In this document: positions 1-64,000 of the stretch, in pieces | How the letters are laid out: every line of letters starts with the position of its first letter | Position numbering within the stretch: position 1 is the first letter of the stretch | NCBI GenBank assembly: GCA_000004985.1 | Contig: GG738914.1 | DNA from: Naegleria gruberi | Lineage: Eukaryota | Length of the DNA: 64,000 nt | Reading direction: 5' to 3' (one strand) | Translations under genes and position numbers: made by a program | Notes under the pieces: generated by a model | What the model was told of the DNA's origin: nothing | The model's database searches: none | Seen by the model: the letters and a program-made list of their open reading frames with translations, nothing else

Positions 1-262
1 CAAAAAGTTAGTTCGTACTTTTTTATGAAGAGATGAAGAGAGAGTGCTTATGGAAAGTTCCCATCTGAGTTTGGGGAATTTTCCATAAGCGGTTTTAGTT
101 ACCTTAATAATCATTGTTTAATATTACAAATTTAATAATTTATTAATTAAAGTGTTTGAAAATCAGGATAATTTAAGAAAATATTGGAAAGAAGCAAGAA
201 TTTGATGGTAAGAATTTGTTTTTTTATGGAGATTTTACAAATGTTGTAAAGATTAAATTAGT

Positions 263-826
263 TTAGGCGCATATCTTTCGTCTAGCGATAATCTTTGGTG
301 GTTCTTTCATTTCAAATTGTCCATATCTAAGAGTCTCGATCACATCACTATTTTCCATGTAAAAGTAACTGTATAGGCCTTGTTTCGAATGGAAACTAGT
401 CCACTGTTCTAAACTTTCTAAAGAGTTTGTTCGATTCTTGTTGGCACCTCCCACTTGTTCACATGCACTTGTGGAGTTTTGATTGTTGTTTAGACATGAT
501 TGTTCTTTCTTGTCAAGTTTAATCTTTTTCTGTTTGACATGGCTCAGAAAGAGGTGTTTTCTATTCGAAACTACCTTCTTTACACCACCAAATGATGCAG
601 TATTATCTTGTGATGAAGATGAAATGAGTGGTGAATGTGGTGATTGTTTCTTTGAATTTCGCCAATTAGGTTCCAACAGATTAGTTTCCTTTCTATCAGA
701 AGGCGAAGATGGTGTCTTGGTTCTATTCGATTGTTCTGCAAGAGGAGTAACCACAGCAATCGTTGTAGTCGAAGGTATGGACGCACGGTTATTCTCACCT
801 TTGATAAATCGAGAGAAACGTCTCAT
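263..826 (-). CDS. hypothetical Ser/Asn/Lys-rich low-complexity protein. The track ORF runs to 832 from a TTG; the first ATG is at 826.
   Basis: ~187-codon open frame on the minus strand. A 125-aa ORF overlaps on the opposite strand, so strand and coding status are weakly supported. No recognisable domain. Confidence 0.3.
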   Translation of the reverse strand: MRRFSRFIKGENNRASIPSTTTIAVVTPLAEQSNRTKTPSSPSDRKETNLLEPNWRNSKKQSPHSPLISSSSQDNTASFGGVKKVVSNRKHLFLSHVKQKKIKLDKKEQSCLNNNQNSTSACEQVGGANKNRTNSLESLEQWTSFHSKQGLYSYFYMENSDVIETLRYGQFEMKEPPKIIARRKICA

Positions 827-1470
827 GGTCAATTGTGTTAGTTTTTTTGTTAGAAGCTGAGAAGAGAAAGTATATTTGCGTGCAACCTTTTAAACGATAT
901 CTAATTAGCCCAACCAATCATGCTTTGTTTCAGTTTATATGAAATTCTGCTTGTTTGACGGATTTGTTTAAGGATTGTAAACGTCAAATCGGTTAAATAC
1001 GAAATCCTACGAAAGAAGAAAGTGCACTGTTGAGCTTTTTGCGAAAGACAATGAATTGTTGTAAAGAAAAATCAATTTTGGTTGAGTTTGTTTTGAAAAG
1101 GTTTTGGTTATGGTTTCATGCATGAGAATTGTGAAGATCAGAAAGGTTTCTAAAATGGAAATTGGATAGAGTAGTTTTACATTGTGGAAATCAGTTCTAC
1201 TAGCAAATGAATACTTGAAAAAAAATTAAATGATTTTCACAAAAAGGATATCTCTGCATTTTCATGTGAAAGTGTTTCGAATATTTTCAGTAGATGCAGA
1301 TCTTGAGGATGCAAACTACAGTTCATTACACAATTCATTGTAATCATGGAAGGTTAATAAAATAGAAACACTACAATAAGAGAATGCAATTTCCCTAATA
1401 ATGAAATAACAAGAAAATTTATTTACACACACGATTGTCTACGCTTTTATTCACACCAAAATATCTTGAT

Positions 1471-3249
1471 TTACATTCCACCAGACATGAATTTACGAGT
1501 TTCATTAAGGAGGGTTTGTTTAACCTTTTCATTGGCTTCATGGAGTGGTGTTCTACGGTTGTTATCCTCTATAGAAACATCAGCTCCTTTTTGAACTAGT
1601 AACTTAGCAATCTCGATATCTGGATTATTGTTCAGGAAAACTTTGTGAAGTGGTGTTTGACGAAGAATGTCTTGTTGATTCACATATGAAATAACCTCCG
1701 ATTTGTCATCTGCACTATCTGTCTTTTCCTTTCTTTCCTTTTGGTCAGTTTCCAATAAGAATGCAACAACGTCCTTTTGTAAATTTTGTGCAGCAAAGTG
1801 CAATGGTGTTAAATCCTCATCTGTTGTTGCATGAATGTCATCCTTGTATTTTTCAACTAGATCCTTAACTATGGCCTTGTTTCCTTGTTCCGAAGCAAGA
1901 TGGAGAATTGTCTTTTTGTGTCTGTCTCCAATCTTGAAATCAGCACCTCTTTCCAAGAGCAATTTGACAACGTCATATTGCTTATTAACCATGGCACAAT
2001 AAATTGGAGTTGTCATGTTATCGTCACGAGCATTAATATCGATATACGGATGTTCAATTAAATAGTCAAGCATAAGTCTGTCACCACGAATAGCAGCAAT
2101 GTGCAGTGGTGTTTTACCATCTTCTTCGTTTTGACAATTTGGATCGGCACCTTCCAGAGTTAACAAGACTACATCTGCGTAATTATTACTGTCAACTGCA
2201 AGGAAAAGAGAAACTTCAAGTGAAAATCCTTCATCATCCTCTTGTCCTTCAACTGGTTCTGGGAATTCCAATGAATTTCTAGCAAGTTCCAAATGTTTCA
2301 AGAAAGTTTCAGTATTTTTCAGTATTTTAGCAAGTTCAAAAGCACCCTTATTACCAATATGATTATCATTTAAAGATATTCTCTCAATACAAGCTCCATT
2401 CAAACATGCTTCAGCAAGAGCAATGGCACCATTATCGTAAATTTCGTTTTTGTCCAATAAAACTGTTTTTAAAGTCTTGTTTCGTTCCAAAATCTTTGCC
2501 AAATCCTCAGTACCTTGATCACTAATTTGATTATTTGAAAGATCAATAAATGTAACTGATTTGTTGTTACTGAGAGATTTAGAAAGTGCTGTTAAAGATT
2601 CGCAAGTAATGTCATTATTAGCAAGTATTATAGCTGATAAACTCTTTGTAGTTGAGTGAATTCCTCCCACAACTGGCACACATTGACGATCAGTCAACTT
2701 GATCTCTGACAAGTCAAGTGTTTCAATTTTGTAATTTCCATTCAAAGCAAAACCCAAATAATGGAAATCTTCATCTGTAAATGTTGTTCCTTTTGTTAAA
2801 ACCTTACTATACTTCCAAGTATTAGACTCGATATCAAAATGGAACTTTTTCAAAGAATTTGCAACCTTTTCAAGATCTTGAGCTTTGGATGATGATTGTG
2901 ATTTATCTTGTTTTTGATGACCAATAATTGCATGAAAGACATCAGCCCAATAATCTCTATCCTCTGTTGTACTAAATTCAAAATCGAGTGTTCTCTCCTC
3001 TCCGACCAATGAAAAACAATATTCCTCCTTTACCTTCTTGGATCGTTTGAATGGTTTTGTGGTACATCCCTTCTCAACTTTAGAAAATGTTGAGAGTGAT
3101 TCTGTAGACTTTTTAGTGGCTCCTTTATCGCCTGATTGAAGTGGTTTCCAAATGATTTTATCAAAGGAAGGACTTATAGATACCCAACGTTCATGAGGTG
3201 AACCCTGACGACCATGTTTAATACATTTGAAGCCTATTATATTATTCAA
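1471..3249 (-). CDS. PH-like domain + RNI-type leucine-rich repeats + ankyrin repeats protein. The 5' end is incomplete: there is no in-frame ATG, so a short upstream exon is probable.
   Basis: Translation has an N-terminal PH-like segment (…KIIWKPL…ERTLDFEFSTTEDRDYWADVFHAII). LRR units of ribonuclease-inhibitor type follow (LDLSEIKLTD, IDLSNNQISDQGTEDLAKILERNKTLKTVLLDKNEI, ISLNDNHIGNKGAFELAKIL). At least six ankyrin repeats follow (TPLHIAAIRGD…, TILHLASEQGN…, TPLHFAAQN…, RTPLHEA). The ORF opens with TTG and has no Met in the first ~100 residues. Confidence 0.8.
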   Translation of the reverse strand: MNNIIGFKCIKHGRQGSPHERWVSISPSFDKIIWKPLQSGDKGATKKSTESLSTFSKVEKGCTTKPFKRSKKVKEEYCFSLVGEERTLDFEFSTTEDRDYWADVFHAIIGHQKQDKSQSSSKAQDLEKVANSLKKFHFDIESNTWKYSKVLTKGTTFTDEDFHYLGFALNGNYKIETLDLSEIKLTDRQCVPVVGGIHSTTKSLSAIILANNDITCESLTALSKSLSNNKSVTFIDLSNNQISDQGTEDLAKILERNKTLKTVLLDKNEIYDNGAIALAEACLNGACIERISLNDNHIGNKGAFELAKILKNTETFLKHLELARNSLEFPEPVEGQEDDEGFSLEVSLFLAVDSNNYADVVLLTLEGADPNCQNEEDGKTPLHIAAIRGDRLMLDYLIEHPYIDINARDDNMTTPIYCAMVNKQYDVVKLLLERGADFKIGDRHKKTILHLASEQGNKAIVKDLVEKYKDDIHATTDEDLTPLHFAAQNLQKDVVAFLLETDQKERKEKTDSADDKSEVISYVNQQDILRQTPLHKVFLNNNPDIEIAKLLVQKGADVSIEDNNRRTPLHEANEKVKQTLLNETRKFMSGGM

Positions 3250-4462
3250 TATATATTGATGATGATATAGAATTATTATTACAAAACATTGTTATTAATT
3301 ATATTAAAGTTAATTATTATAGTTGTTCATCAATGATGCAAGAAGAATAATGGTGAAATTATAATTTGTTTTGTTTGCATAAAGATGAAGAAATTGTTAT
3401 TGTTGTGTTTGAAAGGAAATTTTTTACCAATTATTTGCCATTAAATTTGATGAAGGTTGTGTGTTGATATGATGAAATAATAACAACAATGAAGACAAAT
3501 TACATTCCGTACGAAAATGTTGATGATAATGTTGGAGTTATTAGAGTAGAGATAGGTAGATGGCAATGAACAGTAGCATAATATTAAAAAACAATGTTAA
3601 CATTTTCCAGTAAATTTCCAGTTTTTTGACAATTTGTTGAGAACAAGTTATTATTGATTGGTCAATTATGATGAAAAGATGATAATTGTTGTTAATTTAC
3701 TATTATTTGTCAAACAGTGTTGATACATACCTGTCTTGAGTTTCTTCAAGTAATTTTCAATCTTTTTATGTTGAACCAATTGTTCGTACATTGTTTTAAT
3801 TCACTAGAGAGTTAATGTCTAGGTTGTTGTTATTTGATGAAAGTTGTCAATTCAAATACACAATTTTTTTCACTCTTCCACAATGATAATATGTGGTGAT
3901 GTTCTTGTTACTTTTTTTTCGGTTGACACTTGAAGGCCCTGTTTGAAAGATTCGGTGCCTAAAACTGCAAGACATTGAAAGCGTCATTAACTAAAATTTA
4001 GAATAGCAATTCTTTAATTGTCTTGAGGAAGACGTTGTTGCATTTATGTATGAACTGTTGGAAATGCTAAAAGTTTAGGTTCTTGAAAATAAATTCAAAC
4101 ACATCTTCAACAGTTAATTATTTGATATTATGTCTAATGTAATATAACATAATGATATTTAACATTTTCAATTCTCCATAATAGTAGCTTGGACCATTTT
4201 GTTTCGTTCATTTATGTGTGATCGATTGGTTTTCATTACAAAATTTCATTACATTAATTTTCCTTCGTATTTTCCATTTTACCTTTGATCCCTTCATGCT
4301 GCACAGCAGCTTAGGTATTATCTCGATTCCCAAACCAATTTGTTTCTTTGTTCAAGAAGAGAGTTCCCTCATTGTTTGATCTTTTTTTTTCTGTTTGACC
4401 ATTCAAATTTTGGCGGGGAAACAAACTACAACAAAACACTTACTTGATTTTAGCTCAAAAAA

Positions 4463-6007
4463 ATGCTTGCCAATGATGAGACAACTTCTTCTTCGTCATC
4501 CACAAGAACAAGTCAAGGAAATTCTCCTCCTGCTACCATCAAGGTAAGGACTGAGGACGGCTCGTTGGAGGGTGAATTTAGGGTGAGGGAAATTAAATCT
4601 AAAAAACTTCCATCTTTTTTGAGCAAGAAGAGAAAACCAACTTCGGAACAGGATGAAAATAATTCTATTGGTGATGTAAATAAGGATCAATTAGAGGTGA
4701 ATAATATGAAAAAATATAAAGTGGACATGCAAGAAATTGAGTCTTATTTCAATATGGATGATTGTATTTTACATCAGGAATGTGGAAGAAAATGTATGGT
4801 TATGGATGGCTCTGTCAACCCATCAATATCTTATATTGTGACTGGTACAAAAAGGTCAAATGAAATTGTGGAGGAAATTCCCTTCGATCCTAAAATGAAA
4901 AGAACTGTCATTATGTTTGATAAAAGAATGGGATTACATATGGGAAGAGGTTCTCACCCAGAGTCACCAGCTAGATTATCTGGAATTTGGAGCTTTGCCA
5001 TTGAGGAATTTCATTTTGATAAGGGTTGTACAATAATTGAAGGTAGAAAAGCAACGAGAGAGGAGTTGGAGTGGACTCATTCACCACATCATGTGGACGC
5101 TGTAATGGCGTCACATTTAGAAATGTTCAATTTCTCAACAGATGTATTTGTTGGAGAGCAATCAGGAGATGCAGCACGAGTTGCCAGTGGAGGACTTATA
5201 GAGATTGCAACCAAAGTGATGAATGGAGAGTTTGACAATGGCTTTGCAATTATTAGACCTCCAGGGCATCATTGCTACTTTGATAAGGCAAGTGGGTTTT
5301 GTATAGTCAATAATGTGGCTGTTGCTGCAAATGTGTTGGTGAAGAGATCATTGGCTAAACGAATAGTAATTGTAGATTGGGATGTACATCATGGCAATGG
5401 AACACAAGCAATACTGGAAGACCAATTTAAGGAACGTTTCGATAATTGCAATCCAAATAATGATGAAAAGCCAGAGATTATTTTCTTCTCTCTGCATCAA
5501 ACAAAGAATAATTTCTATCCAAAAACTGGAACATTAGAACAAATTGCTTACGAGGGAGCAAAGAAATTTATTTTCAATATTCCATTCGATGAGACATATG
5601 GAGATCAAGAAATACTAAATGCATTCGAGCAAATCATCATGCCAATAGCGAGTAACTATAATCCAGATATTGTTCTCGTTTCAGCTGGCTTTGATGCAGT
5701 AAAAGGAGACAAACTGGGTGGTCAATTATGTTCTCAACAATTATTTGGTCACCTAACATGCATGCTTAAAACATTGGCAAATGGAAAGATTGTATTAGCT
5801 CTCGAAGGAGGTTATAACATTCAAGAAACTGCAGGATGTGTAAAAGAATGTGTTTCAGTGTTGTGTGGACAAGAACCACAGGGTCTCTCCTCTCTCTTCC
5901 AAACCATGTATCTGAAAGAGGAACAAATTGAAAAACATTCTAATATGATGGAAAGAGTAAAGCAATTTTACTCTGCCGAGTTCAATAAAATGGATACCAA
6001 TCTTTAA
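4463..6007 (+). CDS. histone deacetylase family protein (class II / HDA1-HDAC6-like catalytic domain)
   Basis: Start is in an aaaaaaATG context. Conserved HDAC motifs are present: HPESPARL, IIRPPGHHC, DWDVHHGNGTQ, GFDAVKGDKLGG. Single 514-codon exon. Confidence 0.9.
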   Translation: MLANDETTSSSSSTRTSQGNSPPATIKVRTEDGSLEGEFRVREIKSKKLPSFLSKKRKPTSEQDENNSIGDVNKDQLEVNNMKKYKVDMQEIESYFNMDDCILHQECGRKCMVMDGSVNPSISYIVTGTKRSNEIVEEIPFDPKMKRTVIMFDKRMGLHMGRGSHPESPARLSGIWSFAIEEFHFDKGCTIIEGRKATREELEWTHSPHHVDAVMASHLEMFNFSTDVFVGEQSGDAARVASGGLIEIATKVMNGEFDNGFAIIRPPGHHCYFDKASGFCIVNNVAVAANVLVKRSLAKRIVIVDWDVHHGNGTQAILEDQFKERFDNCNPNNDEKPEIIFFSLHQTKNNFYPKTGTLEQIAYEGAKKFIFNIPFDETYGDQEILNAFEQIIMPIASNYNPDIVLVSAGFDAVKGDKLGGQLCSQQLFGHLTCMLKTLANGKIVLALEGGYNIQETAGCVKECVSVLCGQEPQGLSSLFQTMYLKEEQIEKHSNMMERVKQFYSAEFNKMDTNL

Positions 6008-6136
6008 ATTGGTTCAGTCTCAAATTTAATAGAAAATTCAACAACCAAGAAAAACTGTGAATGTGTAACAGAAAAATCTTTTCACATGTCCATTTGAAAT
6101 CAAATTTCATAATCATCAAACATCCTATCAAAAAAA

Positions 6137-6806
6137 ATGTCTCAACATCATCAATATAATATCATTTCATTGATGATATTAATGATATTCTTTTTAGCAG
6201 TAAATATTCACTCTGCATCATCATTATCACCATCTACTATTATAAATATTAATAACAATCATCAACATGCTAATGATAATTTAGAATTTCCAGTTTATCC
6301 ATTTACCAAATCATTAACATTAAACGACACAGGATCCGATGTATATAAATTACAATTATTATTATATAGATATTATAATTGTGAAAAATTATATCCAAAT
6401 CAACAAGATACATTTTTATCTTCTATTTTTGATATTAAAACTATGAATTGTTTAATTAATTTTATGAATGAAAATAATTTAAATGTTAATATAAATAATA
6501 ATAAGTCACCATATATATCATTAACACCAAATGTAGCAAAAGAATTGGTTGATAAATATATGGATAATGATGGATATGTTGATTCATATGTGTATCCTAA
6601 TGGTACAATGTATAAGCAAATACCATCTCAATATAAATATTATGTTTATGTACCTGTTTATAGAAATAGATCAATTGAAAATATTTGTTATTTATTTGAT
6701 AAATTTGGAAATAAGAGACATTCTTTTAAATGTAGAACTCACGGTCAACCTAATTTAAATCAATTGACTTCTGATGGTGATACTCCAACTGGTTTATATA
6801 CTTTTG
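6137..6806 (+). CDS. exon 1 of 2: secreted protein with a signal peptide and a putative peptidoglycan-binding domain (PG_binding_1-like)
   Basis: aaaaaaaATG start. Hydrophobic N-terminus MSQHHQYNIISLMILMIFFLAVNIHSAS. The segment GSDVYKLQLLLYRYY…DTFLSSIFD…NCLINFM resembles a PG-binding helical bundle. The exon ends at a GTATGT donor one nt into a Gly codon (phase 1). Confidence 0.7.
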
Positions 6807-6887
6807 GTATGTTTTTTGTTTAATTTTTTTTTATTAATTTCATTAATATTTTTAATATTTGTTTAATTTTATTTAATTTACAAATAG

Positions 6888-7210
6888 ATTTAAATACACC
6901 TGAAGATAATCCAGTAGAATATGGACCATATGATGTGAATAGAGCAGTGTATGGATTAAAAGGAAATAGTTTGTTAATATATCCTAAATATAGAAGTGGA
7001 ATATTGATGCATACAGGTGAATGGAATATTAAACCAAATGATCCAATGCCAAATTCACATGGTTGCATTCATGCAATGCCACATGATATTCAATTAATTG
7101 CAAATATTTTAAAAAATGAATTGGGTGTTGTTGCAAATGAAAATACTTTTGGTAAATATCCATATCCATATCAACAACAAGGTTTATTAAGTGTTGTTTT
7201 AATTAAATAA
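6888..7210 (+). CDS. exon 2 of 2: L,D-transpeptidase (YkuD/ErfK-like) catalytic domain
   Basis: An 81-nt intron (6807..6887, GTATGT…CAAATAG) restores the frame. The exon translates …LNTPEDNPVEYGPYDVNRAVYGLKGNSLLIYPKYRSGILMHTGEWNIKPNDPMPNSHGCIHAMPHD… The ILMHTG and SHGCIH(A)M motifs match the LIHGT / SHGC(I/V)R active-site signature of L,D-transpeptidases. The TAA stop is at 7208..7210. Confidence 0.7.
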
Positions 7211-7377
7211 ATTATTTACCTTTCAACTCTGCTACTCTTACTCTTGGTTCAGCAAACATTGTATGAAGTAATGGCTAAATCAATAATGGTACTTGTAGTG
7301 TACACAATTGCTTTTCTTTTGGTATTTAGAGGCAAAATGTATCAGTTCAAAGTAATGGAATATTTAAGGTTAAAATT

Positions 7378-7450
7378 TGCCGACACCAGGGATCGAACCA
7401 GGGACCTTAAGATCTTCAGTCTTACGCTCTCCCAACTGAGCTATGTCGGC
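7378..7450 (-). tRNA. tRNA-Phe: tRNA-Phe (anticodon GAA)
   Basis: The reverse complement reads GCCGACATAGCTCAGTTGGGAGAGCGTAAGACTGAAGATCTTAAGGTCCCTGGTTCGATCCCTGGTGTCGGCA. It has a canonical cloverleaf, an anticodon loop CTGAAGA, A and B boxes and a discriminator A. The track ORF 7244..7489 overlapping it is spurious. Confidence 0.9.
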
Positions 7451-7547
7451 TTCTTGCTTTGTAAGATGTTTCATCAAGCTTGCTTATAAATGAAATGGTG
7501 GCGTTATTCCACCACACGCAAGAACTTTAGAATTTAAAACAAAAAAA

Positions 7548-8522
7548 ATGACAAAAAAGAAAAAGTCACATAATGCTGGTTATCAAAGTGGGAAGAAGCA
7601 AAAACCCAAACAACAACAGCAACAACATTCCTCCGATGAAGATGACTATGATCATACTCATCCTATGAACGTGATGGACATGATGAATCAATTCTACTCT
7701 AACATCCCAGCCACCGTCTATAGTAATGGTCAAAAGATTGAACATGCCGATAGTAGGAATGCCTTTTCATCGTTTATGAGCAATTTACCATCGGATAGTC
7801 AACAATCAATGAAGGAATTAATGGCTAGAAATTTACATTGTGATGAGGATCAAGTAGAGGAAATTTATGGTAACAAGAAGAAGAATAATAACAATCAAAA
7901 GGCTTCAGCATCAGAAAAAGCAAAATCTAATTCTACACCAACTAGTGTTGCTACTTCTTCTTCTGCTACTCAACAATCAAAGAAGCCTCCTGTAAATATA
8001 TTCAATATGGAGCCTTTAGGAGAAACCCTGAAGGAGCTTAGGTTTGCCACGAGTGCTGAGTTTGATGAGCATTCGAGAAAGTTTGTGGAATTTCATTCCA
8101 AGTGTGCTAAGGCATTAAAGGAGGAGTATGGAATGCACACTGATCGTATGGTTGGTATTCCTATTGCTACTTTTGATTCGGAATTATTGGAAATTGCTAT
8201 AGAACAAGCAGCTCTTACCAGAGAAACTCAAGCTAATTCGAATAAGAAGGAAGACAAGGAACATGTTATGCCGCTAGAGCCATTCTTGGATAAGACATCA
8301 TTACCTGATTGGCATGTATTCAAAATTAATGGAAAGGGAAGTGTTATTGCAGGTCAATTGGCAGCAACTCTTTGTAAATTGTTCAGATTACCACTTGGAT
8401 CTATTAGAATTATTTATACTAAATATTACAACTGGAAACGTGAATATAAGGAAGCAGGCGAATTTGAACCAAGAGGAGAATATATAATTGCTGTCCTATT
8501 CCAATACAAAGAAAGGTATTGA
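7548..8522 (+). CDS. hypothetical protein, 5' part. It is probably continuous with the next ORF through a +1 frame change.
   Basis: aaaaaaaATG start, 324 codons, acidic/Ser-rich N-terminus. Frame A stops at 8520..8522, while frame B opens at 8488, only 35 nt earlier. Confidence 0.5.
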   Translation: MTKKKKSHNAGYQSGKKQKPKQQQQQHSSDEDDYDHTHPMNVMDMMNQFYSNIPATVYSNGQKIEHADSRNAFSSFMSNLPSDSQQSMKELMARNLHCDEDQVEEIYGNKKKNNNNQKASASEKAKSNSTPTSVATSSSATQQSKKPPVNIFNMEPLGETLKELRFATSAEFDEHSRKFVEFHSKCAKALKEEYGMHTDRMVGIPIATFDSELLEIAIEQAALTRETQANSNKKEDKEHVMPLEPFLDKTSLPDWHVFKINGKGSVIAGQLAATLCKLFRLPLGSIRIIYTKYYNWKREYKEAGEFEPRGEYIIAVLFQYKERY

Positions 8523-9600
8523 GGAATTTAAAGAATGGAAAAAGAAAGTAGATACATACTCTAAGAGCTTTGGATATTTCAATACCAGGTCTGCTGAGGA
8601 TATTATTAAATCCAAATTAGATTGGCGTGAAAAGAGTAAGAGAGTTTTCAAGCTCGAACTCGACACTTCCAAACCACTTACTGAGGAAGAAAACCTGAAT
8701 TGGCTTAAATATTTCCATGACAGAATGATTACTCAAAAATTGCACAATGATTGTTGTGATGATGAAGTATTTGATGGTAGTGTTGAAGTAATATGGAACT
8801 GCCTGCAGCACATGATGAGACAATTGTATGACCCTTCCATATCAAAAGAATACTTACACAATTTCGTTGCTCAAAATGTATTCCTTTCCATTCGTCCAAA
8901 CTATAGAGATCACAAATTCTTGTGTGGATTTAAATCATACACTAGATTCTACTCTCTTCATTCATATGGTTGTGTGGATTTCAAGTATGCATTCTTCCAT
9001 ACAACAAAATACTATTCCCACGTATTTTACACAACTCTACTTTATAGAATTGTTGATTTGGCAGATAAGGAAAGCAGAGAGGATCAATCGTCTGGATGGA
9101 AACCTGTATGGGATAACAAATTAGCCAACGATCCAAGATTCCAAGAAGAAGATTGGATTACTATTGAAAAGAGGCAAGTGAACATTACTCTTCCAGAAAT
9201 TAAGGAAATTAGAGAAACTTTAATTGGAAAAGAAGGAAAATTGAATTGCATTCCTATTAGCAAATTCCTGTACACTATATCGAACGGAACTGGTGCTGGT
9301 AGTGGTGAAACTACGCTTGTTGATGATGATAAATGGATCGAAGTTAGACTAAGAAAGATTTGTAATGAACTAAAACCAGAAGATGCCGAATTCAAGGAAC
9401 ATGATTTCAATAAGGATATTCAAAAACAATTGGAAGAAATGAAAAAGAAAAAACCAAGCAAGAAGAATAGAAATCCAATGCAAAGCGACGCCAGCTATCC
9501 CAACGATGAAGAATCTGGTAACATGTATAGAATGTTAAAGAATGGAAGAGGTGGTGGCGATGGTGGATTTGGAGGACCTCCAGGTTGTGGCCAAATGTAA
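8488..9600 (+). CDS. hypothetical protein, 3' part of the same gene, or an independent gene. It ends …GPPGCGQM, a CaaX-like C-terminus.
   Basis: 370-codon open frame without an early ATG (first Met ~74 codons in). The C-terminal Gly-rich tail ends CGQM. Confidence 0.5.
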   Translation: MLSYSNTKKGIEEFKEWKKKVDTYSKSFGYFNTRSAEDIIKSKLDWREKSKRVFKLELDTSKPLTEEENLNWLKYFHDRMITQKLHNDCCDDEVFDGSVEVIWNCLQHMMRQLYDPSISKEYLHNFVAQNVFLSIRPNYRDHKFLCGFKSYTRFYSLHSYGCVDFKYAFFHTTKYYSHVFYTTLLYRIVDLADKESREDQSSGWKPVWDNKLANDPRFQEEDWITIEKRQVNITLPEIKEIRETLIGKEGKLNCIPISKFLYTISNGTGAGSGETTLVDDDKWIEVRLRKICNELKPEDAEFKEHDFNKDIQKQLEEMKKKKPSKKNRNPMQSDASYPNDEESGNMYRMLKNGRGGGDGGFGGPPGCGQM

Positions 9601-9702
9601 ATAAATCTCTAATTCTTGATTGTTCCAATTTAATAATAGGAAATTATTAATATTTGAAGATATTTGGGATTTTAAAGATTGAGTTTTTTAGTTGTTTTAT
9701 AA

Positions 9703-12700
9703 TTACAATTCATCTTCTTCAATTTCGATTTCTTCTGTAACAAGGGCAATATCCTTAGGTTTTGGTTCTCGTTTTTGGTAGTGATCATAGGAGGTGGCAG
9801 CACTGTAAGATCTTGGGCTGTCAATGGAAGATTCTTCATCAGTCATTGTGGAATCATTTCTGTTTCTTCCTCCTCTTGGTGACATAGCAATTCTTGAACT
9901 GAGTCTTGACAATGTATTATTGTAAATTTCCACATCCAAATTGTGAGATAATTCCATTTCCTTATCTTGTTTTTCTAGTTTGTCTGTGATCTTGGAAGCT
10001 TTGGAAGTGGTAAACTTTCTTTTAACTTTACCACCTTTTTGTTTAGCCAATCTAATCTTCTTTTTGATACGTCTCAAGTTTACCAATCCTTCCATAATAT
10101 CTCTAATATTCTTACTATTATCCTCATCACTAGAATCAGAATCAGATTCAAAGAGAGTCAAATTAAATTCTACCTTTCTCTTTGAAGTGTTCATTCTAGC
10201 ATAAGCGTCAACATCATCTGGAATAAAGAGTGGATTCTCTTCAACTACCCAATCATCATGGAATTCTTCATAACTATCACATAATGGATTCTCAATAATA
10301 TTCCACTTTTCTTGTGCTTCCTCATCTTCCAATAGTACAACCTTAGTCATTTGAGTTAACGGATTACCAAATAGTTTGGAATATAATGCTTGGAGTGACT
10401 TGGCCTTTTCTTTACCGTACTTTCGTTCCAATTCTCTTCTGGCCAATCTTTCCTTCTTTCTGTCCTTCTTTCTTCTGACATAGATATCATAAATAAGCAT
10501 TCCCAAAACAAGCACTATAGATACTACAATAACAATGGAGGCAATCCATTCACAAAAACCACGCAGGGTTTCATTTCCTTTCCAAGCACCATCATCAACC
10601 AAGAAAAGTAAACCAAAGAACAAAACCAATTCAGTACACACTAGAGAAACCCATTCGAGGAGATTGTGGAATTTGGTCTTGAATGGCACAAACTGTGATT
10701 GCAACAGGAAAGCAATGAATACAGTAATCAGAGCAAAGGTAACAGTTTGAAGAGGAAGTAAGAAGGTGTTGAAGATGGAGAGAAGCAACTTTCTGAAGGT
10801 AATAATAATTTCCCAATAGAAGAGTCTCTTCTTGAATCTGTTTTGGATAAATTTGAATCTCAAATCGAAATCTTTAACTTTCTGTAACAAGACAGGATTC
10901 TTTGGCTTCCATTTGAGTTCGTCCAATTCAGTCTTTGTCAAATCTGGGTTGTGTATCAACAAATCCTTTCTAACTTCCAACTTCAAATGTTTCTTATAAA
11001 TATAGAGCGAGAGGAAGAACAAGATTGAACCGAGACCAAACACGACAAAGTAAATAATAGCTAGAGGTAACATGGCAATCCACTGAGGATCCAAAATACT
11101 GATATCTGGACTCGATACAAGTGCACAAGTATTGTCAGGTTGAGGTGTACAATAGAAAATGTCACTGGCTTGTGAAATGATAAAAGCAAAGGTAAAACTG
11201 AGGAACGCAGTGTAGCCATTGATCAATTGATTGAAGAATACTTTCATTTGTTTGGCGCTCATCTTTTCCTTAAGAAGCCAAACTAAGAAGTTTCGTAACC
11301 AAACAAACAAATTGATAAACCAAATCTTCCAATCATTGAGATTTTCAATGATCCTTCTCTTCAATCTTTGTTTCTTGTTGAGCTTCTTTTCTTCTTCCTT
11401 CTTTTTCAAGTATTCCACTTCATCAATATCGTTGTGATATCTGTACGGTTCACGATATTCAAATTTCACGTGATGTCCAAACTTGCTAACAATAACATTT
11501 CTCAAAATTCCCAAAATATACAACAGCACAAACAGTACAAATACATAAACTGGGAAGAGTGAGGTCAGATACCATTTGGTTAGTTGGTTAATGTCTGGGA
11601 AAATACACTTTGGATTGATAAAGTCAGTATTGAAAAGTGTTGCAGAACTGGCCGTATAGGAATATTCCATTACAACAGGCCACTTGACGTTATATTTGGT
11701 GAACATGGCAACAACTTGGAAGAATGACAGTGCAATAGAAATAGAAGCCAAATGTGAAAGTTTGATACTACTGATCAATAAGAAAATTAAAACTACAACC
11801 AACATGAGTATACCAAATCCAATCAATCTCCAGATAGCATCGTCTCCACATTTAGTACAGAAACCATTGAATTTGTAATAACCAACATCACAAGCTCCAC
11901 ATTTTCCTGATATATATCCAACTGTACAATTTTCAATTGAAAAACCACCACAAGCTTCAATAGGAAGACAACTGTAAACAGTGTAATTGTCATGTTTTCC
12001 CATCCAGTAACCTTTCTTTGGATATGGATGTATGTTGTTTCCAGCGTTACAAATCATAGATTGCTCATTACATTTTACGCAATAGTCATCCAACTTCTTT
12101 GGGCTGGGATTGAGATAATAATTATTTTGACAAATACATTCAGTGAGTGAGGTAGAGGCCTTTTGAAGTGTTAAAGTGTTTACCGGACAAGAAATACATT
12201 CCTTGGCTTGGAAAGATGATGAATAAGTATTAAAATCACATGGAATACAAGCATTACTGTCATTGATTGGTTTGTAGAAACCTGGCTTACATTCTTGACA
12301 TACATCTCTGTAAGAGGAAGCTCCGTAACCAGCCATACATGGAACGTATTCAAACATTGATTTGGCATCACTGGAAAGTTGTAGAGCATTGGTGTTTGAT
12401 GAGCCATTCTTAAATGCAGCATATGTGAATCCTTCTCCATTCAAAGAATACCACTCTCTTCTATTCACAGATAAGGAAATACTTGTCAAACCTTTCTCTC
12501 TCTTTGGAGCTATACACATGATAATATTTTCACTCATCACAGTACAAACATCTGTTGAAATAACAGTTCCAAACATTGCCCTAATCTCTACAGTTGCCAA
12601 TTTTGAAATATTAACTACTTGTGTAATACCCTCAACTTGGAGAGTAACTGGAATGTCATCATAGGTCCAAGTCTTCTTTGGATTGACGTTTAAAACTTTC

Positions 12701-15700
12701 AATCTATCATAAATGTATAAATTATATGAATTACTATACTCTGATCGAGAATTATATAATTGCACATAGAAGGAAGTATCTGCAGAGGTTATAATCTGAG
12801 AAGGAATTTCACAATTGATCTCAGAGGAAACTGAAGTTAATACTTTGGCTACTCTAACAATTTGGTTACTAATACTAAATTGACAACCAACAGCAGCGCC
12901 AAGATTCTCACCTACAATTGTTACACTTGTTGGTATGTTTCTTTCAAGGAGGTATGGTTGAACATTGATAATACGTGGCTCGTCATATTTGCTCTTAATC
13001 AAGATTGGCAAGGAGAATGTATCAATTCCATTGAATGTAACAGTAAATGTTGTTGCAAATGGGAATTCTAATATGGAATAATCAGGAAGTGTATTATTCA
13101 ATGGTGGATAGAGAATGAAAAGTGAAGAGTCCACACATGTGAAAATATCACTTGTTGACAATCCAGAACCTTGATAGAAATTAATAATATTCTGCAAAGA
13201 AAGAGTCAGGGATGAGAATGATGAGCTTGTGGCAATTGTGAATTGCAAATTATTGGTATTGCCACAAGGCAATGCTTGACTAAAGTGTAACATTAAACTG
13301 TTTGGTACAATTGTAAGGATTTGATTCGTCTGAACAAAATCAGGTGTAATATTATCAATACTTGTCAGTTGTCCACCTGAACTGTAAGTTAAAGAGTTTA
13401 CAGTATTGAAGGATGAACCAGAATCAAATGACAATAATAAATCGTAGGAACCAGAAGGTGCATTTCCAGGATTACTCAATTCTACATAGGTTGAGGTAAC
13501 AGAGACCGGTGAGAGTCCTATTTCTTGACCTAAAATAGCTCTTCTTGTAGATTTGAGTTGAAGTTTACCTTGAATCTGTGAGATTACCAATACACTTGAA
13601 AAACTTCCATAAACTTTGATAGTAGGTGTTGATGAAAATACTAAGCTTGGAGAAATGCTGCTGAATGTTGGCATTGGAATTACATTGACAGTTAATGAAC
13701 CTGCTTGGATTGGCTTTTGTTGAGAATAAACAACCACAGAATAAGTTCCTGTTGTAGATGGAGCACTATCAAGACAAAAATCAAGACCACTAATAGAGCA
13801 TGAAGTTAGCCAAGTATCTTGTTTGTTGATTCTCAAGGATACTTGTAAAGGTAGCAATGGAGAATCAACTGAAACACCACTGATTGATACCTTAATTGCT
13901 GATCCAGAAATTGCCTGAGTTGGAGAGATGCTTATTGATGCCAAAACAGCAAAATCTAAATGCAAATTGAAATCTCCAAACGAGTAACCATTATCTAAAG
14001 ATAATTGGAAAGGTATTCTCTTTGGTAGTTGTCCTCCAAATAAGTAAGTGAGTGGAACAGTTGTGAATGTAATCTGATTAGTATTTTGGTTGTAGGTACC
14101 ATCAAGAACTTTGCTATTGATATTATCATTGAGCTTGATCTTTGGTTGTGTATTTCTTGGTAAACCAAGGACATTGATACTGACCAAAGTGGCAGAATAA
14201 ACATCAACTGTTGCAGGAGAGGCAGAACCAATAGATCCAGACCATGAATAAATTTCAACAGTTTGACTGAGAGTAATGTACGAGCTGAAATCATCAAAAC
14301 TAAAATCAACAAATAAGAATCCAGGATTGCTTGACAAGATTGTTGGCAAAGGACAATCAACTTGTGTGGCTGACTTTTTAACACAACCATTTGTTCCTTC
14401 ACTCACCACTAATTGGCTGACTGAACTTCTGTACTTGACAGCAAATGTAACGAGTCTACTGTCAAGAGTAGAAGCAAATGCTATGGACAAAGTACCAGAG
14501 TTTGATGTCTTGCTGGCATCAATAATACTTGGAGAAATACTGGAAACAGCTGAAGGTTTGATTGCTGTGAATAGCGAGATCAGTGTCATACTTGGGAAAC
14601 CATCAATGTAGAGAACGACATAGTACTGCTTGGATGTGCTACTCACTTGTGATTGAACATTTGGTGTAAGGCAGTTCAAGAATTTACCTGAGCTTGTGAG
14701 CAATTGGCAATTTTGGAGTGGTGTCATTATCTTCTTATTGTCAATGAATAATAATGTGAATGAGTATTGACTCATCCAATTACTATTTCCACCATGATTT
14801 ATGGATTTAATGGTGTCAAACATATTTGAATAGGTGAGTGTAACATTTTGTCCTCCATACACTGTGCCGTAAGGTAAACTCAATGGGAATCCAACATCCA
14901 AAACTAATATTTTCTTAATATCAGTAATAAAATTACTGGTTCCATCTATTACTAATTGTACAGAGCTAAATCCCGACTTGGTAGTTTTAGCAAGTTTGCA
15001 TTTAACAACAGTGGATGATATAATGATAGCACTAGTTTGATATGATGTACCGTCATTATCATTTTTAACATAGCAATTGAATGAATATGTAGTATTGAGT
15101 GAATATTTTGACAAGTAAATTGTAATGTAACTATAATCTCTAATACTAATGTCTGAAGTGGTCAGTACAAATGGACTGATCTTTTGAACTGTCAATAAAT
15201 CATAAACTACCAAGGAGTAGGTTTCTACTTGGGTGTTAGATTGAGAAATTTCCTTGTTAGCCACATTCATATAGAAGGAAGTAACAAATGGAACAGATTT
15301 CTTTGGTATGTAATTGGTTGGTGGCGAAAGATTATCAACTGGGCCAACATAAGGTGCCACAAAGTATGGTGCTGAGCTTTGGTCAATTCCAGATAAGATG
15401 GAAACGGATTCATCCTTCATCTGAACTGATATTTGCAAATTCTGTGGACTGAAATCGTAAGGAATAACAAATGTTCCATTGTTGAATACCGAAGCAGCGA
15501 CCATATCCATATTATTTCTGTTTGCAATTGGAGTAGGAACTGGCAACACTGGAATCTTCTTGGCATTTGTTAAGTATTGATAGTTTGAACTTTGATCTGG
15601 AATTCCAAGACGAAGTTCTAACATTTTGTTAACCTTACTAACAGCAGTATCTGTGGAAAAGACACAACTCAAAATATCACTTCCAACAATCTTTGTTACG

Positions 15701-18700
15701 AAAGTGCTAGCCACTACAGATCCATCAAGAGTCAACACGCATTTAACAATGCCTGTTTCCACTACGTCAATGGTGGAAACTGAAACTTGGAAGTCTGGAA
15801 TTGTGTTTACAAGTTGATCATTAATTGTCCACAAGTATGGATTAGTAAAGGATATTGTTTTGACAGTTTCAAAGTAAAGAGCAAATTGGTTACTTGTAAT
15901 CTTGAAAGGAACAGATACAGCTCTGGTAATAGCATAAATATCAAAGAATGTCTTTCTACTACCAGTCAATGAAGGACATGTAACCACATTACCAACCACA
16001 AAGGCATCAACTGCAGTTAGAGCAGATGCTGAACTAATAGCACATTTGTAAACAATATTTTCCATAGAGCCGAACGAATTCAAAGATACCTGAACAGTTT
16101 GAGGAGTATTGAGAGTAAATTGTGGAGTGACTGTGGCAACGCTATAGGTATTTTCGAAATATAAAGTAACTGGAGAGGAGGTAATTGAAGTTTCAGAACC
16201 ATTAGCATAATAGAACAAATCAGCAGATACAGAACCAACCTGTGAATAAGTAATAGAGCAAGTAATTTGATCAACAGTGCTAGATAAAGCTGTAACTGTA
16301 GCTTTGTAAAGTGTAGTTGAAATTTTACAATAAAGATTATTCTTCACAATTGCAGATGGTACAACCAAAGATCCATAATTTAACACAAATGAAACAGATG
16401 AAACAGAATTAACCAGTAAAATATCGGATTGACCACTGGCAATACTGAATGGTATTTTTTTCAATACTTGGAAATTTCCCTTGTTGGCTGTAATATCCAG
16501 AGTGAATGGGAAATTATTTGCTAACAAGTATTTAGTTGACACAGAAACTCTATAGTTACCAGAGTTAGAAAATGTAAATGATGAAGACGAAGAGGTGACG
16601 CCTTGAACTAGATTGTATGGAATATTATTTTCCAATTTCAAATTAAACTCATTATCAAATACAGTGGTAAGATTTGAGTTTGGTCCAAGTGTTAATGAAG
16701 AGGAAAATAATGTAATTACTGATGAAGCAACGCCAACAGTATCGATTACAAACGGTGGATTGACTTGTATAATGTCCACTGGTGAGTAGGGAACAATAGG
16801 AAGGGACAATACCTTTGGTACGGTTTTGATTTCCAAGTTATACTGATAGTACGGCTTGATAATACTGCTAGATCTTAAATCTGGTATTATGCATGAATAG
16901 GTTTGGAATGCAATGAGAGAACAAGTGAAAGCTCTTGTTGGTTCATCAACAAAGCTAACTGAAACGCTAGATTGATCTATGAAGTCAGAGTAGAGTGTAG
17001 CAGTTGTTCCACCAGAATACAGAGCAGTTGTTGGACTCAAGAATGATCCACCAATGACGTTAATAGTAGCATAGGTATTGGTAATGGAAAAATATGGTTT
17101 TCCCTGAAGACTCAAACCAATAGAAAGTTGATATATTCCTGAGTAGTGTTCTATTTCTGTGCAATTGAATACACCTTCGTTGATGATTTTTGCAGGGAAT
17201 ACTCTATTCAAACTTTGGTCTGATACTGAATTCCACACACAACCAAAAGAAGCTTCTCCAAAGTTAGATGATGTATTGAATGCTGTTGTGATAACAATTG
17301 AGAATTGTTTGGATGTTTGAACGCTATACATGGAAACAGATTGTATGTTAACTGTTGGAACTACTGTTAACTCTTGGTCGGTATTCGCAGATAGTACGGA
17401 TTGGAATGTTTTGGAAATTGCTTGTACATTCTCAAAGTAATTGATACTCAAAGTAAGTTTACCATAAATGTTTGAATTTGGAATAAAGGCACAATTAATA
17501 GAAGTCTTTTGAGCTACGGTTATTGTTCCCAAAACATATCCATTTGCATTAGATAGCATACAATAAACTAAATTGTTTGCAATAAGACTGTATGGAATTG
17601 TTTGATTAAAACTGACAGGTACAGAAAAGGAACCACTAACTGCAAACAGATTTGATCCTCCAGTAACTGAAACATTACCCTTTTGTAAATAGTAAACCTC
17701 AGAACTGAGTTTGGTTACCTGCAAAGGAGCTGAGTCGAGTAACAAGTTAGTTACATTGAAGAATGATGCAAATTGGACAACTCCAGCATTAACCTTGGAG
17801 GAAATCATTGGATCCAAATCACACAACAAAAAGTCAGGAGTACTGATAGTTTGACCTTTTGTGAATGGAGCATTTGACAGGGTCATATTTACATCTTTAG
17901 ATGTTAAACACTTCCAATCAATACCTAACAATGAGTCATAGCTATTATGGAATGACAAATAAACTTGTGGACTATTTGACACAGTATCTGATGTAATAAC
18001 TTTTGGATAAACATTGTCAACATTCACAGTTTGATAAGCAACAATCTTGAAACTCAGTGTTGTGAGAGGTTCCTTATAGTTAACACCAGCAATTGTGAAT
18101 GAGGAATAAAGGGTTGCTGTTATGGTCTGAATAGTTTTGGAGAATGAAATAGTTCCAGTAGTGATGGTACAGACAATACGATAGGTGGTCTTTGCAATAT
18201 TGCAACCAATCTCACGATTAGTTCCCTCAAAATTCAAACGTAAGCTGTATGTAAGGAAAGAAGTTTCGGATGGTAATGACATAAAGCTATCCTTGGAAAT
18301 AATCTTGAAAGAAATGGTAGGTAATTGAGTCGATTCAATATAATTTGGAGTTGGTTTGATTGTATCAAAAGGTAGTTTGAGTGGAGTTTTAGAAATATCC
18401 AATTGGAACGTTTTGGATGTTGTGGTATCCTTTGTCATTTCTAAAGTTATATTCCTTTCTGATGGACTGTTGATTCCTGTGAAGAGTGTGGATCTTGAAG
18501 ATATTTCACATCTAACCATATCATCTGAGAGAATTGTAGAATCGTAAAGAGTACTGCCAATTCTGCACTTGTACTGGATATTGGTTCTTCTTGTAGCATC
18601 AAAAGTCACTCCCAAAAATACGTATTTGAGATCAGTTGTGTCAGTTGCATAATCCAAGATAGAAGGGAAAGACTCTGCGATACTCAAATATTTGGTTACA

Positions 18701-21700
18701 AAATAGAATGATGTAGAAACAGCAATAATATCAGTTTGCATAGACCCATACGTGATGGAAATACTTGGTGAAATCAGCATTGGTGAATATTTGCCTTGTG
18801 CGTATGGTATTGAAGGATTGTACTGAATTGTCATTTGGCAATTAGAGTCAATTACTATTGGGAAAGTTGAAACTAGAATTTTGTCTTCATAATTTTTGAG
18901 TGTTGCACTTTGAATAGCCAAACAATTGAATTTGGCCTTATTTAGCTTGAAATTGTTAATTGTAAACGATTGGGTACTTTGCACAAAGAGCGCACCACTG
19001 GAATCCAAAGTGTCAATAGTAATGGAGTCACTGGCTATTGGCAATAAATAAGATGAAGTAATAGGTATTCTAGAAATTCCATTAAATACATAAATTCCAA
19101 AATCAGCATAGAAAATTCCATTTTCCAAAACTGGATTATTCAATGTAATATCAATGCTACACACAAAAGTTGATAAAGCAGGAGAATATGTAGCAGTAAA
19201 GAATTGTCCATTCAAGAGGCAGTAATAATTCCAAGTTGCTTCTAAAGTATTATTCTTTGTTGTTTGTACGGATAGTTGCCCACTAACACGACCTGCAATT
19301 GACTGAAGAATATTAGGTGAAGTGGTAATTATACTTTCCTTTACACCATGATAGTAAACAACATTATAAATTGGAATTGACTTGGTCATAACACTTTCCT
19401 TCACTCTAATAACAACTGAGTTTTGTCTTGGAGATGTTACTGGAGGGAATGAAACAGTACAATTGAGAGAATTACCATTAAACGAAGCACTTGAAATACT
19501 TCCATCTACGGAAACACAAGAGTACGAATATTGGGCACCAGAGAATTTGAATTTGAGATAAATTGACAATGTAGAAGAGCCAACATCATTAGTAACAAAA
19601 AATGGTGAACCAATAACATTAGTTGAACTAATCATATCAAAACCAAGTGACTTTCCAACACGGTAGGTTCCTATGTTTTGTCTGGATGCTGTTCTTCCCT
19701 TATATTTGAGCTCCAATACGTAGGAACCAGCATCTGTTGCATTGATATTGCCACACGTTACCAGAGAGCTGGTTTGAGAAACAGCTTGAATACTCTGTAC
19801 ATTAGCACTGAATTGATTGAGAGTACCATCAGAGGTAGCCAAACATTGAAAATTAGATACATTAGAAGGCAACACATTTTGAATAAGCAAGCTGAATATC
19901 AACCCACTAGATGATCCAGTATTTTCAATAGTGAAACTAGGATACTGATATGAAATAGTTGCATCGCTGTTAAGAACAATGAAATCCAAAGAATAATCCA
20001 ATATTTTGGCCTTAATTATTCCAAAACTATTTGATAGCAATCCTGCAGGAATTGGAGCCACTACCCTAGTTGGATATCCTGGATAGGCAGTGTAATATGA
20101 GAGTGCTGTCCATGAAGAGCCTAAAAGCAAGTAGACTTGGCTTCTCAAAGAAAAAGGCAAGTCATACTTGATTTCTACTGAATCAGAGTCACTAGAAGGC
20201 ATTATATTGCTATCAGATCTGAGTTTCAAATCACCCACATAGGTATTAGTGAAATTGAACAGTGAAAAAGTTGCTGATTGTCTATCTTTGTAAGCCAATG
20301 TGAGATTTCCATTGTTGCTAATATTCATAGCTGTTGAATTGAATGAGAAAGTACAATTAAAAGTGATATCAAATACATTTTCATCAGTATCAGAAGTTAC
20401 TCGAGAGGCATAAAGGAATACTCCCTTAAATGATACTGAAGATGAACTGGTTCTGTAAATACAATGTAAAGCATTTTGGTAAGTGGTAATACTAACTGAA
20501 GTAGCATCGAATTTTGATCTAACAGTAAACTGAAGAGTGGAATTATTTGGATCTATGATAGCATACAAGTTATCTGGAAACTTTGAAGTCACCTGAGAGG
20601 GTGATGGAACTCCAAGTTCACAATTTCTTCCAGTTCTCAAATTTAAACAAGCACAATCGTTGGTTACAGGTGTACCAGAAATGAAACACGAACAATATCC
20701 GAAATCACCACAAATACCTCTTCCTGAACATGCATTTTCGTCTTTCTCAAGCAGTCCATAACAAATTTTCTGGTCACAGAATTGGCCACCGAAAAAAGTG
20801 TTTGTACAGACGCACACATCTTTTGCAACACAATTACCTCTAAGATTGCAAACAGTTCCATCAATGGAGAGAATACCATTACAAGTAGTGAATTTACACG
20901 CATTATCGGCAGGGTCATTATAAAAATTAGGGTTACAAACACAAAGATTGTCACCAGGGAGCTTTTCTGTTCCAGGAACAACAGTACAGTTACCATTAAC
21001 ACATCCATTAATCATACCATGACAATAAACATCTTGGCAATAATTACCACCAAACTTGTAACCATACTGGCATGTGCACTTCTCTGGTTCATTACAGCTA
21101 CCTCTTCCATTACACACTAAAGGATCATCAAATGGCAATCCACCACACATTCTTTTACAAGTAGATCCTCCATATCCAGTATCACAAAATTCACAATTAG
21201 TGCCATAAGAATGAGGAGTAGTACAGGAGCAAGTATCAAACGAAACACATGAGCCTCTCCCTGAGCAAACACTAGAATTCTTACCAGATACGCCAAAGCA
21301 AAAGGTACTTGGTGTAGCTAGTATTCCAATTTCGTTATCAGTTAACACTCTGTCGAAAATAACAAATTCGTCGATTGCTCCAGTCACCTTATCGAGGAAG
21401 AATGTTACATTTCCTGATCCTGGAGATCTCAAATTTCCAATAGTGAGAGTACCATTTGGTGGAATTTTTTGGCCCTTCTTGTAATCCAGTTTGAAATCCT
21501 TCAATGTTCCATCAATATAGAGTTTGAGAAGTCCACTATCAGAACTCCAAGATACTGCAACATGACGCCAAGTTTTACTATTGATGTTTACAGTTGTATC
21601 CCATGAATTAGAGGCAGTAAACAAATATCTCAATACGTGTGGTTCATTAATAGAAACTTTCAAGCTTCGATAGTCAGTAAGAACGAATCCAAAATATGTA

Positions 21701-21747
21701 TTATTTACTTGATACGCGAATGGTGCACCTTGCTCCAAATGATTACC
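9703..21747 (-). CDS. exon 3 of 3 (4,014 codons) of a giant (~4,490 aa) membrane protein. It carries the C-half of a laminin-G/pentraxin-like domain, EGF-like Cys repeats, a very long Ser/Thr-rich beta-rich region, a Cys-rich ephrin-receptor/furin-like module, a C-terminal multi-pass TM domain (about 8-10 helices) and an acidic cytoplasmic tail.
   Basis: Single uninterrupted 12-kb frame. The N-terminal part of this exon (…WRHVAVSW…LYIDGTL…IDEFVIFDRVLTDNEI) matches the LamG/ConA-like jelly-roll fold. Many C-x-C-x-G-(Y/F) EGF-like units follow. Then CQECKPGFYKPINDSNACIPCDFNTYSS…, then hydrophobic helices (…LIGFGILMLVVVLIFLLI…, …WIAMLPLAIIYFVVFGLGSILFFLSLYIY…, …IASIVIVVSIVLVLGMLIY…). The track ORF starts at a TTG three codons inside the exon. 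Confidence 0.8.
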   Translation of the reverse strand, partial: GNHLEQGAPFAYQVNNTYFGFVLTDYRSLKVSINEPHVLRYLFTASNSWDTTVNINSKTWRHVAVSWSSDSGLLKLYIDGTLKDFKLDYKKGQKIPPNGTLTIGNLRSPGSGNVTFFLDKVTGAIDEFVIFDRVLTDNEIGILATPSTFCFGVSGKNSSVCSGRGSCVSFDTCSCTTPHSYGTNCEFCDTGYGGSTCKRMCGGLPFDDPLVCNGRGSCNEPEKCTCQYGYKFGGNYCQDVYCHGMINGCVNGNCTVVPGTEKLPGDNLCVCNPNFYNDPADNACKFTTCNGILSIDGTVCNLRGNCVAKDVCVCTNTFFGGQFCDQKICYGLLEKDENACSGRGICGDFGYCSCFISGTPVTNDCACLNLRTGRNCELGVPSPSQVTSKFPDNLYAIIDPNNSTLQFTVRSKFDATSVSITTYQNALHCIYRTSSSSVSFKGVFLYASRVTSDTDENVFDITFNCTFSFNSTAMNISNNGNLTLAYKDRQSATFSLFNFTNTYVGDLKLRSDSNIMPSSDSDSVEIKYDLPFSLRSQVYLLLGSSWTALSYYTAYPGYPTRVVAPIPAGLLSNSFGIIKAKILDYSLDFIVLNSDATISYQYPSFTIENTGSSSGLIFSLLIQNVLPSNVSNFQCLATSDGTLNQFSANVQSIQAVSQTSSLVTCGNINATDAGSYVLELKYKGRTASRQNIGTYRVGKSLGFDMISSTNVIGSPFFVTNDVGSSTLSIYLKFKFSGAQYSYSCVSVDGSISSASFNGNSLNCTVSFPPVTSPRQNSVVIRVKESVMTKSIPIYNVVYYHGVKESIITTSPNILQSIAGRVSGQLSVQTTKNNTLEATWNYYCLLNGQFFTATYSPALSTFVCSIDITLNNPVLENGIFYADFGIYVFNGISRIPITSSYLLPIASDSITIDTLDSSGALFVQSTQSFTINNFKLNKAKFNCLAIQSATLKNYEDKILVSTFPIVIDSNCQMTIQYNPSIPYAQGKYSPMLISPSISITYGSMQTDIIAVSTSFYFVTKYLSIAESFPSILDYATDTTDLKYVFLGVTFDATRRTNIQYKCRIGSTLYDSTILSDDMVRCEISSRSTLFTGINSPSERNITLEMTKDTTTSKTFQLDISKTPLKLPFDTIKPTPNYIESTQLPTISFKIISKDSFMSLPSETSFLTYSLRLNFEGTNREIGCNIAKTTYRIVCTITTGTISFSKTIQTITATLYSSFTIAGVNYKEPLTTLSFKIVAYQTVNVDNVYPKVITSDTVSNSPQVYLSFHNSYDSLLGIDWKCLTSKDVNMTLSNAPFTKGQTISTPDFLLCDLDPMISSKVNAGVVQFASFFNVTNLLLDSAPLQVTKLSSEVYYLQKGNVSVTGGSNLFAVSGSFSVPVSFNQTIPYSLIANNLVYCMLSNANGYVLGTITVAQKTSINCAFIPNSNIYGKLTLSINYFENVQAISKTFQSVLSANTDQELTVVPTVNIQSVSMYSVQTSKQFSIVITTAFNTSSNFGEASFGCVWNSVSDQSLNRVFPAKIINEGVFNCTEIEHYSGIYQLSIGLSLQGKPYFSITNTYATINVIGGSFLSPTTALYSGGTTATLYSDFIDQSSVSVSFVDEPTRAFTCSLIAFQTYSCIIPDLRSSSIIKPYYQYNLEIKTVPKVLSLPIVPYSPVDIIQVNPPFVIDTVGVASSVITLFSSSLTLGPNSNLTTVFDNEFNLKLENNIPYNLVQGVTSSSSSFTFSNSGNYRVSVSTKYLLANNFPFTLDITANKGNFQVLKKIPFSIASGQSDILLVNSVSSVSFVLNYGSLVVPSAIVKNNLYCKISTTLYKATVTALSSTVDQITCSITYSQVGSVSADLFYYANGSETSITSSPVTLYFENTYSVATVTPQFTLNTPQTVQVSLNSFGSMENIVYKCAISSASALTAVDAFVVGNVVTCPSLTGSRKTFFDIYAITRAVSVPFKITSNQFALYFETVKTISFTNPYLWTINDQLVNTIPDFQVSVSTIDVVETGIVKCVLTLDGSVVASTFVTKIVGSDILSCVFSTDTAVSKVNKMLELRLGIPDQSSNYQYLTNAKKIPVLPVPTPIANRNNMDMVAASVFNNGTFVIPYDFSPQNLQISVQMKDESVSILSGIDQSSAPYFVAPYVGPVDNLSPPTNYIPKKSVPFVTSFYMNVANKEISQSNTQVETYSLVVYDLLTVQKISPFVLTTSDISIRDYSYITIYLSKYSLNTTYSFNCYVKNDNDGTSYQTSAIIISSTVVKCKLAKTTKSGFSSVQLVIDGTSNFITDIKKILVLDVGFPLSLPYGTVYGGQNVTLTYSNMFDTIKSINHGGNSNWMSQYSFTLLFIDNKKIMTPLQNCQLLTSSGKFLNCLTPNVQSQVSSTSKQYYVVLYIDGFPSMTLISLFTAIKPSAVSSISPSIIDASKTSNSGTLSIAFASTLDSRLVTFAVKYRSSVSQLVVSEGTNGCVKKSATQVDCPLPTILSSNPGFLFVDFSFDDFSSYITLSQTVEIYSWSGSIGSASPATVDVYSATLVSINVLGLPRNTQPKIKLNDNINSKVLDGTYNQNTNQITFTTVPLTYLFGGQLPKRIPFQLSLDNGYSFGDFNLHLDFAVLASISISPTQAISGSAIKVSISGVSVDSPLLPLQVSLRINKQDTWLTSCSISGLDFCLDSAPSTTGTYSVVVYSQQKPIQAGSLTVNVIPMPTFSSISPSLVFSSTPTIKVYGSFSSVLVISQIQGKLQLKSTRRAILGQEIGLSPVSVTSTYVELSNPGNAPSGSYDLLLSFDSGSSFNTVNSLTYSSGGQLTSIDNITPDFVQTNQILTIVPNSLMLHFSQALPCGNTNNLQFTIATSSSFSSLTLSLQNIINFYQGSGLSTSDIFTCVDSSLFILYPPLNNTLPDYSILEFPFATTFTVTFNGIDTFSLPILIKSKYDEPRIINVQPYLLERNIPTSVTIVGENLGAAVGCQFSISNQIVRVAKVLTSVSSEINCEIPSQIITSADTSFYVQLYNSRSEYSNSYNLYIYDRLKVLNVNPKKTWTYDDIPVTLQVEGITQVVNISKLATVEIRAMFGTVISTDVCTVMSENIIMCIAPKREKGLTSISLSVNRREWYSLNGEGFTYAAFKNGSSNTNALQLSSDAKSMFEYVPCMAGYGASSYRDVCQECKPGFYKPINDSNACIPCDFNTYSSSFQAKECISCPVNTLTLQKASTSLTECICQNNYYLNPSPKKLDDYCVKCNEQSMICNAGNNIHPYPKKGYWMGKHDNYTVYSCLPIEACGGFSIENCTVGYISGKCGACDVGYYKFNGFCTKCGDDAIWRLIGFGILMLVVVLIFLLISSIKLSHLASISIALSFFQVVAMFTKYNVKWPVVMEYSYTASSATLFNTDFINPKCIFPDINQLTKWYLTSLFPVYVFVLFVLLYILGILRNVIVSKFGHHVKFEYREPYRYHNDIDEVEYLKKKEEEKKLNKKQRLKRRIIENLNDWKIWFINLFVWLRNFLVWLLKEKMSAKQMKVFFNQLINGYTAFLSFTFAFIISQASDIFYCTPQPDNTCALVSSPDISILDPQWIAMLPLAIIYFVVFGLGSILFFLSLYIYKKHLKLEVRKDLLIHNPDLTKTELDELKWKPKNPVLLQKVKDFDLRFKFIQNRFKKRLFYWEIIITFRKLLLSIFNTFLLPLQTVTFALITVFIAFLLQSQFVPFKTKFHNLLEWVSLVCTELVLFFGLLFLVDDGAWKGNETLRGFCEWIASIVIVVSIVLVLGMLIYDIYVRRKKDRKKERLARRELERKYGKEKAKSLQALYSKLFGNPLTQMTKVVLLEDEEAQEKWNIIENPLCDSYEEFHDDWVVEENPLFIPDDVDAYARMNTSKRKVEFNLTLFESDSDSSDEDNSKNIRDIMEGLVNLRRIKKKIRLAKQKGGKVKRKFTTSKASKITDKLEKQDKEMELSHNLDVEIYNNTLSRLSSRIAMSPRGGRNRNDSTMTDEESSIDSPRSYSAATSYDHYQKREPKPKDIALVTEEIEIEEDEL

Positions 21748-21793
21748 CTATATTATTAAATATAAACAATAAAAGAATTATTGTAAAACATAC

Positions 21794-22830
21794 CTCTGAT
21801 TCAGAAAGCAACCAAAATGCAACAGTGACTTTAGTGGAAGGAAATGGAAAATTGAGTACATCAGCTCTGGAACTCGATTCTGGTCCAAATTCAAGAGCTT
21901 TTCCAGATGCACCTGTGATATAATTCACAGAACCAACAGTATTCACTGCATTACCTCCACACATATCTGAAAATTGATTATTAGCAATATCTGTACTAAT
22001 ATAAAATTTACATCCTCCATACTGTGTTGGTGTTGGATAGGCAATCTCTACATTTTTCAAATGTTGAATAGTATTATTACAAAAAGGTCCATAATATGGT
22101 GAAAAACAAGAACATCCCTCGTTCAATGATAAACATACTCCATTTCCACTACACTCATCGGTTCCACTGCATGTAGCAGTATAAAGCAATAGAACATTCT
22201 TTGGTGTTTGAGATAGAGTTGAATTGATTGTTTGATAATGTAAAGTTGAATTATAACCAAGAGCAAGATAGGATTTATCTCCAGTTTGCTGTCTCAATAA
22301 GTTATATTCCAAACTTCCAACAGGAGGTAACTTGATTGAATTACTGTATCCAATAAATGTATCATAATCTCCACCATTATTACATTTGCTATTATAAATG
22401 GATGAAATTCTGGAAGCTCCAGCAAAATCTACAGAATTTGCCTTTGCAACCTTCTGACAACCATCTGGAGTGGTGTAAAAGTAATCAGCCAAAACCAAGC
22501 CAGAACTAATAAAACTGAAATTCTTTGCATTGACAAACACATCTCTAGCTGACAAGTAACCAGCTGTACTAGCTGTTTGATAATTAGATGATCTAAACAG
22601 TTCACTCGTTGAAATAAAATTGAATGGCTCACTAATGGCCTTTAAATTAGCATCTGTATAGTATGAACCATTGTACGAGCCAAGATAAGGACTCTGATCA
22701 TAGAAACTCAATCTCAAACGAAAGTAAGGTCTCGTTCCAACTGTTCCACAATTAATATCGGACGATGGATAGGAAGGAGGAACTACGAGAGTGGGATTGC
22801 TGAGTGAAAGAACATTCTTCTCATATCGAT
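21794..22830 (-). CDS. exon 2 of 3 of the giant gene (about 345 codons, includes an EGF-like unit and the N-half of the LamG-like domain)
   Basis: A 46-nt intron (21748..21793, GTATGT…ATATAG, phase 0) joins …VTVAFWLLSES to GNHLEQGAPFAYQ… in frame and completes a LamG-like domain. The 5' side is joined to exon 1 by a 111-nt phase-1 intron (22831..22941, GTATGT…CATCAG). There is no ATG near the ORF 5' end. Confidence 0.7.
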
Positions 22831-22941
22831 CTGATGATGAAAATCATAATAAATTAAATATATTAAATTATAATCATAATTAATATTAAATATGTAAAGT
22901 ATTGTTGTTATATGTTAATTAATGTAAATAATAAAACATAC

Positions 22942-23326
22942 ATTTAGTGAGAGCTTCCATACATGTTTCTGGAATCTTATCCTTCAATATATATTGAGCA
23001 TTTACCATTAAAAAGAAGGAAGAAGAAGAATCCGACAATGATAAAACTGATGATGATGAATCTGTTGTTATTGCTGCTTGGAAGAGAGCAATTACCAAAA
23101 CTAACAACATGATCATCAGAAAGGCTAAAATACATGAAGACGAGAAAGAATAGCGAATTTTACCAAGCCTCTTTTGATCATCATTACTTTCATAAACACA
23201 TGTTGTTGATGATAATTTTGATCCGATTATATTGTTATGTTGAAGATGATCATGACGATGAGAAGCCTTTTCATTCTTCTTCTTTTTTAATAATTGTTTG
23301 TCGCTTCTTCTAGCTGTAACGGTCAT
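22942..23326 (-). CDS. exon 1 of 3 of the giant gene: cytoplasmic N-terminus plus signal-anchor helix
   Basis: ATG at 23326 (MTVTARRSDKQLLKKKK…) followed by SCILAFLMIMLLVLVIALFQAAI. The exon ends at an AAAT|GTATGT donor. The frame is continuous into exon 2 with the predicted phase. Confidence 0.55.
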
Positions 23327-23793
23327 AATTTTAGTTTCCAGCAATAGAAGAAGAAGAATTTGGGTGAAAATTGTTGTGAAATAATATTACTAATTGTTAT
23401 TAACTGTTATTGTTTTACGACGTGGGGTAATAACAAGAAGTAATATAATGTGGAGAGTTGATTCTTTGGTTTTTTAATGATGGGAGAAGTGTTGACACTT
23501 GGCAGGTAAGAACTGATCGAGTCATGTTGCAAAAACCCGAACTTTCAAATCTCTAGAAGGCTCATTGCAAAAATTCATCCAACATGTTTTGGTTGCGATC
23601 TTTTTGGACATGATTTTTGACTTTCCAAAAACATCAAAAAAACAAGTTGTTTACAACATGCATAAGAGAATATTACAGTTGAACATTTAATGTTTTAACA
23701 GTTAATGTAGTAATAATCGATTATTTCAACCACTACGTTCATTCTTTTGTAAACTATTTAATAAGTATTAAATATTTAATAATTTAAAAAAAA

Positions 23794-24564
23794 ATGGCGG
23801 GAAGCAAATATTTCATCACCTTCACACTATTGATCGCCTTCCTTTCCATTTGGTTCTTCTACTTGATCCACTATCGTTTGGAGAATTTTTCTCCCCAACC
23901 AAGAAGAGTCATCTACAATGAAGAAGGCTTTTGTGGTTTCGATGGCAAGAATTACAAATCATCCAATCATGATGATCGGAATGATACTACTGATGATCAA
24001 TCTACCACCCACAATAATAGCAATCCTAATAATTTATCATCATCATCAATTTTAAATATTAATATTAATAATAATAATAATACAAAATTAATGATGAAGA
24101 TGATGCACAAGGGACCTTGTGGGATTTGTTCCAATTTACACGACTATGAAGTGTACAATAGAACACGACTCACACTCACAAGAACGGCAACATTATGTGC
24201 TGTTGGATACTTGCTGTTGGGTGAGAGAGTTTCGAGGTATTGTCTTTCGAGTCAGACTGGAATGAGTGAGCTGTGTGTGGAGTGTTGGTTGCAGAATATT
24301 CAGTGCACCACTGCCATGTGTATGCCAGTGTGTGTGAAACATTTTGTGAGGACGTATTGGGAGAGGTTGGCGATGGCTCTTGGATTGGATTCGATTGGAG
24401 AGTATTCAGCACAATTTGGAAAGGATAATTTATCACCTTGTTTCAAGTGTGATGAGATGGAGTGTGGAAATGGATTTAAGAAATGTTCTGGATTGAATAG
24501 AAGAAATGCTGGATTTGAAACTGATATTCCAAGACCAGATGAGCAAATGTGGAAGGGCAATTAA
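23794..24564 (+). CDS. hypothetical membrane-anchored Cys-rich protein (256 aa)
   Basis: aaaaaaaaATG start. N-terminal hydrophobic helix YFITFTLLIAFLSIWFFYLI. A C-terminal region has about 16 Cys (CGICSN…CVECW…CTTAMCMPVC…CFKCDEMECGNGFKKCSG). It sits divergent from the giant gene across a ~470-nt shared upstream region. Confidence 0.6.
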   Translation: MAGSKYFITFTLLIAFLSIWFFYLIHYRLENFSPQPRRVIYNEEGFCGFDGKNYKSSNHDDRNDTTDDQSTTHNNSNPNNLSSSSILNININNNNNTKLMMKMMHKGPCGICSNLHDYEVYNRTRLTLTRTATLCAVGYLLLGERVSRYCLSSQTGMSELCVECWLQNIQCTTAMCMPVCVKHFVRTYWERLAMALGLDSIGEYSAQFGKDNLSPCFKCDEMECGNGFKKCSGLNRRNAGFETDIPRPDEQMWKGN

Positions 24565-24568
24565 ATCT

Positions 24569-25259
24569 CTAATTATTGATTGCATTCGAAAGTTGATTTT
24601 CAGATGTACTTGTTGACAGAGTGATTTCTACTTGATTGGCTACTGTTCTATCTATTGTAGTATTTTTCTGACTGTTCAATAATAGTTGCTTTTCCTTTTG
24701 TTCAACTGAATCCACAATCTTATACGATTCTGAAAAGAGAGGATTGTATAAGAATAGAACCACAACACTAAAAAACAAAATTCCAAAAGAATTCAAGCAA
24801 TAATCAATAGCTTTCAAATCATTTGATACTAGTGAGGTGATAATTCCAACAATTGCAGAAATAATCTGAACAAAAGCACTCAGAATAAGTGATACCAATA
24901 GGACAAGTGTTTTGATGAGTGGTTTTTGAACCATTCTTACAATAAGACTTCTATTCGATTCCTGTTGCAGATTTAGAGATCTAGACCGAATTGTTTTAAT
25001 CACTCTCAATCCATAATATAAGAATAATCCAAGAGAAATTAACACCAATGAAGTGAATATTACAAAAACAGCTACTGAGAGACCTGTTTGCCAATTGCCA
25101 TCCAAGACACCAATAGTATTCAATACTTTGATTGTGGTGAGTCCAACAACTAGAATACTCATAATGACCGAAGTTGCTCCAGATAGTGTAAATGTCACAA
25201 TTCGCGACACTTTGAATAATTGTTTGCTCATAGCTCCAGACAAGTGTACAGTAGTCAAA
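24569..25259 (-). CDS. 7TM membrane protein paralogue A, exon 2 of 2 (TM4-7 + hydrophilic tail)
   Basis: A ~38-39-nt intron (about 25260..25298) gives …QTV-F-LTTVHLSGAMSKQ… Four further helices, a basic loop RSRSLNLQQESNRS, and a conserved …FGILFFSVVVLFLYNPLFSESYK motif. 64% identical to paralogue B exon 2 by eye. Confidence 0.7.
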
Positions 25260-25298
25260 CTTCTTTTTAAATATATTATTAATAATATTTAAACTTAC

Positions 25299-25744
25299 AA
25301 CACTGTTTGGATGAATCCAATAATTATCACCATTGTAATTGCCTGAAATAGGATTAATGAAAATTCTAAAGCACCGAGCACCAACAGTGGAATAATATTT
25401 GGAGGATTTTCTGTCGTATTCCTCAACTCCTTCCTCAATTTTAGGGATTCTCCAAAATATGCAATTCTAAAAATCAATGCCAATAATTGAATAAAGACAA
25501 GAACTCCAGCAAGGGCTAACAACTTTTTCTGATTACTTTTGATATTCTGCTTTCTTCCGAAATAGCAGACGAAAACAATAAGAGCCAATAAGAAGATAAC
25601 GAATAATACAGCAAATATGGATGAAACAGCGATTGAAGCAATACAATTAGTCTGAGTTGGAAGAATGTAGGTTATATTCTTTCCATTAACCAGTGTTCCA
25701 TTGGCTATCACACCTGTTGGCATGTTGACTGAATGAATGGACAT
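25299..25744 (-). CDS. 7TM membrane protein paralogue A, exon 1 of 2 (glycosylatable N-terminus + TM1-3)
   Basis: ATG at 25744. N-x-T sites are followed by three hydrophobic helices. The exon ends …ACAGTGTT|GTAAGT (phase 2), the same position as in paralogue B. Confidence 0.7.
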
Positions 25745-25884
25745 GTGGATATTTGTTTTTATTGAATGTCTGAAAGTGGATTCTCTTGCAATCTCATTGG
25801 GCTTTTAACTTGATGGTATTAAAGACTCAGGCAAGCAATCACTTGTCAATTAATAAGCTACCTTCAAAAGATGTGTCTAAGCAA

Positions 25885-26548
25885 TTAAATATCTACAGTA
25901 CGAGGTGAGTCTGCTGCAGAACTCAAACTGGAGGCTGATTGCACTCTCTCAGCCATTTCATCTCCTAATAAAGATTGCTTCTCCTTCTCCTCTACAGAAT
26001 CGACTACTTTGTACGATTCACTAAATAAAGGATTGTACAAGAACAGAATCACTACACTAAAAAATAGAATTCCAAAAGAGTTTAAGCTGTAATCTATTGC
26101 TTTAAAATCATTAGAGACACTTGATGTGATTATTCCAATAATTGCTGAAAGAATTAATATAAACGTGCTCAATACTAGAGAAATCAACAATGAGACAGTC
26201 TTGATGAGAGGTTTTTGTACTGTTCTAATAATTAAATTTCTATTAGTTTCTTGTCTTAGATTGAGAGATCTTGATTTGATGGTTGTCACTACTTTAAATC
26301 CAAAGAATGACAGCATGCCAAGAGATGTAAAGATGATAATGATGAAAAGAATAAATACTACCACAGTAATGGCAGTTTGATTCACATCTCCATAAATTCC
26401 AAGTGTTGTCAAAACTTTCGAAATGGTCAAAACAATAATGAAAATACCCATTGCAACAGCCGTGAGAATTCCCATGACAATGGTCATCACTCTCACCACC
26501 TTATAAACCTTCTTTGTCATGGCCCCAGATAAATGTACAGTTGTTAAA
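25885..26548 (-). CDS. 7TM membrane protein paralogue B, exon 2 of 2
   Basis: A 43-nt intron (26549..26591) gives …QYV-F-LTTVHLSGAMTKK… The rest is colinear with paralogue A (…RSLNLRQETNRN…FGILFFSVVILFLYNPLFSESYK…). Confidence 0.7.
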
Positions 26549-26591
26549 CTATTGTTTTTAAATTAGTGTAATTGTGTGAAATAAAACCTAC

Positions 26592-27082
26592 AAGACATAT
26601 TGGATAAATGAAATGATAACAACCATGGTGACTGCTTGGAAGAGTGAAAAAGCAAATTCCAAAGCTCCGAACACTACTAGTGATGTTGTCATTGAATCAA
26701 TGACAAATTTCACACCAATAAGAGATGTATATTTTGCTCTGATTGAAAAGGCAATTGCAAAGTAAATAATTCTCAAAATTAAAGCCATTAATTGAACACC
26801 AACTAGAATAGACGAAAGAATGAGTAAAACTTTTTGATTCCTCTTCATAACCTTCTTGGTTTCTGTTCTAACAAAAAAGCCCAGCTGCACAAGTAGAAAG
26901 ATAGCAAAGCAAACAACAAAGAATCCAGAAACTGTCGTTGATGCAATACAGTTTGGGTGAGTTGGCAAGACAGATGTCAGATTCTTATTGAAACCAGAGT
27001 CCGATTCGTTCAGAACAGCAGACTGCAAAGGACTCCACAATGTTGGTAAGCTAGCAAAGTTCAAGTGAATGGTTGTGGGCAT
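26592..27082 (-). CDS. 7TM membrane protein paralogue B, exon 1 of 2
   Basis: First ATG at 27082 (MPTTIHLNFASL…). The ORF in the track starts at a TTG at 27109. Same three-helix layout. The exon ends …TATGTCTT|GTAGGT (phase 2). Confidence 0.7.
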
Positions 27083-27669
27083 AATGTTTTGTTTTTTTGA
27101 ATTGTTCAAAAGTTAAGTAGCATGCTTCGGGATTTTGGGATTTTTGCAACATGACAAGACACATCTTCACTTTTGGAAGAGTAATGTGATTTTATGATGA
27201 AAGGTTCCAAATGAAGAACATTGAATAAAAGAATCTAACAAGTAAGATTTTGCTAAAACAAAGAAAATGAGCCTTTCTTCATCATCATTCCATAATAACC
27301 AAACATTCCTTTCCTCAATTACCTCTTCAAAGCATCATCAGAGATAACCAACCACTCACAATTTATATCAAAAGTTAACCTTATTCAGAGACTTCTCTCG
27401 TTCCCTCAAAAAACCTTTTAAAAAATTAAAAGCAATCCTTCACCATTTTGTGCCTTAATTTTTTTTAAGAAATTGTTGGCGGGTAAAATCATCATCTTTT
27501 CCTTCGGAATTAAGAAAATGCTCGATTAAAAAAAAATCCTTATCATATTCCTTCACCTTTATCGAATTTCCAATGAGATTTGATGCTGGCACTACATGAG
27601 TAATATTTGAAGAAGAATTCTTGTAATGTTGGTGGTGCTTCATCTAGATTTAAATAATATTTAAAAAAA

Positions 27670-30579
27670 ATGTATGGAAATAACAAGAGGAAAAGAAAGT
27701 CATCATCCAAAACGGAGTGGTATGAAGGAGTATCATCATCCGATAGAATTGCATTGGTCAATTTTATTGTAGAATTGATTCCTGGAAGTTTGGAAGTAGT
27801 GAGAAAAAAGCTTGGTGATTTGATGGTGCAATCAAAAACACTAGATGATTTTGCTCAATCAGTTGCTGAATTTGTTCGACAACGAGCAAGAACCTATTCA
27901 GTTGACTATATAAAGGGGATGGTATTGGATAAGTTGGGTTTTAATTCACTATTTCTCACAGAGGAAATTCCTCTCCTTCCTTCACTTCCTTTAACAACAA
28001 TTCAACATAATTTGCTTCAACAACTGCCATCTCTACCTCCTCCTCTCTCTATACCAAATTCACTTTTTGATTTGAGTTCGGATCCATTGGATCTTTTACC
28101 AGGTACAATTACAACACCTTCTCCAAACAGTAATACTGTTAGACAAATGCCAAATAGAAGAATACCTTCACGTGGTATTGGCACTTCAGCACTTTCTATG
28201 TCTTCCTATACATCTTTCCCTGATCTCCCTCCTTCCAATCAAAACAGTGGATTGGTTGTTCGAGGTAATGAATTTAATTCACTGTTATTTGAAAATTTTG
28301 TGGAGAGAAACAAAAGAGTATCACAAGCTGTTAATGTACCTGGAATGAATATTGAAGAGCTAATGGAACAATATAGACATTGTACCAAGCTAGCCAAATT
28401 GTGGATAGTGCAAGATTTGATAACAAGAAATGAACTATCTCTAGTTTGTGGAGATGAATGGAAAGATTCTATTCTACTTTCCAATCTTCCATTTGATTTA
28501 AAGTGTGAGATTATCACATTTATTCCGACTGAAAGTTTTACTAACTGTTGGTGGATTCAATATTTGAGATTAAGAATTATTTCAAAATCAATGAAATCTA
28601 GGCTTGAAGAGACTCTCTTTTCAAGAATGACAAATGAAGGAATTGATCTCAGTGTTGTTATGAGTTCCCAACTCTCTAATTTTACTATCAAAGGAATACT
28701 TTCTCTATTATCCACACATGCAGAGTACGTAAGACAGGGTAATCAGTTTAGTGGTGATTTTTTAATTCCTAAAGGAGTCCCTGAAGAAGCAGATACCGAT
28801 ACATTCCAACTATTATCAAAAAAGGGTCTACTAAGCATGCCCAAATTTAATGGGAATACTTTTCGTTCAAAATTAGAGGAAAATCAATCGATTGATTATT
28901 CAAAATCATTCGATCACGATTATATGGAAACTTTGGTAACTATGGCTGCTAAAGAAGATAATACATCCTATAATCCATTTCAACAACATGTTGCTGCAAT
29001 CAATGATATTACAACAAAACAAAATGGTTTAGTGATGCAGTTGCAAACAGCTTTTCGTCAACCCGAACAAGAATTTACGAGTTTGGAAATTAATAATCCC
29101 TTTATCAAATCTCTTACTATTTCCTTAAATAGAACAAGAAACAATTTTATTACTGACATTTTGACTAATCTTGAGGAGTTGACTATAATAGTTGCACTTA
29201 CCGATTTTACTTATCCATTTTCACAACTCTTGAATAATATCAATCATCTCAAGCTAAAGAAATTGAATATTGTTTGCTACGATCATCTTCCAACAACATT
29301 GTTTCACAGCATTGAAGGTAGATTAGATTTATTAGATTTTGGAGGAACAATTTCTCTTTACGCTGATATTGACGAAGGTTTAATACACACAGCATCTTTG
29401 AGCAACCTACCAATTACTATTTTATTGGGAGATAAGATAATCAAATCAACACTCGATTTCAAAAATTTGACATTTAGTTTTCATCCAATTCGAGACTTTA
29501 ATGTTACAAAATATATTTTTGAAAAGGGATGGTATAGGAAAATAGATCACTCCATAACACGTATAGCACCCTTGTTTACGTCTATTGAAAATAATAAGAA
29601 AAGCACTTTTCCTTTTAGTTGGTTTAACGCTGACCAGATTAAGGAATTATTGAAATACTTTGTTTATGGTAACCAATTTCCTTGGTATGAAACTCCCTCA
29701 AACCAATTAGATGAATCTATTATACAATATTATTTACACATGTTGAATGTTAACCAAAAGCGATTAAGATACTCGGAACCTAAAGACTGCAGCGCAAAGA
29801 TCTTGAATATGATAGTTTGGGGTTATGATATTAGCCTATGTCCTGAACTAATTCTCACCAATTGTACTAATTTTGGAAATATTGGACGGAGACTTGTAAT
29901 TGAAAAATTGAAACTAAATCCAAATTATATTAATGTAGACAAAATCAGGGCTTTAATGCAATCCACGAAATCAAATACTAATGCCTTGTATTGTATTGTA
30001 CAACTTATTCCTTATATTCAAAACAATAATCAAATATTTGAAAGTTATTTACTGAATGGTAAGAAGACAAATGCTCTACTTTCTATTATTTTCCAACCAA
30101 CCATGCTTGCAGAATATGTGTTTGATAATTTTGTTAGTATCTCCAATATTGAGAGTGATGTGGAAGTATCTGGACTAAATATTTCCATGTTTAGTGTTAT
30201 ATTATCTTCACCACTCCCTAATAGACTAGTTTTAAAATTAGCAACAAGTAATCCAAAACTACTCGTTCGAAGAAATAGTGATGGTAATATTCCACTCCAC
30301 TATTGTTTCGGCTCACCTAAACGATATGTACTAATCAAGCCTTTCCTTGAATTAGCTCCAGACACCCTTGATTATGAAGATAAAAATGGCTACAAACCTT
30401 ATCATCTCATTCCAGAATGTTTGGAGGTTCAAGGTCCAAGACATCAAACTGGGATTGATTTGGGAATGGATTTTTTCCAAACTTTCATTCTTCCTGATGT
30501 TGTTAAAGATAGATTAAAGGAAGAATATGAAGCTCAACATGGTTTCCGACTGACCAACCACAAATTTGTGAATAACTGA
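27670..30579 (+). CDS. large hypothetical protein (969 aa), possible degenerate ankyrin-like repeats near the C-terminus
   Basis: aaaaaaaATG start, one long open frame, no confidently recognisable domain. Confidence 0.65.
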   Translation: MYGNNKRKRKSSSKTEWYEGVSSSDRIALVNFIVELIPGSLEVVRKKLGDLMVQSKTLDDFAQSVAEFVRQRARTYSVDYIKGMVLDKLGFNSLFLTEEIPLLPSLPLTTIQHNLLQQLPSLPPPLSIPNSLFDLSSDPLDLLPGTITTPSPNSNTVRQMPNRRIPSRGIGTSALSMSSYTSFPDLPPSNQNSGLVVRGNEFNSLLFENFVERNKRVSQAVNVPGMNIEELMEQYRHCTKLAKLWIVQDLITRNELSLVCGDEWKDSILLSNLPFDLKCEIITFIPTESFTNCWWIQYLRLRIISKSMKSRLEETLFSRMTNEGIDLSVVMSSQLSNFTIKGILSLLSTHAEYVRQGNQFSGDFLIPKGVPEEADTDTFQLLSKKGLLSMPKFNGNTFRSKLEENQSIDYSKSFDHDYMETLVTMAAKEDNTSYNPFQQHVAAINDITTKQNGLVMQLQTAFRQPEQEFTSLEINNPFIKSLTISLNRTRNNFITDILTNLEELTIIVALTDFTYPFSQLLNNINHLKLKKLNIVCYDHLPTTLFHSIEGRLDLLDFGGTISLYADIDEGLIHTASLSNLPITILLGDKIIKSTLDFKNLTFSFHPIRDFNVTKYIFEKGWYRKIDHSITRIAPLFTSIENNKKSTFPFSWFNADQIKELLKYFVYGNQFPWYETPSNQLDESIIQYYLHMLNVNQKRLRYSEPKDCSAKILNMIVWGYDISLCPELILTNCTNFGNIGRRLVIEKLKLNPNYINVDKIRALMQSTKSNTNALYCIVQLIPYIQNNNQIFESYLLNGKKTNALLSIIFQPTMLAEYVFDNFVSISNIESDVEVSGLNISMFSVILSSPLPNRLVLKLATSNPKLLVRRNSDGNIPLHYCFGSPKRYVLIKPFLELAPDTLDYEDKNGYKPYHLIPECLEVQGPRHQTGIDLGMDFFQTFILPDVVKDRLKEEYEAQHGFRLTNHKFVNN

Positions 30580-30631
30580 TATTTCAACCAAACTAGGATT
30601 ACTTGGATCCAATAAAGGTAGTTCCAGTTTA

Positions 30632-31257
30632 TTAAAACTTCCAATCTCTTTCACTGGCTGGATTGGCTGGTTCGTAACCGGCCAGAACAGCTCTGTAATT
30701 AGGACCTTTAGATTTAATAATTTCAGAGATTTCTCTCTCCTCCAATTCCTTCAAACTCAATCCTTCAATATTGAATGGACAAAGATCACAATCTCCTCTA
30801 TTGAGAGGATGATCAGCCTTCTCGTAAATGTTGGCATCCTTCCTACAATAAAACGATCTATCAAATAATCTCAATAAAAAGTGATCAAAACGACCATCAC
30901 TATCTTCGTGAAAGTATGATGGATTGATATTCTCAATTTTCAAGAAGAAATTATCCAAATCCGAGTGAGTATGAAAGGTAATATGTTCAGTGTTAGGGAA
31001 TTCATTCTGGAGAAATTGTGAAGTGAATGTTAACCTCATATCTGTAAATCCAATCAATTCAATTCTTTCCAAAAACTTGGTTATACTACCCAATTGCTTA
31101 ATATTCGAGAGGGAACCCAGAGCAGAGAGAATATCCACAACAAAATGTTGATGATTACTTTTCTGTAAGTTGAACAATCGAGTACCATTCCACAGACAGC
31201 ACACTTGTGAAATCTTTTTCAAAAATCGGGCAATATTCTTCTCACCTTCCACTTTCA
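30632..31257 (-). CDS. hypothetical protein, exon 2 of 2
   Basis: A 44-nt intron (31258..31301, GTATGT…TTGAATAG) joins to …L-KVEGEKNIARFLKK… There is no ATG at the 5' end of this ORF. The two ORFs abut at 31258 in different frames. Confidence 0.6.
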
Positions 31258-31301
31258 CTATTCAACACAGTTAAAATAATAAATATAGATCAATAACATA
31301 C

Positions 31302-32385
31302 ATAATTGAATGCAATTACATGAAGGACTGGTCTTGTATGGATTAGACAATGAAGGATGAACAATGGAATCTTCTCCCCACTCCAAAAACCAATCACCAA
31401 CCATGAGTCCTGTTCTAAACAGTGTATATGGTCGTAATCTCTTATCTGAGCCCATAGAAAAAACGTGTGAATGACTAAATGGGAATATAACTAACTGAAT
31501 TAAAATAAATGGTTTCGAACCAAAACTCTGAGATCTAGACAATTTCTGTGACGAAGATGTCAATCCACTGAAACTTCTTGTCAATGGTGAAGAGCCAACA
31601 TTATTTACAAAACCTCCCAGACCATTGGTATTATCAGTTATTTCTCGCAAGGCAGAAACAAATCGCTTCTCAACGTCATCCTCCACAAGTTCCTCATTCT
31701 GCACCTTCTTTGCCAATAATCCTCCAATATTCACTCCACTGTGCATTGACTTTTCCAAGCTCATTAAAACAGTTTGATAATTGAAAAAGTAGCAAAACAT
31801 GAAACAATCGGCCAAGATTAATGTATGAGCTAAGAGTTTCTTCTCTTGTGGAACGAGTCCACCACCACCACATGGCTTGATTTTCTTGATACAATTATTG
31901 AGACACAAATTCTCTAAAGGACTCAATCGTGAAGCTTGTGATGGTAAGAAGAGTAACATGTCATTATTCGATTGGTGGACATTAGCAGTTGGAGGAAGTG
32001 AGGAATAAACTTGATGATTACTGGAAGAAGCTCTCTTATTGACCTCGACCAGTGATTGACTTCGAGACGAAAGTGGAGGAAACGCTTGTTCCAATCTTCT
32101 CAAACTCAACTGAAATACCTTAACTGTAAACTCTGAAAAATCGTTAAATAACTCTGGTCTATGTGTCTGTACAATGTGATTCTCATTCAAATTTTCAAAA
32201 CTGCTCTCTGGTAAACTCAAAATTGAAGTAATCTCTGAATTTTTCTGTAAAACAGAAGAAATATCATTATCCGAATCGACTAAACTGCTGTGAAATAAAG
32301 TATTCGATCTAGTTCCAATTGATGAACTTGTCGTTGATTGTACATCATTTTCTCCACTTGTTGCGTTATTGAAAGATCCCATCAT
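31302..32385 (-). CDS. hypothetical protein, exon 1 of 2
   Basis: ATG at 32385 (MMGSFNNATSGEND…). The frame ends …CNCIQL-T|GTATGT (phase 1). Confidence 0.6.
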
Positions 32386-33404
32386 GTAATCTTGATCAAG
32401 TTTCAGTTGATCAAGTCGTTGTTCTATAATAATTGCCTCAGAAACAGGTACCCTAATAGAAGTTAAATCCTAATATTAATTTTTTTTTCAAAAATCATTA
32501 CACGTTCATCATTTTTTACAATAAATATTAAATAGTATTAAATAACAAAATAGTAAAATAATATTAAATATCAATATTCATGATGAATACAAAAATTAAA
32601 AACACCAAATAGATAGACTATAACCTACACTTCTAGAAAAACACATCAGTGACCTTCCGTCCCATTCTTCTTGTTTTAATTTTTCAATAGTTGCCGTGCT
32701 CACTCCTTCCAGCGATTGTAACCACTTGACAAATAAATCCACATCCCAATCCTTGATGGCTATTATACTCGGATCGTATTCTGCTTCGAATTGCGAACGT
32801 GCAGCTGAATTTTAATATAGTTTCGAATAGTTTCGTATAAGTTTAGTGTAATTTCGAATAGGAAGAAAAATGAAATACATTAAAATTCAATGTTTCATGT
32901 TTCCAACAAGAAGATATTTTTGTAATTTGTAATATTATTCGAATGATGATGACAAACAGTAAATGCCAAGTGATGTTTAGTGTGGCTTACCTTTGCTCTT
33001 CACTTTGAAAATGCGTTTCAGGAATGACATTTTTTTCTGCAGCACTTGACAGCAATTGTTTTTTATTATTCGGAGTATCCAACCAATTAAATTTTTTTAT
33101 TCGAAACCGCTGTGATTATCCTAATGACCACAAGCGTACTGAAGGAAGTTAAACCCAAATAAAATTTTTGACATGCTAAAAAGCCCGTGTGAGTGCTTTA
33201 AGGGAACATTGAACACAATTTTGAGAAAATTTAAAGAGTTTGTTTTTTTTACAATGCAAATTGAAAAAGTGTTGATGAAAGTATTTACAGTTTTTTTTAA
33301 TTAATTAATTAGTGTTTGCTTTTTCTGAAAAGATGACAGCAAAAATATTGAGCTAAGTGGAAGAGCATTGATTCGTATAGTGTTTGATAGGACGTTCCAC
33401 AAGA

Positions 33405-33896
33405 TTAGACGAATAACCATCGTTTGACTTTTCTCTTGTAATTTACAAATTCCTGTCCAAACAATTCCTGTAAAAATCGTTCTTCTGGTTCTATCTGAAA
33501 CTTGTTTAAATACCACACAAAGAATGGAAGAAACACAACCATCACCATCCAATCCATCAAGAACAATGACCATCCAAACAGACATGCCAAAAATCCCACA
33601 TACATTGGATTTCTCGTCCAACGATAGACTCCACCCTGAACTAAACTCGAAGTTTTCTCAGGAGTCATTGGATTGACCGTAGTTTTCATTTTGGAAAATT
33701 CATATTTTCCCGCCAATGCAATTCCCGCGCCAATCATTAATGATGAAGCAAATAATAACAATCTCATCACGAATGAATTATCATCGGACGAACAGAGAGA
33801 GAATGCATTCCGAGTCATGATATTGAATAAATACATAGCTAGCATGCAGAGGAAAGTAAATAGTACGGGTGGAACTTTAAGTTCTAATGAAGACAT
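33405..33896 (-). CDS. isoprenylcysteine carboxyl methyltransferase (ICMT) / phospholipid methyltransferase family membrane protein
   Basis: aaaaaaaaATG start. Multi-helix hydrophobic protein with the family signature …GVYRWTRNPMYVGFLACLFGWSL…EERFLQELFGQEFVNYKRKVKRW. Confidence 0.8.
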   Translation of the reverse strand: MSSLELKVPPVLFTFLCMLAMYLFNIMTRNAFSLCSSDDNSFVMRLLLFASSLMIGAGIALAGKYEFSKMKTTVNPMTPEKTSSLVQGGVYRWTRNPMYVGFLACLFGWSLFLMDWMVMVVFLPFFVWYLNKFQIEPEERFLQELFGQEFVNYKRKVKRWLFV

Positions 33897-34910
33897 TTTT
33901 TTTTGATTTGTTTTTTAGCAAGTTTTGGAATTAAGATTTGGAGCTTAAATGGTGAAAAAATTGGCGCGTAGTTTTTAATTGGTGAAAATTTGGGTAAGGA
34001 TAATATTTTCTCAGAGGAAGATATTAATAGTTTATGTGAGGATGGTGAATAATTAGTTTACAATGAGAAGGTGAGGATTGACTGAATGGAGTTGGCTCAA
34101 GCCTAAAAAAGATGTGGATTAGAATAGTAGAAAGATATGGAGCTATTCGAAAGTGAATATTTGATAGAGTGGAAATATAAGGAAGGAGGCAAACATGTGA
34201 GAGAAGAGATTTCAACTCTTGAAAAATAGATATCTGATATTAAATTCGTGGTGTGTTATCCTAAACTGATACGATTTCGGTTTAACTTTCTAATCTCTGG
34301 AAAGTTAACTCAATTTTTGGGCATTTTCAAACCAACATCATTGTCTAAATATATTAAAATGAAAATTGTCACTATTCATCCATTAATAAGCAAAGAATAA
34401 TTCGATTTGGTTATCCTAAAGTTTATTAGAAAGCCATTGTCTTTATTAAGGAATTTTCACAATCAATGTTTATGTGAAAAAACATCAATATTGGTCAAAT
34501 TTTTCAGTATCACCCTCTATTAAATCCAAAAACTCAATCATCAAACCATTATTCGAATCGCACTCGTTATTCGAAACCAAAGAGATAGATCTGTATTTGT
34601 AAAACTGACACTTGTTGACATACAACTGACTCTCAAACCGCTCATTTTACACTTTCGACCATAACACAATCCTCACTTTCGTATAAAAACTCCCACTCAA
34701 TTTTACATTTGAAAAAAAACATTCAACATACAAAAAGTGTAAAAATTTGGCGCCAATTATTCTCAAGCCAATTACAACTCGAAAAAAAAACCTCAAACAA
34801 CAAACTTGCGCCAAACCTTTGCAAATTTTTCTCTTCTCCAAACAAACAACAACAACAAGAACAATTTTGATTCATTGATCAACTAGAACAACCAGAACAA
34901 TATCCGAAAA

Positions 34911-35201
34911 ATGTCCAATCAATTACAAGAATTTGTTAGAATTAGAAGTGAATTCAATGATTTACGTGCTACACAACTTGCCCGAGGACAATCCATGCCA
35001 GTGAGCAATAATAATTCCGTTGCTTCTGCTGCTTCAGCTCAAATTATTCAACAAAATAATCAAAAGGCTAATTTGGCTAGAATTAACAATGATTTGAGAG
35101 CTTTGAGAGGAAGTGCTTTGGTTAGGAATGATAATGCCTCTTTGATTGTGGATACAATGGCTTCTCAATTGATGAATCAAGTCAGTGCCATGAATCAATA
35201 A
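34911..35201 (+). CDS. small hypothetical Asn/Gln/Ala-rich protein (96 aa)
   Basis: aaaaATG start, short open frame, no domain. Could be non-coding. Confidence 0.3.
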   Translation: MSNQLQEFVRIRSEFNDLRATQLARGQSMPVSNNNSVASAASAQIIQQNNQKANLARINNDLRALRGSALVRNDNASLIVDTMASQLMNQVSAMNQ

Positions 35202-35595
35202 GAGAAGGAAGATATTTTCAACCTTGTTTCGAATCTAAAGGTGTGAAATCCAAATAATGTATAGTATAGCCCGAGAATGTAAATAATAATAACCAAACAA
35301 TATTCCATTAATTGAAATGATAATTTATAAAACTTAAATTCTAACGAACTTGTTTCTTCAATGAGTAGTGTACATTCTGTGATTTGAGGAATACTCAAAA
35401 AAGGACAACACCTTAGAACTGATTCATTGAATTTATCTGAAACAAACTTTCGAATACGAATTCTTTTGACAAAACTCAAGCCATCCATTTTCGTATGAAA
35501 CATGACATGCTTTCCGTTACACAATATTAATTCAAAAATCGAGCCGTTTCGTTAAAAAAAATCATCACTTTCGAATAAAAATCAATTAAAAAAAA

Positions 35596-37236
35596 ATGGA
35601 CTTCTTCAGATCACTCAAAAAGCGTAAAATCAACCCAGCAAGTCCACAACAACCAACAACAACAACGGACAACACCAGTGAAGAACCTTCACAACAACAC
35701 GAACCTACCGGAGGTTTCTTCTACAATCTCTTCTTTGGCAACTCTTCGAATAATAATTATTCGAAACCTACCAATAAGAAACGTGTCAATCACGATGAAG
35801 AAGAACAATACGAAAGCGATGATGATTACGAGGAACAGGAAAACCAAGGAAATTCTCGTGTACTTCATCGATCCACTCAACCAAAGAAGAGAATTCATTC
35901 GAAATATCCAGAAATTAAGAAACATCGAGACGAAATTCAGAAAATGAAGAATTCGATACAATCACTCACTGATAAACATGTGGAAGGGGTTTCTGCAGCT
36001 CATGTGAACATGTCCATGCTTACCAATACTGCTCTCACACCAAGAAAGATTTCAGACGAAAGTGAAGAACATTCGAAAGGTTATCCTAAAACTCCAAACA
36101 CACCAGCTTCAGCCAGAAAGAAGAAATCTCTCCTCAGTTCGATATTCTCCTTCAGTTCTGCAGCTAATTCTGATTCTCCACCACCTTTGCCTTCAACACC
36201 AAGCTCAGCAACAACTCCACAAGTTTCGAATTCCATGATTAATGTGAAAATAACCGAATTGAAACAAGACGATTTGCAGAGAATTAAGAATTCATATCGT
36301 TCTCCACTCTACACTCGAACTCCACCAAGAAGGGAAATGCAAAATCATGCCACAACTTTGGACGAAACTTTAGCCAAGAGAAAGAGTGTTGGTTATGGAA
36401 ATCAACAAATTGTTTCTCAAATTAATAATCAAACAAGTGAAATGCCACCTGCTGGATGTAGAAATAGTTTCGATTGTGAAAGTTCAGTTTCTGTTCAAAC
36501 AAGAAAGAGCCAAGGCGGACAATTCCAAACTAATCTTGCAAGAGAAGCTTCCAGTTCGTCTGGTTTCTCCAACTTTAGTGATTCTTCGAATAGTTTCAAT
36601 ACCATGAGTAGCATCTCTCAAACACCTCAAGTTCCTAGTTTCCAATATTTAACTCAACCAACCAGACCTTTCGTATTTAATTTAAATTTATTGAAAGGTC
36701 AATCGATTAAGAATTCTGGAAATGGTTTTAAAGAAAATTCCAATGTTTATGCTGTGATCGAAGTTGGAAATTACAGAAAAACCTCACGAGTTGTGATGAA
36801 TAGTTCAAATCCAGTGTGGAATCAACAATTTCAGTTTATTCTGCCAACTTTCTATCATCCTTTCGTCCAAGATTTGAAGGAAATGCATGATGCCAATACT
36901 GAACCAATTAATAATGTGGTAACGATTCGATTGTATGATCATGATGAAATTTTCGAACATGAATTCCTTGGAAAGGTTGAGTTTAAACTGGACGAATTGT
37001 TTGTGCAATGTTGTCAAGATTCGGGTAAAGTTCATGAAAAAACAGGTCAATTGATAATGAAGAGATCGAAAACCTTCAAGCAAATGATGAATTTATTTGG
37101 AGTTGAAACTGGTCAATTGGAAATTCAATTTCGTGTAGAGTATCATCCAAGAAAGGAAGAAGTTTCTTCTCATGTTTCGAATGGTGTTGCTTCATCATCT
37201 GCTAACAAATCAAATGTTGTTTATTGCTTCTTTTAA
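35596..37236 (+). CDS. C2 domain-containing protein with a long Ser/Thr/Pro-rich N-terminal region
   Basis: aaaaaaATG start. C-terminal …NVYAVIEVGNYRKTSRVVMNSSNPVWNQQFQFIL…VTIRLYDHDEIFEHEFLGKVEFKLDEL is a typical C2 beta-sandwich. Confidence 0.8.
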   Translation: MDFFRSLKKRKINPASPQQPTTTTDNTSEEPSQQHEPTGGFFYNLFFGNSSNNNYSKPTNKKRVNHDEEEQYESDDDYEEQENQGNSRVLHRSTQPKKRIHSKYPEIKKHRDEIQKMKNSIQSLTDKHVEGVSAAHVNMSMLTNTALTPRKISDESEEHSKGYPKTPNTPASARKKKSLLSSIFSFSSAANSDSPPPLPSTPSSATTPQVSNSMINVKITELKQDDLQRIKNSYRSPLYTRTPPRREMQNHATTLDETLAKRKSVGYGNQQIVSQINNQTSEMPPAGCRNSFDCESSVSVQTRKSQGGQFQTNLAREASSSSGFSNFSDSSNSFNTMSSISQTPQVPSFQYLTQPTRPFVFNLNLLKGQSIKNSGNGFKENSNVYAVIEVGNYRKTSRVVMNSSNPVWNQQFQFILPTFYHPFVQDLKEMHDANTEPINNVVTIRLYDHDEIFEHEFLGKVEFKLDELFVQCCQDSGKVHEKTGQLIMKRSKTFKQMMNLFGVETGQLEIQFRVEYHPRKEEVSSHVSNGVASSSANKSNVVYCFF

Positions 37237-37384
37237 TTAGGAAGGCAATGTTTAATAACAATTTGAATAAATTCTCACAAAATATTATATTAAAAAAAGA
37301 TTATTCTGAATTGTTTGTCATTGCTGATTCGAAATTTCTTGAAAAACTAACAATTATGGCAATTTAATGTAATTCATTTTAACA

Positions 37385-37469
37385 GGTGGGTTGGTCGAGT
37401 GGTCTAAGACGACACTAAGTATTATAACCGTGTTCCGAAAGGGCGTGGGTTCAAATCCCGCACTCATCA
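37385..37469 (+). tRNA. tRNA-Leu: type II (long variable arm) tRNA, Leu-like, with a short intron. The anticodon stem is imperfect and the anticodon is uncertain (possibly AAG). It could be a pseudogene.
   Basis: GGTGGGTTGGTCGAGTGGTCTAAGACG…GGGCGTGGGTTCAAATCCCGCACTCATCA. The acceptor stem, D arm (A box), variable arm and T arm (B box) are good. Compared with the copy at 38054, the anticodon arm lacks one G, so 31:39 cannot pair. A T-run follows. Confidence 0.6.
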
Positions 37470-37626
37470 AATTTTGTTGATTTTATTGTATTCTATCTAT
37501 TCAAGAAATGAATGTTATTTCTACACATATCAGGATTTGTAGACAACTACTTGGCTTGCCAACACAATCTCAAACAATTCATGAATAGTTTTTCAAATTC
37601 ATTGAAATCAGAAATTTGATATGAAA

Positions 37627-37693
37627 CGAGAAGGAGATCTATTCGGAGAGTCTGTCTTTCTTCTTGTTTCACAAGGTGATGCATTTGCATTCA
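37627..37693 (-). repeat. ~65-nt segment about 90% identical to part of the coding region of the Ser/His-rich gene at 44464..44530
   Basis: GAGAAGGAGATCTATTCGGAGAGTCTGTCTTTCTTCTTGTTTCACAAGGTGATGCA aligns to GAGAAGGAGTTCTATTCGGAGAGTGTGTCTTCCTTACTGTTTCACAAGGTGATGCT. The intergenic copy would translate as ASPCETRRKTDSPNRSPS, compared with ASPCETVRKTHSPNRTPS in the gene. Confidence 0.6.
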
Positions 37694-38053
37694 ACTTGTT
37701 CACAATTCAGTTGCTATAGGTATCTTAGAATTAATTACGGACCAAGAGTGATTTCCTTAATCTCTTTAATTCAAAACACTTCACGCTACGAATACTCGCA
37801 ATAAGCGTCCACAATAAATTAATCACTAAAAGTATTATTATTAAATATGGAGTGGATAGGTAGAATTCAGCCAATTTTTTTTAATTATTAATTTAATATT
37901 TATTAATTTAATATTCATTAATTAGAGTTTGTTTTTTGCCGCGAATAGCATGACATTATCATAATTACGACCCTCACTTTTTTACCCACCCAACCTCCTT
38001 AATTGGTATATAATACTTATGCTAATATTATTTTCGTTTTCAAAATCTCAGAT

Positions 38054-38144
38054 GGTGAGTTGGTCGAGTGGTCTAAGACGACACGTTAAGGTATGATTAA
38101 TACCGTGTTCCGCAAGGGCGTGGGTTCAAATCCCACACTCATCA
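38054..38144 (+). tRNA. tRNA-Leu: tRNA-Leu (anticodon AAG) with an ~11-nt intron 3' of position 37
   Basis: GGTGAGTTGGTCGAGTGGTCTAAGACGACACGTTAAGG[tatgattaata]CCGTGTTCCGCAAGGGCGTGGGTTCAAATCCCACACTCATCA. All stems pair, the variable arm is long, the discriminator is A and a T-run follows. Confidence 0.8.
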
Positions 38145-38248
38145 AATTTTGTTAATAGTAATTATTTTTTAGAATAACAAACTTCACATACTGAATTTTC
38201 ACCTTTGCCTTAGTATTTGAAAGTGTTATTATTAATTAAATACGGAAT

Positions 38249-38536
38249 TTATGTTCTTTTTAGAGTTAATCTTCTTATAATTATCAAATAATTCTTAAAT
38301 TCTGTTTTAACTTGTTCGTCAATCATATCTTTCTCTACAAGAAAATCAAATATTTCCCTCATCTCATCAATAACTAACTCTAAATCTTCATCAATAAACA
38401 CCTCTCTTAATATCGTAACAATATCCAATGAATTCAACATGTTTTTTCCACTATTAAATAAAATTCTTTTCAAAAGAGGAATAAATAAGCTGTTTAAGAG
38501 ACGTGTAAGCAGTTCAGGTATATTAATTGGAAACAA
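38249..38536 (-). CDS. 3' portion of a hypothetical spliced gene, upstream exons unresolved
   Basis: 95-codon frame opening with TTG. The frame stays open upstream without an ATG. Further small open segments and GTATGT motifs lie on the minus strand up to about 38930. Confidence 0.3.
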   Translation of the reverse strand: MFPINIPELLTRLLNSLFIPLLKRILFNSGKNMLNSLDIVTILREVFIDEDLELVIDEMREIFDFLVEKDMIDEQVKTEFKNYLIIIRRLTLKRT

Positions 38537-39366
38537 ACCTTGGTGATATGGATACAGTAGAAAATATAATGCAGATGTTATACTTTATAATCAACTCTAA
38601 CACGTATAAAGCTCTTTCGTAGTTATTGACATATTTACATAAAAATTGAAATGCTATTGTGGCCTCGTTAAAGTTGTAACAAATGGTTCGAGCAGCTCGA
38701 ACGAGAAATTAACTCTGCCAAGTGTTTCAAATTTTCAGAAGAGAGGTGATCATAATCATTGCTCAGTATCGCAAACACTGTAAACTTGTAGTAAATTGAC
38801 TGATAAAGTGAAACTAACATACCATCAAAATATAAATCAATTGTATCTTCATTATTCCCTCTTTCTATTAATTGAGTTGCCTCAGCGACTATCTTTCTTC
38901 TATCAACGACTTCTGTTCACTATGGTCAACAAACCGTAACTCTTCCATTACATGTTTTCATCAAATATTGTTTTTCAAAAAGAAAAAAATAGCTTACCAT
39001 CACCACCATCAAAAATGTTGAACAACCACTACTAATCTTCTTTTACCTGATTTTATCAGGAGGAGAAATGATCATTTGCTTCTGTGTGCTTTTTTTGCAT
39101 TACATTCTTCATCTTGAGAATAGTAATACTCTTTCATCTATAGCATTTCCTCTGTTGAAGAATATTCAGTCAGTAACGTATATCGGAGTGAATGAGCAAT
39201 ATTCAGGCTTCTTTTCAGTTTCTTGCCAGTTCCTCCTTATGATGGTTGTTTTATTCCTCGGTTCTACAGGTCATCCTTTGCGTACTGTTGACTGTGGTAT
39301 TTATCAACAAAGTTGTCAAATTCACCTTTCATCCTTTGAATTTTGTTTTATGGATTGCAATTAAAA

Positions 39367-40698
39367 ATGTCTTTACTTGCTAGCAGGGCACAACTGAATT
39401 ATCCTAGATGTGTTTTTGTTTCATCAAATAATGAAGTTTATATTGCTGATGAAGGTAATCAAAGAATTAGAAAAGTAGTAGAGAATGGAAATATTGTAAC
39501 AATTGCAGGAAATGGAACTGCTGGATTCAGTGGTGATAATGGCCCTGCAACAAGTGCACAACTGTATAATCCTTTTGGTATTTTTGTTTCATCAAATAAT
39601 GAAGTTTATATTTCTGATTCTGGAAATAATAGAATTAGAAAAGTATTAGAAAATGGAAATATTATAACAATTGCTGGAAATGGAACTGTTGGATTCAGTG
39701 GTGATAATGGCCCTGCAACAAGTGCACAACTGTATAATCCTTTTGGTATTTTTGTTTCAGCAAATAATGAGGTTTATATTTCTGATTCTAACAATAATAT
39801 AATTAGAAAAATATTAGAAAATGGAAATATTGTAACAATTGCTGGAAATGGCACCAGGGGATTCAGTGGTGATTCACCATTTGATATTAGAATGTATCCT
39901 CATGTTGGAAATAGTAGCCTGTATTCCAAAATAGAATTTCATAATTTGAAAAAACATTCAAGAGATCAATTATTTGGATTGCAAATTTATGGATTCATTC
40001 CACTTATTGAAAAAACTTCACCAAAATTTTGTAATATTTTGAAGAATGAAAAGATACTTTGTTTGATGAGTTCATCGCAACAAGAAATTATTCAAAAATT
40101 AATTGACTCTTTGATGTATGATAAGAATAAGGTAAATTTTAGCAAAGAAGAAATCTTGGATGTTTTATTCATTTTGGGTTTATTTAAGAATGGTGAATTT
40201 ATTGATTTGAAAAGATCATTGACAAGTGAATTTGAGAACTCACTCACATTAGAAGGTCTTACTTTCAAATGGGAAACAATTGAAAATTTACTCAAAGTTT
40301 GCAAGGAAGAATTTAATGTTCAAAATTACATTCTTGATCATTTGAATAACTATTGTATTGAATATGCTGTTGTTCAAATGAGGACCAAAGAAGGAAACAC
40401 TTTATTACGGACTCTTCCAATAATTATGAGAAATGGTGTTGCCCTATTTTCAACAATGATTTTTACTCAACCAACTGCAATTAATGTTGAGGAAACAATT
40501 GAAAATGAACCACAAACAATTGAATCATTATATAATGACATGAACACAAGTGATGTGAAAATCAAAATGGGACAAAACAAATACTTATATTGCCACAAAA
40601 CTGTATTGAGTTCATCAAGTACATTCTTTAATGCATTATTTGAAAGTGGATCTTGTTTCAGTGATTTGAGTGATGATGGAGAATTCACACCTGACTAA
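39367..40698 (+). CDS. NHL-repeat + BTB/POZ protein, part before an in-frame TAA
   Basis: aaaaATG start (MSLLASRAQLNYPRC…). Three near-identical 59-aa NHL units (…NNEVYI(A/S)D.GN.RIRKV.ENGNI.TIAGNGT.GFSGDNGPATSAQLYNPFGIFVS…). The later DVKIKMGQNKYLYCHKTVLSSSSTFFNALFESG is the start of a BTB fold. TAA at 40696..40698. Confidence 0.75.
   Translation: MSLLASRAQLNYPRCVFVSSNNEVYIADEGNQRIRKVVENGNIVTIAGNGTAGFSGDNGPATSAQLYNPFGIFVSSNNEVYISDSGNNRIRKVLENGNIITIAGNGTVGFSGDNGPATSAQLYNPFGIFVSANNEVYISDSNNNIIRKILENGNIVTIAGNGTRGFSGDSPFDIRMYPHVGNSSLYSKIEFHNLKKHSRDQLFGLQIYGFIPLIEKTSPKFCNILKNEKILCLMSSSQQEIIQKLIDSLMYDKNKVNFSKEEILDVLFILGLFKNGEFIDLKRSLTSEFENSLTLEGLTFKWETIENLLKVCKEEFNVQNYILDHLNNYCIEYAVVQMRTKEGNTLLRTLPIIMRNGVALFSTMIFTQPTAINVEETIENEPQTIESLYNDMNTSDVKIKMGQNKYLYCHKTVLSSSSTFFNALFESGSCFSDLSDDGEFTPD
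39416..39900 (+). repeat. tandem ~177-nt nucleotide repeat, about 2.7 copies, encoding the NHL units
   Basis: The units beginning tcatcaaataatgaagtttatat… recur at about 39422, 39599 and 39776 with very high nucleotide identity, including at synonymous positions. Confidence 0.8.
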
Positions 40699-41049
40699 TC
40701 AGAAGATTTGGAATTATTGGAAATTGTGATCAAACATTGTTATGGAATTTCATTTGACAAAATTGATCCTGTTAAAATTATTGGATTACTTGATATGGCA
40801 ATGAAACATGAAATTCAATATCTGGTCGATTATTGCAAGAATAACTTTAATCTATCCATTGATAATTACTTTACTATGCTTGAAGCATGTGAAAATTATT
40901 TTGATTTACAACCATTTGAGCACTTTTTGAGAGAGATTGTCAAATTTAGCATCTCCAACAGAAAACAACTTTTCAGCGATCACAATGGAATTTCCAAATT
41001 ACCTGAAAAAGTTTGGCAAGAAATCTTAAAGCTTTCACAGGACTTTTGA
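40699..41049 (+). CDS. continuation of the BTB/BACK region in the same frame after the TAA at 40696..40698, either read through or pseudogenised
   Basis: SEDLELLEIVIKHCYGISFDKIDPVKIIGLLDMAMKHEIQYLVDYCKNN… corresponds to the C-terminal half of a BTB domain (…LL.F.YTG…LL.AA..L.I..L…C). It is collinear with the upstream half. There is no ATG of its own until a TTG. Confidence 0.55.
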   Translation, partial: SEDLELLEIVIKHCYGISFDKIDPVKIIGLLDMAMKHEIQYLVDYCKNNFNLSIDNYFTMLEACENYFDLQPFEHFLREIVKFSISNRKQLFSDHNGISKLPEKVWQEILKLSQDF

Positions 41050-41569
41050 GATTATTTTGAGATTGAGACGTTATAATTTAATTTTGAAGAACAATTTAAT
41101 TGGATCTTTTTGTGAATACACTGTTCTTTGCAAATAACAAATTGGTTTTCATTGGGTACTACTGCAGCAGTGAGAGATAGGAAAAAAGACTTTCATCCTT
41201 TTGGGAGAGTATTGCAACAGTTATAAGTATTGTTATTTATCATTCCGACAATTTAGTTCTATCAGGAATGATTGTTGAATTTCATTCTTCTCTAGAGTTG
41301 ATTCTCACAACCCAACAACAAACTGTTAAACAGTACATGGCTCGAGAAGTCAAAGTGTTCTCTCTTAGAAAACCTTCGACTAATAATAACACTGTATTAA
41401 GGCACCTTTAAAAACGCAAATTATTAAGCATGTTTAAACTCTAAAAAAAAATGAAAAGAAAAGTCACTACAATTCATGCTATGAAAAGCTGATTGCGTCC
41501 TCAGATAGCAAGAAGAGAAACATTAAAAACAATCATCAAATTATTCTTGATGAATCTATTGCAAGTCCA

Positions 41570-42883
41570 ATGCTAATTAAGAAAATCCGAGATGTTCCTT
41601 CATCACTAAAATACGAAACTATAGCCAAGCCAATTATTAATCAAGTTTTACATAGTAATGACGACCTTGTTAGTGATGACTATTATAACTTTGATTGTAA
41701 GAAACATGGTTTTTATTTAATTTCAAAACTCTTCACCTATAATGATAATAGAATGCTTAATTTGGCAATTAAAGTGATGAACATGTTGAATTTGTGGAAT
41801 AACAAATTCATTGTCATGATGATTGTAAAGATAAATCCAACAACAGTATTTGAAAACGCAAGTAAAGAACTGAAAAGAGACAGAGAAATTGTTTTAGAGG
41901 CTGTTGGGTGTAATCCTTGTGTTTTGAAATATTTATCTTATGATTTGATAAGTGACAGAGCAATTATTATGAAAGCAATGCAAATTAATGGACTAGCTCT
42001 TAAATATGCCTCAAAAGAATTACAAAATGACAGAGAAATAGTACTTCTTGCAGTTAAGAATAATGGAACGAGTCTAAACTATACTAATATTAGAAATGAC
42101 AGAGAAATTGAAATGGAAGCAGTTAAGAAAAATGGTCTTGCACTTGAATATGTCTCACACCATTTGAGTAATGACAAGGAAATTGTATTGACAGCTATTA
42201 ATCAAGACCTGAATGCTTTTATATATGCATCAATTGAAATACAAAATGATAGAGAACTTGTTTTGGAATTAGTTAAAAAATCTGCATGGATTTTTCAATT
42301 TGCTTCAAAAGAATTAAGAGGTGATAGAGAAATTGTTACAGAAGCTATTAAACGAAATGCTTACTGTGTTTATAGACATGTATCAAAAGAATTAAGAAAT
42401 GATAGACAGTTGGCATTGATAGCAATTAAACAACATGCAAGTTTACTTGAATACGCCTCAGAGGAAATTAGAAATGATAGAGAAATTGTAATGGAGGCAA
42501 TTAGGCGTGATGAGCAAACATTAGAAATGGCATCTGATCAATTGAAAAGTGACAAGTCATTTTTGTTGGAAATAGTTCAACAAAATTCCCAAATGTTAGA
42601 ATATTTCTCAGATGAATTAAGAAATGACAAGGAATTTATATTAGAATTAGTTAAAAAAAGTGCATCTACTATCAAATATGCTTCTTATAATTTACGAAAT
42701 GATAGAGAATTTATTCTAAAAGCTGTGAAACTAAATGGAATGGTACTAAAATATGCCACTCTTTTTAGAAATGATAGAGAAATTGTATTGGAGTCAATTA
42801 AGCAAGATATAAACACCTATGAATATGCCTCTCGTGATTTAAAAAAAGATAGAGAGGTTTTATTAGAAAAGTTATTTAATTGA
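41570..42883 (+). CDS. DUF4116-type tandem-repeat protein
   Basis: Twelve or more units of a ~30-aa repeat of the form …(L/I)(K/R)NDREIVLEAVK.NG.AL.YAS.EL…. Confidence 0.85.
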   Translation: MLIKKIRDVPSSLKYETIAKPIINQVLHSNDDLVSDDYYNFDCKKHGFYLISKLFTYNDNRMLNLAIKVMNMLNLWNNKFIVMMIVKINPTTVFENASKELKRDREIVLEAVGCNPCVLKYLSYDLISDRAIIMKAMQINGLALKYASKELQNDREIVLLAVKNNGTSLNYTNIRNDREIEMEAVKKNGLALEYVSHHLSNDKEIVLTAINQDLNAFIYASIEIQNDRELVLELVKKSAWIFQFASKELRGDREIVTEAIKRNAYCVYRHVSKELRNDRQLALIAIKQHASLLEYASEEIRNDREIVMEAIRRDEQTLEMASDQLKSDKSFLLEIVQQNSQMLEYFSDELRNDKEFILELVKKSASTIKYASYNLRNDREFILKAVKLNGMVLKYATLFRNDREIVLESIKQDINTYEYASRDLKKDREVLLEKLFN

Positions 42884-43353
42884 AAGAAACTTGTTTAATT
42901 TTCTTTAGATGAAAATAAAGTATAATATTTGATTGATTTTGGATGATATCCTAATTCAGCTTCTAGAAATTGTACAACAGTTCAAACCAAAGAATTATCT
43001 TGATTGCTCCGAGCCAATCTGTTAAAACATCATTTGTTCGAAACTCTCTAATACCAGACGAGGTCGGATTACTTGATGATGGAACCCAATGCTGCGTTGA
43101 TTGCATTCTAAAATTAATCAACAACGATTCACTAAACCTCATTGTTTGGAGTGGACTCTCTTGAGAATATTGACTTAAATCATTCCATTGATTAGAATGA
43201 ATCAGAATTTGATTCTAAATCCACTCTAATGAATAGAAAAACTATTTAGACACTAATTTTGAAAACAACCATCTTGTAATTCCCTCTGCAACCACTTGTT
43301 TTAGCTCTGACAGTTTTTGACTGGCATATACAATCCTTTCTTCATTCTCTCCT

Positions 43354-44184
43354 TTACAACAACTTCAAGGTCAAAGCCATTGATATTGTTAACAACCTCT
43401 TCGCTCTTTTTTCATCTAATCCAATACCGCCTTCTCCTGTTGAAATGATTAATAATTCTTCAATGGCATCCAGTGTCCAAGAGCAACAATCTTGCTTGTT
43501 TAATTCAAGTTGTTTTACCTGCAAAGTTCCTTTCTTCCTCTTTAGTGTAACTGGTGTTCTTTTGAATTGTAAAATCTCCTTCTCTCGCTTACATATCTTT
43601 TTGTAATCTTTGCTTTCATCTGATAAACCTTCTGTGGAAGAGCTTTCTACATCTGATATCAGATTTTCTACCTCTTCACAAGTACTGATATAATTAAATA
43701 CATCAGTCCAAGTTTTATCTTTGTTCGTCTTTGTTTTAGTAGTATTTGTGGGAGGTGCTGTATTTTCATCACTTGAATACTTGTTTTTAGAATTACCTTT
43801 CATTATGGAAAATTTGTGATGCTCATACGTTGAGGAATTTCTTCCTTCGAAATCAATAGCATACTCTGAAATCCAACTATTATACATTAGTTCCATAAAC
43901 TGTTTCAATCTGGTTATGCATCTTGAAAATACGTGAACCTGAACAGAGGTTTTTGCCTGATTGTTTTTCAAAGATGGTACACAATCTATTCTATTCACTT
44001 CTCCATAAACTACGGACTGTATGGCAAAGGCCCTTATCATCCTTTTCACTAGTTTTCCGGAAGGAACATAAATTGATAGAGTAAAATGGTTGGGAATTTC
44101 ATTATGTATGGATCCAATGGGAATTTCCCTCACTTCACCATCAATAAGGAGAGATACAGTTGTTTGTTGCTTACTGCTTAGCAT
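43354..44184 (-). CDS. hypothetical protein (first ATG at 44184; the track ORF starts at a TTG at 44217)
   Basis: 277-codon frame, acidic/Ser-rich middle region, no recognisable domain. Confidence 0.55.
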   Translation of the reverse strand: MLSSKQQTTVSLLIDGEVREIPIGSIHNEIPNHFTLSIYVPSGKLVKRMIRAFAIQSVVYGEVNRIDCVPSLKNNQAKTSVQVHVFSRCITRLKQFMELMYNSWISEYAIDFEGRNSSTYEHHKFSIMKGNSKNKYSSDENTAPPTNTTKTKTNKDKTWTDVFNYISTCEEVENLISDVESSSTEGLSDESKDYKKICKREKEILQFKRTPVTLKRKKGTLQVKQLELNKQDCCSWTLDAIEELLIISTGEGGIGLDEKRAKRLLTISMALTLKLL

Positions 44185-44312
44185 GATTATTTTTTTTTGT
44201 TCGAAATAATTGAACAATTTCTAAATTCCACAAATTACCAGATAAATGATTTATTATGAGCTGCGGCTATTGCACCTTCTTTCTTTTCAATGTTCATCAT
44301 CATTATCTTTAA

Positions 44313-45350
44313 TTAATGGAGATGCTTTTTACTTTGGTAGGAGTTTGACATGTTTCCAACAACCACATATGAAGCAAAGGCATCTCCCTGTGAAGGTGGA
44401 CACAATGACATGTTAGAATTCATTCTCATCAATCCCTCCTCCTCTTCCATATGACATCTTTGATGAGAAGGAGTTCTATTCGGAGAGTGTGTCTTCCTTA
44501 CTGTTTCACAAGGTGATGCTAATGAATCAATAGTAACATTGTTGTTATTGCATTCGAATTGTTCATGATGACATAGACAGTGTATCTTATTGGATTTAAA
44601 TCTTAGGATCGGAGAGAAATTGTTGTTCTTATTGTAATTGTTGGAGAGAGATGAAGGAAATTGAGCAGATTCTGGGAGTGTATTCTCATGGGGATTTAAT
44701 AAGGGTTCACATCTCTCTGATTGAATTCTTCTCAATTGAGCATGATGATCAAAGGATTTATGAGGGAAGGAAGAGGTGTTGTTTTCAAAAGCTTGTTTCT
44801 TTGAGGTTTCATGGGAAGGGAGAATGACTGGGTAGGATTGATTAGTTTCGTGAGTTTTCTTGTATTGGGAAGGACGAGAATTGGATTGATGAGAATGATT
44901 CAGGTTGGATTGTTGTCGATATTTGAGAAAGTTAGCTGAAATGCTAATCACATCATTTGTGCAAACACTTGAACTGACACAACTTTCATCTAGAGAACTG
45001 GTCAATGAGGAATTGACTGAATTGCAACTCTGAATTTCTTCTTCTTCCATTAAGGTGGAGCAATTACTCGAATTACAATAAACATCTTCACTGCGAGAGC
45101 TGGAGGAGAGATGAGTTGGAATGGAATTAAAGCTATCAATCATATGTTGTGGGTTTCTATTGTTGGGAGAGCTAGCTGATTTGGTAACATTTTGCTGGTG
45201 ATGATGAGATTGAGATGTTGTCGGGGATTGATACTTCTTATGATGGTGATGACTCGGTGTTGAATGCTTTCTTGTTTGGTTTGGTGATTTTTCTACGGCA
45301 ATCATTGAGGTAGAGATGGGAAGAATGGATAATGATTGTTTGGCTCCCAT
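44313..45350 (-). CDS. Ser/His/Asn-rich low-complexity protein beginning MGAKQS (N-myristoylation-type N-terminus)
   Basis: ATG at 45350. MGxxxS consensus. Most of the 345 aa are compositionally biased (S, H, N, Q, C). Confidence 0.6.
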   Translation of the reverse strand: MGAKQSLSILPISTSMIAVEKSPNQTRKHSTPSHHHHKKYQSPTTSQSHHHQQNVTKSASSPNNRNPQHMIDSFNSIPTHLSSSSRSEDVYCNSSNCSTLMEEEEIQSCNSVNSSLTSSLDESCVSSSVCTNDVISISANFLKYRQQSNLNHSHQSNSRPSQYKKTHETNQSYPVILPSHETSKKQAFENNTSSFPHKSFDHHAQLRRIQSERCEPLLNPHENTLPESAQFPSSLSNNYNKNNNFSPILRFKSNKIHCLCHHEQFECNNNNVTIDSLASPCETVRKTHSPNRTPSHQRCHMEEEEGLMRMNSNMSLCPPSQGDAFASYVVVGNMSNSYQSKKHLH

Positions 45351-45972
45351 CCCTTAATTAAATCTTCACTCGTTATATATACTGGTTATGTTGCTTTAAA
45401 TAAATTAATTGAGGAAGAGTGATGAAGAGAATATGGATTGTTGTTATTGAGGGTATTGGGGTGACCCTATAACGTGAGGACTACCTTAATATTTTCAACA
45501 ACTTGCATAAACACTCTTCACGTAGTGCTGTTTTTTTAATAATATATGATTTGGAAAATCTCGCTCATCAATGTGGAAATGATGAGACCTTATAGGGTAA
45601 TTAAGGCAACAGATTGAGGTCTCGCAAAAACAGCCAAAAACTCTCAATCTCTCCTCAACAATCCATTGGGTAGTCGCTTTGAATCGAACTTGTGTGAGAT
45701 ACAGCGTGGCGCTACTGAATCAGGTTAATAAACAAAAGGGCCAGTTTGAAATTATGTCTATTTCTGAAAGTGATTACTGTCACCAATATTGGTGAAAATA
45801 TATTTTGGTGCCTTTACTGAGCACATTAATAATTTGCAATTCAATTTTAACGAGAATAGAAGGTATTAATGTTATAAGGATTATATATTCGAATTTGATA
45901 TCAATCAAAAGGAAAAAAGGAATTGGTTCAAAAAGCACAAAATTGTTTACTGATTGCGTTGATTAATATTAT

Positions 45973-47058
45973 TTACATTGTAACTGATAAATATCGCTTG
46001 GGAGTGGATTGTGATCTCGATGCTGTATTTGGCTGATTAGTGGTACAAGGGGGTGTCTCTGGTCTTGTTACTGCAAGAAGAGGAATTGGGCCTGTTGCAT
46101 TAGGATTAAAAAGTGAGGTAATAGAAGCATTGGTTTGGAAACTAGATGTGGAGGTGTTAACACTGACCGATCTTCTTGATCTGTGTGTTGGACTCGTATT
46201 TGATGAGTCAACAATGTTTGAACTTCTCTTGTACATTTGTGCAACTGGAGGAGAGTGGACAACTTGTTGGGAAATTTGAGGAGTGAATGGAGAATCAGAA
46301 ATGAGGGTAGTTCTCTTCTTTGGAGTGGTATGAATACTGCTGCTGAAGTTGGAAGGGGATGAAGGTTGATAGATTGGTGTGACTTGATTTCTCTTTACAC
46401 TAGTGGATCTATTCAAGAGACTAATCATTGGAGGATGTGGTTGAAAGGCAGGTATCATCACTCCACCCAAAGAAGGAGAAAAGGAAACTACTGAAGAACT
46501 TGTTGAAAGTGATGAAAGAGAAGTTTCTGAAGAGATTGAACCTCTATGTCCAAGAATATCATGCTCATCAAATTGATTATTACTCGGAGTATGATAGAGT
46601 TGATTGGGATGAGCAACGGGTGAGAAGAGTTGAGGTGAATTGGAACGTACTGGCGATAGTTGAGGATGTGTTCTCTTACTAAGTCTTGGTGATTGTGACC
46701 TTTTAGGGCTTGAATTGTCATCATGATGAATATCGTAATAATCATTGTGTGAAATTTGTATTGGTGATGATGAATATTGTTGGTGATAATGAGAAGAAGG
46801 TGAATGATGATGTTGTTCTTCCTCAGTGACTCCATAGAGTAAACTTGGACTCGATCTAGTGGCTGTCTGTGGATGTACTACCTTACTTCTCAAATGCTGA
46901 TGACTATTTGCCTTTCTATTAGGATAGGCTTGCTTTTGTGTCTTTTCATAGTTATGCTCTGACTTTTTCAATAGTGATTCAATCTTCTTATTTTCCTTAG
47001 TATTGTCCTTCTTGTAGTAACTGGGCGAACGTATTGTTGTTGATGAATTGGATCCCAT
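45973..47058 (-). CDS. Ser/Pro/His-rich low-complexity protein beginning MGSNSS
   Basis: ATG at 47058. MGxxxS consensus. 361 aa of biased composition. Confidence 0.6.
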   Translation of the reverse strand: MGSNSSTTIRSPSYYKKDNTKENKKIESLLKKSEHNYEKTQKQAYPNRKANSHQHLRSKVVHPQTATRSSPSLLYGVTEEEQHHHSPSSHYHQQYSSSPIQISHNDYYDIHHDDNSSPKRSQSPRLSKRTHPQLSPVRSNSPQLFSPVAHPNQLYHTPSNNQFDEHDILGHRGSISSETSLSSLSTSSSVVSFSPSLGGVMIPAFQPHPPMISLLNRSTSVKRNQVTPIYQPSSPSNFSSSIHTTPKKRTTLISDSPFTPQISQQVVHSPPVAQMYKRSSNIVDSSNTSPTHRSRRSVSVNTSTSSFQTNASITSLFNPNATGPIPLLAVTRPETPPCTTNQPNTASRSQSTPKRYLSVTM

Positions 47059-47489
47059 CTCTTGGTGTTTTATATATATTTACTGTTGTTGTTGTTACGA
47101 AAATGGAAAAATCTTATTATTCATAATATTTATCAGGTTGTTAATGCTCTCCTTATTATAACTTGTTATTGTTATTGAATAAATTTTCAGTTGCGGATTA
47201 TGACTATTTGTTCAATGAGTGCAATCGCGTTATTCTTTTGTTTTTGAAAATGCTTTAGAGTTGTCTATTTTTTCGGTATGTTATACACCTTAGTGTGGCC
47301 GCCTAGTTGAACAACAAATTTTTCCTTCCTTGACCAAGATACGCTTCATATGGACATAAATTATCCGTTTCAAAAAAGTATAGAGAACCATGTTGGTTTC
47401 CTAACAAGGAATTCCACAGTTTTGAGACAGCAAGAGATACCTGGATTGTTTTTGATTTACAACAAGATATTGAAGCTTAATAACAAATA

Positions 47490-49367
47490 TTATTTATTTG
47501 CCGTCATTCTATAAGAGGAGAGATTTGAGTAGTTGCATGAAGCTGACACAGTACTCTTCCTCTTGTTGGGACTTGCGTTATTGAGGTTTCGTTTTTTCTT
47601 AGCAATGCGTGCCTTCTTCTCTGTATTTACACTCAGATGAGTTGTGGTGCCATTCTTATGGTCGAGAGTAAGGTGGTCAAGGGATTGAGCTGGGTTAGGT
47701 GGACAAGAAACTGCAATGAGAGGAACTACTGTAATGTTCTTACTCTCAAAAACACTGTGTCTTCTACGAGTGTCAAAAATTGCTGCAGCACTTTGATCTT
47801 TAGAATAAATACTGAATGGGGAGGATTTGTAGGAATGAGATGGATGTGATGGATTGTGTAATGAATCTGAATGTTGCTCGACTGTGACTTGTTCACGTCT
47901 TCCCATCAATTCATTGAACCAATTCTTTTGGAAATCGAGAGCAGCTGAACAGAATGATTTTCTCTCGTCTGAAGAAGAGAATAGAGACTGAGCCATGGAG
48001 GTTGTGGTGGTAGAGCTAGAGATGGAAGATCTGGAGAGTGCGTTGTCTGAGGTTGAGCTGTTTGTTGATTCTAGTTTTGTTGTAGCGGAACCTTTTTGCT
48101 TCCTTTTTACCGATTTTTCCTTAGAAGACTTTACAGGTGAGAATAACGGAGTATCAGTGTTATCAATACTGCTTTCTTCTTTTTTGGATATCTTATCCAG
48201 CTTCAGATTCGTTATATTTCCCTTTTTTGTTTCATTCTTCTTGTCAGATGTTTCAGGATTTTGTTGCATAACCTCGCTCTGCGTTGTGATGGTCTTTTCT
48301 TCCATCTTTGGCATAGCTTGAATATTAGTACATATTTCACCTTGTTCTGGTATTAAGGAAGATTGAGGTTTGGATAGCTTGAGCTTTCTCCTTGATGATG
48401 CGTGTGCATTGTTTTGAACTGCCAGAAAGACAATCTGTTTGGTTGCAGGACTTGGTGCAAAACTGTTAGATCGTTGTCTTTGTGGATGATCTGCATCTTG
48501 TGCTTGAAAATCTGCAGAGGATGGAAGAGGAATATCTGGAAGTGTTACTGAATGGTGCATCACTTCCTTCTTCTCCTTTTCTGGTTCTTCAATTAACGAG
48601 AAATCTTCCACACTCTCAACATGCATAACCCTTGTTGCTTCGAGAAGATTTTTAGAAGATCTATTCGGTATCTTGATTGATGAAACTGATTCCTCATTGC
48701 CCATAAACCACTTATTAGGGGATGGAGGAGAGGAGCTCTTCTGTTGAGATGTTTGCTGTTCTGATTCAGTAGTGTTACTGGTACTGTTTCTTATCAGCTT
48801 ACTGGTAGAGTTGTTTTGAGAAGAGATTGGAGAAGTGGTAGATTTTCTAGGTGAGATTGCAATACTTTCAATGGAGGATTGATGTGAAATACTTGTTGGT
48901 GTGGAATTCCCACTTCTATTGTCAGGTTGTTGTTGTTGTTGAATGGATACAGAAGAATTAGAGGATGATTGATGAATAATAGGATGGGTAGCAGTTGTGT
49001 TGGTTGAAGCATTGGTGGATTTTACATTTGTAGAATTAAGGGAAGATTTTGGATAATGCGCACTCGATGATGATGAGGCATAGCTCATTGAGGAAACTGA
49101 TTTCAATATTGCTCCTTGAGTGGCCGTTGTTGTATCTGTTTTGCTAGAAGCAGTGTGTTTCATCTTTGACAGTGTTATTGATGTTATTGTGTTGGTACTA
49201 TTAGATGATTTATGAGTAGGAGAAGTTTTCGAGGCCACTCTAATGGTTGTGGGAGACTCATCCATATTTAAATTGGCAGAGTACATACTTGGTGCTGATG
49301 AAGCCTTTGGAATATGATCAGCACTGCTGTGATGATATCTTCGATTACTACTGTGTCTATTGCCCAT
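47490..49367 (-). CDS. Ser/Thr-rich low-complexity protein beginning MGNRHSS. The track ORF extends to a TTG at 49601.
   Basis: First ATG at 49367, giving MGNRHSSNRR… About 625 aa, strongly Ser/Thr/Asn-biased. Confidence 0.55.
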   Translation of the reverse strand: MGNRHSSNRRYHHSSADHIPKASSAPSMYSANLNMDESPTTIRVASKTSPTHKSSNSTNTITSITLSKMKHTASSKTDTTTATQGAILKSVSSMSYASSSSSAHYPKSSLNSTNVKSTNASTNTTATHPIIHQSSSNSSVSIQQQQQPDNRSGNSTPTSISHQSSIESIAISPRKSTTSPISSQNNSTSKLIRNSTSNTTESEQQTSQQKSSSPPSPNKWFMGNEESVSSIKIPNRSSKNLLEATRVMHVESVEDFSLIEEPEKEKKEVMHHSVTLPDIPLPSSADFQAQDADHPQRQRSNSFAPSPATKQIVFLAVQNNAHASSRRKLKLSKPQSSLIPEQGEICTNIQAMPKMEEKTITTQSEVMQQNPETSDKKNETKKGNITNLKLDKISKKEESSIDNTDTPLFSPVKSSKEKSVKRKQKGSATTKLESTNSSTSDNALSRSSISSSTTTTSMAQSLFSSSDERKSFCSAALDFQKNWFNELMGRREQVTVEQHSDSLHNPSHPSHSYKSSPFSIYSKDQSAAAIFDTRRRHSVFESKNITVVPLIAVSCPPNPAQSLDHLTLDHKNGTTTHLSVNTEKKARIAKKKRNLNNASPNKRKSTVSASCNYSNLSSYRMTANK

Positions 49368-50276
49368 ATTATTTAAAGTTGATATGCTGTTGATTAATAG
49401 TAAGGAAATAATTTTAATAACCCCATCAACCTTCTTATGATGAGAGGCAATGTGTACCAATTGCAGTTGTTGATTTTTCAAGTTTAACACTTGAAGAAGA
49501 TGAGAAATTGGTGATGTATTTTGTTTTTCAAAGAGAACACAAATGAATCTAAAACTGTCGTGAGTTAATGGAAGGTTGTTGCTTACTCCCAAGATTCTCA
49601 ATCTGTTGATGATTCCTTGTTGGTTATTTGATAATGGCTTGTGCGAAAATTATTTGGTCGGTTGTGTTGGAGCAAATCTGCAAGAAACCTCAAAAAGTGT
49701 TCTGATGATGGTTGTGTGACTGTTTTTTTTTGGCGATGGGCGTAGAGGTAAGGTTCCTTCTCCACTTACTTGGAACAAACAAAGACAATAAAAACCTTTA
49801 AGGAAATTGTTGAGCAAAGTACGACACTGTGTAAGATGTCAATAGTTGTGTGTTGGAATGGAAACAAAGCAGACTTTTAAACACTCAGCCTATTCTTGCG
49901 CCTTATTATGTTATTACATAACATTCCTTGTGGTGTTACTGAATTATACAAATGCAATCAAGCAAAGTATTGAGGAGAACAGAACTTGCAGTGTTACTCT
50001 TCAGCTCTCGTAGTACTCGGGCTAGTTTTCTTTAAAGCTAATGAGAGAACACAATAGGATTTAAACGAATGAATTTGGTCCTTATCAAGATCAATATACC
50101 CTAGTACATGTTTAATAAGAACTCTGTAAGGCAAAAGAAGTCGGGTTGTTCCTGCACGCTGTATTCGTCAACCATTTTTGGCATTATAAAGTCCTTGTTT
50201 GTCTTCTCTATTTAATTGTCTACTGTAGTAGTTCGCTTCATGTATTGAGTTGACTGAACTTGAAGTACATATTTAC

Positions 50277-51941
50277 TTAATCTTTCCTTATGAAAACAAC
50301 GGTTGAAGGATCTGTTTCCATTGCTTGTTCTAGAATGTCTTGATCGTGTCTTAGTGATTCCCCTACCATCAAAAAGGCAAAGCCATATGTTTTGCAAGCA
50401 AGCAATGCAATTTCCTTGTCATTACGAAACACCTCGGATGCATAGGAGAGTGCCTGCCCATTATTACCCACTGCTGCCATTACAACTTCACGATCCTTCT
50501 TGAGAGCTTCAGAGCAATAATCCAACACGGCACCATCAACTGTGACTGCCTTAAGAACAATGTCCCTATTATTCTTAATTTCCTCAGAAGCATATTGCAA
50601 AGCAGCTGGATATTCTTCCATGGAGAGCATGACAATTTCTTGATCTGATTTCATTTCCTCAGTTAAATGTTCAATGGCAGCTCCTTTCGATTGTTTTATA
50701 ATTTCCTTAATAAATTCCTTATCGGTCTGAAGTGACTCATCCACATATTCCATAATAATAGGTTGATCTCTTATACACTGCAAGATAAAATCACGATCAG
50801 AGCTGAATTCAGTACCATCAATAGCTTGAGGGTATGTGCTGATGGTCTTCAATAACAGTTCACGATTCTTCAAACTTTCATCCAATACATATTCAATAGC
50901 ACATCCATTAGTTGATACTGCCTGTTGAACAACTTCCAAATCACTTCTTAAATCATCAGAGGCGTATTCGAGAGCTTCTGCACTAGTTGTGACAGCTCTC
51001 AGAACAACTTGCTTGTCACCTCTAAGAGCATCGGAGGCATGTTCTAGAAGATTACCATCCCTTTCCACAGCACACATGACAATATCCTTATCATTTCTCA
51101 TTTCTGGATCAAGATGTTCGAAAACATCCTCATTGGTGGACAAGACATTGAGAATAATATTCTTGTCCTTCTTCAACTCTTCTCCAAAGTGTTCGTACAA
51201 ATTTCCTCCTCCCAACTCTAAAGCATGCATGACTAATTCTCTGTCACTCCTCAATTCCTCACTGGCATCTTCAAAAACATAGACATAGTTTGACATTGCC
51301 TTTTTCACAATTGATTTCACAGATTTAATTCTAGGTGAGGCAAATTCCAAAATTGATCCATCCCTCTCGACTGCAATTCCCATAAATTCTTCATCATCCA
51401 ACATTTTCGCATCACTCACTTCAACCAAACTTCTAGGATCTGTTGTTTCTCTTATCAATTCAATCATTAATTCTCGATTTCTTCTCATTGAATTACTGGC
51501 ATATTGGAGTGAATATGCATTCTCCAAAACAGCTACCTTAACAATCTCTCTATCTTCATCATAGATTACTCGAGGAGGACTCACCTGATCCCTATCATCA
51601 AAATACTCAAGTTTCGACAAATATCTCAACGAGCCTCCTCTCACTCCAACAGCTTGCAATATAAATTCCCTATCATTCAACAATTCATCGGGAATAAATT
51701 GGAGAGCATTTCCAAGAGTATTGGCCACAGCCTTTAAAACAAAATTCCGATCAGAGAGCATTTCCCGAGTAGCATATCTGAAGAAATCATTATTCGATGA
51801 TGAAATGGCCAAAATGAAATTCTTATTTGTGAATTTTTCGGTGGGAATATTTCGAATGGAGACTTCTCCAGTTAAAAGCTTGGAAATTAAAAGAAAATCC
51901 TCATCCGATAAAGAAGATGTACCTGTTTGGTGATTGTTCAT
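50277..51941 (-). CDS. DUF4116-type tandem-repeat protein (second member in the window)
   Basis: aaaaaaATG start. Repeated …(L/M)(R/K).D(R/K)E(I/V)V…AV…G.AL.YAS… units like those of the 41570 gene. Confidence 0.85.
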   Translation of the reverse strand: MNNHQTGTSSLSDEDFLLISKLLTGEVSIRNIPTEKFTNKNFILAISSSNNDFFRYATREMLSDRNFVLKAVANTLGNALQFIPDELLNDREFILQAVGVRGGSLRYLSKLEYFDDRDQVSPPRVIYDEDREIVKVAVLENAYSLQYASNSMRRNRELMIELIRETTDPRSLVEVSDAKMLDDEEFMGIAVERDGSILEFASPRIKSVKSIVKKAMSNYVYVFEDASEELRSDRELVMHALELGGGNLYEHFGEELKKDKNIILNVLSTNEDVFEHLDPEMRNDKDIVMCAVERDGNLLEHASDALRGDKQVVLRAVTTSAEALEYASDDLRSDLEVVQQAVSTNGCAIEYVLDESLKNRELLLKTISTYPQAIDGTEFSSDRDFILQCIRDQPIIMEYVDESLQTDKEFIKEIIKQSKGAAIEHLTEEMKSDQEIVMLSMEEYPAALQYASEEIKNNRDIVLKAVTVDGAVLDYCSEALKKDREVVMAAVGNNGQALSYASEVFRNDKEIALLACKTYGFAFLMVGESLRHDQDILEQAMETDPSTVVFIRKD

Positions 51942-52270
51942 TTTTTTAATTATTTAAAATTAATATTTAATAAATATTTAATTTTCAATCATGAGTTAAT
52001 TATTAAATATTAAATATCAAAGCAAGTTCTGATTTTCATGGTATATTCACATCACGTTAATAAACTGTGAACCAATATTTTGTTTGATGTTTTGTGATGT
52101 TTGGCAGTTGGGTGTGAAGTTAAATTTGCAATTACCAAGAAAATATTTTTGGTAACCTCTAATTGATAGCAGCCAAACTCAATAGGGAGATAGATACCTT
52201 ATTCAATGTTGATCGTTGCATGAATAAAACAACACGCCAGTTTTCAATTTTCAGAACAAGATAAAAAAAT

Positions 52271-53575
52271 ATGGGGAACAGACATTTGAAAGCAAAATCA
52301 ATTTCTAACAAGATCGCTCCGAGTGAGCAGATACAGATAGCAAATATTCATGATAAATCATATTCTTCATCACTTTCTGAATCACTAGAATTTACTCATC
52401 TATTATCTATGGGAAGTAATGATAAAGGTCAACTTGGACGAAACTTGTTTAAAGAAGATGATACTGAAACTTATCCGATAGGACCAGTTCTTGAACTCTA
52501 CCATAAAGAAACACCAAAATCCATCGAAGATGAATACGAGAGATTAGAAATGGATTCAAGAATTCTCAGAGATATCAAACATGTAGCCGCCGGCAGATCT
52601 CATCTCTTGCTGGTGACCAATTCCAATAAGATTTATGCGATGGGCTTCAATAACTATTCACAATTGGGATTCAAGGAGGAAGAACAATACATTCCCAGAT
52701 TGAGACCTGTTGAGCTACCAGAAAAAGTTTCATCAGTGGATGGAGTTGCTGCTGGTTGGTTTCACTCAATTATTCTATGTGATGGTGGAAAGATTTTCAG
52801 TAGTGGACATTCGTTCTTTGGTCAGACTTTTGATGTCAAGATGGGTTCATCATTTCAGAGGTCGAATAAGATGAAATTTCTGGAGAGGGATAATTGTAAA
52901 GTGAATAGTGTGCATACAGCAACATTTTCATCGAGTTTGCTTGTGGATGGTTGGAAGATTTATGCATGTGGAGAAATGGATGCCAATTCGAATTCGTCTA
53001 ATTATTTGGTGCCTGGATGTGACATTTTCAAACAAAAGGAATCAATTAAGAGTGTGAAACATGCTGATAAGGGAATTGTTGTGCTAACGCATAAGGGAAA
53101 TGTCTATATGGCCAATAAGGATAGAGGTTTCCATGAAATAGTTCAGAATGTTTACAGTTTCGTACCATCTCACATGTATGAAACAACTTATTTCTTGAAG
53201 AATAATTCAAATATCTTGACAGAGTGTAATTTGGGACCATTCTCTGTTCGATCCAATATTGACATTGGACGATTTGTACAGAAATATGGACTCGAAAATA
53301 TTCAAATATGTGCAGGATATTGTTTCTACTATTTGGTTGTAAATAAGAAAAGAGTTTACTCAATTAATGGAACAGAACTCAAAGAAATACTAAACCTCGA
53401 AGGAGTTTCCACCAGTGTCCTCATTAAGGAAGTCGTTTCGACCTCAGACTGTACTTATGTTGTATTCGAAAGATGTATTTCCACAGCCAGTGAAAAGCTA
53501 ATGAAAACAAGACTCTTGAAAAATCAAAAGCATGCAGATCTCCTCATTACCACCCAAACCACTCAACTGGATTGA
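52271..53575 (+). CDS. RCC1-like repeat protein beginning MGNRH
   Basis: aaaaaaatATG start. RCC1-type blades (SMGSNDKGQLGRN…, YAMGFNNYSQLGFKEEE…VAAGWFHSIILCDGGKIFSSGHSFFGQ…). Confidence 0.7.
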   Translation: MGNRHLKAKSISNKIAPSEQIQIANIHDKSYSSSLSESLEFTHLLSMGSNDKGQLGRNLFKEDDTETYPIGPVLELYHKETPKSIEDEYERLEMDSRILRDIKHVAAGRSHLLLVTNSNKIYAMGFNNYSQLGFKEEEQYIPRLRPVELPEKVSSVDGVAAGWFHSIILCDGGKIFSSGHSFFGQTFDVKMGSSFQRSNKMKFLERDNCKVNSVHTATFSSSLLVDGWKIYACGEMDANSNSSNYLVPGCDIFKQKESIKSVKHADKGIVVLTHKGNVYMANKDRGFHEIVQNVYSFVPSHMYETTYFLKNNSNILTECNLGPFSVRSNIDIGRFVQKYGLENIQICAGYCFYYLVVNKKRVYSINGTELKEILNLEGVSTSVLIKEVVSTSDCTYVVFERCISTASEKLMKTRLLKNQKHADLLITTQTTQLD

Positions 53576-54121
53576 GTTTTCCATCAACTTCTTCTCCGAT
53601 TCCTTCCGAGCTCCAAATAAAACTCCAACTCCGAATCTCGACTGATTCATATTCCATTCCAATTACCTTCCCATTAATTATCTTTGCTTATTCCATTTTT
53701 CAATTCCAAATTATTAAATATCACTTTTAATTTTAATTATTAAAATGAAATTGTTCTCTCATCACCAAAGAAAGATCCCAATGTTCAAAAAGGCTTTAAA
53801 AATTTATTAACGTTAAATCTTCCTAGTGAGTACGATTCGCACTTGGTGCAGATTTTTTCAATTTTGTTCATCCTCAAAAAAAAATTTACAACTTCTGCTT
53901 TGAACGGTAGCTGCTATTTTTCGATTCGAGAAAAGAATACCTTTCATTATTGGCCAATTCGGAAGCCCTAACACGCAACACTGAAAAATCAACTTGCTGA
54001 TTCACGTGTGTCGTGCTCGAGTACTAGTAGTAACACCTATATAACATCGTTTTGGATTGTGCTAGTAATAATAATATTTTAATAATAGAATTTATACAAT
54101 TTAATAATATATTGGAAGAAA

Positions 54122-55279
54122 ATGGGACAAAATCAAGGAAGTGAAGCCTATGAGGATGGTTCATCATCGTCGACAGGATTTACTTTTAATAGGGACTATC
54201 TGGATGAAGAAAGAGGAGCTAGTAAAGGCATTGCCATCAACAAGCATAATAATTATGGAAGTGAATCTGGCTCTCTAACAAATGATACTCCAATACGTAC
54301 CTATCACTACACTGGCAGTACACGTGAGATGAGAGAGTATTTGCCTTCAAAAGTAGTAACACCTGGTTCTCCTGTTAAAAAAGAAAGAATTTCTTCTAAT
54401 TTACATGAAACCAGCTCCGAAGTTTGGAAAAAGAGTTATCTCTACAAATTATGCGAACAATTATCACCTAGTTTAGTAGTATGCATTGAACATTGGGTGA
54501 AAGAAGACTCGGACACACTGACCGGATTATGTATCAGGTATAATATTGATGAAAAGGTAGAATTAGCAACTATTAATTCTACAGGAGTGGATGATGAAAG
54601 TCTTTCTCACGCTCCTAGTATGTTCATACCAGTTCATGAATATAACATTCAAATATTGAAATCCATGTCAAAATCCTCCCAAAACTCACCAACAACATCA
54701 ACCCCTAAAAAGAAGTCTAAAAAACCTTCGGAAGAATTTGTAAATAATTTCATGTCTCCAGAACTTTTGGCTAGTATGATATTCAGCGATGGACATGCAT
54801 CTTTTTCAGCAACACATTTATATTTGCATGATTACTATTTTACTTCACACCAACCTGATTTGACAGCAATCAAGCATTGTGCTGAAAATTGTCAATTTTA
54901 TAGAACTATTGATTTCAAACATATTTCCCTAGTTACTAAAATATCTTCAGTCAAATCTATTGCTTCACTCGCTTCAGGAAATAACGTGTGTATTTCTAAA
55001 GAAGTATTCAATTTTGTATCCTCCCCACACAAACACGAGTCACAATTTGATAATTTATTCATGGTCCATTTCAAAGAACCAAAGGAAATAGAGAATACTA
55101 TGATCTCAGAAAATCCAGAAAGAATTGGTGTCATGAAAAGCACCAAGCTAGAGGGTAATTTACTTCGCCACACATTATCACGTCAAATGCCAATTTTGTT
55201 CCTCATTAACTCGGAGAAAGTTAGTGAATTTTTGGAAACTTTACAGGACTATGTAGCTGTCAACGATGAGCAATTATAA
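54122..55279 (+). CDS. hypothetical protein beginning MGQNQGS
   Basis: gaaaATG start, 385-codon frame, no recognisable domain. Confidence 0.6.
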   Translation: MGQNQGSEAYEDGSSSSTGFTFNRDYLDEERGASKGIAINKHNNYGSESGSLTNDTPIRTYHYTGSTREMREYLPSKVVTPGSPVKKERISSNLHETSSEVWKKSYLYKLCEQLSPSLVVCIEHWVKEDSDTLTGLCIRYNIDEKVELATINSTGVDDESLSHAPSMFIPVHEYNIQILKSMSKSSQNSPTTSTPKKKSKKPSEEFVNNFMSPELLASMIFSDGHASFSATHLYLHDYYFTSHQPDLTAIKHCAENCQFYRTIDFKHISLVTKISSVKSIASLASGNNVCISKEVFNFVSSPHKHESQFDNLFMVHFKEPKEIENTMISENPERIGVMKSTKLEGNLLRHTLSRQMPILFLINSEKVSEFLETLQDYVAVNDEQL

Positions 55280-55507
55280 ATACATGATTTAAATTTTGTT
55301 AAATCTAAAATAATGTTTTTTAATATCACAATTCATTATTCCTAACAAGATATCAATATCCATAGGTTCCTTAAAGACTTCCAAGTGGATTAAGTTCAAA
55401 AGGCAGTTTGTAATATTGTCCATTATTATTGTGTTGAGTAGTGAACATATTCTCCTAGTAGTTTTTCAGTAATCAACTTAATTATCATTGCAATATATTA
55501 CACAAAT

Positions 55508-55712
55508 TTACATTTCTTCCACATCATCCCCTTTAGGTCCTCTCTTTTTAGATGTTGTCTTTTCCTTCTTGGCTTTTTGACTTTGTCTGTATTGATTCAA
55601 AGTTCTAACCATTTCATCTTTATATTCACCAAGTTCCAATTCATCCAAAGCCTCAAGAACATCATCAGCTGTGAGTGTTGATCGTTTGTGTTTTGTTGCT
55701 TGTTCTTGAGCA
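55508..55712 (-). CDS. histone-fold protein, exon 2 of 2
   Basis: A ~133-nt intron (55713..55845, GTATGT…TTATAG) restores …TAQEQATKHKRSTLTADDVLEALDELELGEYKDEM… This is the histone-fold helix 3 and C-helix, as in KKTISPEHVIQALESLGFGSY of Dr1. TAA near 55508. Confidence 0.65.
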
Positions 55713-55845
55713 CTATAATTATATTAAATAATATAAATAATCATTTGAGTATAATTATCATTCGTCATCAATTAATTGATTTTAAAATCCAATAAGAATA
55801 ATAAGAACATTAACCATTAAATTATCATCTCGAATTAAAACATAC

Positions 55846-56213
55846 GTTGCAGTTAGATACATAATAAAAACAACAGCAGCCTTTGAAAAGGCTAATTTGG
55901 TATCATTAGAAAGTTGTACCTCATCAGGAATTATTCTCCTAATCACTCTCAACACATTTGATCTTGGTAAATCAAAGCTATATTCTCCTTCGCCACCATC
56001 ACCACCACCAGATGTTGAATTTGCCAAACTAGATGATGAAGCACTTGCCGATACGGTTTGTTGATGACTTGTACGATTACCTGCTGAAGATCCACCTCTT
56101 GTACTTCCCTTCTTTGGTCCTCTCTTTCCAGGTGTTGATTGTTGTTGTTGTTGCGGCTGTGGTGGAAGGTGATGAAATCCACCGTGGAATGGCTGATGAG
56201 GAGGATGATCCAT
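55846..56213 (-). CDS. histone-fold protein (NC2-beta/Dr1- or NF-YB-like), exon 1 of 2
   Basis: ATG at 56213. Gln/Pro/Ser-rich N-terminus, then FDLPRSNVLRVIRRIIPDEVQLSNDTKLAFSKAAVVFIMYLTA, which is the H2B-like histone-fold helices 1-2. The exon ends …GCAAC|GTATGT (phase 2). Confidence 0.7.
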
Positions 56214-56570
56214 CTTGTATTCTTGTTAATGTTATTTTGTTTTTAATATTTTAAATTTTAAAAAATAATATTTAAAAAAATTTACAAATCCAGTTTGATG
56301 AATTAATTTTTGGTTTTCATTGTTGTTTTTGATGATGAATTAATTGTTAGAATTCATGGAAACAAATTTTAGGAATCAAGATATTTCCGAAGGCTTTGAT
56401 GATTCATTAGAATTTTACGTTTTTTACAATATTTCTCGGATAGATGTAAAGAAAGGAGAAAGGAAATTAGTTTGTACTCATATCTTGATTATAGGAGGTC
56501 CAAGGTAGCAAGTCCTGAGTTTCTACGCCATGTCCTGTAAAAGGACAAATTCCAATCATCTATTTATGTG

Positions 56571-57581
56571 ATGAAGATTGATTCCAAACAAAGCAACACA
56601 ACAAACAAAATGTCTAGAATTATTCTCTTGACTGGTGCTACAGGTACTATTGGAAAGCTTTTACTTGAATTTTTGAATGAAAAATCAACAACAGAAGAAT
56701 TGACTGTTAGAATTATTGTAAGAAATGTTGAGAAGGCAAGGGAAAATGTAAAGAATTTTGAAAAGTTAAAATTTGAATTTGTTGAAGGAGATTTGAATGA
56801 TTTGGATAGCTTGAAGGATCCACAAGAGGTATTCAATCAAATTGAAAGATTATTTATTCTCACAATTGATAGTCCTGATAAATCAGATATTGAAACTAGA
56901 TTGGCAGAGTTGGCACTTGAACATTCACCATCTTTGGAACAAATTGTCAAGTTCAGTGCTTTGGGAGCATCTGAAGATTGTGAAACAAATAGTGTTTTCC
57001 GTTGGCAAGGAGAAGCTGAAAAGTCACTCATCAAGCTCCTTAAAAATCATAACAAGAAAGAAAAGAATCATTTGGTTTCACTTGTCTTGATTAGACCTAA
57101 TCTATTCATGCAAAATTTATTGTGGAATGATGAATTGGAATCTATTAAGGGAGGATTTCTCATTCGTCCAGATTCCAATCCAACAAGTTTATTCCACATT
57201 TCTCATGTTGATGCCAGAGACATTGCCGAATTAATTTCCATCGTATTATTGGAGAAGGATCACAAGAAGCATGGCAATCAAACCTATAACATTACAGGAC
57301 CAATGGTTTTAACCTATGAAGAAATTGCAACCATGCTTTCCAATCATTCAGGAAAGGAAATTACCTATCAAGCAGTTCCAGAATCCTACTATGCTGACAT
57401 TCTCAAACAAGCTCAACTTCCCAACGAGTTCATCTGGACAATGCTCAAACTCTATCAAACCTACAAGTGGAATCCAATGACTCGTCTCATTTTCAGTGAT
57501 TTCCAAATAATCACTGGCAAGCCACAACGTTCCTTTGAGCAATTCCTCTCTGACTATCAATTCTCCCTCAAATTACAATAA
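56571..57581 (+). CDS. NmrA-like / atypical SDR NAD(P)-binding protein
   Basis: A Rossmann motif (M)SRIILLTGATGTIGKLLLEFL lies near the N-terminus. A second ATG at 56610 is an alternative start. The track ORF begins at a GTG at 56568. Confidence 0.8.
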   Translation: MKIDSKQSNTTNKMSRIILLTGATGTIGKLLLEFLNEKSTTEELTVRIIVRNVEKARENVKNFEKLKFEFVEGDLNDLDSLKDPQEVFNQIERLFILTIDSPDKSDIETRLAELALEHSPSLEQIVKFSALGASEDCETNSVFRWQGEAEKSLIKLLKNHNKKEKNHLVSLVLIRPNLFMQNLLWNDELESIKGGFLIRPDSNPTSLFHISHVDARDIAELISIVLLEKDHKKHGNQTYNITGPMVLTYEEIATMLSNHSGKEITYQAVPESYYADILKQAQLPNEFIWTMLKLYQTYKWNPMTRLIFSDFQIITGKPQRSFEQFLSDYQFSLKLQ

Positions 57582-57689
57582 ATCCAATGATTTTACAATA
57601 TTCTCCTCAACAACATGTAAAACTGAAACAAAATGACCTGAAATGAACTTTGATAAAAAGTTCATGGCGCCAAAATAAATACAAAAAAA

Positions 57690-58066
57690 ATGTCTCAACA
57701 AGAATCATTAGATGCTCCACCAATTATTGAACAAATGGTGATGCAATCACAAATGTTTGAAGATCCGATCACTGGTGAGATGAATGTGAGTCATACCTAT
57801 GTAAAACCAAACTGTGGAGGAGGAAAATATCATGGTGAATTAATTGATGTTCGTATCAAGGCAAAGAAGGCTCATGATTTGTATCAAGTCATTGTTAAGC
57901 CTCATGATCAAAAAGTCATGAAGGGAATTGGAAGTGTCAGAGTTCTTCATAATGATCAGGAACTTGTTGCTGATAGCTCTAACTTTGGATCGGAAAGTTC
58001 AATTGATCTCGATTTTAAAGCAAGTAATGGAATGAAGGTTGTTGTTGAAATCGATTGGAAGTACAA
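57690..58066 (+). CDS. small hypothetical protein, exon 1 of 2
   Basis: aaaaaaaATG start. The apparent TAA stop at 58068..58070 is part of an AA|GTAAGT donor (phase 2). Confidence 0.55.
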
Positions 58067-58114
58067 GTAAGTTTATTGAGGAGTATATTTTATATTCATT
58101 TTTCTTATTATTAG

Positions 58115-58202
58115 TATTAAAGCTGTTTGGCCACCAATCATTCAAGAAGAATTAACTGTAGATAGTCATAAAGAAGTCCACATTGTTGTGAAAGTCAAAT
58201 AA
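58115..58202 (+). CDS. small hypothetical protein, exon 2 of 2
   Basis: A 48-nt intron (58067..58114, GTAAGT…TTATTAG) continues …WKY-N-IKAVWPPIIQEELTVDSHKEVHIVVKVK*. Confidence 0.5.
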
Positions 58203-58254
58203 GAAGATTCAATTGTGAACTATTCAATGAAATGTAATTAAATAATTATGAAAA

Positions 58255-58794
58255 TCAATCATGCACTACAAATTTCTTATCAGTGACAATTGCAAGATAT
58301 TTGCATTTCTTTAAAAAGAAAAAAGCCAATGGACTATTTTGGACGTTCACTGGTACTTTCTTTTTGTAATCACTATCATAACAATCAATAATGGGTTTGG
58401 ATGCAGTTGCAAAATAGATTTTCTTCTTATAGAGATCCAAAGCAAATTGGGTTGGTGGATTACTGCAATAAGTTTTGTTCACCACTTTCATTTGCTTTGA
58501 CAAATGATATATTGTATAATAATAATGTGGTCCAAATGTACAAGTACTCAGAATCAAATTATGATTCAATTCATCATATCCAAATCCATATAATCCACCA
58601 TTTGACTTATCGACCCCTTTTGCCTTAATTTTATCCAATACTTGACCTGTCTTGGTATCCATCAAGTATATATGTTCTCCATAATCCGGCATACTATAGA
58701 TTATGCCTCTTTCATCCTCCAAAAATCGTTGATTACGTGCTTCAACATGAACACTCCACAATACAGACCCACTCTCCAAATCTACTTTTTTCAC
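58255..58794 (-). CDS. hypothetical protein, C-terminal segment (possible beta-propeller-like repeats)
   Basis: Its frame stays open upstream across the stop of the previous ORF, so a -1 frame shift joins them. There is no ATG, GT donor or AG acceptor in the ~70-nt overlap. Confidence 0.5.
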   Translation of the reverse strand: MKKVDLESGSVLWSVHVEARNQRFLEDERGIIYSMPDYGEHIYLMDTKTGQVLDKIKAKGVDKSNGGLYGFGYDELNHNLILSTCTFGPHYYYTIYHLSKQMKVVNKTYCSNPPTQFALDLYKKKIYFATASKPIIDCYDSDYKKKVPVNVQNSPLAFFFLKKCKYLAIVTDKKFVVHD

Positions 58795-58835
58795 CTCTGT
58801 TCCATCACCATTAATAAGGAAGCTTTTCTCTGTCT

Positions 58836-59177
58836 TTAAAGGAAATAATCTAGAATAGGGTTGGGCCAGTGCATATCTTCCGAGTGTTTTAATTTGAATT
58901 TCGTTGTGGAATTATCATCATCAGCATTAATTATAATAATTTCTCCAACAAACACTTGCGGATTGTTGTCTGGTGAATAGGGATTATTAACTTTTACAGT
59001 GATAGCAACAATGTAATCCTTATCGGAATGAGGACAGTGAATCGAGCTCATGACACAGTTTTCATTCTCCAGCAGAGGAAAATCAATATTTGCCACTACG
59101 TTTTGTTTAGATTGATAACCTTTATTATCATCACTGCTGAACTGTTGCTGTTGAGCATTAACGTTGTTCGTGCTCAT
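58836..59177 (-). CDS. hypothetical protein, N-terminal segment. A frame break separates it from the next ORF.
   Basis: ATG at 59177 (MSTNNVNAQQQQF…). Confidence 0.5.
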   Translation of the reverse strand: MSTNNVNAQQQQFSSDDNKGYQSKQNVVANIDFPLLENENCVMSSIHCPHSDKDYIVAITVKVNNPYSPDNNPQVFVGEIIIINADDDNSTTKFKLKHSEDMHWPNPILDYFL

Positions 59178-59301
59178 CGTATTTTATTTCAATATCTAAT
59201 ACAACAGCAAAGTGAACTTGATCTCTACTAACTTTAACATGTTTGTACTAAGGAATTTGGAAATGGTTGCCAACTTGTGTTGAGGGAAATATTGTTGTGC
59301 T

Positions 59302-61008
59302 TTATTCCTTCTTTTGATGTTTACCTGTTGATGGAATAAGTGTTAAAAATACATAAATTGGAATGAAGAGGAGATGTCCAATCCAACGCATTGATGAGAA
59401 GAATTGAATGGAACTATCCCATGAAAGTAAGAGGAATGGTGGTAATAAATAACTGGTGAAAATATTGGTTCCAATGAAGGAGAGGGTTTTGTAAAAGATG
59501 GACATGAATTTGGAATTCTTTTCACTGAAAGTATTCTCCACATCATTCAAAAAGAGTGGACGCACTTTCTTGTGAGCCATTCTTCCAATGAAATGCAAAC
59601 AAATAGCATAGTTTGTCCACATGACATAGTAACCAGAGTAAAGACCGTGCCATGAAGCACTAACGAGGAAAGTAATGATGGTATTCTTAGTGCCAGCTCC
59701 AGATCCAACTCTTGAATAGACATAGTTACGGAGCCATTTGGAAACTGAAACATTCCATGTTGTGGTAATATCACGAAGATTTGAAGAAAGAAGATGATTC
59801 AAATATTCAATTGATTCACATCCAGCATAGCTGTACTGATCTGTCTTTCTATCCTTTTGATATCCCATACCACAGATAATCATGGCCGATTCAGACCAAC
59901 ACCAACCGACAATATATTTGAACTTGATTGCAACCATACATGCCCACGAGAAAGCAAGTTTGTACAATAGAGAACTTCCGAATAATTGTTGATCTCCCAC
60001 TCTATCATAAATAACATCCTCCAATTGTGGTCTATCAAAGATTGGCAATGCCTTCAAGGTCAATACCATATTCACCATAGCAATTAAAAGATTTGTGAAA
60101 ATTTTCTTCCAGTGAATTGGTGGATTTTGACGATTTGGTTTCAATTCCATCTTGTTTAAGAATGAAATATCCTCATCAAACTCTCCATAAATCATTCTCA
60201 AGTAATCACTAATTTCATAAATTGGACCTGTCAAAATTGAAGGGAAGAAGAACATGTAACTGAAATATTCCAATAGCCCTGGCATTCTCTCCATACGATT
60301 TACCTTGTGATAATAATTCATCTTTTCATCAGATTGAGCAATCATTCCATCGTAGATATTCCAAGCAACTGAGATAGTCTTGAGAGTGGCAAGCATTTGA
60401 AGTCCAGTAAAATCCAACTTCCAACCAAGATAATCAGTAATCATTCTATTATAATGACAAATTAACAAGTATCCAAATGAAAAGAAGAAGGCAAATAATG
60501 GAACAATCAATCCCAACCTCGATTTCTTCAAATATTCTCTCACTGAACTACTCATTCCAACTGTCAAAAACAACCACACATAAACAATCAAAGGAATGGC
60601 AACTGAATGCAAAGTAGCACTTCCAAATGTGTAGAAACAATAAAACAATCCAACAATCAATCCAAATAATATCCTAGCCATTCCAAAAGGTAAACTTCTC
60701 ATCAAGAATGCCATCGGAATATTCACAACAATCAAAAACATCATATATGTACAAGCACTCACATCCAAACCAACCAATGAAGCAGCCTTTTCCATCCATT
60801 GATCCACAGGCTTCACCAGCCTTTTCATTGTTTCAATCATCATCACCAAGCCTTCGTGCGAACCAAGTAAAACACCTGGCCATGATATCAACTTTCCAAC
60901 CATTCCATCCAACCATATATTCCCCACCAAATTGGTTCCAATACTTCCTTGTTGCATTAATTTTCCAATCAAATCAGAAACACCCACATCAATAGACGAT
61001 GATGACAT
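59302..61008 (-). CDS. membrane-bound O-acyltransferase (MBOAT) family, lysophospholipid-acyltransferase-like
   Basis: ATG at 61008. About 10 TM helices. Conserved MBOAT block WNVSVSKWLRNYVYSRV…TFLVSASWHGLYSGYYVMW, including the invariant His. Confidence 0.9.
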   Translation of the reverse strand: MSSSSIDVGVSDLIGKLMQQGSIGTNLVGNIWLDGMVGKLISWPGVLLGSHEGLVMMIETMKRLVKPVDQWMEKAASLVGLDVSACTYMMFLIVVNIPMAFLMRSLPFGMARILFGLIVGLFYCFYTFGSATLHSVAIPLIVYVWLFLTVGMSSSVREYLKKSRLGLIVPLFAFFFSFGYLLICHYNRMITDYLGWKLDFTGLQMLATLKTISVAWNIYDGMIAQSDEKMNYYHKVNRMERMPGLLEYFSYMFFFPSILTGPIYEISDYLRMIYGEFDEDISFLNKMELKPNRQNPPIHWKKIFTNLLIAMVNMVLTLKALPIFDRPQLEDVIYDRVGDQQLFGSSLLYKLAFSWACMVAIKFKYIVGWCWSESAMIICGMGYQKDRKTDQYSYAGCESIEYLNHLLSSNLRDITTTWNVSVSKWLRNYVYSRVGSGAGTKNTIITFLVSASWHGLYSGYYVMWTNYAICLHFIGRMAHKKVRPLFLNDVENTFSEKNSKFMSIFYKTLSFIGTNIFTSYLLPPFLLLSWDSSIQFFSSMRWIGHLLFIPIYVFLTLIPSTGKHQKKE

Positions 61009-61295
61009 TTTCCTTTTTCTCTCTCTTTTATAAACCTAACCAAGTTTCACTATTATCTTTTCGTAGCTGCTGTTTGTTTGTTTGCTGTTATCTTTGAAAA
61101 CTACAAAAAAACCTGTGGCGCGTAATTTTGTGTTTTTTTTTGTTATGTGTGAAGTTTACTTGAAGTGTGTTTGACAATGATGACGAGAATTTGTTGAAGG
61201 TTCATCACCTCAACTAGCTCCGAAGGGATTGGTTTGTGTAAAGTAGGTGTTTGAATGCTGCTGAACTTTCTTCCATGGTTTTATTGGAATGTATA

Positions 61296-61861
61296 TTACA
61301 ATTTGGATGGCAATTCAATGATTATTTTGGTTCCTTCATAAGGTGGAAGATCAATTTGTAATTTATCCAATAGAGATTGAGGCATGAATCGTCCACCAAT
61401 GAAATGTCTTCCCTTAAAATGAATGGCACACTTCTTTGGAGATGGCAATGAGACAATGACATCACATCTCAATCCAATCTGTAAATTTTCCTCAATATTT
61501 TCATTATCAACATCCCATCCACTTGGTAGATCAATTGAAAGAATTGGAGTGTTATTTCCTGGCTTTTTTAAAGTGTCAATAACTGTCTTGAAAGGTTCTC
61601 TAATTCCTTGTTTTCCTGAGAAGGAATATCCAAAGATTGCATCAACAATGAAATCGAATGAAGAATCTTCCAATAATGGTGAATTAGTTTCATAATGAAT
61701 TGGAATTGAAAAGTGGGTACATTGTAAAAGCAATCGCTTGTATAAATCCTTTTGTGCAGCCTCCTTCTTTGGATATAAAACAATTGGAGAATAACCAAAT
61801 TGTTTCAAATGTCTGGCACATACCAAACCATCACCTCCATTATTTCCAGGTCCACAAACAA
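61296..61861 (-). CDS. NAD(P)H-hydrate epimerase, exon 2 of 2
   Basis: A 116-nt intron (61862..61977, GTATGT…AAAATAG) gives …[36 protein letters not shown]…VDAIFGYSFSGK…ILSIDLPSGWDVD…, collinear with AIBP/YjeF_N. Confidence 0.85.
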
Positions 61862-61977
61862 CTATTTTCAAATATTATTATGAAAATATATTAAATATTA
61901 TTACAATTATTAATAAATATTAATAATTCCAGAATATTAATCATTATGAAATCAAAAGTATCGTGATGAAAACATAC

Positions 61978-62383
61978 TCAAACATTTTCCACCATTCTTC
62001 AATCCACTCAATGGAAAAGCCTCCACACAAGCATGACTCACCGATAATCCAGCAAGTTCCATCAATTGATCAGTGGAAAATCCATACGATTCTCCCATCA
62101 ATTCTACATCAATCTCGAGTGATTCCGAAGCAGATAAATACTTGTGCATTTTTTTAATATTTGTTGTTGTTCGTGGAACTTCCAATGTTGATCGTTTATC
62201 GGGTTGTTGCTGATGATCATCATATTTACAAAATATTAAATTGGTGTGATAATTTAAATTCTCACTACTTGTATTTCGATGCATGATTGAGAGTTTGGAA
62301 TACCTGGAAGGTTTACAATAATAATATTGTGTTGAAATTGGAGAGGATGAGAATTTAACAAGGTTGAGAAATTGCTTGTTCAT
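61978..62383 (-). CDS. NAD(P)H-hydrate epimerase (YjeF_N / AIBP-NAXE-like), exon 1 of 2
   Basis: ATG at 62383. …LSASESLEIDVELMGESYGFSTDQLMELAGLSVSHACVEAFPLSGLKNGGKCL matches the start of the YjeF_N fold. The exon ends TTGA|GTATGT (phase 1). Confidence 0.85.
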
Positions 62384-62466
62384 TATTTGATGAATAAATA
62401 TATGTTTGTTATTTTTTTTAATGTAGATATAAAGACCTTAATTGGGTTTCTCACGTTATTGTAAAG

Positions 62467-63906
62467 TTATTTGAAAATTTGAACTCGATGATTACAAAAA
62501 TCAGCAACGTATAATTCTCCTGAGAATTCGTTTAAACAGAGAGAGAAGGGTTTGAAGAATTGATCCATTCTCCTACCTGCGCTACCGAAAATTTGAACCA
62601 CATCACCTGTTGTGTTGTTCAAGGATACAATACGGTTATTGTCTTGATCACAAACAATAATGTTGTTTCTGACCTTATCAATGACAATACTTCTTGGATG
62701 ATTGAATGAAGAGGAATATCCACTAATAATTCCAAAAGTTTGAATAGAGGTCCAATTTCCACTATCATTCTTGACCAATGTTTGTAAACGATGTCCATCA
62801 ACTTCACAAACAATCACCTCTCCACGAGCATTCAAATCAATACTCCAAGGTCCCTTGAAAAAAATGGAATCAACCTCTGGGGTTTCTCCAATGCTTTCCA
62901 ATAAATTACCATTACTAGTTCTCAAAATTTGTACTCTATTATTGTTACAATCACAAACATAGAGAATTCTCTCAAAATTGTTCTCCTTATTTCCATTCGA
63001 GCAAACCATACCACTTGGTAAATTGAATTGGTTTGGACTCTTTCCCTTAGAGTTTGGTGTACCAGCTCTCCAAATAAAGTCGCACTTTTGGCCATTCTTT
63101 GAGCATGCTATAAGTTTTTCCAAATCATACTTGTAAATACAATGGTCGTTGCAACTAATAATGAGAGCATCATTCTTCTTTCCATCAAAATTTGGTTCAA
63201 TGCACAAATGTTTAGCTGGTAGATTAATGGTAGTTCTATATCTCCATCCTGTTGTAAAAACTTGTATTCTATTATTTCCCATATCCAATACGAGAATTGT
63301 TGAGCTATTGTAAGAGATGGCAATATCGCAAGGACAATAGAACATGTCATTTGTTTTTCCACTAGCTCTTGTTTTACCAATACTATTCTCAATTGAAAAT
63401 TCCAATGAAAATGGTTTCAATACAGTTCCTCTCATCTTTTCCTTGAGCGCGTTGTAGAATGGATTGATAATTGAGGCATCCAATGTGAGAGTTACAGCTT
63501 CCTCCTCTTCAGCAATAGATACAGGTTCTATTGGTCTAACGAGTCTAACAGTTACATTCTTGGCAATTTCCTTATTTTGTCTCAAGTAATTAATAAAGTC
63601 ACGACTGGAAATTGGATAAGAAGGAGGTGCAGAACGAGAGCTCTGACGAGTGGCCACAGTTGTCACATTTTGCATGATCGGTCTGGTATTGCTTCTCTTT
63701 CTCGAGGCACCACAACGTGAGCAGTGACCCTTCTGATCCATAGTAGAACTTGTACAGTGTTGTACATTTCCGTTTGTTTTGTTTCCAATACGTTCATGAT
63801 CATCTCCATTAACGACAATTGATGAATCAATAATTGTCAATGATGATGGTGATGGTGGCTCGTCTGCTGAGGCTGCTGATGGTGTCAATGTTGAGGCAGA
63901 AGTCAT
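62467..63906 (-). CDS. NHL-repeat protein with a Ser/Pro-rich N-terminal region. The track ORF continues to a TTG at 63978 through a hydrophobic segment, so an upstream exon or signal anchor is possible.
   Basis: First ATG at 63906. C-terminal six-blade-type NHL units (…FGSAGRRMDQFFKPFSLCLNEFSGELYVADFCNHRVQIFK, …ILYVCDCNNNRVQIL…, …VIVCEVDGHRLQTL…). Confidence 0.75.
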   Translation of the reverse strand: MTSASTLTPSAASADEPPSPSSLTIIDSSIVVNGDDHERIGNKTNGNVQHCTSSTMDQKGHCSRCGASRKRSNTRPIMQNVTTVATRQSSRSAPPSYPISSRDFINYLRQNKEIAKNVTVRLVRPIEPVSIAEEEEAVTLTLDASIINPFYNALKEKMRGTVLKPFSLEFSIENSIGKTRASGKTNDMFYCPCDIAISYNSSTILVLDMGNNRIQVFTTGWRYRTTINLPAKHLCIEPNFDGKKNDALIISCNDHCIYKYDLEKLIACSKNGQKCDFIWRAGTPNSKGKSPNQFNLPSGMVCSNGNKENNFERILYVCDCNNNRVQILRTSNGNLLESIGETPEVDSIFFKGPWSIDLNARGEVIVCEVDGHRLQTLVKNDSGNWTSIQTFGIISGYSSSFNHPRSIVIDKVRNNIIVCDQDNNRIVSLNNTTGDVVQIFGSAGRRMDQFFKPFSLCLNEFSGELYVADFCNHRVQIFK

Positions 63907-64000
63907 TATTTTGATGAGTAATAATAGCACTGGCGTTACTAGTAGAATAATAATAATTATTTGGTTTTTCCTTTTCAATGTACAAATTAATTAGCAATTC

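What the first reader, a model, noticed from the sequence alone, without database searches (positions are those of the whole stretch)
6807..61977. Consistently tiny spliceosomal introns (36-48 nt typical, up to ~133 nt) with GTAAGT/GTATGT donors and a poor acceptor context
Eleven introns could be placed from frame continuity plus homology, listed strand, span, length:
- + 6807..6887, 81 nt
- − 21748..21793, 46 nt
- − 22831..22941, 111 nt
- − ~25260..25298, 38-39 nt
- − 26549..26591, 43 nt
- − 31258..31301, 44 nt
- − ~55713..55845, ~133 nt
- + 58067..58114, 48 nt
- − 61862..61977, 116 nt
- two unresolved, near 3250 and in 38537..38930
Donors are GTATGT in six cases, GTAAGT in two and GTAGGT in one. 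Acceptors are (T/A)AG preceded by A/T-rich sequence without a long polypyrimidine tract. Several introns create false in-frame stops that truncate the six-frame ORFs, for example TAA inside GTAAGT at 58068. Such short, information-poor introns matter for gene calling in this genome and are themselves a lineage signature.
Basis: seen in the sequence. Interest (0 to 1): 0.5.

Follow-up and report, generated by a model that had tools for sequence, protein, structure and literature searches.

The report
Short spliceosomal introns of Naegleria gruberi

Summary
The window is Naegleria gruberi NEG-M nuclear DNA, from a 233-kb scaffold; several window proteins match NCBI proteins exactly. All nine placed introns are GT..AG, very AT-rich (9-23% GC against 29-43% in flanking exons), and restore one reading frame.

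- Five reproduce reference proteins exactly.
- Two are crossed by a Pfam domain (Laminin_G_3 strongly, YkuD just under Pfam's cut-off).
- One is fixed by an ungapped paralogue alignment.
- One (22831..22941) rests on intrinsic evidence only.
- 58067..58114 is absent from the reference model, which stops at the TAA inside GTAAGT. It is nevertheless real: the spliced C-terminus aligns to an intronless N. fowleri homologue.

"Consistently tiny" is overstated. Two annotated introns were missed (159 and 186 nt). The unresolved site near 3250 is probably a 497-nt intron. The twelve lengths run 39-497 nt, median 96.

The donor is information-rich (GTAnGTTT). Acceptors lack a pyrimidine tract, but introns are almost AG-free, so the acceptor is the first AG beyond about 37 nt.

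The phenomenon is already known. The modest additions are one annotation correction and the AG-exclusion pattern.

The parts
6807..6887 (+). Intron, 81 nt, phase 1, GTATGTTT...CAAATAG, in a YkuD-domain gene (6137..7207)
   Evidence: GT..AG and 9% GC. Splicing gives a 330-aa ORF. The Pfam YkuD match 212-299 runs across the junction at residue 223/224 (E 1.6e-4, just under Pfam's cut-off). The catalytic SHGC motif lies in exon 2. The exact protein is not in the collection, so the reference model differs somewhere.
21748..21793 (-). Intron, 46 nt, phase 0, GTATGTTT...AATATAG, in a 4488-aa LamG/EGF giant gene (9703..23326)
   Evidence: The Laminin_G_3 domain 455-614 (profile positions 11-150 of 151, E 1.8e-15) crosses the junction at residue 474.
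22831..22941 (-). Intron, 111 nt, phase 1, GTATGTTT...CATCAG, same giant gene
   Evidence: Intrinsic evidence only. GT..AG, 13% GC, read-through stop after 7 codons. Exon 2 has about 300 strongly coding codons before its first ATG, so it needs an upstream start exon; exon 1 supplies the ATG and a membrane anchor. The acceptor is the first AG in the intron.
25260..25298 (-). Intron, 39 nt, phase 2, GTAAGTTT...AAAAAGAAG (tandem AG; the 36-nt alternative ends at 25263)
   Evidence: The 39-nt version aligns without a gap to the annotated tandem paralogue across the junction (IQTVF|LTTVHLSGAM against IQYVF|LTTVHLSGAM, 55% identity). The 36-nt version would add a residue. Neither version is an exact match to a reference protein.
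26549..26591 (-). Intron, 43 nt, phase 2, GTAGGTTT...ACAATAG
   Evidence: The spliced 384-aa product is identical to XP_002670577.1.
31258..31301 (-). Intron 3 of gene 30632..33030, 44 nt, phase 1, GTATGTTA...GAATAG
   Evidence: The four-exon model (669 aa) is identical to XP_002670578.1.
32470..32628 (-). Intron 2 of the same gene, 159 nt, phase 0, GTAGGTTA...ATATTAG.
   Evidence: Required for the exact match to XP_002670578.1.
32805..32990 (-). Intron 1 of the same gene, 186 nt, phase 1, GTAAGCCA...AATTCAG.
   Evidence: Required for the exact match to XP_002670578.1. Second-longest AG-free run in the window.
55713..55845 (-). Intron, 133 nt, phase 2, GTATGTTT...AATTATAG, in a histone-fold (CBFD_NFYB_HMF) gene
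   Evidence: The spliced 190-aa product is identical to XP_002670584.1. The CBFD_NFYB_HMF domain 82-145 crosses the junction at 122/123.
58067..58114 (+). Intron, 48 nt, phase 2, GTAAGTTT...TTATTAG. Not in the reference annotation.
   Evidence: XP_002670532.1 is the unspliced 126-aa ORF ending at the TAA inside the donor. The spliced tail NIKAVWPPIIQEELTVDSHKEVHIVVKVK aligns to the C-termini of P0133 (N. fowleri assembly, uninterrupted 534-nt ORF in L004) and P0134. A near-identical strain shows 4 differences including a 1-nt deletion in the 48 nt, against 1 synonymous change in the 87-nt exon 2.
61862..61977 (-). Intron, 116 nt, phase 1, GTATGTTT...GAAAATAG, in the NAD(P)H-hydrate epimerase (YjeF_N) gene
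   Evidence: The spliced product is 100% identical to the N. gruberi protein P0001 across the junction. The YjeF_N domain is continuous. N. lovaniensis has an intron in the same codon and phase (L001).
3234..3730 (-). Probable intron, 497 nt, phase 1, GTATGTAT...TATAATAG. The first exon would be 3731..3791 (MYEQLVQHKKIENYLKKLKT).
   Evidence: ORF 1471..3233 has no ATG for more than 200 codons and starts inside a PH domain. TAG at 3234 is the only acceptor in the short stretch where the ORF's frame opens; the next AG lies about 30 nt inside the ORF. An ATG exon in the correct phase ends at GTATGTAT. It extends the PH-domain matches towards the N-terminus (PH_31 E 1e-4 to 1.9e-6). A 466-nt AG-free run, the longest in the window on either strand, ends at the acceptor. 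Not confirmed: the 607-aa product is not in the collection. A 49-nt alternative (3234..3282, GTAATAAT donor) is not excluded.
38778..38822 (-). Weak candidate intron (45 nt, GTATGTTA...TTTACAG) in the unresolved stretch 38249..39010
   Evidence: ORF pieces lie in three frames with no GT..AG able to join two of the switches. No Pfam match. The first-AG rule would predict a 38-nt intron here instead. Left unresolved.

Best explanation
The listed gaps are ordinary U2-type (GT-AG) spliceosomal introns in protein-coding genes of Naegleria gruberi strain NEG-M.

Shown here: each is an AT-rich, non-coding insert bounded by GT and AG. Removing it restores a single reading frame. The spliced product matches reference proteins, domain models, a paralogue or intronless homologues.

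Inferred mechanism, from established knowledge of the major spliceosome:
- The conserved donor GUA(U/A/G)GUUU is read by U1 and then by U6 snRNA.
- A degenerate branch site (YUAAY-like) is bound by U2.
- The 3' splice site is simply the first AG downstream. No pyrimidine tract is needed, but AG must be kept out of the intron body.

The introns are few (about 12 in roughly 38 genes of the window) and range from near the minimum workable size (39-48 nt) up to about 0.5 kb.
For: Organism: window proteins are identical to N. gruberi NEG-M proteins on a 233,110-bp scaffold. GC of 33-35% agrees with the published 33% (PMC8296547).

Exact matches of spliced models to reference proteins cover introns 26549, 55713, 61862, 31258, 32470 and 32805.

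Domain continuity across junctions:
- YkuD
- CBFD_NFYB_HMF
- YjeF_N
- Laminin_G_3

Other homology:
- Ungapped paralogue alignment across 25260.
- Intronless homologue across 58067.
- Same codon and phase in N. lovaniensis for 61862.

Composition and divergence:
- Intron GC is 0.09-0.26 against 0.29-0.43 in exons.
- Divergence from a near-identical strain is 6/248 in introns against 12/2627 in exons (odds ratio 5.4, P = 0.003). Exon indels are multiples of three.

Splice signals:
- Donors are GTA[TAG]GTT in 10 of the 11 confirmed introns.
- AG is depleted inside introns: 5 observed against 23.3 expected, while GA is at 1.42 times expectation and intergenic AG at 0.91.
- The acceptor is the first AG giving at least 37 nt in 11 of 11.
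Against: No transcript evidence could be reached with these tools, so splicing itself is inferred.

- Three spliced models (6137..7207, 24569..25744 and the 607-aa PH/ankyrin model) are not exact matches to any protein in the collection. The reference models differ from mine somewhere in those genes.
- 22831..22941 rests on intrinsic evidence only.
- The branch-site motif is only weakly enriched: 9 of 11 against 5.6 in shuffles, P = 0.04.
Confidence: 0.94

Rival explanations
1. 58067..58114 is not an intron. The gene simply ends at the TAA, as in the reference annotation, and the downstream 28 open codons are chance.
For: XP_002670532.1 is exactly the unspliced 126-aa ORF. The related strain keeps the same stop. 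The coding score of exon 2 is modest, 5.1 bits over 27 codons.
Against: Two homologues of 139 and 177 aa continue past ...(D/E)WK(Y/C) with N..WPP...VD....KVK, matching the exon-2 peptide to its last residue. One of them is an uninterrupted ORF in an N. fowleri assembly. The donor is the full consensus GTAAGTTT. The 48 nt carry 4 differences including a 1-nt indel, while the next 227 nt carry one synonymous change.
Confidence: 0.07
2. Some of the frame breaks are sequencing errors or pseudogene lesions rather than introns.
For: The window does contain such lesions: frame switches with no possible GT..AG at 8488..8522 and 58839..58911, and an in-frame TAA at 40696 inside a BTB domain.
Against: None of the nine listed sites looks like that. 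Each has a full GTAnGT donor, an AG acceptor, a 39-133-nt AT-rich insert and in-phase exons. Six of the eleven confirmed introns reproduce reference proteins exactly.
Confidence: 0.03
3. The intron at 25298 uses the upstream AG (25263, 36 nt), alone or alternately with 25260. This would be a NAGNAG-type tandem acceptor.
For: AAAAAG|AAG offers two in-frame acceptors 3 nt apart. The 36-nt one is the first AG after the likely branch site.
Against: Only the 39-nt version aligns without a gap or mismatch to the paralogue. Neither version matches a reference protein exactly.
Confidence: 0.15
4. The intron ending at 3234 is the 49-nt GTAATAAT...TAG (3234..3282), with a 7-nt coding first exon ATGTTTT, not the 497-nt one.
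For: Correct phase, and a size typical of the small class.
Against: The donor lacks G at +5 and T at +6, which every confirmed intron in the window has. It leaves the PH domain shorter at its N-terminus. It does not explain the 466-nt AG-free run upstream. The product is not in the collection.
Confidence: 0.2

Closest known systems
Annotated spliceosomal introns of Naegleria gruberi NEG-M (JGI/NCBI gene models; genome paper Fritz-Laylin et al. 2010, not held here; statistics quoted in PMC8296547)
   Same: Same organism and same scaffold. Six of the eleven confirmed introns are in the reference models to the base. The low intron density agrees with the published 1.7 exons per gene.
   Different: One intron (58067..58114) is absent from the reference model. 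The window's mean of about 125 nt (median 96) is below the published mean of 203 bp for all models. That figure is a mean and may be raised by long or forced introns; this was not tested.
Introns of N. lovaniensis and N. fowleri
   Same: GT-AG, GTAAG-type donors, 55-233 nt, AG confined to the first ~40 nt. The YjeF_N intron sits in the same codon and phase in N. lovaniensis.
   Different: Presence varies between species. N. lovaniensis has an extra YjeF_N intron that N. gruberi lacks. The N. fowleri homologue of gene 57690 has no intron.
Short introns of fission yeast and other fungi; GTATGT donors of budding yeast (own knowledge, not tested here)
   Same: A 40-50-nt size class, strongly conserved GTAAGT/GTATGT donors, the first AG after the branch used as acceptor, weak pyrimidine tracts.
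   Different: Yeasts have a strong branch consensus (TACTAAC or CTAAC). Here only a weak YTAAY enrichment is seen. Here AG avoidance covers introns of 100-500 nt almost end to end.
Short introns of the heterolobosean Acrasis kona (PMC11589745)
   Same: A related lineage. Predicted introns are mostly very short (9-95 bp reported), with about half of genes carrying introns.
   Different: The size range reported there is narrower than in this window. Splice signals were not compared.

Membership tests
U2-type (major, GT-AG) spliceosomal introns | GT at the 5' end and AG at the 3' end on the coding strand | tested here: met
   All nine listed, plus 32470..32628, 32805..32990 and 3234..3730.
U2-type (major, GT-AG) spliceosomal introns | 5' splice site fits the GTRAGT/GTATGT-type consensus that pairs with U1 and U6 snRNA | tested here: met
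   GTA[TAG]GT in 11 of 12 and GTAAGC in one; T at +7 in 10 of 12. The pairing itself is established knowledge, not tested here.
U2-type (major, GT-AG) spliceosomal introns | Removal restores one open reading frame; retention gives a premature stop or a frameshift | tested here: met
   Read-through stops after 1-21 codons.
U2-type (major, GT-AG) spliceosomal introns | The spliced product is colinear with homologues or domain models across the junction | tested here: met
   Met for 10 of the 11 confirmed introns. Not available for 22831..22941.
U2-type (major, GT-AG) spliceosomal introns | Branch-site adenosine in a recognisable motif about 10-40 nt upstream of the acceptor | tested here: inconclusive
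   YTAAY lies within -40..-6 in 9 of 11 against 5.6 in composition-matched shuffles, P = 0.04. It is absent in 58067..58114. The motif is frequent by chance in such AT-rich sequence.
U2-type (major, GT-AG) spliceosomal introns | Pyrimidine tract before the acceptor (typical of animals, not universal) | tested here: not met
   The T fraction at -20..-4 is 0.24-0.71, no higher than the introns' overall 49% T. This feature is dispensable in many protists and fungi (own knowledge).
U2-type (major, GT-AG) spliceosomal introns | Absent from mature mRNA | not testable with these tools
   No transcript sequence could be reached. Exact look-ups of spliced products returned only genome-derived entries, and a junction pattern was not found in metagenome contigs.
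U2-type (major, GT-AG) spliceosomal introns | Non-coding composition and relaxed constraint compared with exons | tested here: met
   GC is 0.09-0.26 against 0.29-0.43. Divergence between strains is 5.4-fold higher, P = 0.003, with a 1-nt indel tolerated.
U12-type (minor) spliceosomal introns | Donor [AG]TATCCTT and a TCCTTAAC-like branch site | tested here: not met
   No donor has ATCC at +3..+6.
Self-splicing group I or group II introns | Several hundred bases of conserved RNA structure | tested here: not met
   Inserts are 39-186 nt. Rfam at gathering thresholds finds only three tRNAs in the window.

The most novel reading that the evidence does not exclude
In Naegleria the 3' splice site may be defined almost solely as the first AG beyond about 35-40 nt from the donor, with AG removed by selection from the whole intron body, even in introns of 100-500 nt.

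Support in hand:
- AG is at 0.21 of expectation inside 11 introns.
- The acceptor is the first eligible AG in 11 of 11.
- The longest AG-free run in the window is the 466 nt ending at acceptor 3234.
- The same pattern holds in four N. lovaniensis introns.

This would mean the branch site is so degenerate that any internal AG competes as an acceptor. It would also give a simple rule that could repair gene models such as XP_002670532.1.

The sample is about 16 introns, the 37-nt threshold was chosen after the fact, and AG-free runs of 80-170 nt also occur outside introns.
Probability: 0.4. Interest if true: 0.4.

Novelty: already known. Interest (0 to 1): 0.2.

Why it matters
For the genome scan, this finding is explained: it is normal gene structure in a sequenced and annotated protist, not a new element.

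Its practical value is for gene calling:
- At least one reference protein in the window is truncated because a 48-nt intron whose donor contains TAA was read as a stop.
- Gene callers built for prokaryotes, applied to a near-identical metagenome strain, split or truncate the same genes (P0123, P0129, P0136, P0137).
- The conserved 8-mer donor together with the first-AG rule would be a cheap and testable way to re-annotate short introns in Naegleria, including the pathogen N. fowleri.

Tried and rejected
- A concatenated query of 12 uncertain products and the N-terminal 626 aa of the giant protein both returned nothing from the search for homologous proteins. Low-complexity words probably filled the candidate lists.
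- Exact look-ups of contigs for window ORFs and for P0001 found nothing.
- Metagenome scans for relatives of the YkuD protein and for the spliced 58066^58115 junction found nothing.
- PDB hits to the YkuD protein cover exon 2 only, so they say nothing about the junction.
- NCBIfam and relaxed Pfam searches gave no domain across 31258..31301 or the SAM-like exon.

Models tested and rejected or left open:
- Not in the collection: the 36-nt version and alternative starts for gene 24569..25744, alternative starts for 6137..7207, a 370-nt 'intron' to bridge the 8488 frameshift, and both first-exon models for 1471..3233.
- Brute-force intron solving from gene range and product length in the N. lovaniensis and N. 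fowleri loci was too ambiguous to use, apart from one unique 55-nt solution.
- The donor hexamer alone is not enriched in the window: 25 GTATGT against 28 expected. Context, not the hexamer count, carries the signal.
- An early guess that the 4011-codon ORF was dynein, and that the organism was a yeast or a dictyostelid, was dropped.

Full report
**What the window is.** GC content is 30-37% throughout. The window is packed with long ORFs on both strands. The spliced product of 61978..62383 + 61296..61861 (-) is 100% identical to an NCBI 'predicted protein [Naegleria gruberi]'. The next best hits are N. lovaniensis at 63%, Willaertia magna at 56% and N. fowleri at 53%.

Exact-sequence look-ups then placed eleven window proteins in N. 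gruberi strain NEG-M, all on one 233,110-bp scaffold. The finding therefore concerns the nuclear genes of a sequenced and annotated heterolobosean amoeba.

**Checking the observation.** All nine coordinate pairs are GT..AG on the stated strand.
- The donor tally is correct: six GTATGT, two GTAAGT, one GTAGGT.
- Acceptors are seven TAG, one AAG and one CAG.
- Lengths are 81, 46, 111, 39, 43, 44, 133, 48 and 116 nt.
- Splicing at the stated bases gives one uninterrupted frame in all eight genes.
- Read-through meets a stop within 1-21 codons.
- Introns are 9-23% GC, against 29-43% in the flanking 100 nt.

**Evidence for each intron.**

| Intron | Evidence | Calls |
|---|---|---|
| 26549..26591 | Spliced product identical to XP_002670577.1 | 17 |
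| 55713..55845 | Identical to XP_002670584.1; histone-fold domain continuous across the junction | 8, 17 |
| 61862..61977 | Identical to P0001 across the junction; YjeF_N continuous; N. lovaniensis has an intron in the same codon and phase | 8, 14, 30 |
| 31258..31301 | My first two-exon model was not on record.
| 21748..21793 | A Laminin_G_3 domain (E 1.8e-15) spans the junction | 20 |
| 6807..6887 | A YkuD domain spans the junction, E 1.6e-4, just below Pfam's cut-off | 8 |
| 25260..25298 | The 39-nt version aligns without a gap to the annotated tandem paralogue, which has its own intron at the same codon; the 36-nt alternative does not | 39, 63 |
| 22831..22941 | Intrinsic evidence only: consensus donor, 13% GC, and a downstream exon of about 300 well-scoring codons with no ATG, which needs the upstream start exon | 19, 36, 52 |

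**The intron the annotation lacks.** The reference protein for gene 57690 is the unspliced 126-aa ORF that ends at the TAA inside GTAAGT. A full HMMER scan with that ORF found two longer homologues. Their C-termini...WKCNTMDRWPPTLKTTLKVDQKKKVSSLVKVK and ...WKCNTMDKWPPKLDIPVHVDSKHATTTTAKVK, align to the peptide encoded after the proposed intron...WKYNIKAVWPPIIQEELTVDSHKEVHIVVKVK.

One of these homologues is an uninterrupted 534-nt ORF in an N. fowleri assembly. A metagenome contig from a 97.7%-identical strain carries 4 differences, including a 1-nt deletion, in the 48 nt. The 87-nt second exon carries one synonymous change.

**The two unresolved sites.** Near 3250, the ORF 1471..3233 starts inside a PH domain and has no ATG for more than 200 codons. 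TAG at 3234 is the only acceptor in the short stretch where its frame opens. A 61-nt ATG exon in the right phase ends at GTATGTAT at 3730. Three things favour this donor:
- It lengthens and strengthens the PH matches.
- The 466 nt before the acceptor contain no AG.
- That AG-free run is the longest on either strand of the window.

I rate this 497-nt intron about 0.7 likely. A 49-nt alternative with a poor GTAATAAT donor is the rival. Neither product is on record.

The stretch 38249..39010 (-) reads as protein-like pieces in three frames that no GT..AG can join. It remains unresolved and may be a decayed gene.

**Size and signals.** With the additions, the window holds twelve introns of 39, 43, 44, 46, 48, 81, 111, 116, 133, 159, 186 and about 497 nt. 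The median is 96 and the mean about 125. 'Consistently tiny' therefore describes only the lower cluster. The published mean for the genome's models is 203 bp, with 1.7 exons per gene (PMC8296547).

The donor is not information-poor. It is GTA[TAG]GT in 11 of 12, with T at +7 in 10 of 12 and T at +8 in 8 of 12. There is indeed no pyrimidine tract. A branch-like YTAAY is only weakly enriched: 9 of 11 against 5.6, P = 0.04.

What does stand out is AG avoidance:
- Intron interiors hold 5 AG against 23.3 expected from their own composition (Poisson P about 5e-6).
- In the same interiors GA is at 1.42 times expectation. Intergenic AG is at 0.91.
- Every internal AG lies within the first 35 nt.
- In 11 of 11 confirmed introns the acceptor is the first AG giving at least 37 nt.
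- Four N. lovaniensis introns show the same pattern, with AG up to position 40.

Caveats apply. The threshold was chosen after seeing the data, the sample is small, and AG-free runs of 80-170 nt are common in this AT-rich DNA. One 165-nt run lies inside a coding exon.

**How it most likely works.** What is shown: the inserts are non-coding, are bounded by canonical signals, and must be removed to give the proteins that homologues and the reference annotation show. What is inferred from established knowledge of the major spliceosome:
- U1 and then U6 read the strong donor.
- U2 binds a loosely defined branch site.
- The first downstream AG is taken as the acceptor.

A loose branch signal together with a first-AG rule would explain why AG is kept out of the whole intron and why no pyrimidine tract is needed. 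Direct RNA evidence could not be reached.

**Comparison and novelty.** These are members of the ordinary U2-type class. They are not U12-type, since no ATCC donor is present, and not self-splicing, since the sizes are too small and Rfam finds only tRNAs.
- Short introns and low intron density are already documented for Naegleria (PMC8296547), and short introns for the related Acrasis (PMC11589745).
- Conservation of Naegleria intron positions with other eukaryotes has been noted before (PMC3488318).
- A literature search found no description of AG exclusion in Naegleria. The 2010 genome paper itself is not held, so this gap is not proof of novelty.

**Verdict.** The phenomenon is already known. 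The small additions are one corrected gene model, two missed introns, one probable long intron, and a testable first-AG rule.

Noticed in passing
40696..40698 (+), within gene 39367..41049: An in-frame TAA sits in the middle of a BTB domain. The same frame continues straight on ('...GEFTPD*SEDLELLEIVIKHCYG...') for 113 more codons. The reference protein XP_002670527.1 stops at this TAA (443 aa). This could be a nonsense lesion or pseudogene, a sequence error, or read-through. It is not an intron.
   Followed up: partly
8488..8522 (+): ORFs 7548..8522 and 8488..9600 overlap by 35 nt in different frames, and no GT..AG fits in between. This is an apparent frameshift in one gene. A 370-nt bridging 'intron' model is not in the protein collection.
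   Followed up: partly
58839..58911 (-): A second apparent frameshift. The beta-propeller-like ORFs 58839..59183 and 58258..58911 change frame within 73 nt that contain no GT at all.
   Followed up: partly
38054..38144 (+) and 37385..37469 (+): A class-II tRNA, read by eye as Leu with anticodon AAG, carries an 11-nt insertion after anticodon-loop position 37. That is a tRNA intron, a different kind from the finding. ARAGORN could not name it. About 600 nt upstream lies a degenerate paralogue with deletions in the anticodon arm. A tRNA-Phe sits at 7378..7450 (-).
   Followed up: partly
24569..25744 and 25885..27082 (-): Tandem paralogous multi-pass membrane proteins with no Pfam family, 55% identical. 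Each has a 39-43-nt intron in the same codon and phase, but the intron sequences are unrelated.
   Followed up: yes
6137..7207 (+): A secreted-looking protein carries a bacterial-type L,D-transpeptidase (YkuD) catalytic domain with the SHGC motif, in a eukaryote, and the domain is interrupted by a spliceosomal intron. This is a possible old horizontal transfer.
   Followed up: no
whole window, both strands: The donor-like hexamer GTA[ATG]GT occurs 7 times on the sense strand of exons and 25 times on their antisense strand. This could reflect selection against cryptic donors, or simply codon bias.
   Followed up: no
L002, L003, L008 (ENA ERZ929261, project PRJEB11402), matching window 57320..58436, 55766..56415 and 29020..32545: A metagenome holds a Naegleria strain 93.6-99.6% identical to the window. 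Its prokaryote-style gene calls read through introns and split genes (P0123, P0129, P0136, P0137).
   Followed up: yes
L001 10001..10990 (N. lovaniensis) and L004 3001..3534 (N. fowleri): Intron presence differs between Naegleria species. N. lovaniensis YjeF_N has an extra 133-nt intron after 'MEMAG' that N. gruberi lacks. The N. fowleri homologue of gene 57690 has no intron.
   Followed up: partly
41570..42883 (+) and 50277..51941 (-): Two proteins are made almost wholly of DUF4116 repeats (9 and 14 copies, E 1e-127 and 1e-147). Neither ORF translation is an exact match to a reference protein, so their annotated starts or structures differ.
   Followed up: no
38249..39010 (-): Protein-like ORF pieces lie in three frames next to the tRNA genes. 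No family match was found.
   Followed up: partly

What the first reader, a model, noticed from the sequence alone, without database searches (positions are those of the whole stretch)
9703..23326. A ~4,490-aa, three-exon surface protein: signal anchor, split LamG domain, EGF-like array, >3,000 aa Ser/Thr-rich beta region, Cys-rich module and C-terminal multi-pass domain
A 12-kb uninterrupted exon joins two upstream exons through 46-nt and 111-nt introns with matching phases. The smaller intron lies inside a laminin-G/pentraxin-like jelly-roll domain. The architecture is a huge modular ectodomain, then an ephrin-receptor/furin-like Cys-rich module, then 8-10 membrane helices and an acidic tail. 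This recalls polycystin-1-like or adhesion-receptor-like mechanosensory or adhesion proteins, but it matches no family I can name with certainty. The long Ser/Thr-rich stretch is probably heavily O-glycosylated. It is about a fifth of the window and the largest single-gene novelty here.
Basis: partly seen in the sequence, partly recalled or inferred. Interest (0 to 1): 0.62.

Follow-up and report, generated by a model that had tools for sequence, protein, structure and literature searches.

The report
Giant CRMP-like surface receptor of Naegleria
This is a real gene of the amoeba Naegleria gruberi, already in the databases but unnamed, that encodes a 4,488-residue surface protein whose long adhesive outer part sits on a nine-helix membrane core of the same family as the CRMP proteins malaria and Toxoplasma parasites need to invade cells.

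Summary
Three minus-strand exons (23326-22942, 22830-21794, 21747-9703), joined across 111-nt and 46-nt GTATGT...AG introns, give a stop-free 4,488-aa protein. It is identical to GenBank XP_002670576.1 (NAEGRDRAFT_81819, "predicted protein", Naegleria gruberi).

The interpretation needs correcting in two places.
- The "Ser/Thr-rich beta region" is not mucin-like. It is about 26 diverged IPT/TIG-like Ig-fold domains, each roughly 100 aa with a Cys pair.
- The C-terminal multi-pass region is one conserved domain of about 460 aa, most likely nine helices. It has 2,632 relatives in a 1.84-billion-protein library, always C-terminal and preceded by Cys-rich modules.

A profile of this domain matches the published Toxoplasma CRMPA and CRMPB "conserved cores" (hhalign 99.2% and 98.1%). 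More distant family members, and the family consensus, match Pfam PF06011 "TRP", the family annotated on fungal Flc1 and TrpR. No Pfam or fold evidence places it with polycystin-1 or adhesion GPCRs, and no solved structure shares the fold.

The best reading is a new, very large member of the CRMP-like receptor family: an adhesive head coupled to a possibly Ca2+-permeable nine-helix core. The function is inferred, not shown.

The parts
22942..23326 (-). Exon 1 (codons 1-128 plus one base). ATG at 23326. Basic N-terminus, then the hydrophobic leader.
   Evidence: There are in-frame stops upstream of the ATG. The end of the exon (NAxY...P.TC.EA.TK) is conserved in the N. lovaniensis orthologue.
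22831..22941 (-). Intron 1, 111 nt, GTATGT...CAG, phase 1.
   Evidence: Read-through hits a stop (ORF ends at 22919). The orthologue has a 27-aa insertion beginning CMYFQ at this exact point.
21794..22830 (-). Exon 2: N-terminal head domain, first EGF-like module and the first part of the LamG domain.
21748..21793 (-). Intron 2, 46 nt, GTATGT...TAG, phase 0, inside the LamG domain (between aa 474 and 475).
   Evidence: The orthologue reads continuously across the junction (FWMKSTNEGDHLEKG against FWLLSESEGNHLEQG).
9703..21747 (-). Exon 3, 12,045 nt including the stop codon at 9703-9705.
23069..23137 (-). Hydrophobic leader, aa 64-86. It could be a signal anchor or the core of a signal peptide.
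   Evidence: Hydropathy 3.13. In N. lovaniensis the equivalent segment is at aa ~20-40, directly before a conserved VNA|Y motif, which looks like a cleavable signal peptide. Unresolved.
22181..22830 (-). N-terminal head domain, aa ~129-345, with no recognisable family.
   Evidence: No Pfam hit at E<=1. No phmmer hit even to the orthologue, though the global alignment gives 32% identity.
22073..22171 (-). EGF-like module 1, aa 349-381.
   Evidence: DUF7949 24.7 bits and EGF_2 21.0 bits, both just under their cutoffs.
21328..21853 (-). Laminin-G / pentraxin-like jelly-roll domain, aa 455-614. The coordinates include intron 2.
   Evidence: Laminin_G_3 E 2.6e-14, 54.1 bits. Pentaxin 24.1 bits, under its cutoff. 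Present in the orthologue at 69.8 bits.
20575..21294 (-). EGF-like array, aa 626-865. The 300 residues 601-900 hold 34 Cys.
   Evidence: EGF_2 27.7 bits against a cutoff of 22.1, three stretches. Cys density. The orthologue hits EGF_2 and, below their cutoffs, teneurin-type EGF models.
12400..20574 (-). Array of about 26 IPT/TIG-like Ig-fold domains, aa 866-3590. Nineteen are recognised by a self-profile, and about seven more slots of the same length are too diverged to score.
   Evidence: Cys pairs at a period of about 100 aa. Self-HMM domains. Pfam TIG 20.1 bits against 20.9 on the repeat at aa 3399-3486. AF2 model pLDDT 76.9. Foldseek top hits are ANTXR2 Ig-like, CGTase domain D, Met and plexin IPT, CAMTA1 TIG and EBF3 IPT/TIG. 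No DNA-level tandem repeat.
11845..12372 (-). Cys-rich stalk, aa 3600-3775: Ephrin-receptor-like repeats plus the juxtamembrane C..GY.G..C..C..GYYK....C..C module (DUF7630-type).
   Evidence: Ephrin_rec_like 38.9 bits, two stretches. Invariant Cys columns in the family alignment. This module aligns to the DUF7630 region of TgCRMPA. 64% identical in the orthologue.
10474..11844 (-). Multi-pass core, aa 3776-4232, most likely nine TM helices with the N-terminus outside and the C-terminus in the cytosol. CRMP-core / PF06011-related.
   Evidence: 2,632 homologues, 737 with E<=1e-10. The domain is always C-terminal. Motifs. AF2 pLDDT 85.9, pTM 0.82. hhalign to TgCRMPA 99.2% and TgCRMPB 98.1%, with negative controls. 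PF06011 link. 75% identical in the orthologue.
9706..10473 (-). Cytoplasmic tail, aa 4233-4488. The proximal ~150 aa (10024-10473) are conserved and the distal Ser/acidic part is species-specific.
   Evidence: The tail matches 17 fetched proteins (self included), among them the orthologue and the N. gruberi paralogue D2VTD0. Shared motifs are W..xENPL (twice), EF.LPFY.SD plus an acidic Ser cluster, and a basic amphipathic helix.

Best explanation
The locus is one genuine three-exon gene of Naegleria gruberi (NAEGRDRAFT_81819) encoding a 4,488-aa membrane glycoprotein of the CRMP-like receptor family.

Shown here, from N- to C-terminus:
- an ER-targeting hydrophobic leader;
- a fast-evolving head of unknown fold;
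- one EGF-like module, a LamG/pentraxin-like lectin-type domain and an EGF array;
- a rod of about 26 IPT/TIG-like Ig-fold domains;
- an Ephrin-receptor-like / DUF7630-type Cys-rich stalk;
- a conserved multi-pass core and a conserved cytosolic tail.

The stalk plus core is homologous to the 'conserved core' of apicomplexan cysteine repeat modular proteins (CRMPA and CRMPB). Through more distant family members it links to Pfam PF06011, the domain annotated on fungal Flc1 and TrpR. The fungal literature groups those proteins with S. pombe Pkd2.

Inferred from sequence:
- The core most likely has nine TM helices with the ectodomain outside and the tail in the cytosol. The loops that carry conserved Cys have few or no Lys/Arg, and the alternating loops are rich in Lys/Arg.

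Inferred mechanism:
- The long ectodomain projects from the amoeba surface and binds prey, substrate or other cells through its head, LamG and EGF modules.
- Engagement or tension is passed through the rigid Cys-rich stalk to the TM core.
- The core converts this into an intracellular signal. A local Ca2+ flux is the most plausible form, by analogy with reconstituted S. pombe Pkd2. An alternative is recruitment of partners by the conserved tail.
- The signal triggers a local membrane response such as regulated secretion, adhesion or phagocytic-cup remodelling. This parallels the way the CRMP complex triggers rhoptry or mucocyst exocytosis on contact in Toxoplasma and Tetrahymena.
For: Gene model:
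-; exact identity to the GenBank protein; collinear orthologue supporting both junctions.

Domains:
-. IPT-like repeats.

The core is one conserved domain:
- An exhaustive HMMER search of 1.84e9 proteins found 2,632 hits at E<=1e-3, 737 at <=1e-10 and 60 at <=1e-30.
- 102 of the fetched proteins cover the whole domain, always at the C-terminus, in proteins of 489 to 5,394 aa.
- 17 columns are invariant, including 9 Cys, Q112, K421 and P456.

CRMP homology:
- hhalign of the family profile against the published TgCRMPA core gives prob 99.2%, E 6.9e-20, 360 columns. Against TgCRMPB it gives 98.1%, E 1.1e-13 (sequences from PMC9815656 S2 Table).
- hmmsearch gives 118 and 73 bits. Reversed and shuffled controls give E 0.03-0.5 or negative scores.

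PF06011 link:
- 14 of 29 family members hit it at E<=1, best 7.1e-10.
- Member P0119 scores 35.7 bits, above the 28.5 cutoff.
- The family consensus scores 48.4 bits, E 8e-13. The consensus of the Naegleria-like clade scores 25.0 bits, E 1.1e-5, over profile positions 148-418 of 426.
- The reversed consensus gives no hit.

Constraint pattern in the orthologue fits a conserved transducer under a diversifying ligand-binding part:
- TM core 75% identical, stalk 64%, ectodomain 32-41%.

The same layout, TIG array then Ephrin_rec_like then DUF7630 then core, recurs in unrelated family members P0103 and P0135.

Literature:
- CRMPs have nine TM helices, an extracellular N-terminus and a cytosolic C-terminus, and are needed for contact-triggered rhoptry or mucocyst exocytosis (PMC9670195, PMC9815656).
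- S. pombe Pkd2 has nine TM helices (bioRxiv 10.1101/2022.08.11.503631) and permeates Ca2+ when the membrane is stretched in vesicles (PMC9727806).
- PF06011 is the domain of fungal Flc1 and TrpR (PMC9600462, PMC8618638).
Against: - No functional datum exists for this protein or for any Naegleria relative.
- The protein itself, and each of the eight close relatives tested, does not hit PF06011. That link is therefore two-step, resting on distant members and on consensus sequences.
- TgCRMPA and TgCRMPB do not hit PF06011 individually either.
- I did not test S. pombe Pkd2 against PF06011. Its place in that family rests on the fungal literature.
- Channel activity has been reported only for fungal Pkd2, not for any CRMP-type protein. 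Yeast Flc proteins were first described as flavin carriers.
- Naegleria has no rhoptries or trichocysts, so the downstream response is a guess.
- The nine-helix count is my reading of the model's helices, hydropathy and loop charges. It was not produced by a topology predictor.
- It is unresolved whether the N-terminal hydrophobic segment is cleaved.
- The AFDB fold libraries were unavailable, so structural identity with the Pkd2, Flc or CRMP models could not be checked.
Confidence: 0.55

Rival explanations
1. It is a purely adhesive or structural surface protein, for example for cell-substrate or cell-prey adhesion or as a glycocalyx or cyst-surface component. On this view the multi-pass core is only a stable anchor or trafficking and oligomerisation module and carries no signal or flux.
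For: About 80% of the protein is adhesive-type modules: LamG, EGF and about 26 IPT-like domains. Ectodomains in the family are highly variable, with Kelch, RCC1, TIG, He_PIG and cadherin-like domains, as expected for adhesins. Singer et al. suggest that CRMPA and CRMPB may also act as escorters for other complex components (PMC9815656).
Against: A simple anchor would not need about 460 aa with invariant polar residues inside helices (Q112, K421, N463, the WE..RK motif) conserved from Heterolobosea to Apicomplexa. It would not be twice as conserved as the ectodomain (75% against 32-41%). The tail is also conserved among the closer relatives, including a same-genome paralogue.
Confidence: 0.22
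2. The core is a solute transporter rather than a receptor or channel. Yeast Flc proteins, for example, were originally proposed to carry flavins. The ectodomain would then regulate or localise transport.
Confidence: 0.1
3. It is a polycystin-1-like or adhesion-GPCR-like protein that signals through G proteins or a PKD2-type partner.
Confidence: 0.05
4. It is a gene-model artefact, with two or more neighbouring genes fused by the predictor or a wrong first exon.
For: The N-terminal 63 aa are not conserved in N. lovaniensis, and alternative starts at M70 or M72 exist. No transcript data were available here.
Against: A single 12-kb ORF runs from the LamG domain to the tail. The orthologue is collinear from the leader to the tail. 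Both junctions are supported comparatively. Other proteins in the family have a similar length with LamG at the N-terminal end and the core at the C-terminal end (P0009).
Confidence: 0.03

Closest known systems
Cysteine repeat modular proteins: Toxoplasma CRMPA/CRMPB, Plasmodium CRMP1-4, Tetrahymena CRMP1/2. Some members carry the PANTHER label 'G protein-coupled receptor-related'.
   Same: A Cys-rich EGF-like / Ephrin-receptor-like / DUF7630 stalk directly followed by a homologous multi-pass core and a cytosolic tail. Nine helices are reported for the Toxoplasma and Plasmodium CRMPs. The ectodomain is large, variable and adhesive, with the N-terminus outside and the C-terminus inside. Profile matches are 99.2% and 98.1%. 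Shared motifs are F..RF.FL..RF....F.WE.VI..RK and PF..K..N..E.
   Different: It comes from a different supergroup (Discoba, not Alveolata) and is not an orthologue of any named CRMP. The ectodomain differs: LamG, EGF and about 26 IPT-like domains, in place of the Kringle, MAR or C-type-lectin domains of CRMPs. Naegleria has no rhoptry or trichocyst system. No partner proteins or heterodimer are known. Function is untested.
Fungal 'TRP-like' family, Pfam PF06011: C. neoformans Flc1 and A. nidulans TrpR, which the fungal literature groups with S. cerevisiae Flc proteins and S. pombe Pkd2, Trp663 and Trp1322.
   Same: S. pombe Pkd2 has a leader, an extracellular domain, a nine-helix core of about 400 aa and a largely disordered cytosolic tail (bioRxiv 10.1101/2022.08.11.503631). 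This protein has the same layout, with a core that most likely also has nine helices. The family consensus hits PF06011 at 48.4 bits, and 14 of 29 members hit it.
   Different: This protein itself does not reach PF06011. It has no TRP_N / ML-like lipid-binding domain. It has the Cys-rich stalk and a giant ectodomain instead. Ca2+ permeation has been shown only for Pkd2 (PMC9727806).
IPT/TIG-array receptors: plexins, Met/Ron, fibrocystin (PKHD1), Dictyostelium Tgr proteins.
   Same: A long rod of IPT/TIG-type Ig-fold domains with a conserved Cys pair. The Foldseek top hits include Met and plexin IPT domains.
   Different: No Sema, PSI, G8 or PbH1 domains. The membrane part is multi-pass rather than single-pass. 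There is no kinase or GAP domain. The repeats are so diverged that Pfam TIG stays just under threshold on the best one.
Polycystin-1 and adhesion GPCRs.
   Same: A very large modular ectodomain fused to a multi-pass membrane domain, with a plausible contact-sensing or force-sensing role.
   Different: None of the defining domains (REJ, GAIN/GPS, PLAT, 7tm_2, PKD_channel) is present, and there is no fold match.

Membership tests
CRMP-like family (CRMP 'conserved core') | A C-terminal multi-pass core homologous in sequence to the TgCRMPA/B core. | tested here: met
   hhalign of the A2 profile against TgCRMPA gives 99.2%, E 6.9e-20, 360 columns. Against TgCRMPB it gives 98.1%, E 1.1e-13. hmmsearch gives 118 and 73 bits. 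Reversed and shuffled controls are negative.
CRMP-like family (CRMP 'conserved core') | EGF-like / Ephrin-receptor-like Cys-rich modules immediately before the first TM helix (Pfam DUF7630 type). | tested here: met
   Ephrin_rec_like 38.9 bits, two stretches. The juxtamembrane Cys are invariant across the family and align to the segment of TgCRMPA that scores 64.6 bits on DUF7630. This protein's own DUF7630 score is sub-threshold (17.6 bits). The family consensus scores 27.5 bits against a cutoff of 27.
CRMP-like family (CRMP 'conserved core') | Nine TM helices with the ectodomain outside and the C-terminus in the cytosol. | tested here: inconclusive
   The AF2 model has pLDDT 85.9. Its helices, together with hydropathy and loop charges, fit nine TM helices. 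Conserved Cys sit in the loops poor in K/R, and K/R-rich loops alternate with them. This is prediction only, and no topology predictor was run.
CRMP-like family (CRMP 'conserved core') | Orthology to an alveolate CRMP, heterodimerisation, and a requirement for regulated exocytosis. | not testable with these tools
   The organism is a heterolobosean. Only profile-level similarity to the apicomplexan proteins was found. No functional or interaction data exist.
Pfam PF06011 'TRP' (fungal Flc1 / TrpR family) | The protein scores above the curated gathering cutoff of 28.5 bits. | tested here: not met
   No PF06011 hit for this protein at E<=10, nor for its eight closest relatives tested; the best is 6.2 bits for P0012. 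Indirect link: 14 of 29 family members at E<=1, P0119 at 35.7 bits, family consensus at 48.4 bits, clade consensus at 25.0 bits.
Pfam PF06011 'TRP' (fungal Flc1 / TrpR family) | An N-terminal ML-like / TRP_N lipid-binding domain. | tested here: not met
   No TRP_N or ML hit anywhere in the protein.
Pfam PF06011 'TRP' (fungal Flc1 / TrpR family) | Ca2+ permeation or mechanosensitivity. | not testable with these tools
   Known only for reconstituted S. pombe Pkd2 (PMC9727806).
Polycystin-1 / PKD1-like | PKD repeats, REJ, GAIN/GPS, PLAT and an 11-TM region with a PKD_channel domain. | tested here: not met
Adhesion GPCR | A GAIN/GPS domain followed by a 7tm_2 bundle. | tested here: not met
IPT/TIG domain (Pfam PF01833, E-set Ig-like) | The repeats match the TIG profile or fold. 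| tested here: inconclusive
   The best repeat scores 20.1 bits against a cutoff of 20.9, and 2 of 19 repeats hit at E<=10. The Foldseek top hits for the modelled repeat are IPT/TIG and E-set domains, with TM-score 0.6-0.79 and E 3.6e-4 to 0.07. The fold is supported, but profile membership is borderline.

The most novel reading that the evidence does not exclude
CRMP-type receptors, including this Naegleria giant, would be one ancient pan-eukaryotic device: a variable adhesive ectodomain that gates an Flc/Pkd2-like nine-helix Ca2+-permeable core through its Cys-rich stalk. If so, contact would lead to Ca2+ entry and then to local exocytosis or cytoskeletal response, and this mechanism would predate the split of Discoba, Alveolata, Amoebozoa and Opisthokonta. 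That would give the unexplained trigger function of apicomplexan CRMPs a concrete, testable mechanism, namely ion flux. In the paper library searched here, no paper connects CRMPs with the PF06011 / Flc / Pkd2 family.
Probability: 0.25. Interest if true: 0.7.

Novelty: new member of a known kind. Interest (0 to 1): 0.36.

Why it matters
The gene itself is ordinary in one sense. It has been an annotated "predicted protein" since the N. gruberi genome was released.

What is useful is the classification.
- It shows that the CRMP core occurs in Heterolobosea, attached to very different ectodomains. [quoted passage not shown] Homologues were also found in Anaeramoeba, in Thecamonas and in marine protist transcriptomes.
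- It shows that the wider family reaches the Pfam PF06011 domain of fungal Flc1 and TrpR. The fungal literature groups those proteins with Pkd2, the one member shown to pass Ca2+ under membrane stretch.

If that link holds structurally, it suggests a direct experiment on how CRMPs trigger secretion: measure ion flux through the core.

For Naegleria biology, the protein is a candidate contact or adhesion sensor. The non-pathogenic N. lovaniensis, a close relative of the brain pathogen N. fowleri, has a clear orthologue. Whether N. fowleri has one was not established here.

Tried and rejected
1. The word-indexed homologue search (search for homologous proteins) was close to useless for this protein.
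   - The C-terminal query gave one weak Ephrin_rec_like hit.
   - The full-length query timed out.
   - The N-terminal 533 aa gave nothing.
   - A 17-sequence profile of TM6-TM9 gave one fragment.
2. PDB sequence searches found nothing meaningful with the repeat profile, the TM domain or the family profile. Only the Ephrin-receptor Cys-rich region matched, at E about 0.01.
4. The AFDB fold libraries (afdb50, afdb_sample) were not installed. The model could not be compared with AlphaFold models of Pkd2, Flc or CRMP.
5. The mucin-like, O-glycosylated reading of the long middle region was rejected.
6. No other gene in the window carries the core or the repeat.
7. The locus has no Rfam family and no DNA tandem repeat.
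8. The N-terminal head (aa 129-345) remains unassigned.
9. The literature searches found no paper linking CRMPs to Naegleria or to PF06011, channels or Flc.

Full report
**Observation**

The minus strand carries a 4,011-codon ORF at 9703..21738. Upstream of it lie two shorter coding blocks. Joining 23326-22942, 22830-21794 and 21747-9703 gives a 13,467-nt CDS with a single terminal stop, encoding 4,488 aa.

Both introns begin GTATGT and end AG. They are 111 nt (phase 1) and 46 nt (phase 0). Reading through either one hits a stop within a few codons, at the ORF ends 22919 and 21743.

The spliced product is exactly the GenBank protein XP_002670576.1 / EFC37832.1 (UniProt D2VZE7, NAEGRDRAFT_81819), "predicted protein [Naegleria gruberi]".

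No transcript data were available, but the N. lovaniensis orthologue gives comparative support (P0003 = XP_044550491.1, 4,303 aa).
- It is collinear over the whole length at 41% identity.
- It is continuous across junction 2.
- At junction 1 it has a 27-aa insertion starting CMYFQ. That is the translation of an unspliced in-frame GTATGT intron. The residues on either side, including the end of exon 1, are conserved.

Exon 1 therefore belongs to this gene. The locus holds no Rfam family and no DNA tandem repeat. The plus-strand ORFs inside it are all 112 aa or shorter.

**Anatomy of the ectodomain**

- **Leader.** Residues 1-63 are basic and are not conserved in the orthologue. Residues 64-86 are strongly hydrophobic. 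In N. lovaniensis the hydrophobic segment sits about 20 residues from the start, directly before a conserved VNA|Y motif. That looks like a cleavable signal peptide. In N. gruberi a 30-residue Ser-rich spacer intervenes, and M70 or M72 are possible alternative starts. Signal anchor against signal peptide is unresolved.
- **Head.** Residues ~129-345 match nothing: no Pfam hit at E<=1 and no phmmer hit even to the orthologue.
- **EGF-like module.** It lies at aa 349-381 and scores just under the Pfam cutoffs.
- **LamG.** A Laminin_G_3 / pentraxin-like domain lies at aa 455-614 (E 2.6e-14). It is split by the 46-nt intron between aa 474 and 475.
- **EGF array.** It spans aa 626-865 (EGF_2 27.7 bits, above the cutoff, three stretches).

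**The long middle region**

Residues 866-3590 are only mildly enriched in Ser and Thr. S+T is 24%, against 21% for the whole protein. There are five S/T runs of 4 or more residues, and 40-aa window entropy averages 3.6 bits.

The Cys positions come in pairs (C-x8-43-C) repeating about every 100 residues. A profile built from these windows finds 19 clear domains, at E 1e-8 to 1e-21. The gaps between them fit about seven more units.

Pairwise identity among the repeats is only 10-24%, and there is no repeat at the DNA level. The array is therefore old.

Evidence on the fold:
- The repeat at aa 3399-3486 scores 20.1 bits on Pfam TIG, against a cutoff of 20.9.
- An AF2 model of that repeat, using the 19 repeats as its alignment, is an eight-strand sandwich (pLDDT 76.9).
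- Its best PDB matches are the ANTXR2 Ig-like domain, CGTase domain D, Met and plexin IPT domains, CAMTA1 TIG and EBF3 IPT/TIG, with TM-score 0.6-0.79.

The region is therefore a rod of about 26 IPT/TIG-like domains, not a mucin. Heavy O-glycosylation is possible but nothing specific points to it. The ectodomain has 41 N-glycosylation sequons.

**The C-terminal module**

Residues 3600-3775 are Cys-rich (Ephrin_rec_like 38.9 bits, two stretches). Residues 3776-4232 hold the hydrophobic helices.

An exhaustive HMMER search with aa 3708-4252 against 1.84 billion representative proteins returned 2,632 hits at E<=1e-3, 737 at <=1e-10 and 60 at <=1e-30. In 102 of the fetched proteins the match covers the entire domain. 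It is always C-terminal, in proteins of 489 to 5,394 aa.

Named members:
- the N. lovaniensis orthologue;
- an N. gruberi paralogue (D2VTD0, 5,338 aa);
- many Anaeramoeba proteins, some labelled "G protein-coupled receptor-related";
- a Thecamonas trahens protein;
- MMETSP and EukProt transcripts.

The family alignment (A2, 29 sequences) has 17 invariant columns, nine of them Cys. Its motifs are:
- C..GY.G..C..C..GYYK....C..C just before TM1;
- SISIA.SF.Q;
- WP...FNFN.DF..PEC;
- F.CT.Q..G..TL.A.P.I.CY;
- F..RF.FL..RF....F.WE.VI..RKL;
- PF..K.HN..E.

The AF2 model is confident (pLDDT 85.9, pTM 0.82). I combined its helices with the positions of the conserved Cys loops, which have few or no Lys/Arg, and the alternating Lys/Arg-rich loops. 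This gives nine TM helices with the ectodomain outside and the tail in the cytosol. The helix count is my inference and was not produced by a topology predictor.

**What the module is**

The architecture matches what two papers describe for apicomplexan and ciliate CRMPs.
- They have EGF / Ephrin-receptor-like modules plus nine C-terminal TM helices, with the N-terminus outside and the C-terminus in the cytosol. They are essential for contact-triggered rhoptry or mucocyst exocytosis (PMC9670195; PMC9815656).
- Singer et al. define a "conserved core" of two EGF-like domains plus the TM domains, and note that the TM part resolves similarly in AlphaFold models of Dictyostelium homologues.

I took the TgCRMPA and TgCRMPB core sequences from their S2 Table and compared them with the A2 profile.
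- hhalign gives 99.2% (E 6.9e-20, 360 columns) for CRMPA and 98.1% (E 1.1e-13, 387 columns) for CRMPB.
- hmmsearch gives 118 and 73 bits.
- Reversed or shuffled CRMPA gives E 0.03-0.5. Block shuffles retain only the 24-residue WE..RK block.

The stalk plus core is thus homologous to the CRMP core.

**A further link**

When the 29 family cores were scanned one by one against Pfam, 14 hit PF06011 "TRP" at E<=1, with a best E of 7.1e-10. Seventeen hit DUF7630, the juxtamembrane Cys module.

- Member P0119 passes the curated PF06011 cutoff (35.7 bits against 28.5).
- The consensus sequence of the family scores 48.4 bits (E 8e-13) over profile positions 268-421 of 426.
- The consensus of the 12-member Naegleria-like clade scores 25.0 bits (E 1.1e-5) over positions 148-418.
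- TgCRMPA scores 64.6 bits on DUF7630.
- The reversed family consensus gives no PF06011 hit.

The protein itself and its eight closest relatives tested do not reach PF06011 on their own. The link is therefore indirect.

PF06011 is the domain of fungal Flc1 and of A. nidulans TrpR (PMC9600462, PMC8618638). The latter paper treats TrpR as a homologue of S. pombe Trp1322 and groups Pkd2 homologues with the FLC family. S. pombe Pkd2 has a signal peptide, an extracellular domain, a nine-helix TM domain and a cytosolic tail (bioRxiv 10.1101/2022.08.11.503631). It permeates Ca2+ when reconstituted membranes are stretched (PMC9727806). I did not test Pkd2 itself against PF06011.

Neither CRMP paper mentions channels, TRP or Flc. 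No paper in the library combines these terms in that sense.

**Constraint pattern and tail**

Between N. gruberi and N. lovaniensis the TM core is 75% identical and the Cys-rich stalk 64%. The ectodomain modules are 32-41% identical.

The first ~150 residues of the tail are conserved in the orthologue and in more than a dozen fetched relatives, including the same-genome paralogue. The shared features are two W..xENPL motifs, EF.LPFY.SD followed by an acidic Ser cluster, and a basic amphipathic helix. The last ~106 residues are specific to N. gruberi.

Family members carry quite different ectodomains, including Kelch propellers, RCC1 repeats, He_PIG, cadherin-like domains and strong TIG arrays. 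The stalk and core stay constant. This fits a conserved transducer under diversifying ligand-binding heads.

**Mechanism (inferred)**

The ectodomain projects from the cell surface and binds external ligands. Engagement or tension is passed through the disulfide-rich stalk to the TM core. The core signals inward, most plausibly by a local cation or Ca2+ flux, or by partner recruitment through the conserved tail. The result is a local membrane response.

The steps actually shown are the gene model, the domain composition, the unity and conservation of the core, and its homology to the CRMP core. The PF06011 relation is supported but indirect. Everything about ligand, flux and cellular output is inference by analogy with CRMPs and Pkd2.

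**Rivals**

- A purely adhesive role with the core as anchor is possible. It is disfavoured by the deep conservation of polar intramembrane residues.
- A carrier role, as in the Flc "flavin carrier" history, is possible.
- Membership in the polycystin-1 or adhesion-GPCR families failed its defining-feature tests.
- A gene-fusion artefact is unlikely.

**Novelty and score**

The gene is annotated but uncharacterised. It is a new and unusually large member of a known but poorly understood family, so I rate it "new member of a known kind".

Its interest lies in extending the CRMP core to Heterolobosea and in the possible bridge between CRMPs and the fungal PF06011 family that is grouped with Pkd2. 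Overall interest is 0.36. The most novel reading that the evidence does not exclude is that CRMP-type receptors are ectodomain-gated Flc/Pkd2-like channels. I give that about 0.25 probability.

Noticed in passing
window 44313-49601, minus strand: Three consecutive minus-strand ORFs (44313-45350, 45973-47058, 47490-49601) encode Ser-rich (about 19-20% Ser), low-complexity, probably disordered proteins. The one scanned against Pfam (47490-49601) has no hit. The block coincides with the strongest GC skew in the window (+0.2 to +0.27). They may be exons of one gene.
   Followed up: partly
window 50277-51941, minus strand: A 554-aa ORF made almost entirely of 13 DUF4116 repeats (480 bits).
   Followed up: no
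window 1471-3249 (-), 4463-6007 (+), 35596-37236 (+), 59302-61008 (-), 62467-63978 (-): The neighbouring genes are ordinary eukaryotic ones: an ankyrin plus LRR protein, a histone deacetylase, a C2-domain protein, an MBOAT acyltransferase and an NHL-repeat protein. None carries the CRMP-type core or the IPT-like repeat.
   Followed up: yes
P0003 (N. lovaniensis XP_044550491.1), aa ~64-90: The deposited orthologue has a 27-aa insertion (CMYFQILSISHNFLLFSVHLPISYLHT) exactly at the position of N. gruberi intron 1. It starts with the translation of GTATGT, so it is probably an unspliced 81-nt in-frame intron in that annotation.
   Followed up: partly
window 10024-10473 (aa 4233-4382): The cytosolic tail has a module shared with 16 other fetched proteins, including the N. 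gruberi paralogue D2VTD0. It consists of two W..xENPL motifs, EF.LPFY.SD plus an acidic Ser cluster, and a basic amphipathic helix. It looks like an undescribed docking or trafficking motif of the Naegleria-like clade.
   Followed up: partly
window 23138-23326 (aa 1-63): The basic N-terminal 63 residues have no counterpart in the orthologue. M70 or M72, at the start of the hydrophobic segment, could be the true start codon.
   Followed up: no
tool behaviour: The word-indexed homologue search missed the protein itself, its 76%-identical orthologue core and hundreds of relatives that the exhaustive HMMER search found. Empty results from that tool for giant or low-complexity eukaryotic proteins should not be read as absence.
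   Followed up: yes

What the first reader, a model, noticed from the sequence alone, without database searches (positions are those of the whole stretch)
24569..27082. Head-to-tail tandem pair of paralogous 7TM genes with a conserved phase-2 micro-intron between TM3 and TM4
Two adjacent minus-strand genes each encode about 385 aa. Each has a glycosylatable N-terminus and seven helices. They share a basic third loop (RSRSLNLxQExNR) and a conserved C-terminal block …FGILFFSVV(V/I)LFLYNPLFSESYK. Both are split at exactly the same codon (…V-F-LTTVHLSGAM…) by tiny introns with GTAAGT or GTAGGT donors. Topology and the NP-containing TM7 are reminiscent of GPCRs, but the family is not recognisable. 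The structure points to a recent tandem duplication of a lineage-specific receptor family.
Basis: partly seen in the sequence, partly recalled or inferred. Interest (0 to 1): 0.6.

Follow-up and report, generated by a model that had tools for sequence, protein, structure and literature searches.

The report
Tandem orphan seven-helix receptor-like genes, Naegleria
Two neighbouring genes of the amoeba Naegleria gruberi, one of them apparently unannotated, encode members of a seven-helix membrane-protein family known only from Naegleria and its relatives; the predicted fold resembles G-protein-coupled receptors, but the function has never been tested.

Summary
The window is Naegleria gruberi. Two head-to-tail minus-strand genes (27082..25885, 384 aa; 25744..24569, 378 aa) are 56% identical (E 6e-115). 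Each is split by a phase-2 intron (43 and 39 nt) inside the same Phe codon at the cytoplasmic end of TM3.

- **Annotation.** Gene A is NAEGRDRAFT_74466 ("predicted protein"). Gene B's product is absent from the protein collections searched, so it is probably unannotated.
- **Family.** Both belong to a multigene family: 93 clusters at 50% identity. Every member I could trace comes from Naegleria gruberi, N. fowleri, N. lovaniensis or Willaertia magna.
- **No sequence-level home.** No Pfam model and no PDB sequence matches it.
- **Intron and duplication.** The intron is ancestral to the family, not specific to this pair. The duplication is old (dS saturated, dN/dS 0.11), not recent.
- **Class A motifs.** The DRY, CWxP and NPxxY motifs and the extracellular disulfide are absent.

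The best reading is a lineage-specific receptor-like 7TM family. G-protein coupling is plausible but untested. Interest is moderate.

The parts
26592..27082 (-). Gene A (NAEGRDRAFT_74466) exon 1: N-terminal tail with sequons, TM1, TM2 and TM3 up to the first two bases of the Phe164 codon
   Evidence: spliced product is 100% identical to P0001/EFC37833.1
26549..26591 (-). Gene A intron, 43 nt, phase 2, GTAGGT...CAATAG
   Evidence: removing it reproduces the NCBI protein exactly
25885..26548 (-). Gene A exon 2 including the TAA stop: ICL2, TM4-TM7, helix 8 and C-terminal tail ending ...TVDI
25745..25884 (-). 140-nt spacer between the stop of gene A and the ATG of gene B. It must hold the 3' end of A and the promoter/5'UTR of B.
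   Evidence: no significant similarity to the region upstream of gene A
25299..25744 (-). Gene B exon 1. A second in-frame ATG at 25723 is the start used by the ORF call P0002.
25260..25298 (-). Gene B intron, 39 nt, phase 2, GTAAGT...GAAG. An alternative in-frame acceptor lies 3 nt upstream.
   Evidence: the invariant Phe at this codon in the family (29/29) favours this acceptor
24569..25259 (-). Gene B exon 2 including the TAG stop: ICL2, TM4-TM7, helix 8 and C-terminal tail ending ...AINN
   Evidence: the exact spliced product is not in the 15-billion-protein collection

Best explanation
The locus holds two intact, selectively constrained paralogues of a multigene family of seven-transmembrane proteins. 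I have seen this family only in heterolobosean amoebae (Naegleria gruberi, N. fowleri, N. lovaniensis, Willaertia magna) and in untraced environmental contigs.

**Shown**
- Each protein has a short N-terminal tail carrying glycosylation sequons, predicted to face outwards.
- Each has seven helices in the GPCR/rhodopsin-type arrangement, an amphipathic helix 8 after an invariant proline, and a cytoplasmic C-terminal tail.
- The family expands by local tandem duplication.
- It carries an ancestral phase-2 intron inside an invariant Phe codon at the cytoplasmic end of TM3.

**Inferred**
- The proteins are probably membrane receptors or sensors. A ligand or stimulus would be sensed in the variable outer part: ECL1 and ECL2 are the most variable regions and carry large indels.
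- The signal would pass through the most conserved elements. These are the KRNQK motif in ICL1, the FxQxVFxxT end of TM3 plus ICL2, the basic ICL3 with an R/K-x-x-S/T site, Q-x-P-F-x-K at the start of TM6, and LLLYxPLF at the TM7/helix-8 junction.
- The cytoplasmic partner may be one of Naegleria's many heterotrimeric G proteins.
- The C-terminal Val/Ile found in 43 of 62 family members (gene A ends in Ile, gene B does not) would serve ER export or binding to a scaffold.
For: - **Paralogy and gene structure:**
- **Organism and annotation:**
- **Family size and taxa:** 93 representatives at E<=1e-3 and 42 at E<=1e-10. All named members are Naegleria or Willaertia.
- **Topology:**. A sequon lies in the N-terminal tail of 47 of 48 members.
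- **Selection:** dN/dS 0.11 with intact splice sites in both copies.
- **Conserved motifs:**
- **Most conserved segments:** the inner end of TM3, the inner end of TM6 and TM7.
- **C-terminal residue:** V/I/L in 46 of 62 members against a 20% background, p = 4e-20.
- **Biological context:** N. fowleri has 13 G-alpha subunits, some of them slow exchangers presumed to need a receptor GEF. Only one GPCR is recognisable there by homology, plus unnamed 7TM candidates (PMC9283941).
Against: - No sequence-level link to any GPCR family. Pfam 7tm_1 reaches at best E = 0.22, in 3 of 60 members, which is noise. A PDB profile search finds nothing.
- Foldseek E-values are weak (1.7e-3 and worse) with TM-scores of 0.3-0.6.
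- Class A hallmarks are absent: DRY, CWxP, NPxxY and the TM3-ECL2 disulfide.
- Conservation is only weakly biased towards the cytoplasmic face (p = 0.09).
- Many Naegleria G-alpha subunits self-activate and are controlled by 7TM-RGS proteins, so a GEF-type receptor is not required for all of them.
- I obtained no expression, localisation or ligand data.
Confidence: 0.55

Rival explanations
1. The family is a divergent branch of the THH1/TOM1/TOM3 family (Pfam PF06454). Those are seven-pass proteins of vacuolar and endosomal membranes that act as scaffolds; in plants they bind ARL8 and tobamovirus replicase. On this reading the proteins are not ligand-activated receptors.
For: - UniRef names the N. 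fowleri family member A0A6A5BLT3 (P0094) 'THH1/TOM1/TOM3 domain-containing protein'.
- TOM1-type proteins are also about 300-aa, 7TM-only proteins (PMC3234234, listed).
- Another orphan protist 7TM class (RSF) was also linked only weakly to TOM1, by structure.
Against: - PF06454 is not matched by P0094, by P0003, or by any of 60 family members even at E<=10. HMMER's filters could hide a very weak hit.
- No TOM1 sequence or model was available here for a direct profile or fold comparison: the AFDB libraries were not on the machine.
- The frequent C-terminal Val/Ile and the sequons in the N-terminal tail fit a protein routed through the secretory pathway, but they do not exclude a vacuolar destination.
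Confidence: 0.15
2. The proteins use the 7TM fold for something other than signalling. They could be a channel, transporter or cargo/trafficking factor, like the GOST proteins (TMEM87A) or retinal-free rhodopsin-like proteins.
For: - Conserved polar residues lie in the helices: Q97 and R104 in TM2, E142 in TM3, and Q/E in TM6.
Against: - There is no Lys in TM7 for a retinal Schiff base.
- There is no luminal GOLD domain. The N-terminal tail is 40-50 residues and has low model confidence.
- The top 50 Foldseek hits are all GPCRs.
- A basic ICL3, a helix 8 and a long Ser/Thr-rich C-terminal tail are typical of receptors.
Confidence: 0.15
3. Gene B is a decaying or silent duplicate, which would explain why it is missing from the annotation. 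On this reading only gene A is functional.
For: - The exact gene B product is absent from the protein collections, and no other model resembling it was found.
- Gene B lacks the C-terminal Val/Ile that most family members carry.
Against: - The reading frame is open across both exons, with canonical GTAAGT...AG splice sites.
- All family-invariant residues are retained (F, T, L284, P337 equivalents).
- dN/dS against gene A is 0.11.
- Exon 1 has an identical protein sequence in an independent metagenome assembly, and I saw one synonymous change in the stretch I compared.
Confidence: 0.07

Closest known systems
G-protein-coupled receptors (Pfam clan GPCR_A; class A, B1, C and D structures in the PDB)
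   Same: - Seven helices with N-out, C-in topology.
- A helix 8, a basic ICL3, a glycosylatable N-terminus and a Ser/Thr-rich C-terminal tail.
   Different: - No significant sequence or HMM match.
- No DRY, CWxP or NPxxY motif, and no extracellular disulfide. Gene A has only two Cys, neither in ECL1/ECL2 nor at the top of TM3.
- The family's own motifs are KRNQK (ICL1), FxQxVFxxT (TM3 end), QxPFxK (TM6 start) and LLLYxPLF (TM7/H8).
- Coupling to G proteins is untested.
THH1/TOM1/TOM3 family (PF06454; plant tobamovirus multiplication proteins)
   Same: - 7TM-only proteins of similar size, sometimes counted as GPCR-like.
- One automated source labels an N. fowleri family member with this domain.
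   Different: - The Pfam model does not match any of the 60 members scanned here.
- No direct comparison was possible.
- TOM1 is a tonoplast scaffold rather than a receptor.
Naegleria 7TM-RGS proteins and the single cAR-like candidate GPCR of N. fowleri (PMC9283941)
   Same: - Same organisms and the same presumed pathway (heterotrimeric G proteins).
- Multigene 7TM families.
   Different: - No RGS domain or any other extra domain in this family.
- No Dicty_CAR match.
- The N-terminus is short, not an EGF/lectin ectodomain.
'Remi-sans-famille' (RSF) orphan 7TM class of choanoflagellates and other protists (eLife RP107467 / bioRxiv 2025.04.15.649019)
   Same: - 7TM-only proteins with no similarity to established GPCR classes.
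- Only a weak TOM1 connection.
   Different: [quoted passage not shown] The model here goes directly from TM6 (267-308) to TM7 (310-335) and lacks that motif.
- RSF was not reported from Discoba.

Membership tests
Class A (rhodopsin-like) GPCR, Pfam 7tm_1 | Significant match to the PF00001 profile | tested here: not met
   No hit for A or B at E<=10. Across 60 family members the best E is 0.22, in only 3 members.
Class A (rhodopsin-like) GPCR, Pfam 7tm_1 | E/DRY at the cytoplasmic end of TM3, CWxP in TM6, NPxxY in TM7 | tested here: not met
   The TM3 end is F-x-Q-x-V-F-x-x-T. TM6 has no W/P motif. TM7 is LLLYxPLF, with only the Pro invariant and N336 variable.
Class A (rhodopsin-like) GPCR, Pfam 7tm_1 | Conserved disulfide between the top of TM3 and ECL2 | tested here: not met
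   Gene A has Cys only at positions 45 and 58. No conserved Cys column exists in the family alignment.
GPCR/rhodopsin-type 7TM fold (structural superfamily) | Seven-helix bundle superposable on solved GPCRs, with N-out topology | tested here: met
GPCR (functional definition) | Ligand-dependent guanine-nucleotide exchange on a G-alpha subunit | not testable with these tools
   Requires biochemistry. Only contextual evidence is available (PMC9283941).
THH1/TOM1/TOM3 (PF06454) | Significant match to the PF06454 profile | tested here: not met
   No hit at E<=10 for P0094 (the protein UniRef labels this way) or P0003. PF06454 also does not appear in the family-wide scans: 21 members at E<=1, and 60 members at E<=10, where only the top 25 of 127 matched families were displayed.
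THH1/TOM1/TOM3 (PF06454) | Closer structural or profile similarity to TOM1 models than to other 7TM families | not tested
   The AFDB libraries were unavailable, and no TOM1 sequence could be obtained.
Microbial (type I) rhodopsin | Schiff-base lysine in TM7 | tested here: not met
GOST family (TMEM87, GPR107/108, GPR180) | Luminal N-terminal GOLD-like domain preceding the 7TM | tested here: not met
   The N-terminal tail is only 40-52 residues, disordered in the model (pLDDT < 50 for residues 1-32), with no Pfam hit.
7TM-RGS proteins | C-terminal RGS domain | tested here: not met
   No RGS hit in A, B or the longer family members scanned.
RSF class | [quoted passage not shown] | tested here: not met
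   The model has H267-308 followed directly by H310-335. The loop sequence is TSSVSNDFKAIDYSLN.

The most novel reading that the evidence does not exclude
This family is an independent, Heterolobosea-specific class of true G-protein-coupled receptors. It would be the 'missing' exchange factors for the slow-exchanging G-alpha subunits of Naegleria, where only one GPCR is recognisable by homology. Its conserved TM3-end/ICL2, ICL3 and TM7/helix-8 motifs would be its own solution to the G-protein interface.
Probability: 0.25. Interest if true: 0.6.

Novelty: new variant of a known kind. Interest (0 to 1): 0.38.

Why it matters
Naegleria has an unusually rich G-protein toolkit. N. fowleri has 13 G-alpha subunits, 28 7TM-RGS proteins and about 80 further RGS proteins, yet almost no recognisable GPCRs (PMC9283941). 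A multigene 7TM family with a GPCR-type fold, found so far only in this lineage, is therefore an obvious candidate for the unknown sensors of these amoebae. One of them, N. fowleri, is a lethal human pathogen, and surface receptors make attractive drug targets.

The locus also exposes annotation problems. One paralogue appears to be missing from the gene set, and another tandem pair has been fused into a single gene model. It also provides a clean example of an intron kept within one codon across a fast-evolving family.

Tried and rejected
- **Word-indexed homology searches** with A, B and the family alignment returned only P0001 and P0070. The candidate list was probably swamped by hydrophobic words. 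The exhaustive representative search was needed to find the family.
- **AF2 with only A and B** gave pLDDT 53 and was discarded.
- **AFDB fold libraries** were not available, so TOM1 and other predicted structures could not be compared.
- **TOM1 sequences from paper supplements:** none were held.
- **PDB sequence and profile searches:** no meaningful hit.
- **Cytoplasmic versus extracellular conservation:** only a trend, p = 0.09, so it is not used as evidence.
- **Spliced transcripts:** an exact junction pattern found no hits in the metagenome contigs.
- **Related loci in the metagenome contigs:** the family alignment was too divergent to give a search pattern, and the A+B alignment found no relatives.
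- **The look-up of encoding contigs for P0001:** not on record.
- **Upstream regions of A and B** share no significant similarity.
- **'Recent duplication' rejected** because dS is saturated.
- **NPxxY-like TM7 rejected** because the Asn is not conserved.

Full report
**1. What is there**

| | Gene A | Gene B |
|---|---|---|
| Start (ATG) | 27082 | 25744 |
| Exon 1 | 26592..27082 (491 nt) | 25299..25744 (446 nt) |
| Intron | 26549..26591 (43 nt, GTAGGT...CAATAG) | 25260..25298 (39 nt, GTAAGT...GAAG) |
| Exon 2 | 25885..26548 | 24569..25259 |
| Protein | 384 aa | 378 aa |

Both exon 1 lengths are 3n+2, so both introns are phase 2. They interrupt the same codon (TT|T, Phe) in ...V-F-LTTVHLSGAM....

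The proteins are 56% identical over 329 residues (E 6e-115). tblastn finds no third copy in the 64-kb window. The two genes lie head to tail, separated by 140 nt.

One in-frame alternative acceptor lies 3 nt upstream in gene B. The family-wide invariance of the Phe (29 of 29) favours the acceptor used here.

**2. Organism and annotation**

Gene A's product is identical to 'predicted protein [Naegleria gruberi]', NAEGRDRAFT_74466 / EFC37833.1 / D2VZE9. This validates intron A against the published gene model.

Gene B's spliced product is not in the 15-billion-sequence collection. A homology search with it returns only gene A. Only its exon 1 appears, as an ORF call (P0002) in a metagenome assembly (ERR1078381). 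That exon has an identical protein sequence, and I saw one synonymous change in the stretch I compared. Gene B therefore appears to be unannotated.

**3. The family**

An exhaustive HMMER search of 1.84 billion cluster representatives with the A/B profile found 93 proteins at E<=1e-3, of which 42 are at E<=1e-10.

Every hit that could be traced to a named source is from N. gruberi, N. fowleri, N. lovaniensis or Willaertia magna. The rest are unnamed environmental contigs.

- N. gruberi has at least eight members, counting gene B: NAEGRDRAFT_74466, _48060, _66269, _63893, _61815, _61834 and _63963.
- N. lovaniensis has more than a dozen.
- NAEGRDRAFT_63893 (707 aa) is visibly two tandem family members fused into one model.
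- N. lovaniensis C9374_007817 and C9374_007818 are adjacent family members. Tandem duplication is therefore the family's usual way of growing.

In a neighbour-joining tree A and B are sisters. The next clade contains N. gruberi _48060 and N. fowleri FDP41_004990, at 36-42% identity in the core. That clade also carries the RSLNLKQETNR loop motif.

**4. Age of the duplication and selection**

- dN is 0.40 and dS is about 3.6 (saturated), giving dN/dS of 0.11.
- Third-position identity is 39%.
- The introns and upstream regions show no similarity beyond the splice sites.

Both copies are under purifying selection. The duplication is old, not recent.

**5. The intron**

Twenty of 21 N-terminal ORF fragments among the hits end in '...F-x-Q-x-(V/I/M/L)-L-stop'. 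That is exactly what read-through of TT|GTAA or TT|GTAG produces. C-terminal fragments begin right after this point.

DNA of three further contigs, representing two distant members, shows TT|GTAAGT...AG|T at the same codon, with introns of roughly 40-50 nt (L003, L004, L005).

The intron is thus ancestral to the family. One environmental member (P0004, L002 3199-4368) is a contiguous ORF and has lost it. The position is the cytoplasmic end of TM3.

**6. Topology and fold**

Hydropathy gives seven segments, with K+R concentrated in loops 1, 3 and 5 (6, 4 and 8 residues) and nearly absent from the N-terminal tail and the alternate loops. The topology is therefore N-out, C-in. Forty-seven of 48 members have an N-x-S/T sequon in the N-terminal tail, and 31 have one at the same aligned place.

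AF2 with only A and B was poor (pLDDT 53). With a 27-row family alignment it gave pLDDT 82.4 and pTM 0.78. The helices are 42-76, 81-120, 125-170, 176-212, 218-261, 267-308 and 310-335, plus a helix 8 from 337.

- Foldseek's top 50 hits are all GPCRs, but at weak E-values (1.7e-3 to 2e-2) and TM-scores of 0.3-0.6.

The fold is the generic GPCR/rhodopsin 7TM bundle. The data do not resolve a subfamily.

**7. Sequence-level classification**

Pfam gives nothing for A or B at E<=10. Sixty members give nothing consistent. 7tm_1 reaches only E = 0.22 in 3 members, and PF06454 does not appear in any scan. PDB profile searches are empty.

UniRef labels one N. fowleri member 'THH1/TOM1/TOM3 domain-containing protein', but I could not reproduce that match. 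I also could not obtain a TOM1 sequence or model for a direct test.

Class A hallmarks are absent: DRY, CWxP, NPxxY and the TM3-ECL2 disulfide. There is no TM7 lysine, no GOLD domain, no RGS domain, and no RSF-type extra helix.

**8. Conserved features of the family**

- KRNQK in ICL1 (Asn 92%).
- Q97, L101 and R104 (96%) in TM2.
- E142 in TM3.
- F159-x-Q-x-V-F164-x-x-T167 at the TM3 end.
- A-I/M-S in ICL2.
- A basic (I/V)-(R/K)-x-x-(S/T) stretch at the start of ICL3.
- Q-x-P277-F-x-K and L284 entering TM6.
- F327 and LLLYxP337LF at the TM7/helix-8 junction (Pro 100%).

The most conserved segments are the inner end of TM3, the inner end of TM6 and TM7. ECL1 (with inserts of up to about 40 residues), ECL2 and TM4 are the least conserved. 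The overall cytoplasmic-versus-extracellular difference is only a trend (p = 0.09).

The last residue is V, I or L in 46 of 62 members against a 20% background (p = 4e-20). Typical endings are ...TKV...SSV and ...TQI. This could be a PDZ-ligand-like signal or a terminal-valine ER-export-like signal. Gene A ends in ...TVDI and gene B in ...AINN.

**9. Interpretation**

Shown: two real, constrained paralogues of an orphan 7TM family found so far only in heteroloboseans, with a GPCR-type fold.

Inferred: they are membrane receptors or sensors. The variable outer loops and pocket would diversify by tandem duplication. The conserved cytoplasmic elements would engage a common partner.

In Naegleria that partner could be a heterotrimeric G protein. 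N. fowleri has 13 G-alpha subunits, including slow exchangers presumed to need a receptor GEF. [quoted passage not shown] Many Naegleria G-alpha subunits self-activate and are governed by 7TM-RGS proteins, so coupling is not a given.

The rivals are a TOM1-like endomembrane scaffold, a non-signalling use of the fold, and silence of gene B. They are weighed in the structured fields.

**10. Verdict**

- 7TM, GPCR-like fold, lineage-specific and tandem: yes.
- Recent duplication and NP motif: no.
- Intron shared because of the duplication: no, it is family-wide.

Novelty: a new, uncharacterised family within a known structural kind. Interest is moderate. It would rise if G-protein coupling were demonstrated.

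Noticed in passing
window 23794..24564 (+) versus gene B stop at 24569..24571 (-): A convergent 256-aa ORF has an N-terminal hydrophobic segment, an Asn-rich middle and a Cys-rich C-terminal half, with no Pfam hit. It ends 4 nt from the stop codon of gene B, so the 3' UTRs of the two genes must overlap.
   Followed up: partly
window 9703..21738 (-), probably continuing into ORF 21743..22717 (-): A giant 4011-aa ORF carries a Laminin_G_3/pentaxin-like domain near its N-terminus, EGF-like Cys-rich repeats, an Ephrin_rec_like module at about residue 3160, and a multi-pass transmembrane region with a charged tail. It looks like a huge surface adhesion- or receptor-like protein.
   Followed up: partly
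P0101 = NAEGRDRAFT_63893 (N. gruberi, elsewhere in the genome): This 707-aa gene model is two tandem members of the same 7TM family fused together. The first copy runs to ...DSFTK and is joined directly to TM3 of the second copy. It is a second tandem pair and a mis-annotation.
   Followed up: partly
family-wide; gene A C-terminus at window 25885..25900: The last residue is Val (30), Ile (13) or Leu (3) in 46 of 62 family members, p = 4e-20. It is often preceded by S/T-x. This could be a PDZ-ligand-like or terminal-valine ER-export-like signal. It is present in gene A (TVDI) and absent in gene B (AINN).
   Followed up: partly
L002 3199..4368 (ENA ERZ27315067 k141_1068317): P0004, a full-length family member on an environmental contig, is encoded by an uninterrupted ORF. 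The otherwise conserved phase-2 intron has been lost in that lineage.
   Followed up: partly
L001 (Logan ERR1078381 contig, 1156 nt) = window about 24.6-25.9 kb region: A public 'metagenome' run (PRJEB11402) contains DNA of this very locus. The gene B exon 1 protein is identical, and I saw one synonymous change in the stretch I compared. A very close N. gruberi strain was therefore in that sample.
   Followed up: no
window 44001..50000: A stretch with markedly higher GC (0.36-0.38), strong positive GC skew (0.21-0.27) and negative AT skew (-0.07 to -0.17) compared with the rest of the window. It may be a long, compositionally biased gene on one strand.
   Followed up: no
window 27670..30579 (+): A 969-aa ORF lies immediately upstream of gene A and is divergently oriented. 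It has no Pfam match at E<=1e-3.
   Followed up: partly

What the first reader, a model, noticed from the sequence alone, without database searches (positions are those of the whole stretch)
40690..40710. In-frame TAA inside the BTB domain of the NHL-BTB gene
The frame of the NHL-repeat gene continues unchanged across a single TAA (40696..40698). The residues before the TAA (…FFNALFESG…DDGEFTPD) and after it (SEDLELLEIVIKHCYG…LLDMAMKHEIQYLVDYC) are consecutive halves of one BTB/POZ fold. No GT…AG intron can remove the codon. The possibilities are a young pseudogene, a sequencing error, or a site of stop-codon readthrough. TAA is otherwise used as a genuine terminator in this window, for example in the HDAC and L,D-transpeptidase genes.
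Basis: seen in the sequence. Interest (0 to 1): 0.55.

Follow-up and report, generated by a model that had tools for sequence, protein, structure and literature searches.

The report
Premature stop in Naegleria NHL-BTB paralogue
One copy of a Naegleria-specific NHL–BTB gene family carries a single-base change (GAA to TAA) that cuts its BTB domain in half, which is most likely an ordinary, very recent gene-disabling mutation or a base-call error, not a special translation signal.

Summary
The window is Naegleria gruberi NEG-M, and the gene is NAEGRDRAFT_74470 (XP_002670527.1). Its 443-aa GenBank model ends at the TAA at 40696-40698.

- **Frame:** it stays open for another 116 codons, to a TGA at 41047-41049.
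- **Domain:** a Pfam BTB match and matches to solved BTB structures run continuously across the stop, which lies at about the midpoint of the BTB match.
- **Relatives:** the five closest paralogous proteins read FTPD-E-SEDLELLEI here, so the change is one G>T step, GAA to TAA. Of 18 aligned relatives, 17 have a sense residue in this column and one has a deletion there. None ends here.
- **Age:** the segment after the stop is as conserved as the segment before it, with 2/113 against 13/264 lineage-specific changes. It also ends at the same C-terminus as the closest paralogue. The lesion is therefore very young, or a sequencing error.
- **Second lesion:** this copy has only 3 NHL units, whereas full-length paralogues have 6.
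- **Readthrough or recoding:** nothing supports either. TAA ends 21 of 28 long ORFs, TAA-T is a common terminator context, no downstream structure is predicted, and no suppressor tRNA was found.

Verdict: an ordinary young pseudogene, null allele or base-call error. Low interest.

The parts
39367..40698 (+). Annotated CDS of NAEGRDRAFT_74470 (443 aa), from ATG to the premature TAA
   Evidence: ORF list and translation. P0003 (XP_002670527.1, 443 aa) is 100% identical and ends here.
39388..39873 (+). NHL repeat region: 168-nt tandem unit in 2.9 copies, giving 3 NHL units where full-length paralogues have 6
   Evidence: Tandem Repeats Finder. Pfam NHL and TEN_NHL hits. Motif counts are 3 in the window against 6 in P0002 and P0008. 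Alignment gaps.
39874..40533 (+). Family-specific linker of about 220 aa between the NHL region and the BTB domain. Mostly helical in a low-confidence model of paralogue P0001.
   Evidence: Aligns colinearly with P0001, P0002, P0004, P0005 and P0008. Predicted helices 36-193 of P0001, in a low-confidence model.
40534..40845 (+). BTB/POZ domain (residues 390-493 of the 560-aa conceptual product), interrupted at residue 444
   Evidence: Pfam PF00651, 37 bits, profile positions 6-105 of 110. The family profile matches solved BTB domains of Miz1/NAC1, BCL6, KBTBD2, KBTBD4 and KEAP1, with E-values down to 2.6e-14, continuously across this position.
40696..40698 (+). Premature TAA, at the position of Glu (inferred GAA) in the closest paralogues
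   Evidence: Sequence. The alignment column is E in P0001, P0002, P0006, P0008 and P0004. It is a sense residue in 17 of 18 aligned relatives and a gap in the other.
40699..41046 (+). Untranslated remainder of the gene: C-terminal half of the BTB domain plus C-terminal helices. 116 codons, still open and conserved.
   Evidence: Translation. 85.8% identity to P0001, and only 2 of 113 changes are specific to the window copy. Same C-terminus, LSQDF, as P0001.
41047..41049 (+). Ancestral terminator (TGA) of the full-length gene
   Evidence: Translation. P0001 ends at the homologous residue.

Best explanation
The locus is a recently diverged paralogue, about 85% identical, of a Naegleria-specific gene family. 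The family architecture is six NHL units, a helical linker of about 200 aa, and a C-terminal BTB/POZ domain.

In this copy one G>T transversion turned a Glu codon (GAA) into TAA at about the midpoint of the BTB match. Translation ends there. The product is 443 aa long and lacks the C-terminal half of the BTB core and the C-terminal helices. The same copy has also lost three of the six NHL units through an in-frame deletion within the 168-nt tandem array.

The copy is therefore a very young pseudogene or null allele. Because Naegleria is a heterozygous diploid, it may be only one haplotype.

- **Shown:** the stop, its position inside the BTB domain, Glu in the paralogues, the loss of NHL units, and the absence of decay downstream.
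- **Inferred:** that the base is real and not a base-call error, and that the truncated product has lost its function.
For: - **Identity of the locus:** N. gruberi NAEGRDRAFT_74470. The deposited model ends at this TAA.
- **Ancestral codon:** the five closest paralogous proteins read FTPD-E-SEDLELLEI. TAA is one step from GAA.
- **Wider family:** of 18 aligned relatives, from N. gruberi, N. lovaniensis and environmental contigs, 17 continue through the column with a sense residue and one has a deletion there.
- **Domain:** BTB matches from Pfam and from a family profile against solved structures span the stop.
- **Second lesion:** 3 NHL units against 6 in full-length members.
- **Recency:** there is no further stop or frameshift in 116 codons, and the C-terminus is the same as in P0001. 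Changes specific to this copy are 2/113 downstream against 13/264 upstream, and identity to P0001 is 85.8% against 87.1%.
- **Standard code:** TAA ends 21 of 28 long ORFs, 9 of them as TAA-T.
- **Heterozygosity:** Naegleria is described as a heterozygous diploid, and heterozygosity has been reported for N. gruberi (PMC9928731).
Against: - No reads or traces could be inspected, so a base-call error cannot be excluded.
- The absence of any relaxed constraint downstream fits a sequencing error or readthrough as well as it fits a very recent mutation.
- Paralogue DNA was not retrievable, so branch-specific dN/dS could not be computed.
- The loss of NHL units is in frame and could be a tolerated variant rather than a sign of decay.
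- Expression is unknown.
Confidence: 0.62

Rival explanations
1. Sequencing or assembly base-call error. The true genome has GAA at 40696-40698 and encodes an intact 560-aa NHL-BTB protein. The 443-aa GenBank model would then be an artefact.
For: The difference is a single base. The downstream 116 codons are fully intact and as conserved as the upstream part, which is exactly what an error predicts. From my own knowledge, not checked here, the assembly is a draft Sanger whole-genome shotgun.
Against: Only a small fraction of random single-base errors produce a stop codon, so the prior per gene is low. The copy has an independent second abnormality, 3 NHL units instead of 6, which makes a genuinely decaying copy more plausible. 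That abnormality could in turn be a collapse of the repeat array during assembly. No read data are available to test any of this.
Confidence: 0.2
2. The truncation is real but the gene is still functional. In this reading the 443-aa product (3 NHL units, the linker and an N-terminal BTB stub) is the working product of a sub- or neo-functionalised paralogue.
For: The upstream ORF is intact, with the family-typical start MSLLASRAQL. Its rate of lineage-specific change is modest, 13/264 against 8/264 in the sister copy, Fisher's exact test not significant.
Against: The product ends mid-domain. It keeps only the N-terminal part of the BTB match (Pfam profile positions 6-44 of 110) and three of six NHL units, so neither domain is complete. 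No relative in the family ends at or near this point. If the truncation were old and functional, the downstream 348 nt should have decayed, and they have not.
Confidence: 0.1
3. Programmed or leaky readthrough of the UAA. A near-cognate tRNA would insert an amino acid, so that some full-length NHL-BTB protein is made and its level is set by termination efficiency.
For: The downstream frame is open and conserved to the ancestral terminator. That is the classical comparative signature of readthrough, but here it rests on paralogues only.
Against: - From established knowledge of eukaryotic termination, UAA is generally the least leaky stop.
- The context TAA-T is shared with 9 of the 21 TAA terminators in the window.
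- No stable RNA structure follows the stop. The minimum free energies are weaker than those of shuffled sequences, z = +1.18 and +0.77.
- The stop is not conserved in any relative.
- tRNA scans of the window found Phe(GAA), Leu(AAG) and a degenerate Leu-like gene, and no suppressor.
- A literature search found no report linking Naegleria to readthrough of such genes.
Confidence: 0.03
4. Genetic-code deviation, with TAA read as a sense codon in this organism.
For: None beyond the in-frame TAA itself.
Against: TAA terminates 21 of 28 open frames of at least 200 codons in the window. The only other long-ORF TAA interruption lies in an 81-nt GTATGT...AG intron. The paralogues have Glu here, and no known TAA reassignment is to Glu (from my own knowledge).
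Confidence: 0.01

Closest known systems
Young non-processed (duplicated) pseudogene or segregating null allele created by a nonsense mutation in a lineage-specific expanded gene family
   Same: A single disabling substitution in a recent paralogue. The rest of the ORF is still intact. There is a second structural lesion, the loss of NHL units. The paralogues are intact at the same site.
   Different: No relaxed constraint can be measured yet. Whether the base is real, and whether the gene is expressed, are both unverified.
BTB/POZ substrate-adaptor proteins that pair a BTB domain with a beta-propeller, such as the BTB-Kelch proteins KEAP1, KBTBD2 and KBTBD4
   Same: A BTB domain combined with a beta-propeller-type repeat domain. 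The family profile matches the BTB regions of KBTBD2, KBTBD4 and KEAP1, and for KBTBD2 the match runs past the BTB core to profile position 155.
   Different: The propeller is NHL, not Kelch, and it lies N-terminal to the BTB domain rather than C-terminal. A family-specific linker of about 200 aa sits between the two. Binding to Cul3 has not been tested. The window copy itself is truncated.
Programmed stop-codon readthrough genes, such as the tobacco mosaic virus UAG-CARYYA context, UGA-CUAG contexts, and Drosophila or mammalian readthrough extensions
   Same: An open, protein-like frame continues after an in-frame stop.
   Different: Here the stop lies inside a domain, not at its end. It is UAA in an ordinary context, has no downstream structure, and is absent from all relatives.

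Membership tests
BTB/POZ domain (PF00651) | Profile match above the curated threshold | tested here: met
   37 bits against a cut-off of 20.5, residues 390-493, profile positions 6-105 of 110, with X at the stop.
BTB/POZ domain (PF00651) | Colinear similarity to solved BTB structures across the whole core | tested here: met
   The family profile (A4) hits Miz1/NAC1, BCL6, KBTBD2, KBTBD4 and KEAP1 BTB domains, with E-values from 2.6e-14 to 1e-8. Profile positions 21-119 are aligned without a break at the stop column.
BTB/POZ domain (PF00651) | Uninterrupted coding sequence for the domain | tested here: not met
   TAA at 40696-40698 ends the ORF after about profile position 50-55.
NHL-repeat beta-propeller (PF01436) | NHL repeat profile matches | tested here: met
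   NHL E = 1.3e-15 and TEN_NHL E = 5.9e-20.
NHL-repeat beta-propeller (PF01436) | A full set of units. Full-length paralogues have six, and NHL propellers are typically six-bladed (the latter from my own knowledge). | tested here: not met
   3 units in the window (2.9 copies of 168 nt) against 6 in P0002 and P0008.
Programmed stop-codon readthrough | Stop codon conserved at the same position in relatives, with a conserved downstream frame | tested here: not met
   Of 18 aligned relatives, 17 have a sense residue at the column and one has a deletion. The five closest paralogous proteins have Glu.
Programmed stop-codon readthrough | A leaky stop and context (UGA or UAG with a stimulatory 3' context), or a downstream stimulatory RNA structure | tested here: not met
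   UAA-UCA-GAA. TAA-T is used by 9 of 21 ordinary TAA terminators. Folding downstream is weaker than in shuffles, z = +1.18 and +0.77.
Programmed stop-codon readthrough | Measured translation beyond the stop | not testable with these tools
   Needs Ribo-seq, proteomics or a reporter assay.
Stop-codon reassignment (TAA as a sense codon) | Recurrent in-frame TAA in conserved genes, and TAA not used as a terminator | tested here: not met
   TAA ends 21 of 28 long ORFs. Only two single-stop interruptions occur in the window, and one of them is intronic.
Young duplicated pseudogene or null allele | A disabling mutation relative to intact paralogues | tested here: met
   GAA to TAA inferred from Glu in the five closest paralogous proteins.
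Young duplicated pseudogene or null allele | Relaxed constraint or further lesions after the disabling event | tested here: inconclusive
   No excess change downstream, 2/113 against 13/264. A second lesion exists, the loss of three NHL units, but it is in frame. dN/dS could not be computed because paralogue DNA was not retrievable.
Young duplicated pseudogene or null allele | The base is real in the genome and not an assembly error | not testable with these tools
   No reads or traces are available. Metagenome scans found no orthologous DNA.

The most novel reading that the evidence does not exclude
The UAA is real and is read through at a low but functional level. Naegleria would then make mostly a BTB-less NHL-linker protein and a small amount of full-length NHL-BTB adaptor from one gene. 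That would be an intradomain readthrough switch.
Probability: 0.03. Interest if true: 0.45.

Novelty: new member of a known kind. Interest (0 to 1): 0.1.

Why it matters
It matters mainly for annotation. XP_002670527.1 / NAEGRDRAFT_74470 is deposited as a normal 443-aa protein. It is really a full-length family member truncated by a nonsense codon inside its BTB domain, and it should be flagged as a pseudogene or possible sequencing error.

It also documents turnover in a Naegleria-specific NHL-linker-BTB family: very similar copies on several scaffolds, loss of NHL units, and a nonsense mutation. It bears on no open question about translation or the genetic code.

Tried and rejected
- **Paralogue DNA.** I tried to retrieve paralogue or own-locus DNA with the look-up of encoding contigs for P0003, P0001 and P0004. 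None is on record, so no dN/dS or codon-level comparison was possible.
- **Orthologous DNA in metagenomes.** The protein-guided scan and an exact DNA pattern with N at the variable base both found nothing.
- **Single sequence against solved structures.** The single BTB sequence gave no hit. A family profile was needed.
- **AlphaFold on paralogue P0001.** With a 4-sequence alignment the mean pLDDT was 55 and the BTB region was below 50. I used only the secondary-structure string, with caution, and ran no fold search.
- **Codon-usage log-likelihood by frame, downstream of the stop.** It did not discriminate: frame 0 scored 0.185 and frame 2 scored 0.201.
- **Intron hypothesis.** 128 frame-preserving GT...AG pairs exist, but none has a consensus-like donor and all would remove conserved residues. 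Rejected.
- **Suppressor tRNA hypothesis.** The two tRNA-like genes just upstream, at 37385-37469 and 38054-38144, are Leu-type. One is Leu(AAG) with an 11-nt intron and the other has a degenerate anticodon arm. Rejected.
- **Code reassignment.** Rejected on terminator usage.
- **Literature.** Searches for Naegleria with readthrough, and with BTB and NHL, found nothing relevant. The 2010 genome paper is not held in the library.

Full report
**Observation.** The codon at 40696-40698 is TAA, in the frame of the ORF that begins at ATG 39367. Before it lie 443 sense codons. After it the same frame runs for 116 more codons, to TGA at 41047-41049. With X placed at the stop, the 560-aa conceptual product matches Pfam BTB/POZ at residues 390-493, profile positions 6-105 of 110, with 37 bits against a gathering score of 20.5. 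The N-terminal fragment alone covers only profile positions 6-44, and the C-terminal fragment alone is not recognised. In all six frames of the 64-kb window, only two stop codons have at least 100 open codons on both sides. One is this TAA and the other is at 6821. The feature is therefore real and not a chance alignment of open frames.

**Identity of the locus.** A protein search returned only Naegleria gruberi proteins. P0003 (EFC37783.1 / XP_002670527.1, NAEGRDRAFT_74470, 443 aa) is 100% identical to the window ORF and ends exactly at the TAA. The window is therefore N. gruberi NEG-M, and the public annotation treats the TAA as the terminator without comment. About 34% G+C and long ORFs with few interruptions fit this organism.

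**What the relatives show.** The closest paralogues are P0001, P0002 and P0006, about 85% identical to the window copy and about 99% identical to each other. P0004 and P0008 are about 65% identical to the window copy. All five read ...FTPD-E-SEDLELLEI... at this position. TAA is one G>T transversion from GAA.

tblastn of P0001 against the window gives a single HSP, 39892-41046, 84.9% identity over 391 aa, in one frame across the stop. An exhaustive HMMER search of 1.8 billion cluster representatives found 91 relatives, 25 of them below 1e-10. Those that carry names are N. gruberi or N. lovaniensis proteins, and the unnamed ones come from ENA or JGI environmental contigs.

The long family members are 660-760 aa, with about 350 aa of NHL repeats N-terminal to the linker and BTB domain. 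In an alignment of 18 relatives with the window sequence, 17 continue through the stop column with a sense residue and one has a deletion there. None ends there.

**Where in the fold.** A profile of the family's C-terminal region matches solved BTB domains: Miz1/NAC1 fusion 4u2n at 2.6e-14, KBTBD2 8h36 at 1.5e-11, KBTBD4, KEAP1 and BCL6. The alignment is continuous over profile positions 21-119, and over 10-155 for KBTBD2. The stop is residue 70 of the 186-aa query, so it falls at about the midpoint of that alignment. In the printed alignment it sits just before the conserved stretch that aligns with PEGFCILLDFMYT of BCL6.

A low-confidence AlphaFold model of P0001 (mean pLDDT 55) places two strands and a helix before the equivalent Glu274. 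A helix covering residues 275-288 follows immediately, and six or seven more helices come after it. The 443-aa product therefore lacks the C-terminal half of the BTB core and the C-terminal helical extension. By general knowledge of BTB domains, such a fragment is not expected to fold or dimerise. That last point is an inference.

**Age of the lesion.** I used P0008 as outgroup to the pair formed by the window copy and P0001.
- Changes specific to the window copy are 13/264 upstream of the stop and 2/113 downstream.
- Changes specific to P0001 are 8/264 upstream and 5/113 downstream.
- Identity to P0001 is 87.1% upstream and 85.8% downstream. Fisher's exact tests are not significant.
- There is no second stop and no frameshift, and both proteins end in LSQDF.

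Nothing downstream has begun to decay. The stop is therefore evolutionarily very recent, or it is a base-call error, or it is read through.

**A second lesion.** The NHL region of this copy is a 168-nt tandem unit present 2.9 times, at 39388-39873. That gives 3 IAGNG/NEVY units, against 6 in P0002 and P0008. The start of the protein (MSLLASRAQL) matches the paralogues' N-termini, so the loss is internal and in frame. This points to unequal crossing-over within the array, or to collapse of the array during assembly. Half a set of NHL units together with half a BTB domain is what a decaying duplicate looks like. This tips the balance toward a real lesion.

**Alternatives tested.**
- **Intron.** 128 frame-preserving GT...AG pairs bracket the TAA within 400 nt on each side. 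None has a GTAAG, GTATG, GTAAA or GTAAT donor. The shortest are 33-60 nt with donors such as GTGATG. All would delete residues that the paralogues encode colinearly. For comparison, a real intron in this window, at 6807-6887, has a GTATGT donor and is 81 nt long.
- **Code change.** TAA terminates 21 of 28 open frames of at least 200 codons.
- **Readthrough.** The context TAA-T is shared by 9 of those 21 terminators. RNA folding of 40696-40815 and of 40640-40760 is weaker than that of shuffled controls, with z = +1.18 and +0.77. The stop is not conserved in any relative.
- **Suppressor tRNA.** The window's tRNA genes are Phe(GAA), Leu(AAG) with an 11-nt intron, and a Leu-like gene with a disrupted anticodon arm. 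None has a UUA anticodon.
- **Literature.** No paper in the library links Naegleria to readthrough of such genes or describes this family.

**What could not be tested.** No reads or traces are available. Paralogue DNA could not be fetched. Two metagenome scans found no orthologous DNA. Whether the T is real, and whether it is homozygous, remains open. Naegleria is described as a heterozygous diploid, and heterozygosity has been reported for N. gruberi (PMC9928731). A null allele on one haplotype is therefore a realistic sub-case.

**Conclusion.** The best explanation, with confidence of about 0.6, is a genuine and very recent GAA>TAA nonsense mutation in a young paralogue that has already lost NHL units. 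In other words, it is a nascent pseudogene or null allele. The other readings are:
- a base-call error, about 0.2;
- a still-functional truncated product, about 0.1;
- readthrough, about 0.03;
- code deviation, about 0.01.

This is an ordinary event of a known kind. Its practical value is to correct the annotation of XP_002670527.1. Interest is low, 0.1.

Noticed in passing
window 6807-6887 (+): An 81-nt in-frame intron (GTATGT...AG) lies inside the L,D-transpeptidase (YkuD) gene and carries a TAA at 6821-6823 that looks like a terminator. The catalytic HGCIH motif lies downstream of it. The spliced product (TGLYTF|DLNTPED) matches PF03734. The real terminator is the TAA at 7208-7210.
   Followed up: yes
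window 37385-37469 (+) and 38054-38144 (+): Two Leu-type tRNA genes lie about 670 bp apart, just upstream of the NHL-BTB gene. The second is tRNA-Leu(AAG) with an 11-nt intron. The first scores 38.6 bits against Rfam tRNA, but its anticodon arm is disrupted and ARAGORN does not call it, so it may be a tRNA pseudogene. Neither could decode UAA.
   Followed up: partly
window 39388-39873 (+): The NHL region of this copy is a 168-nt tandem repeat of 2.9 copies with 89% matches. That gives 3 NHL units, whereas full-length paralogues have 6. The cause is either unequal crossing-over or collapse of the repeat during assembly.
   Followed up: partly
paralogues P0001, P0002, P0006 and P0004, P0007, P0008 (other N. 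gruberi scaffolds): Nearly identical family members (each set falls in one 90%-identity cluster) sit on separate scaffolds. Some of these scaffolds are very small, at 2 kb, 13 kb and 24 kb. This suggests very recent duplications or unmerged haplotigs in the NEG-M assembly. Several gene models look truncated or mis-spliced: P0001 lacks the NHL part, and P0002 and P0006 end abnormally.
   Followed up: no
window 39874-40533 (+) and relatives: A mostly helical linker of about 200 aa between the NHL region and the BTB domain is conserved across the Naegleria family. It includes the motifs LKKHSRD..F, PLIE, IIQKLIDS and VLFILGLFKNGEF, and it has no Pfam match.
   Followed up: no
window 41570-42883 (+): The neighbouring gene encodes a protein built from about ten copies of an approximately 36-aa repeat (...LRNDREIVLEAVKQNG.AL.YAS...). 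From memory this resembles DUF4116 repeats, but I did not scan it.
   Followed up: no
window 62479-63189 (-): A second, distantly related NHL-repeat ORF lies near the end of the window, about 25% identical to the NHL part of P0002.
   Followed up: no
window 21738-21745 (-), 8488-8522 (+), 31258 (-): Pairs of long ORFs abut or overlap in different frames: 324 aa with 4011 aa, 324 aa with 370 aa, and 208 aa with 375 aa. Short introns probably join them into larger genes.
   Followed up: no
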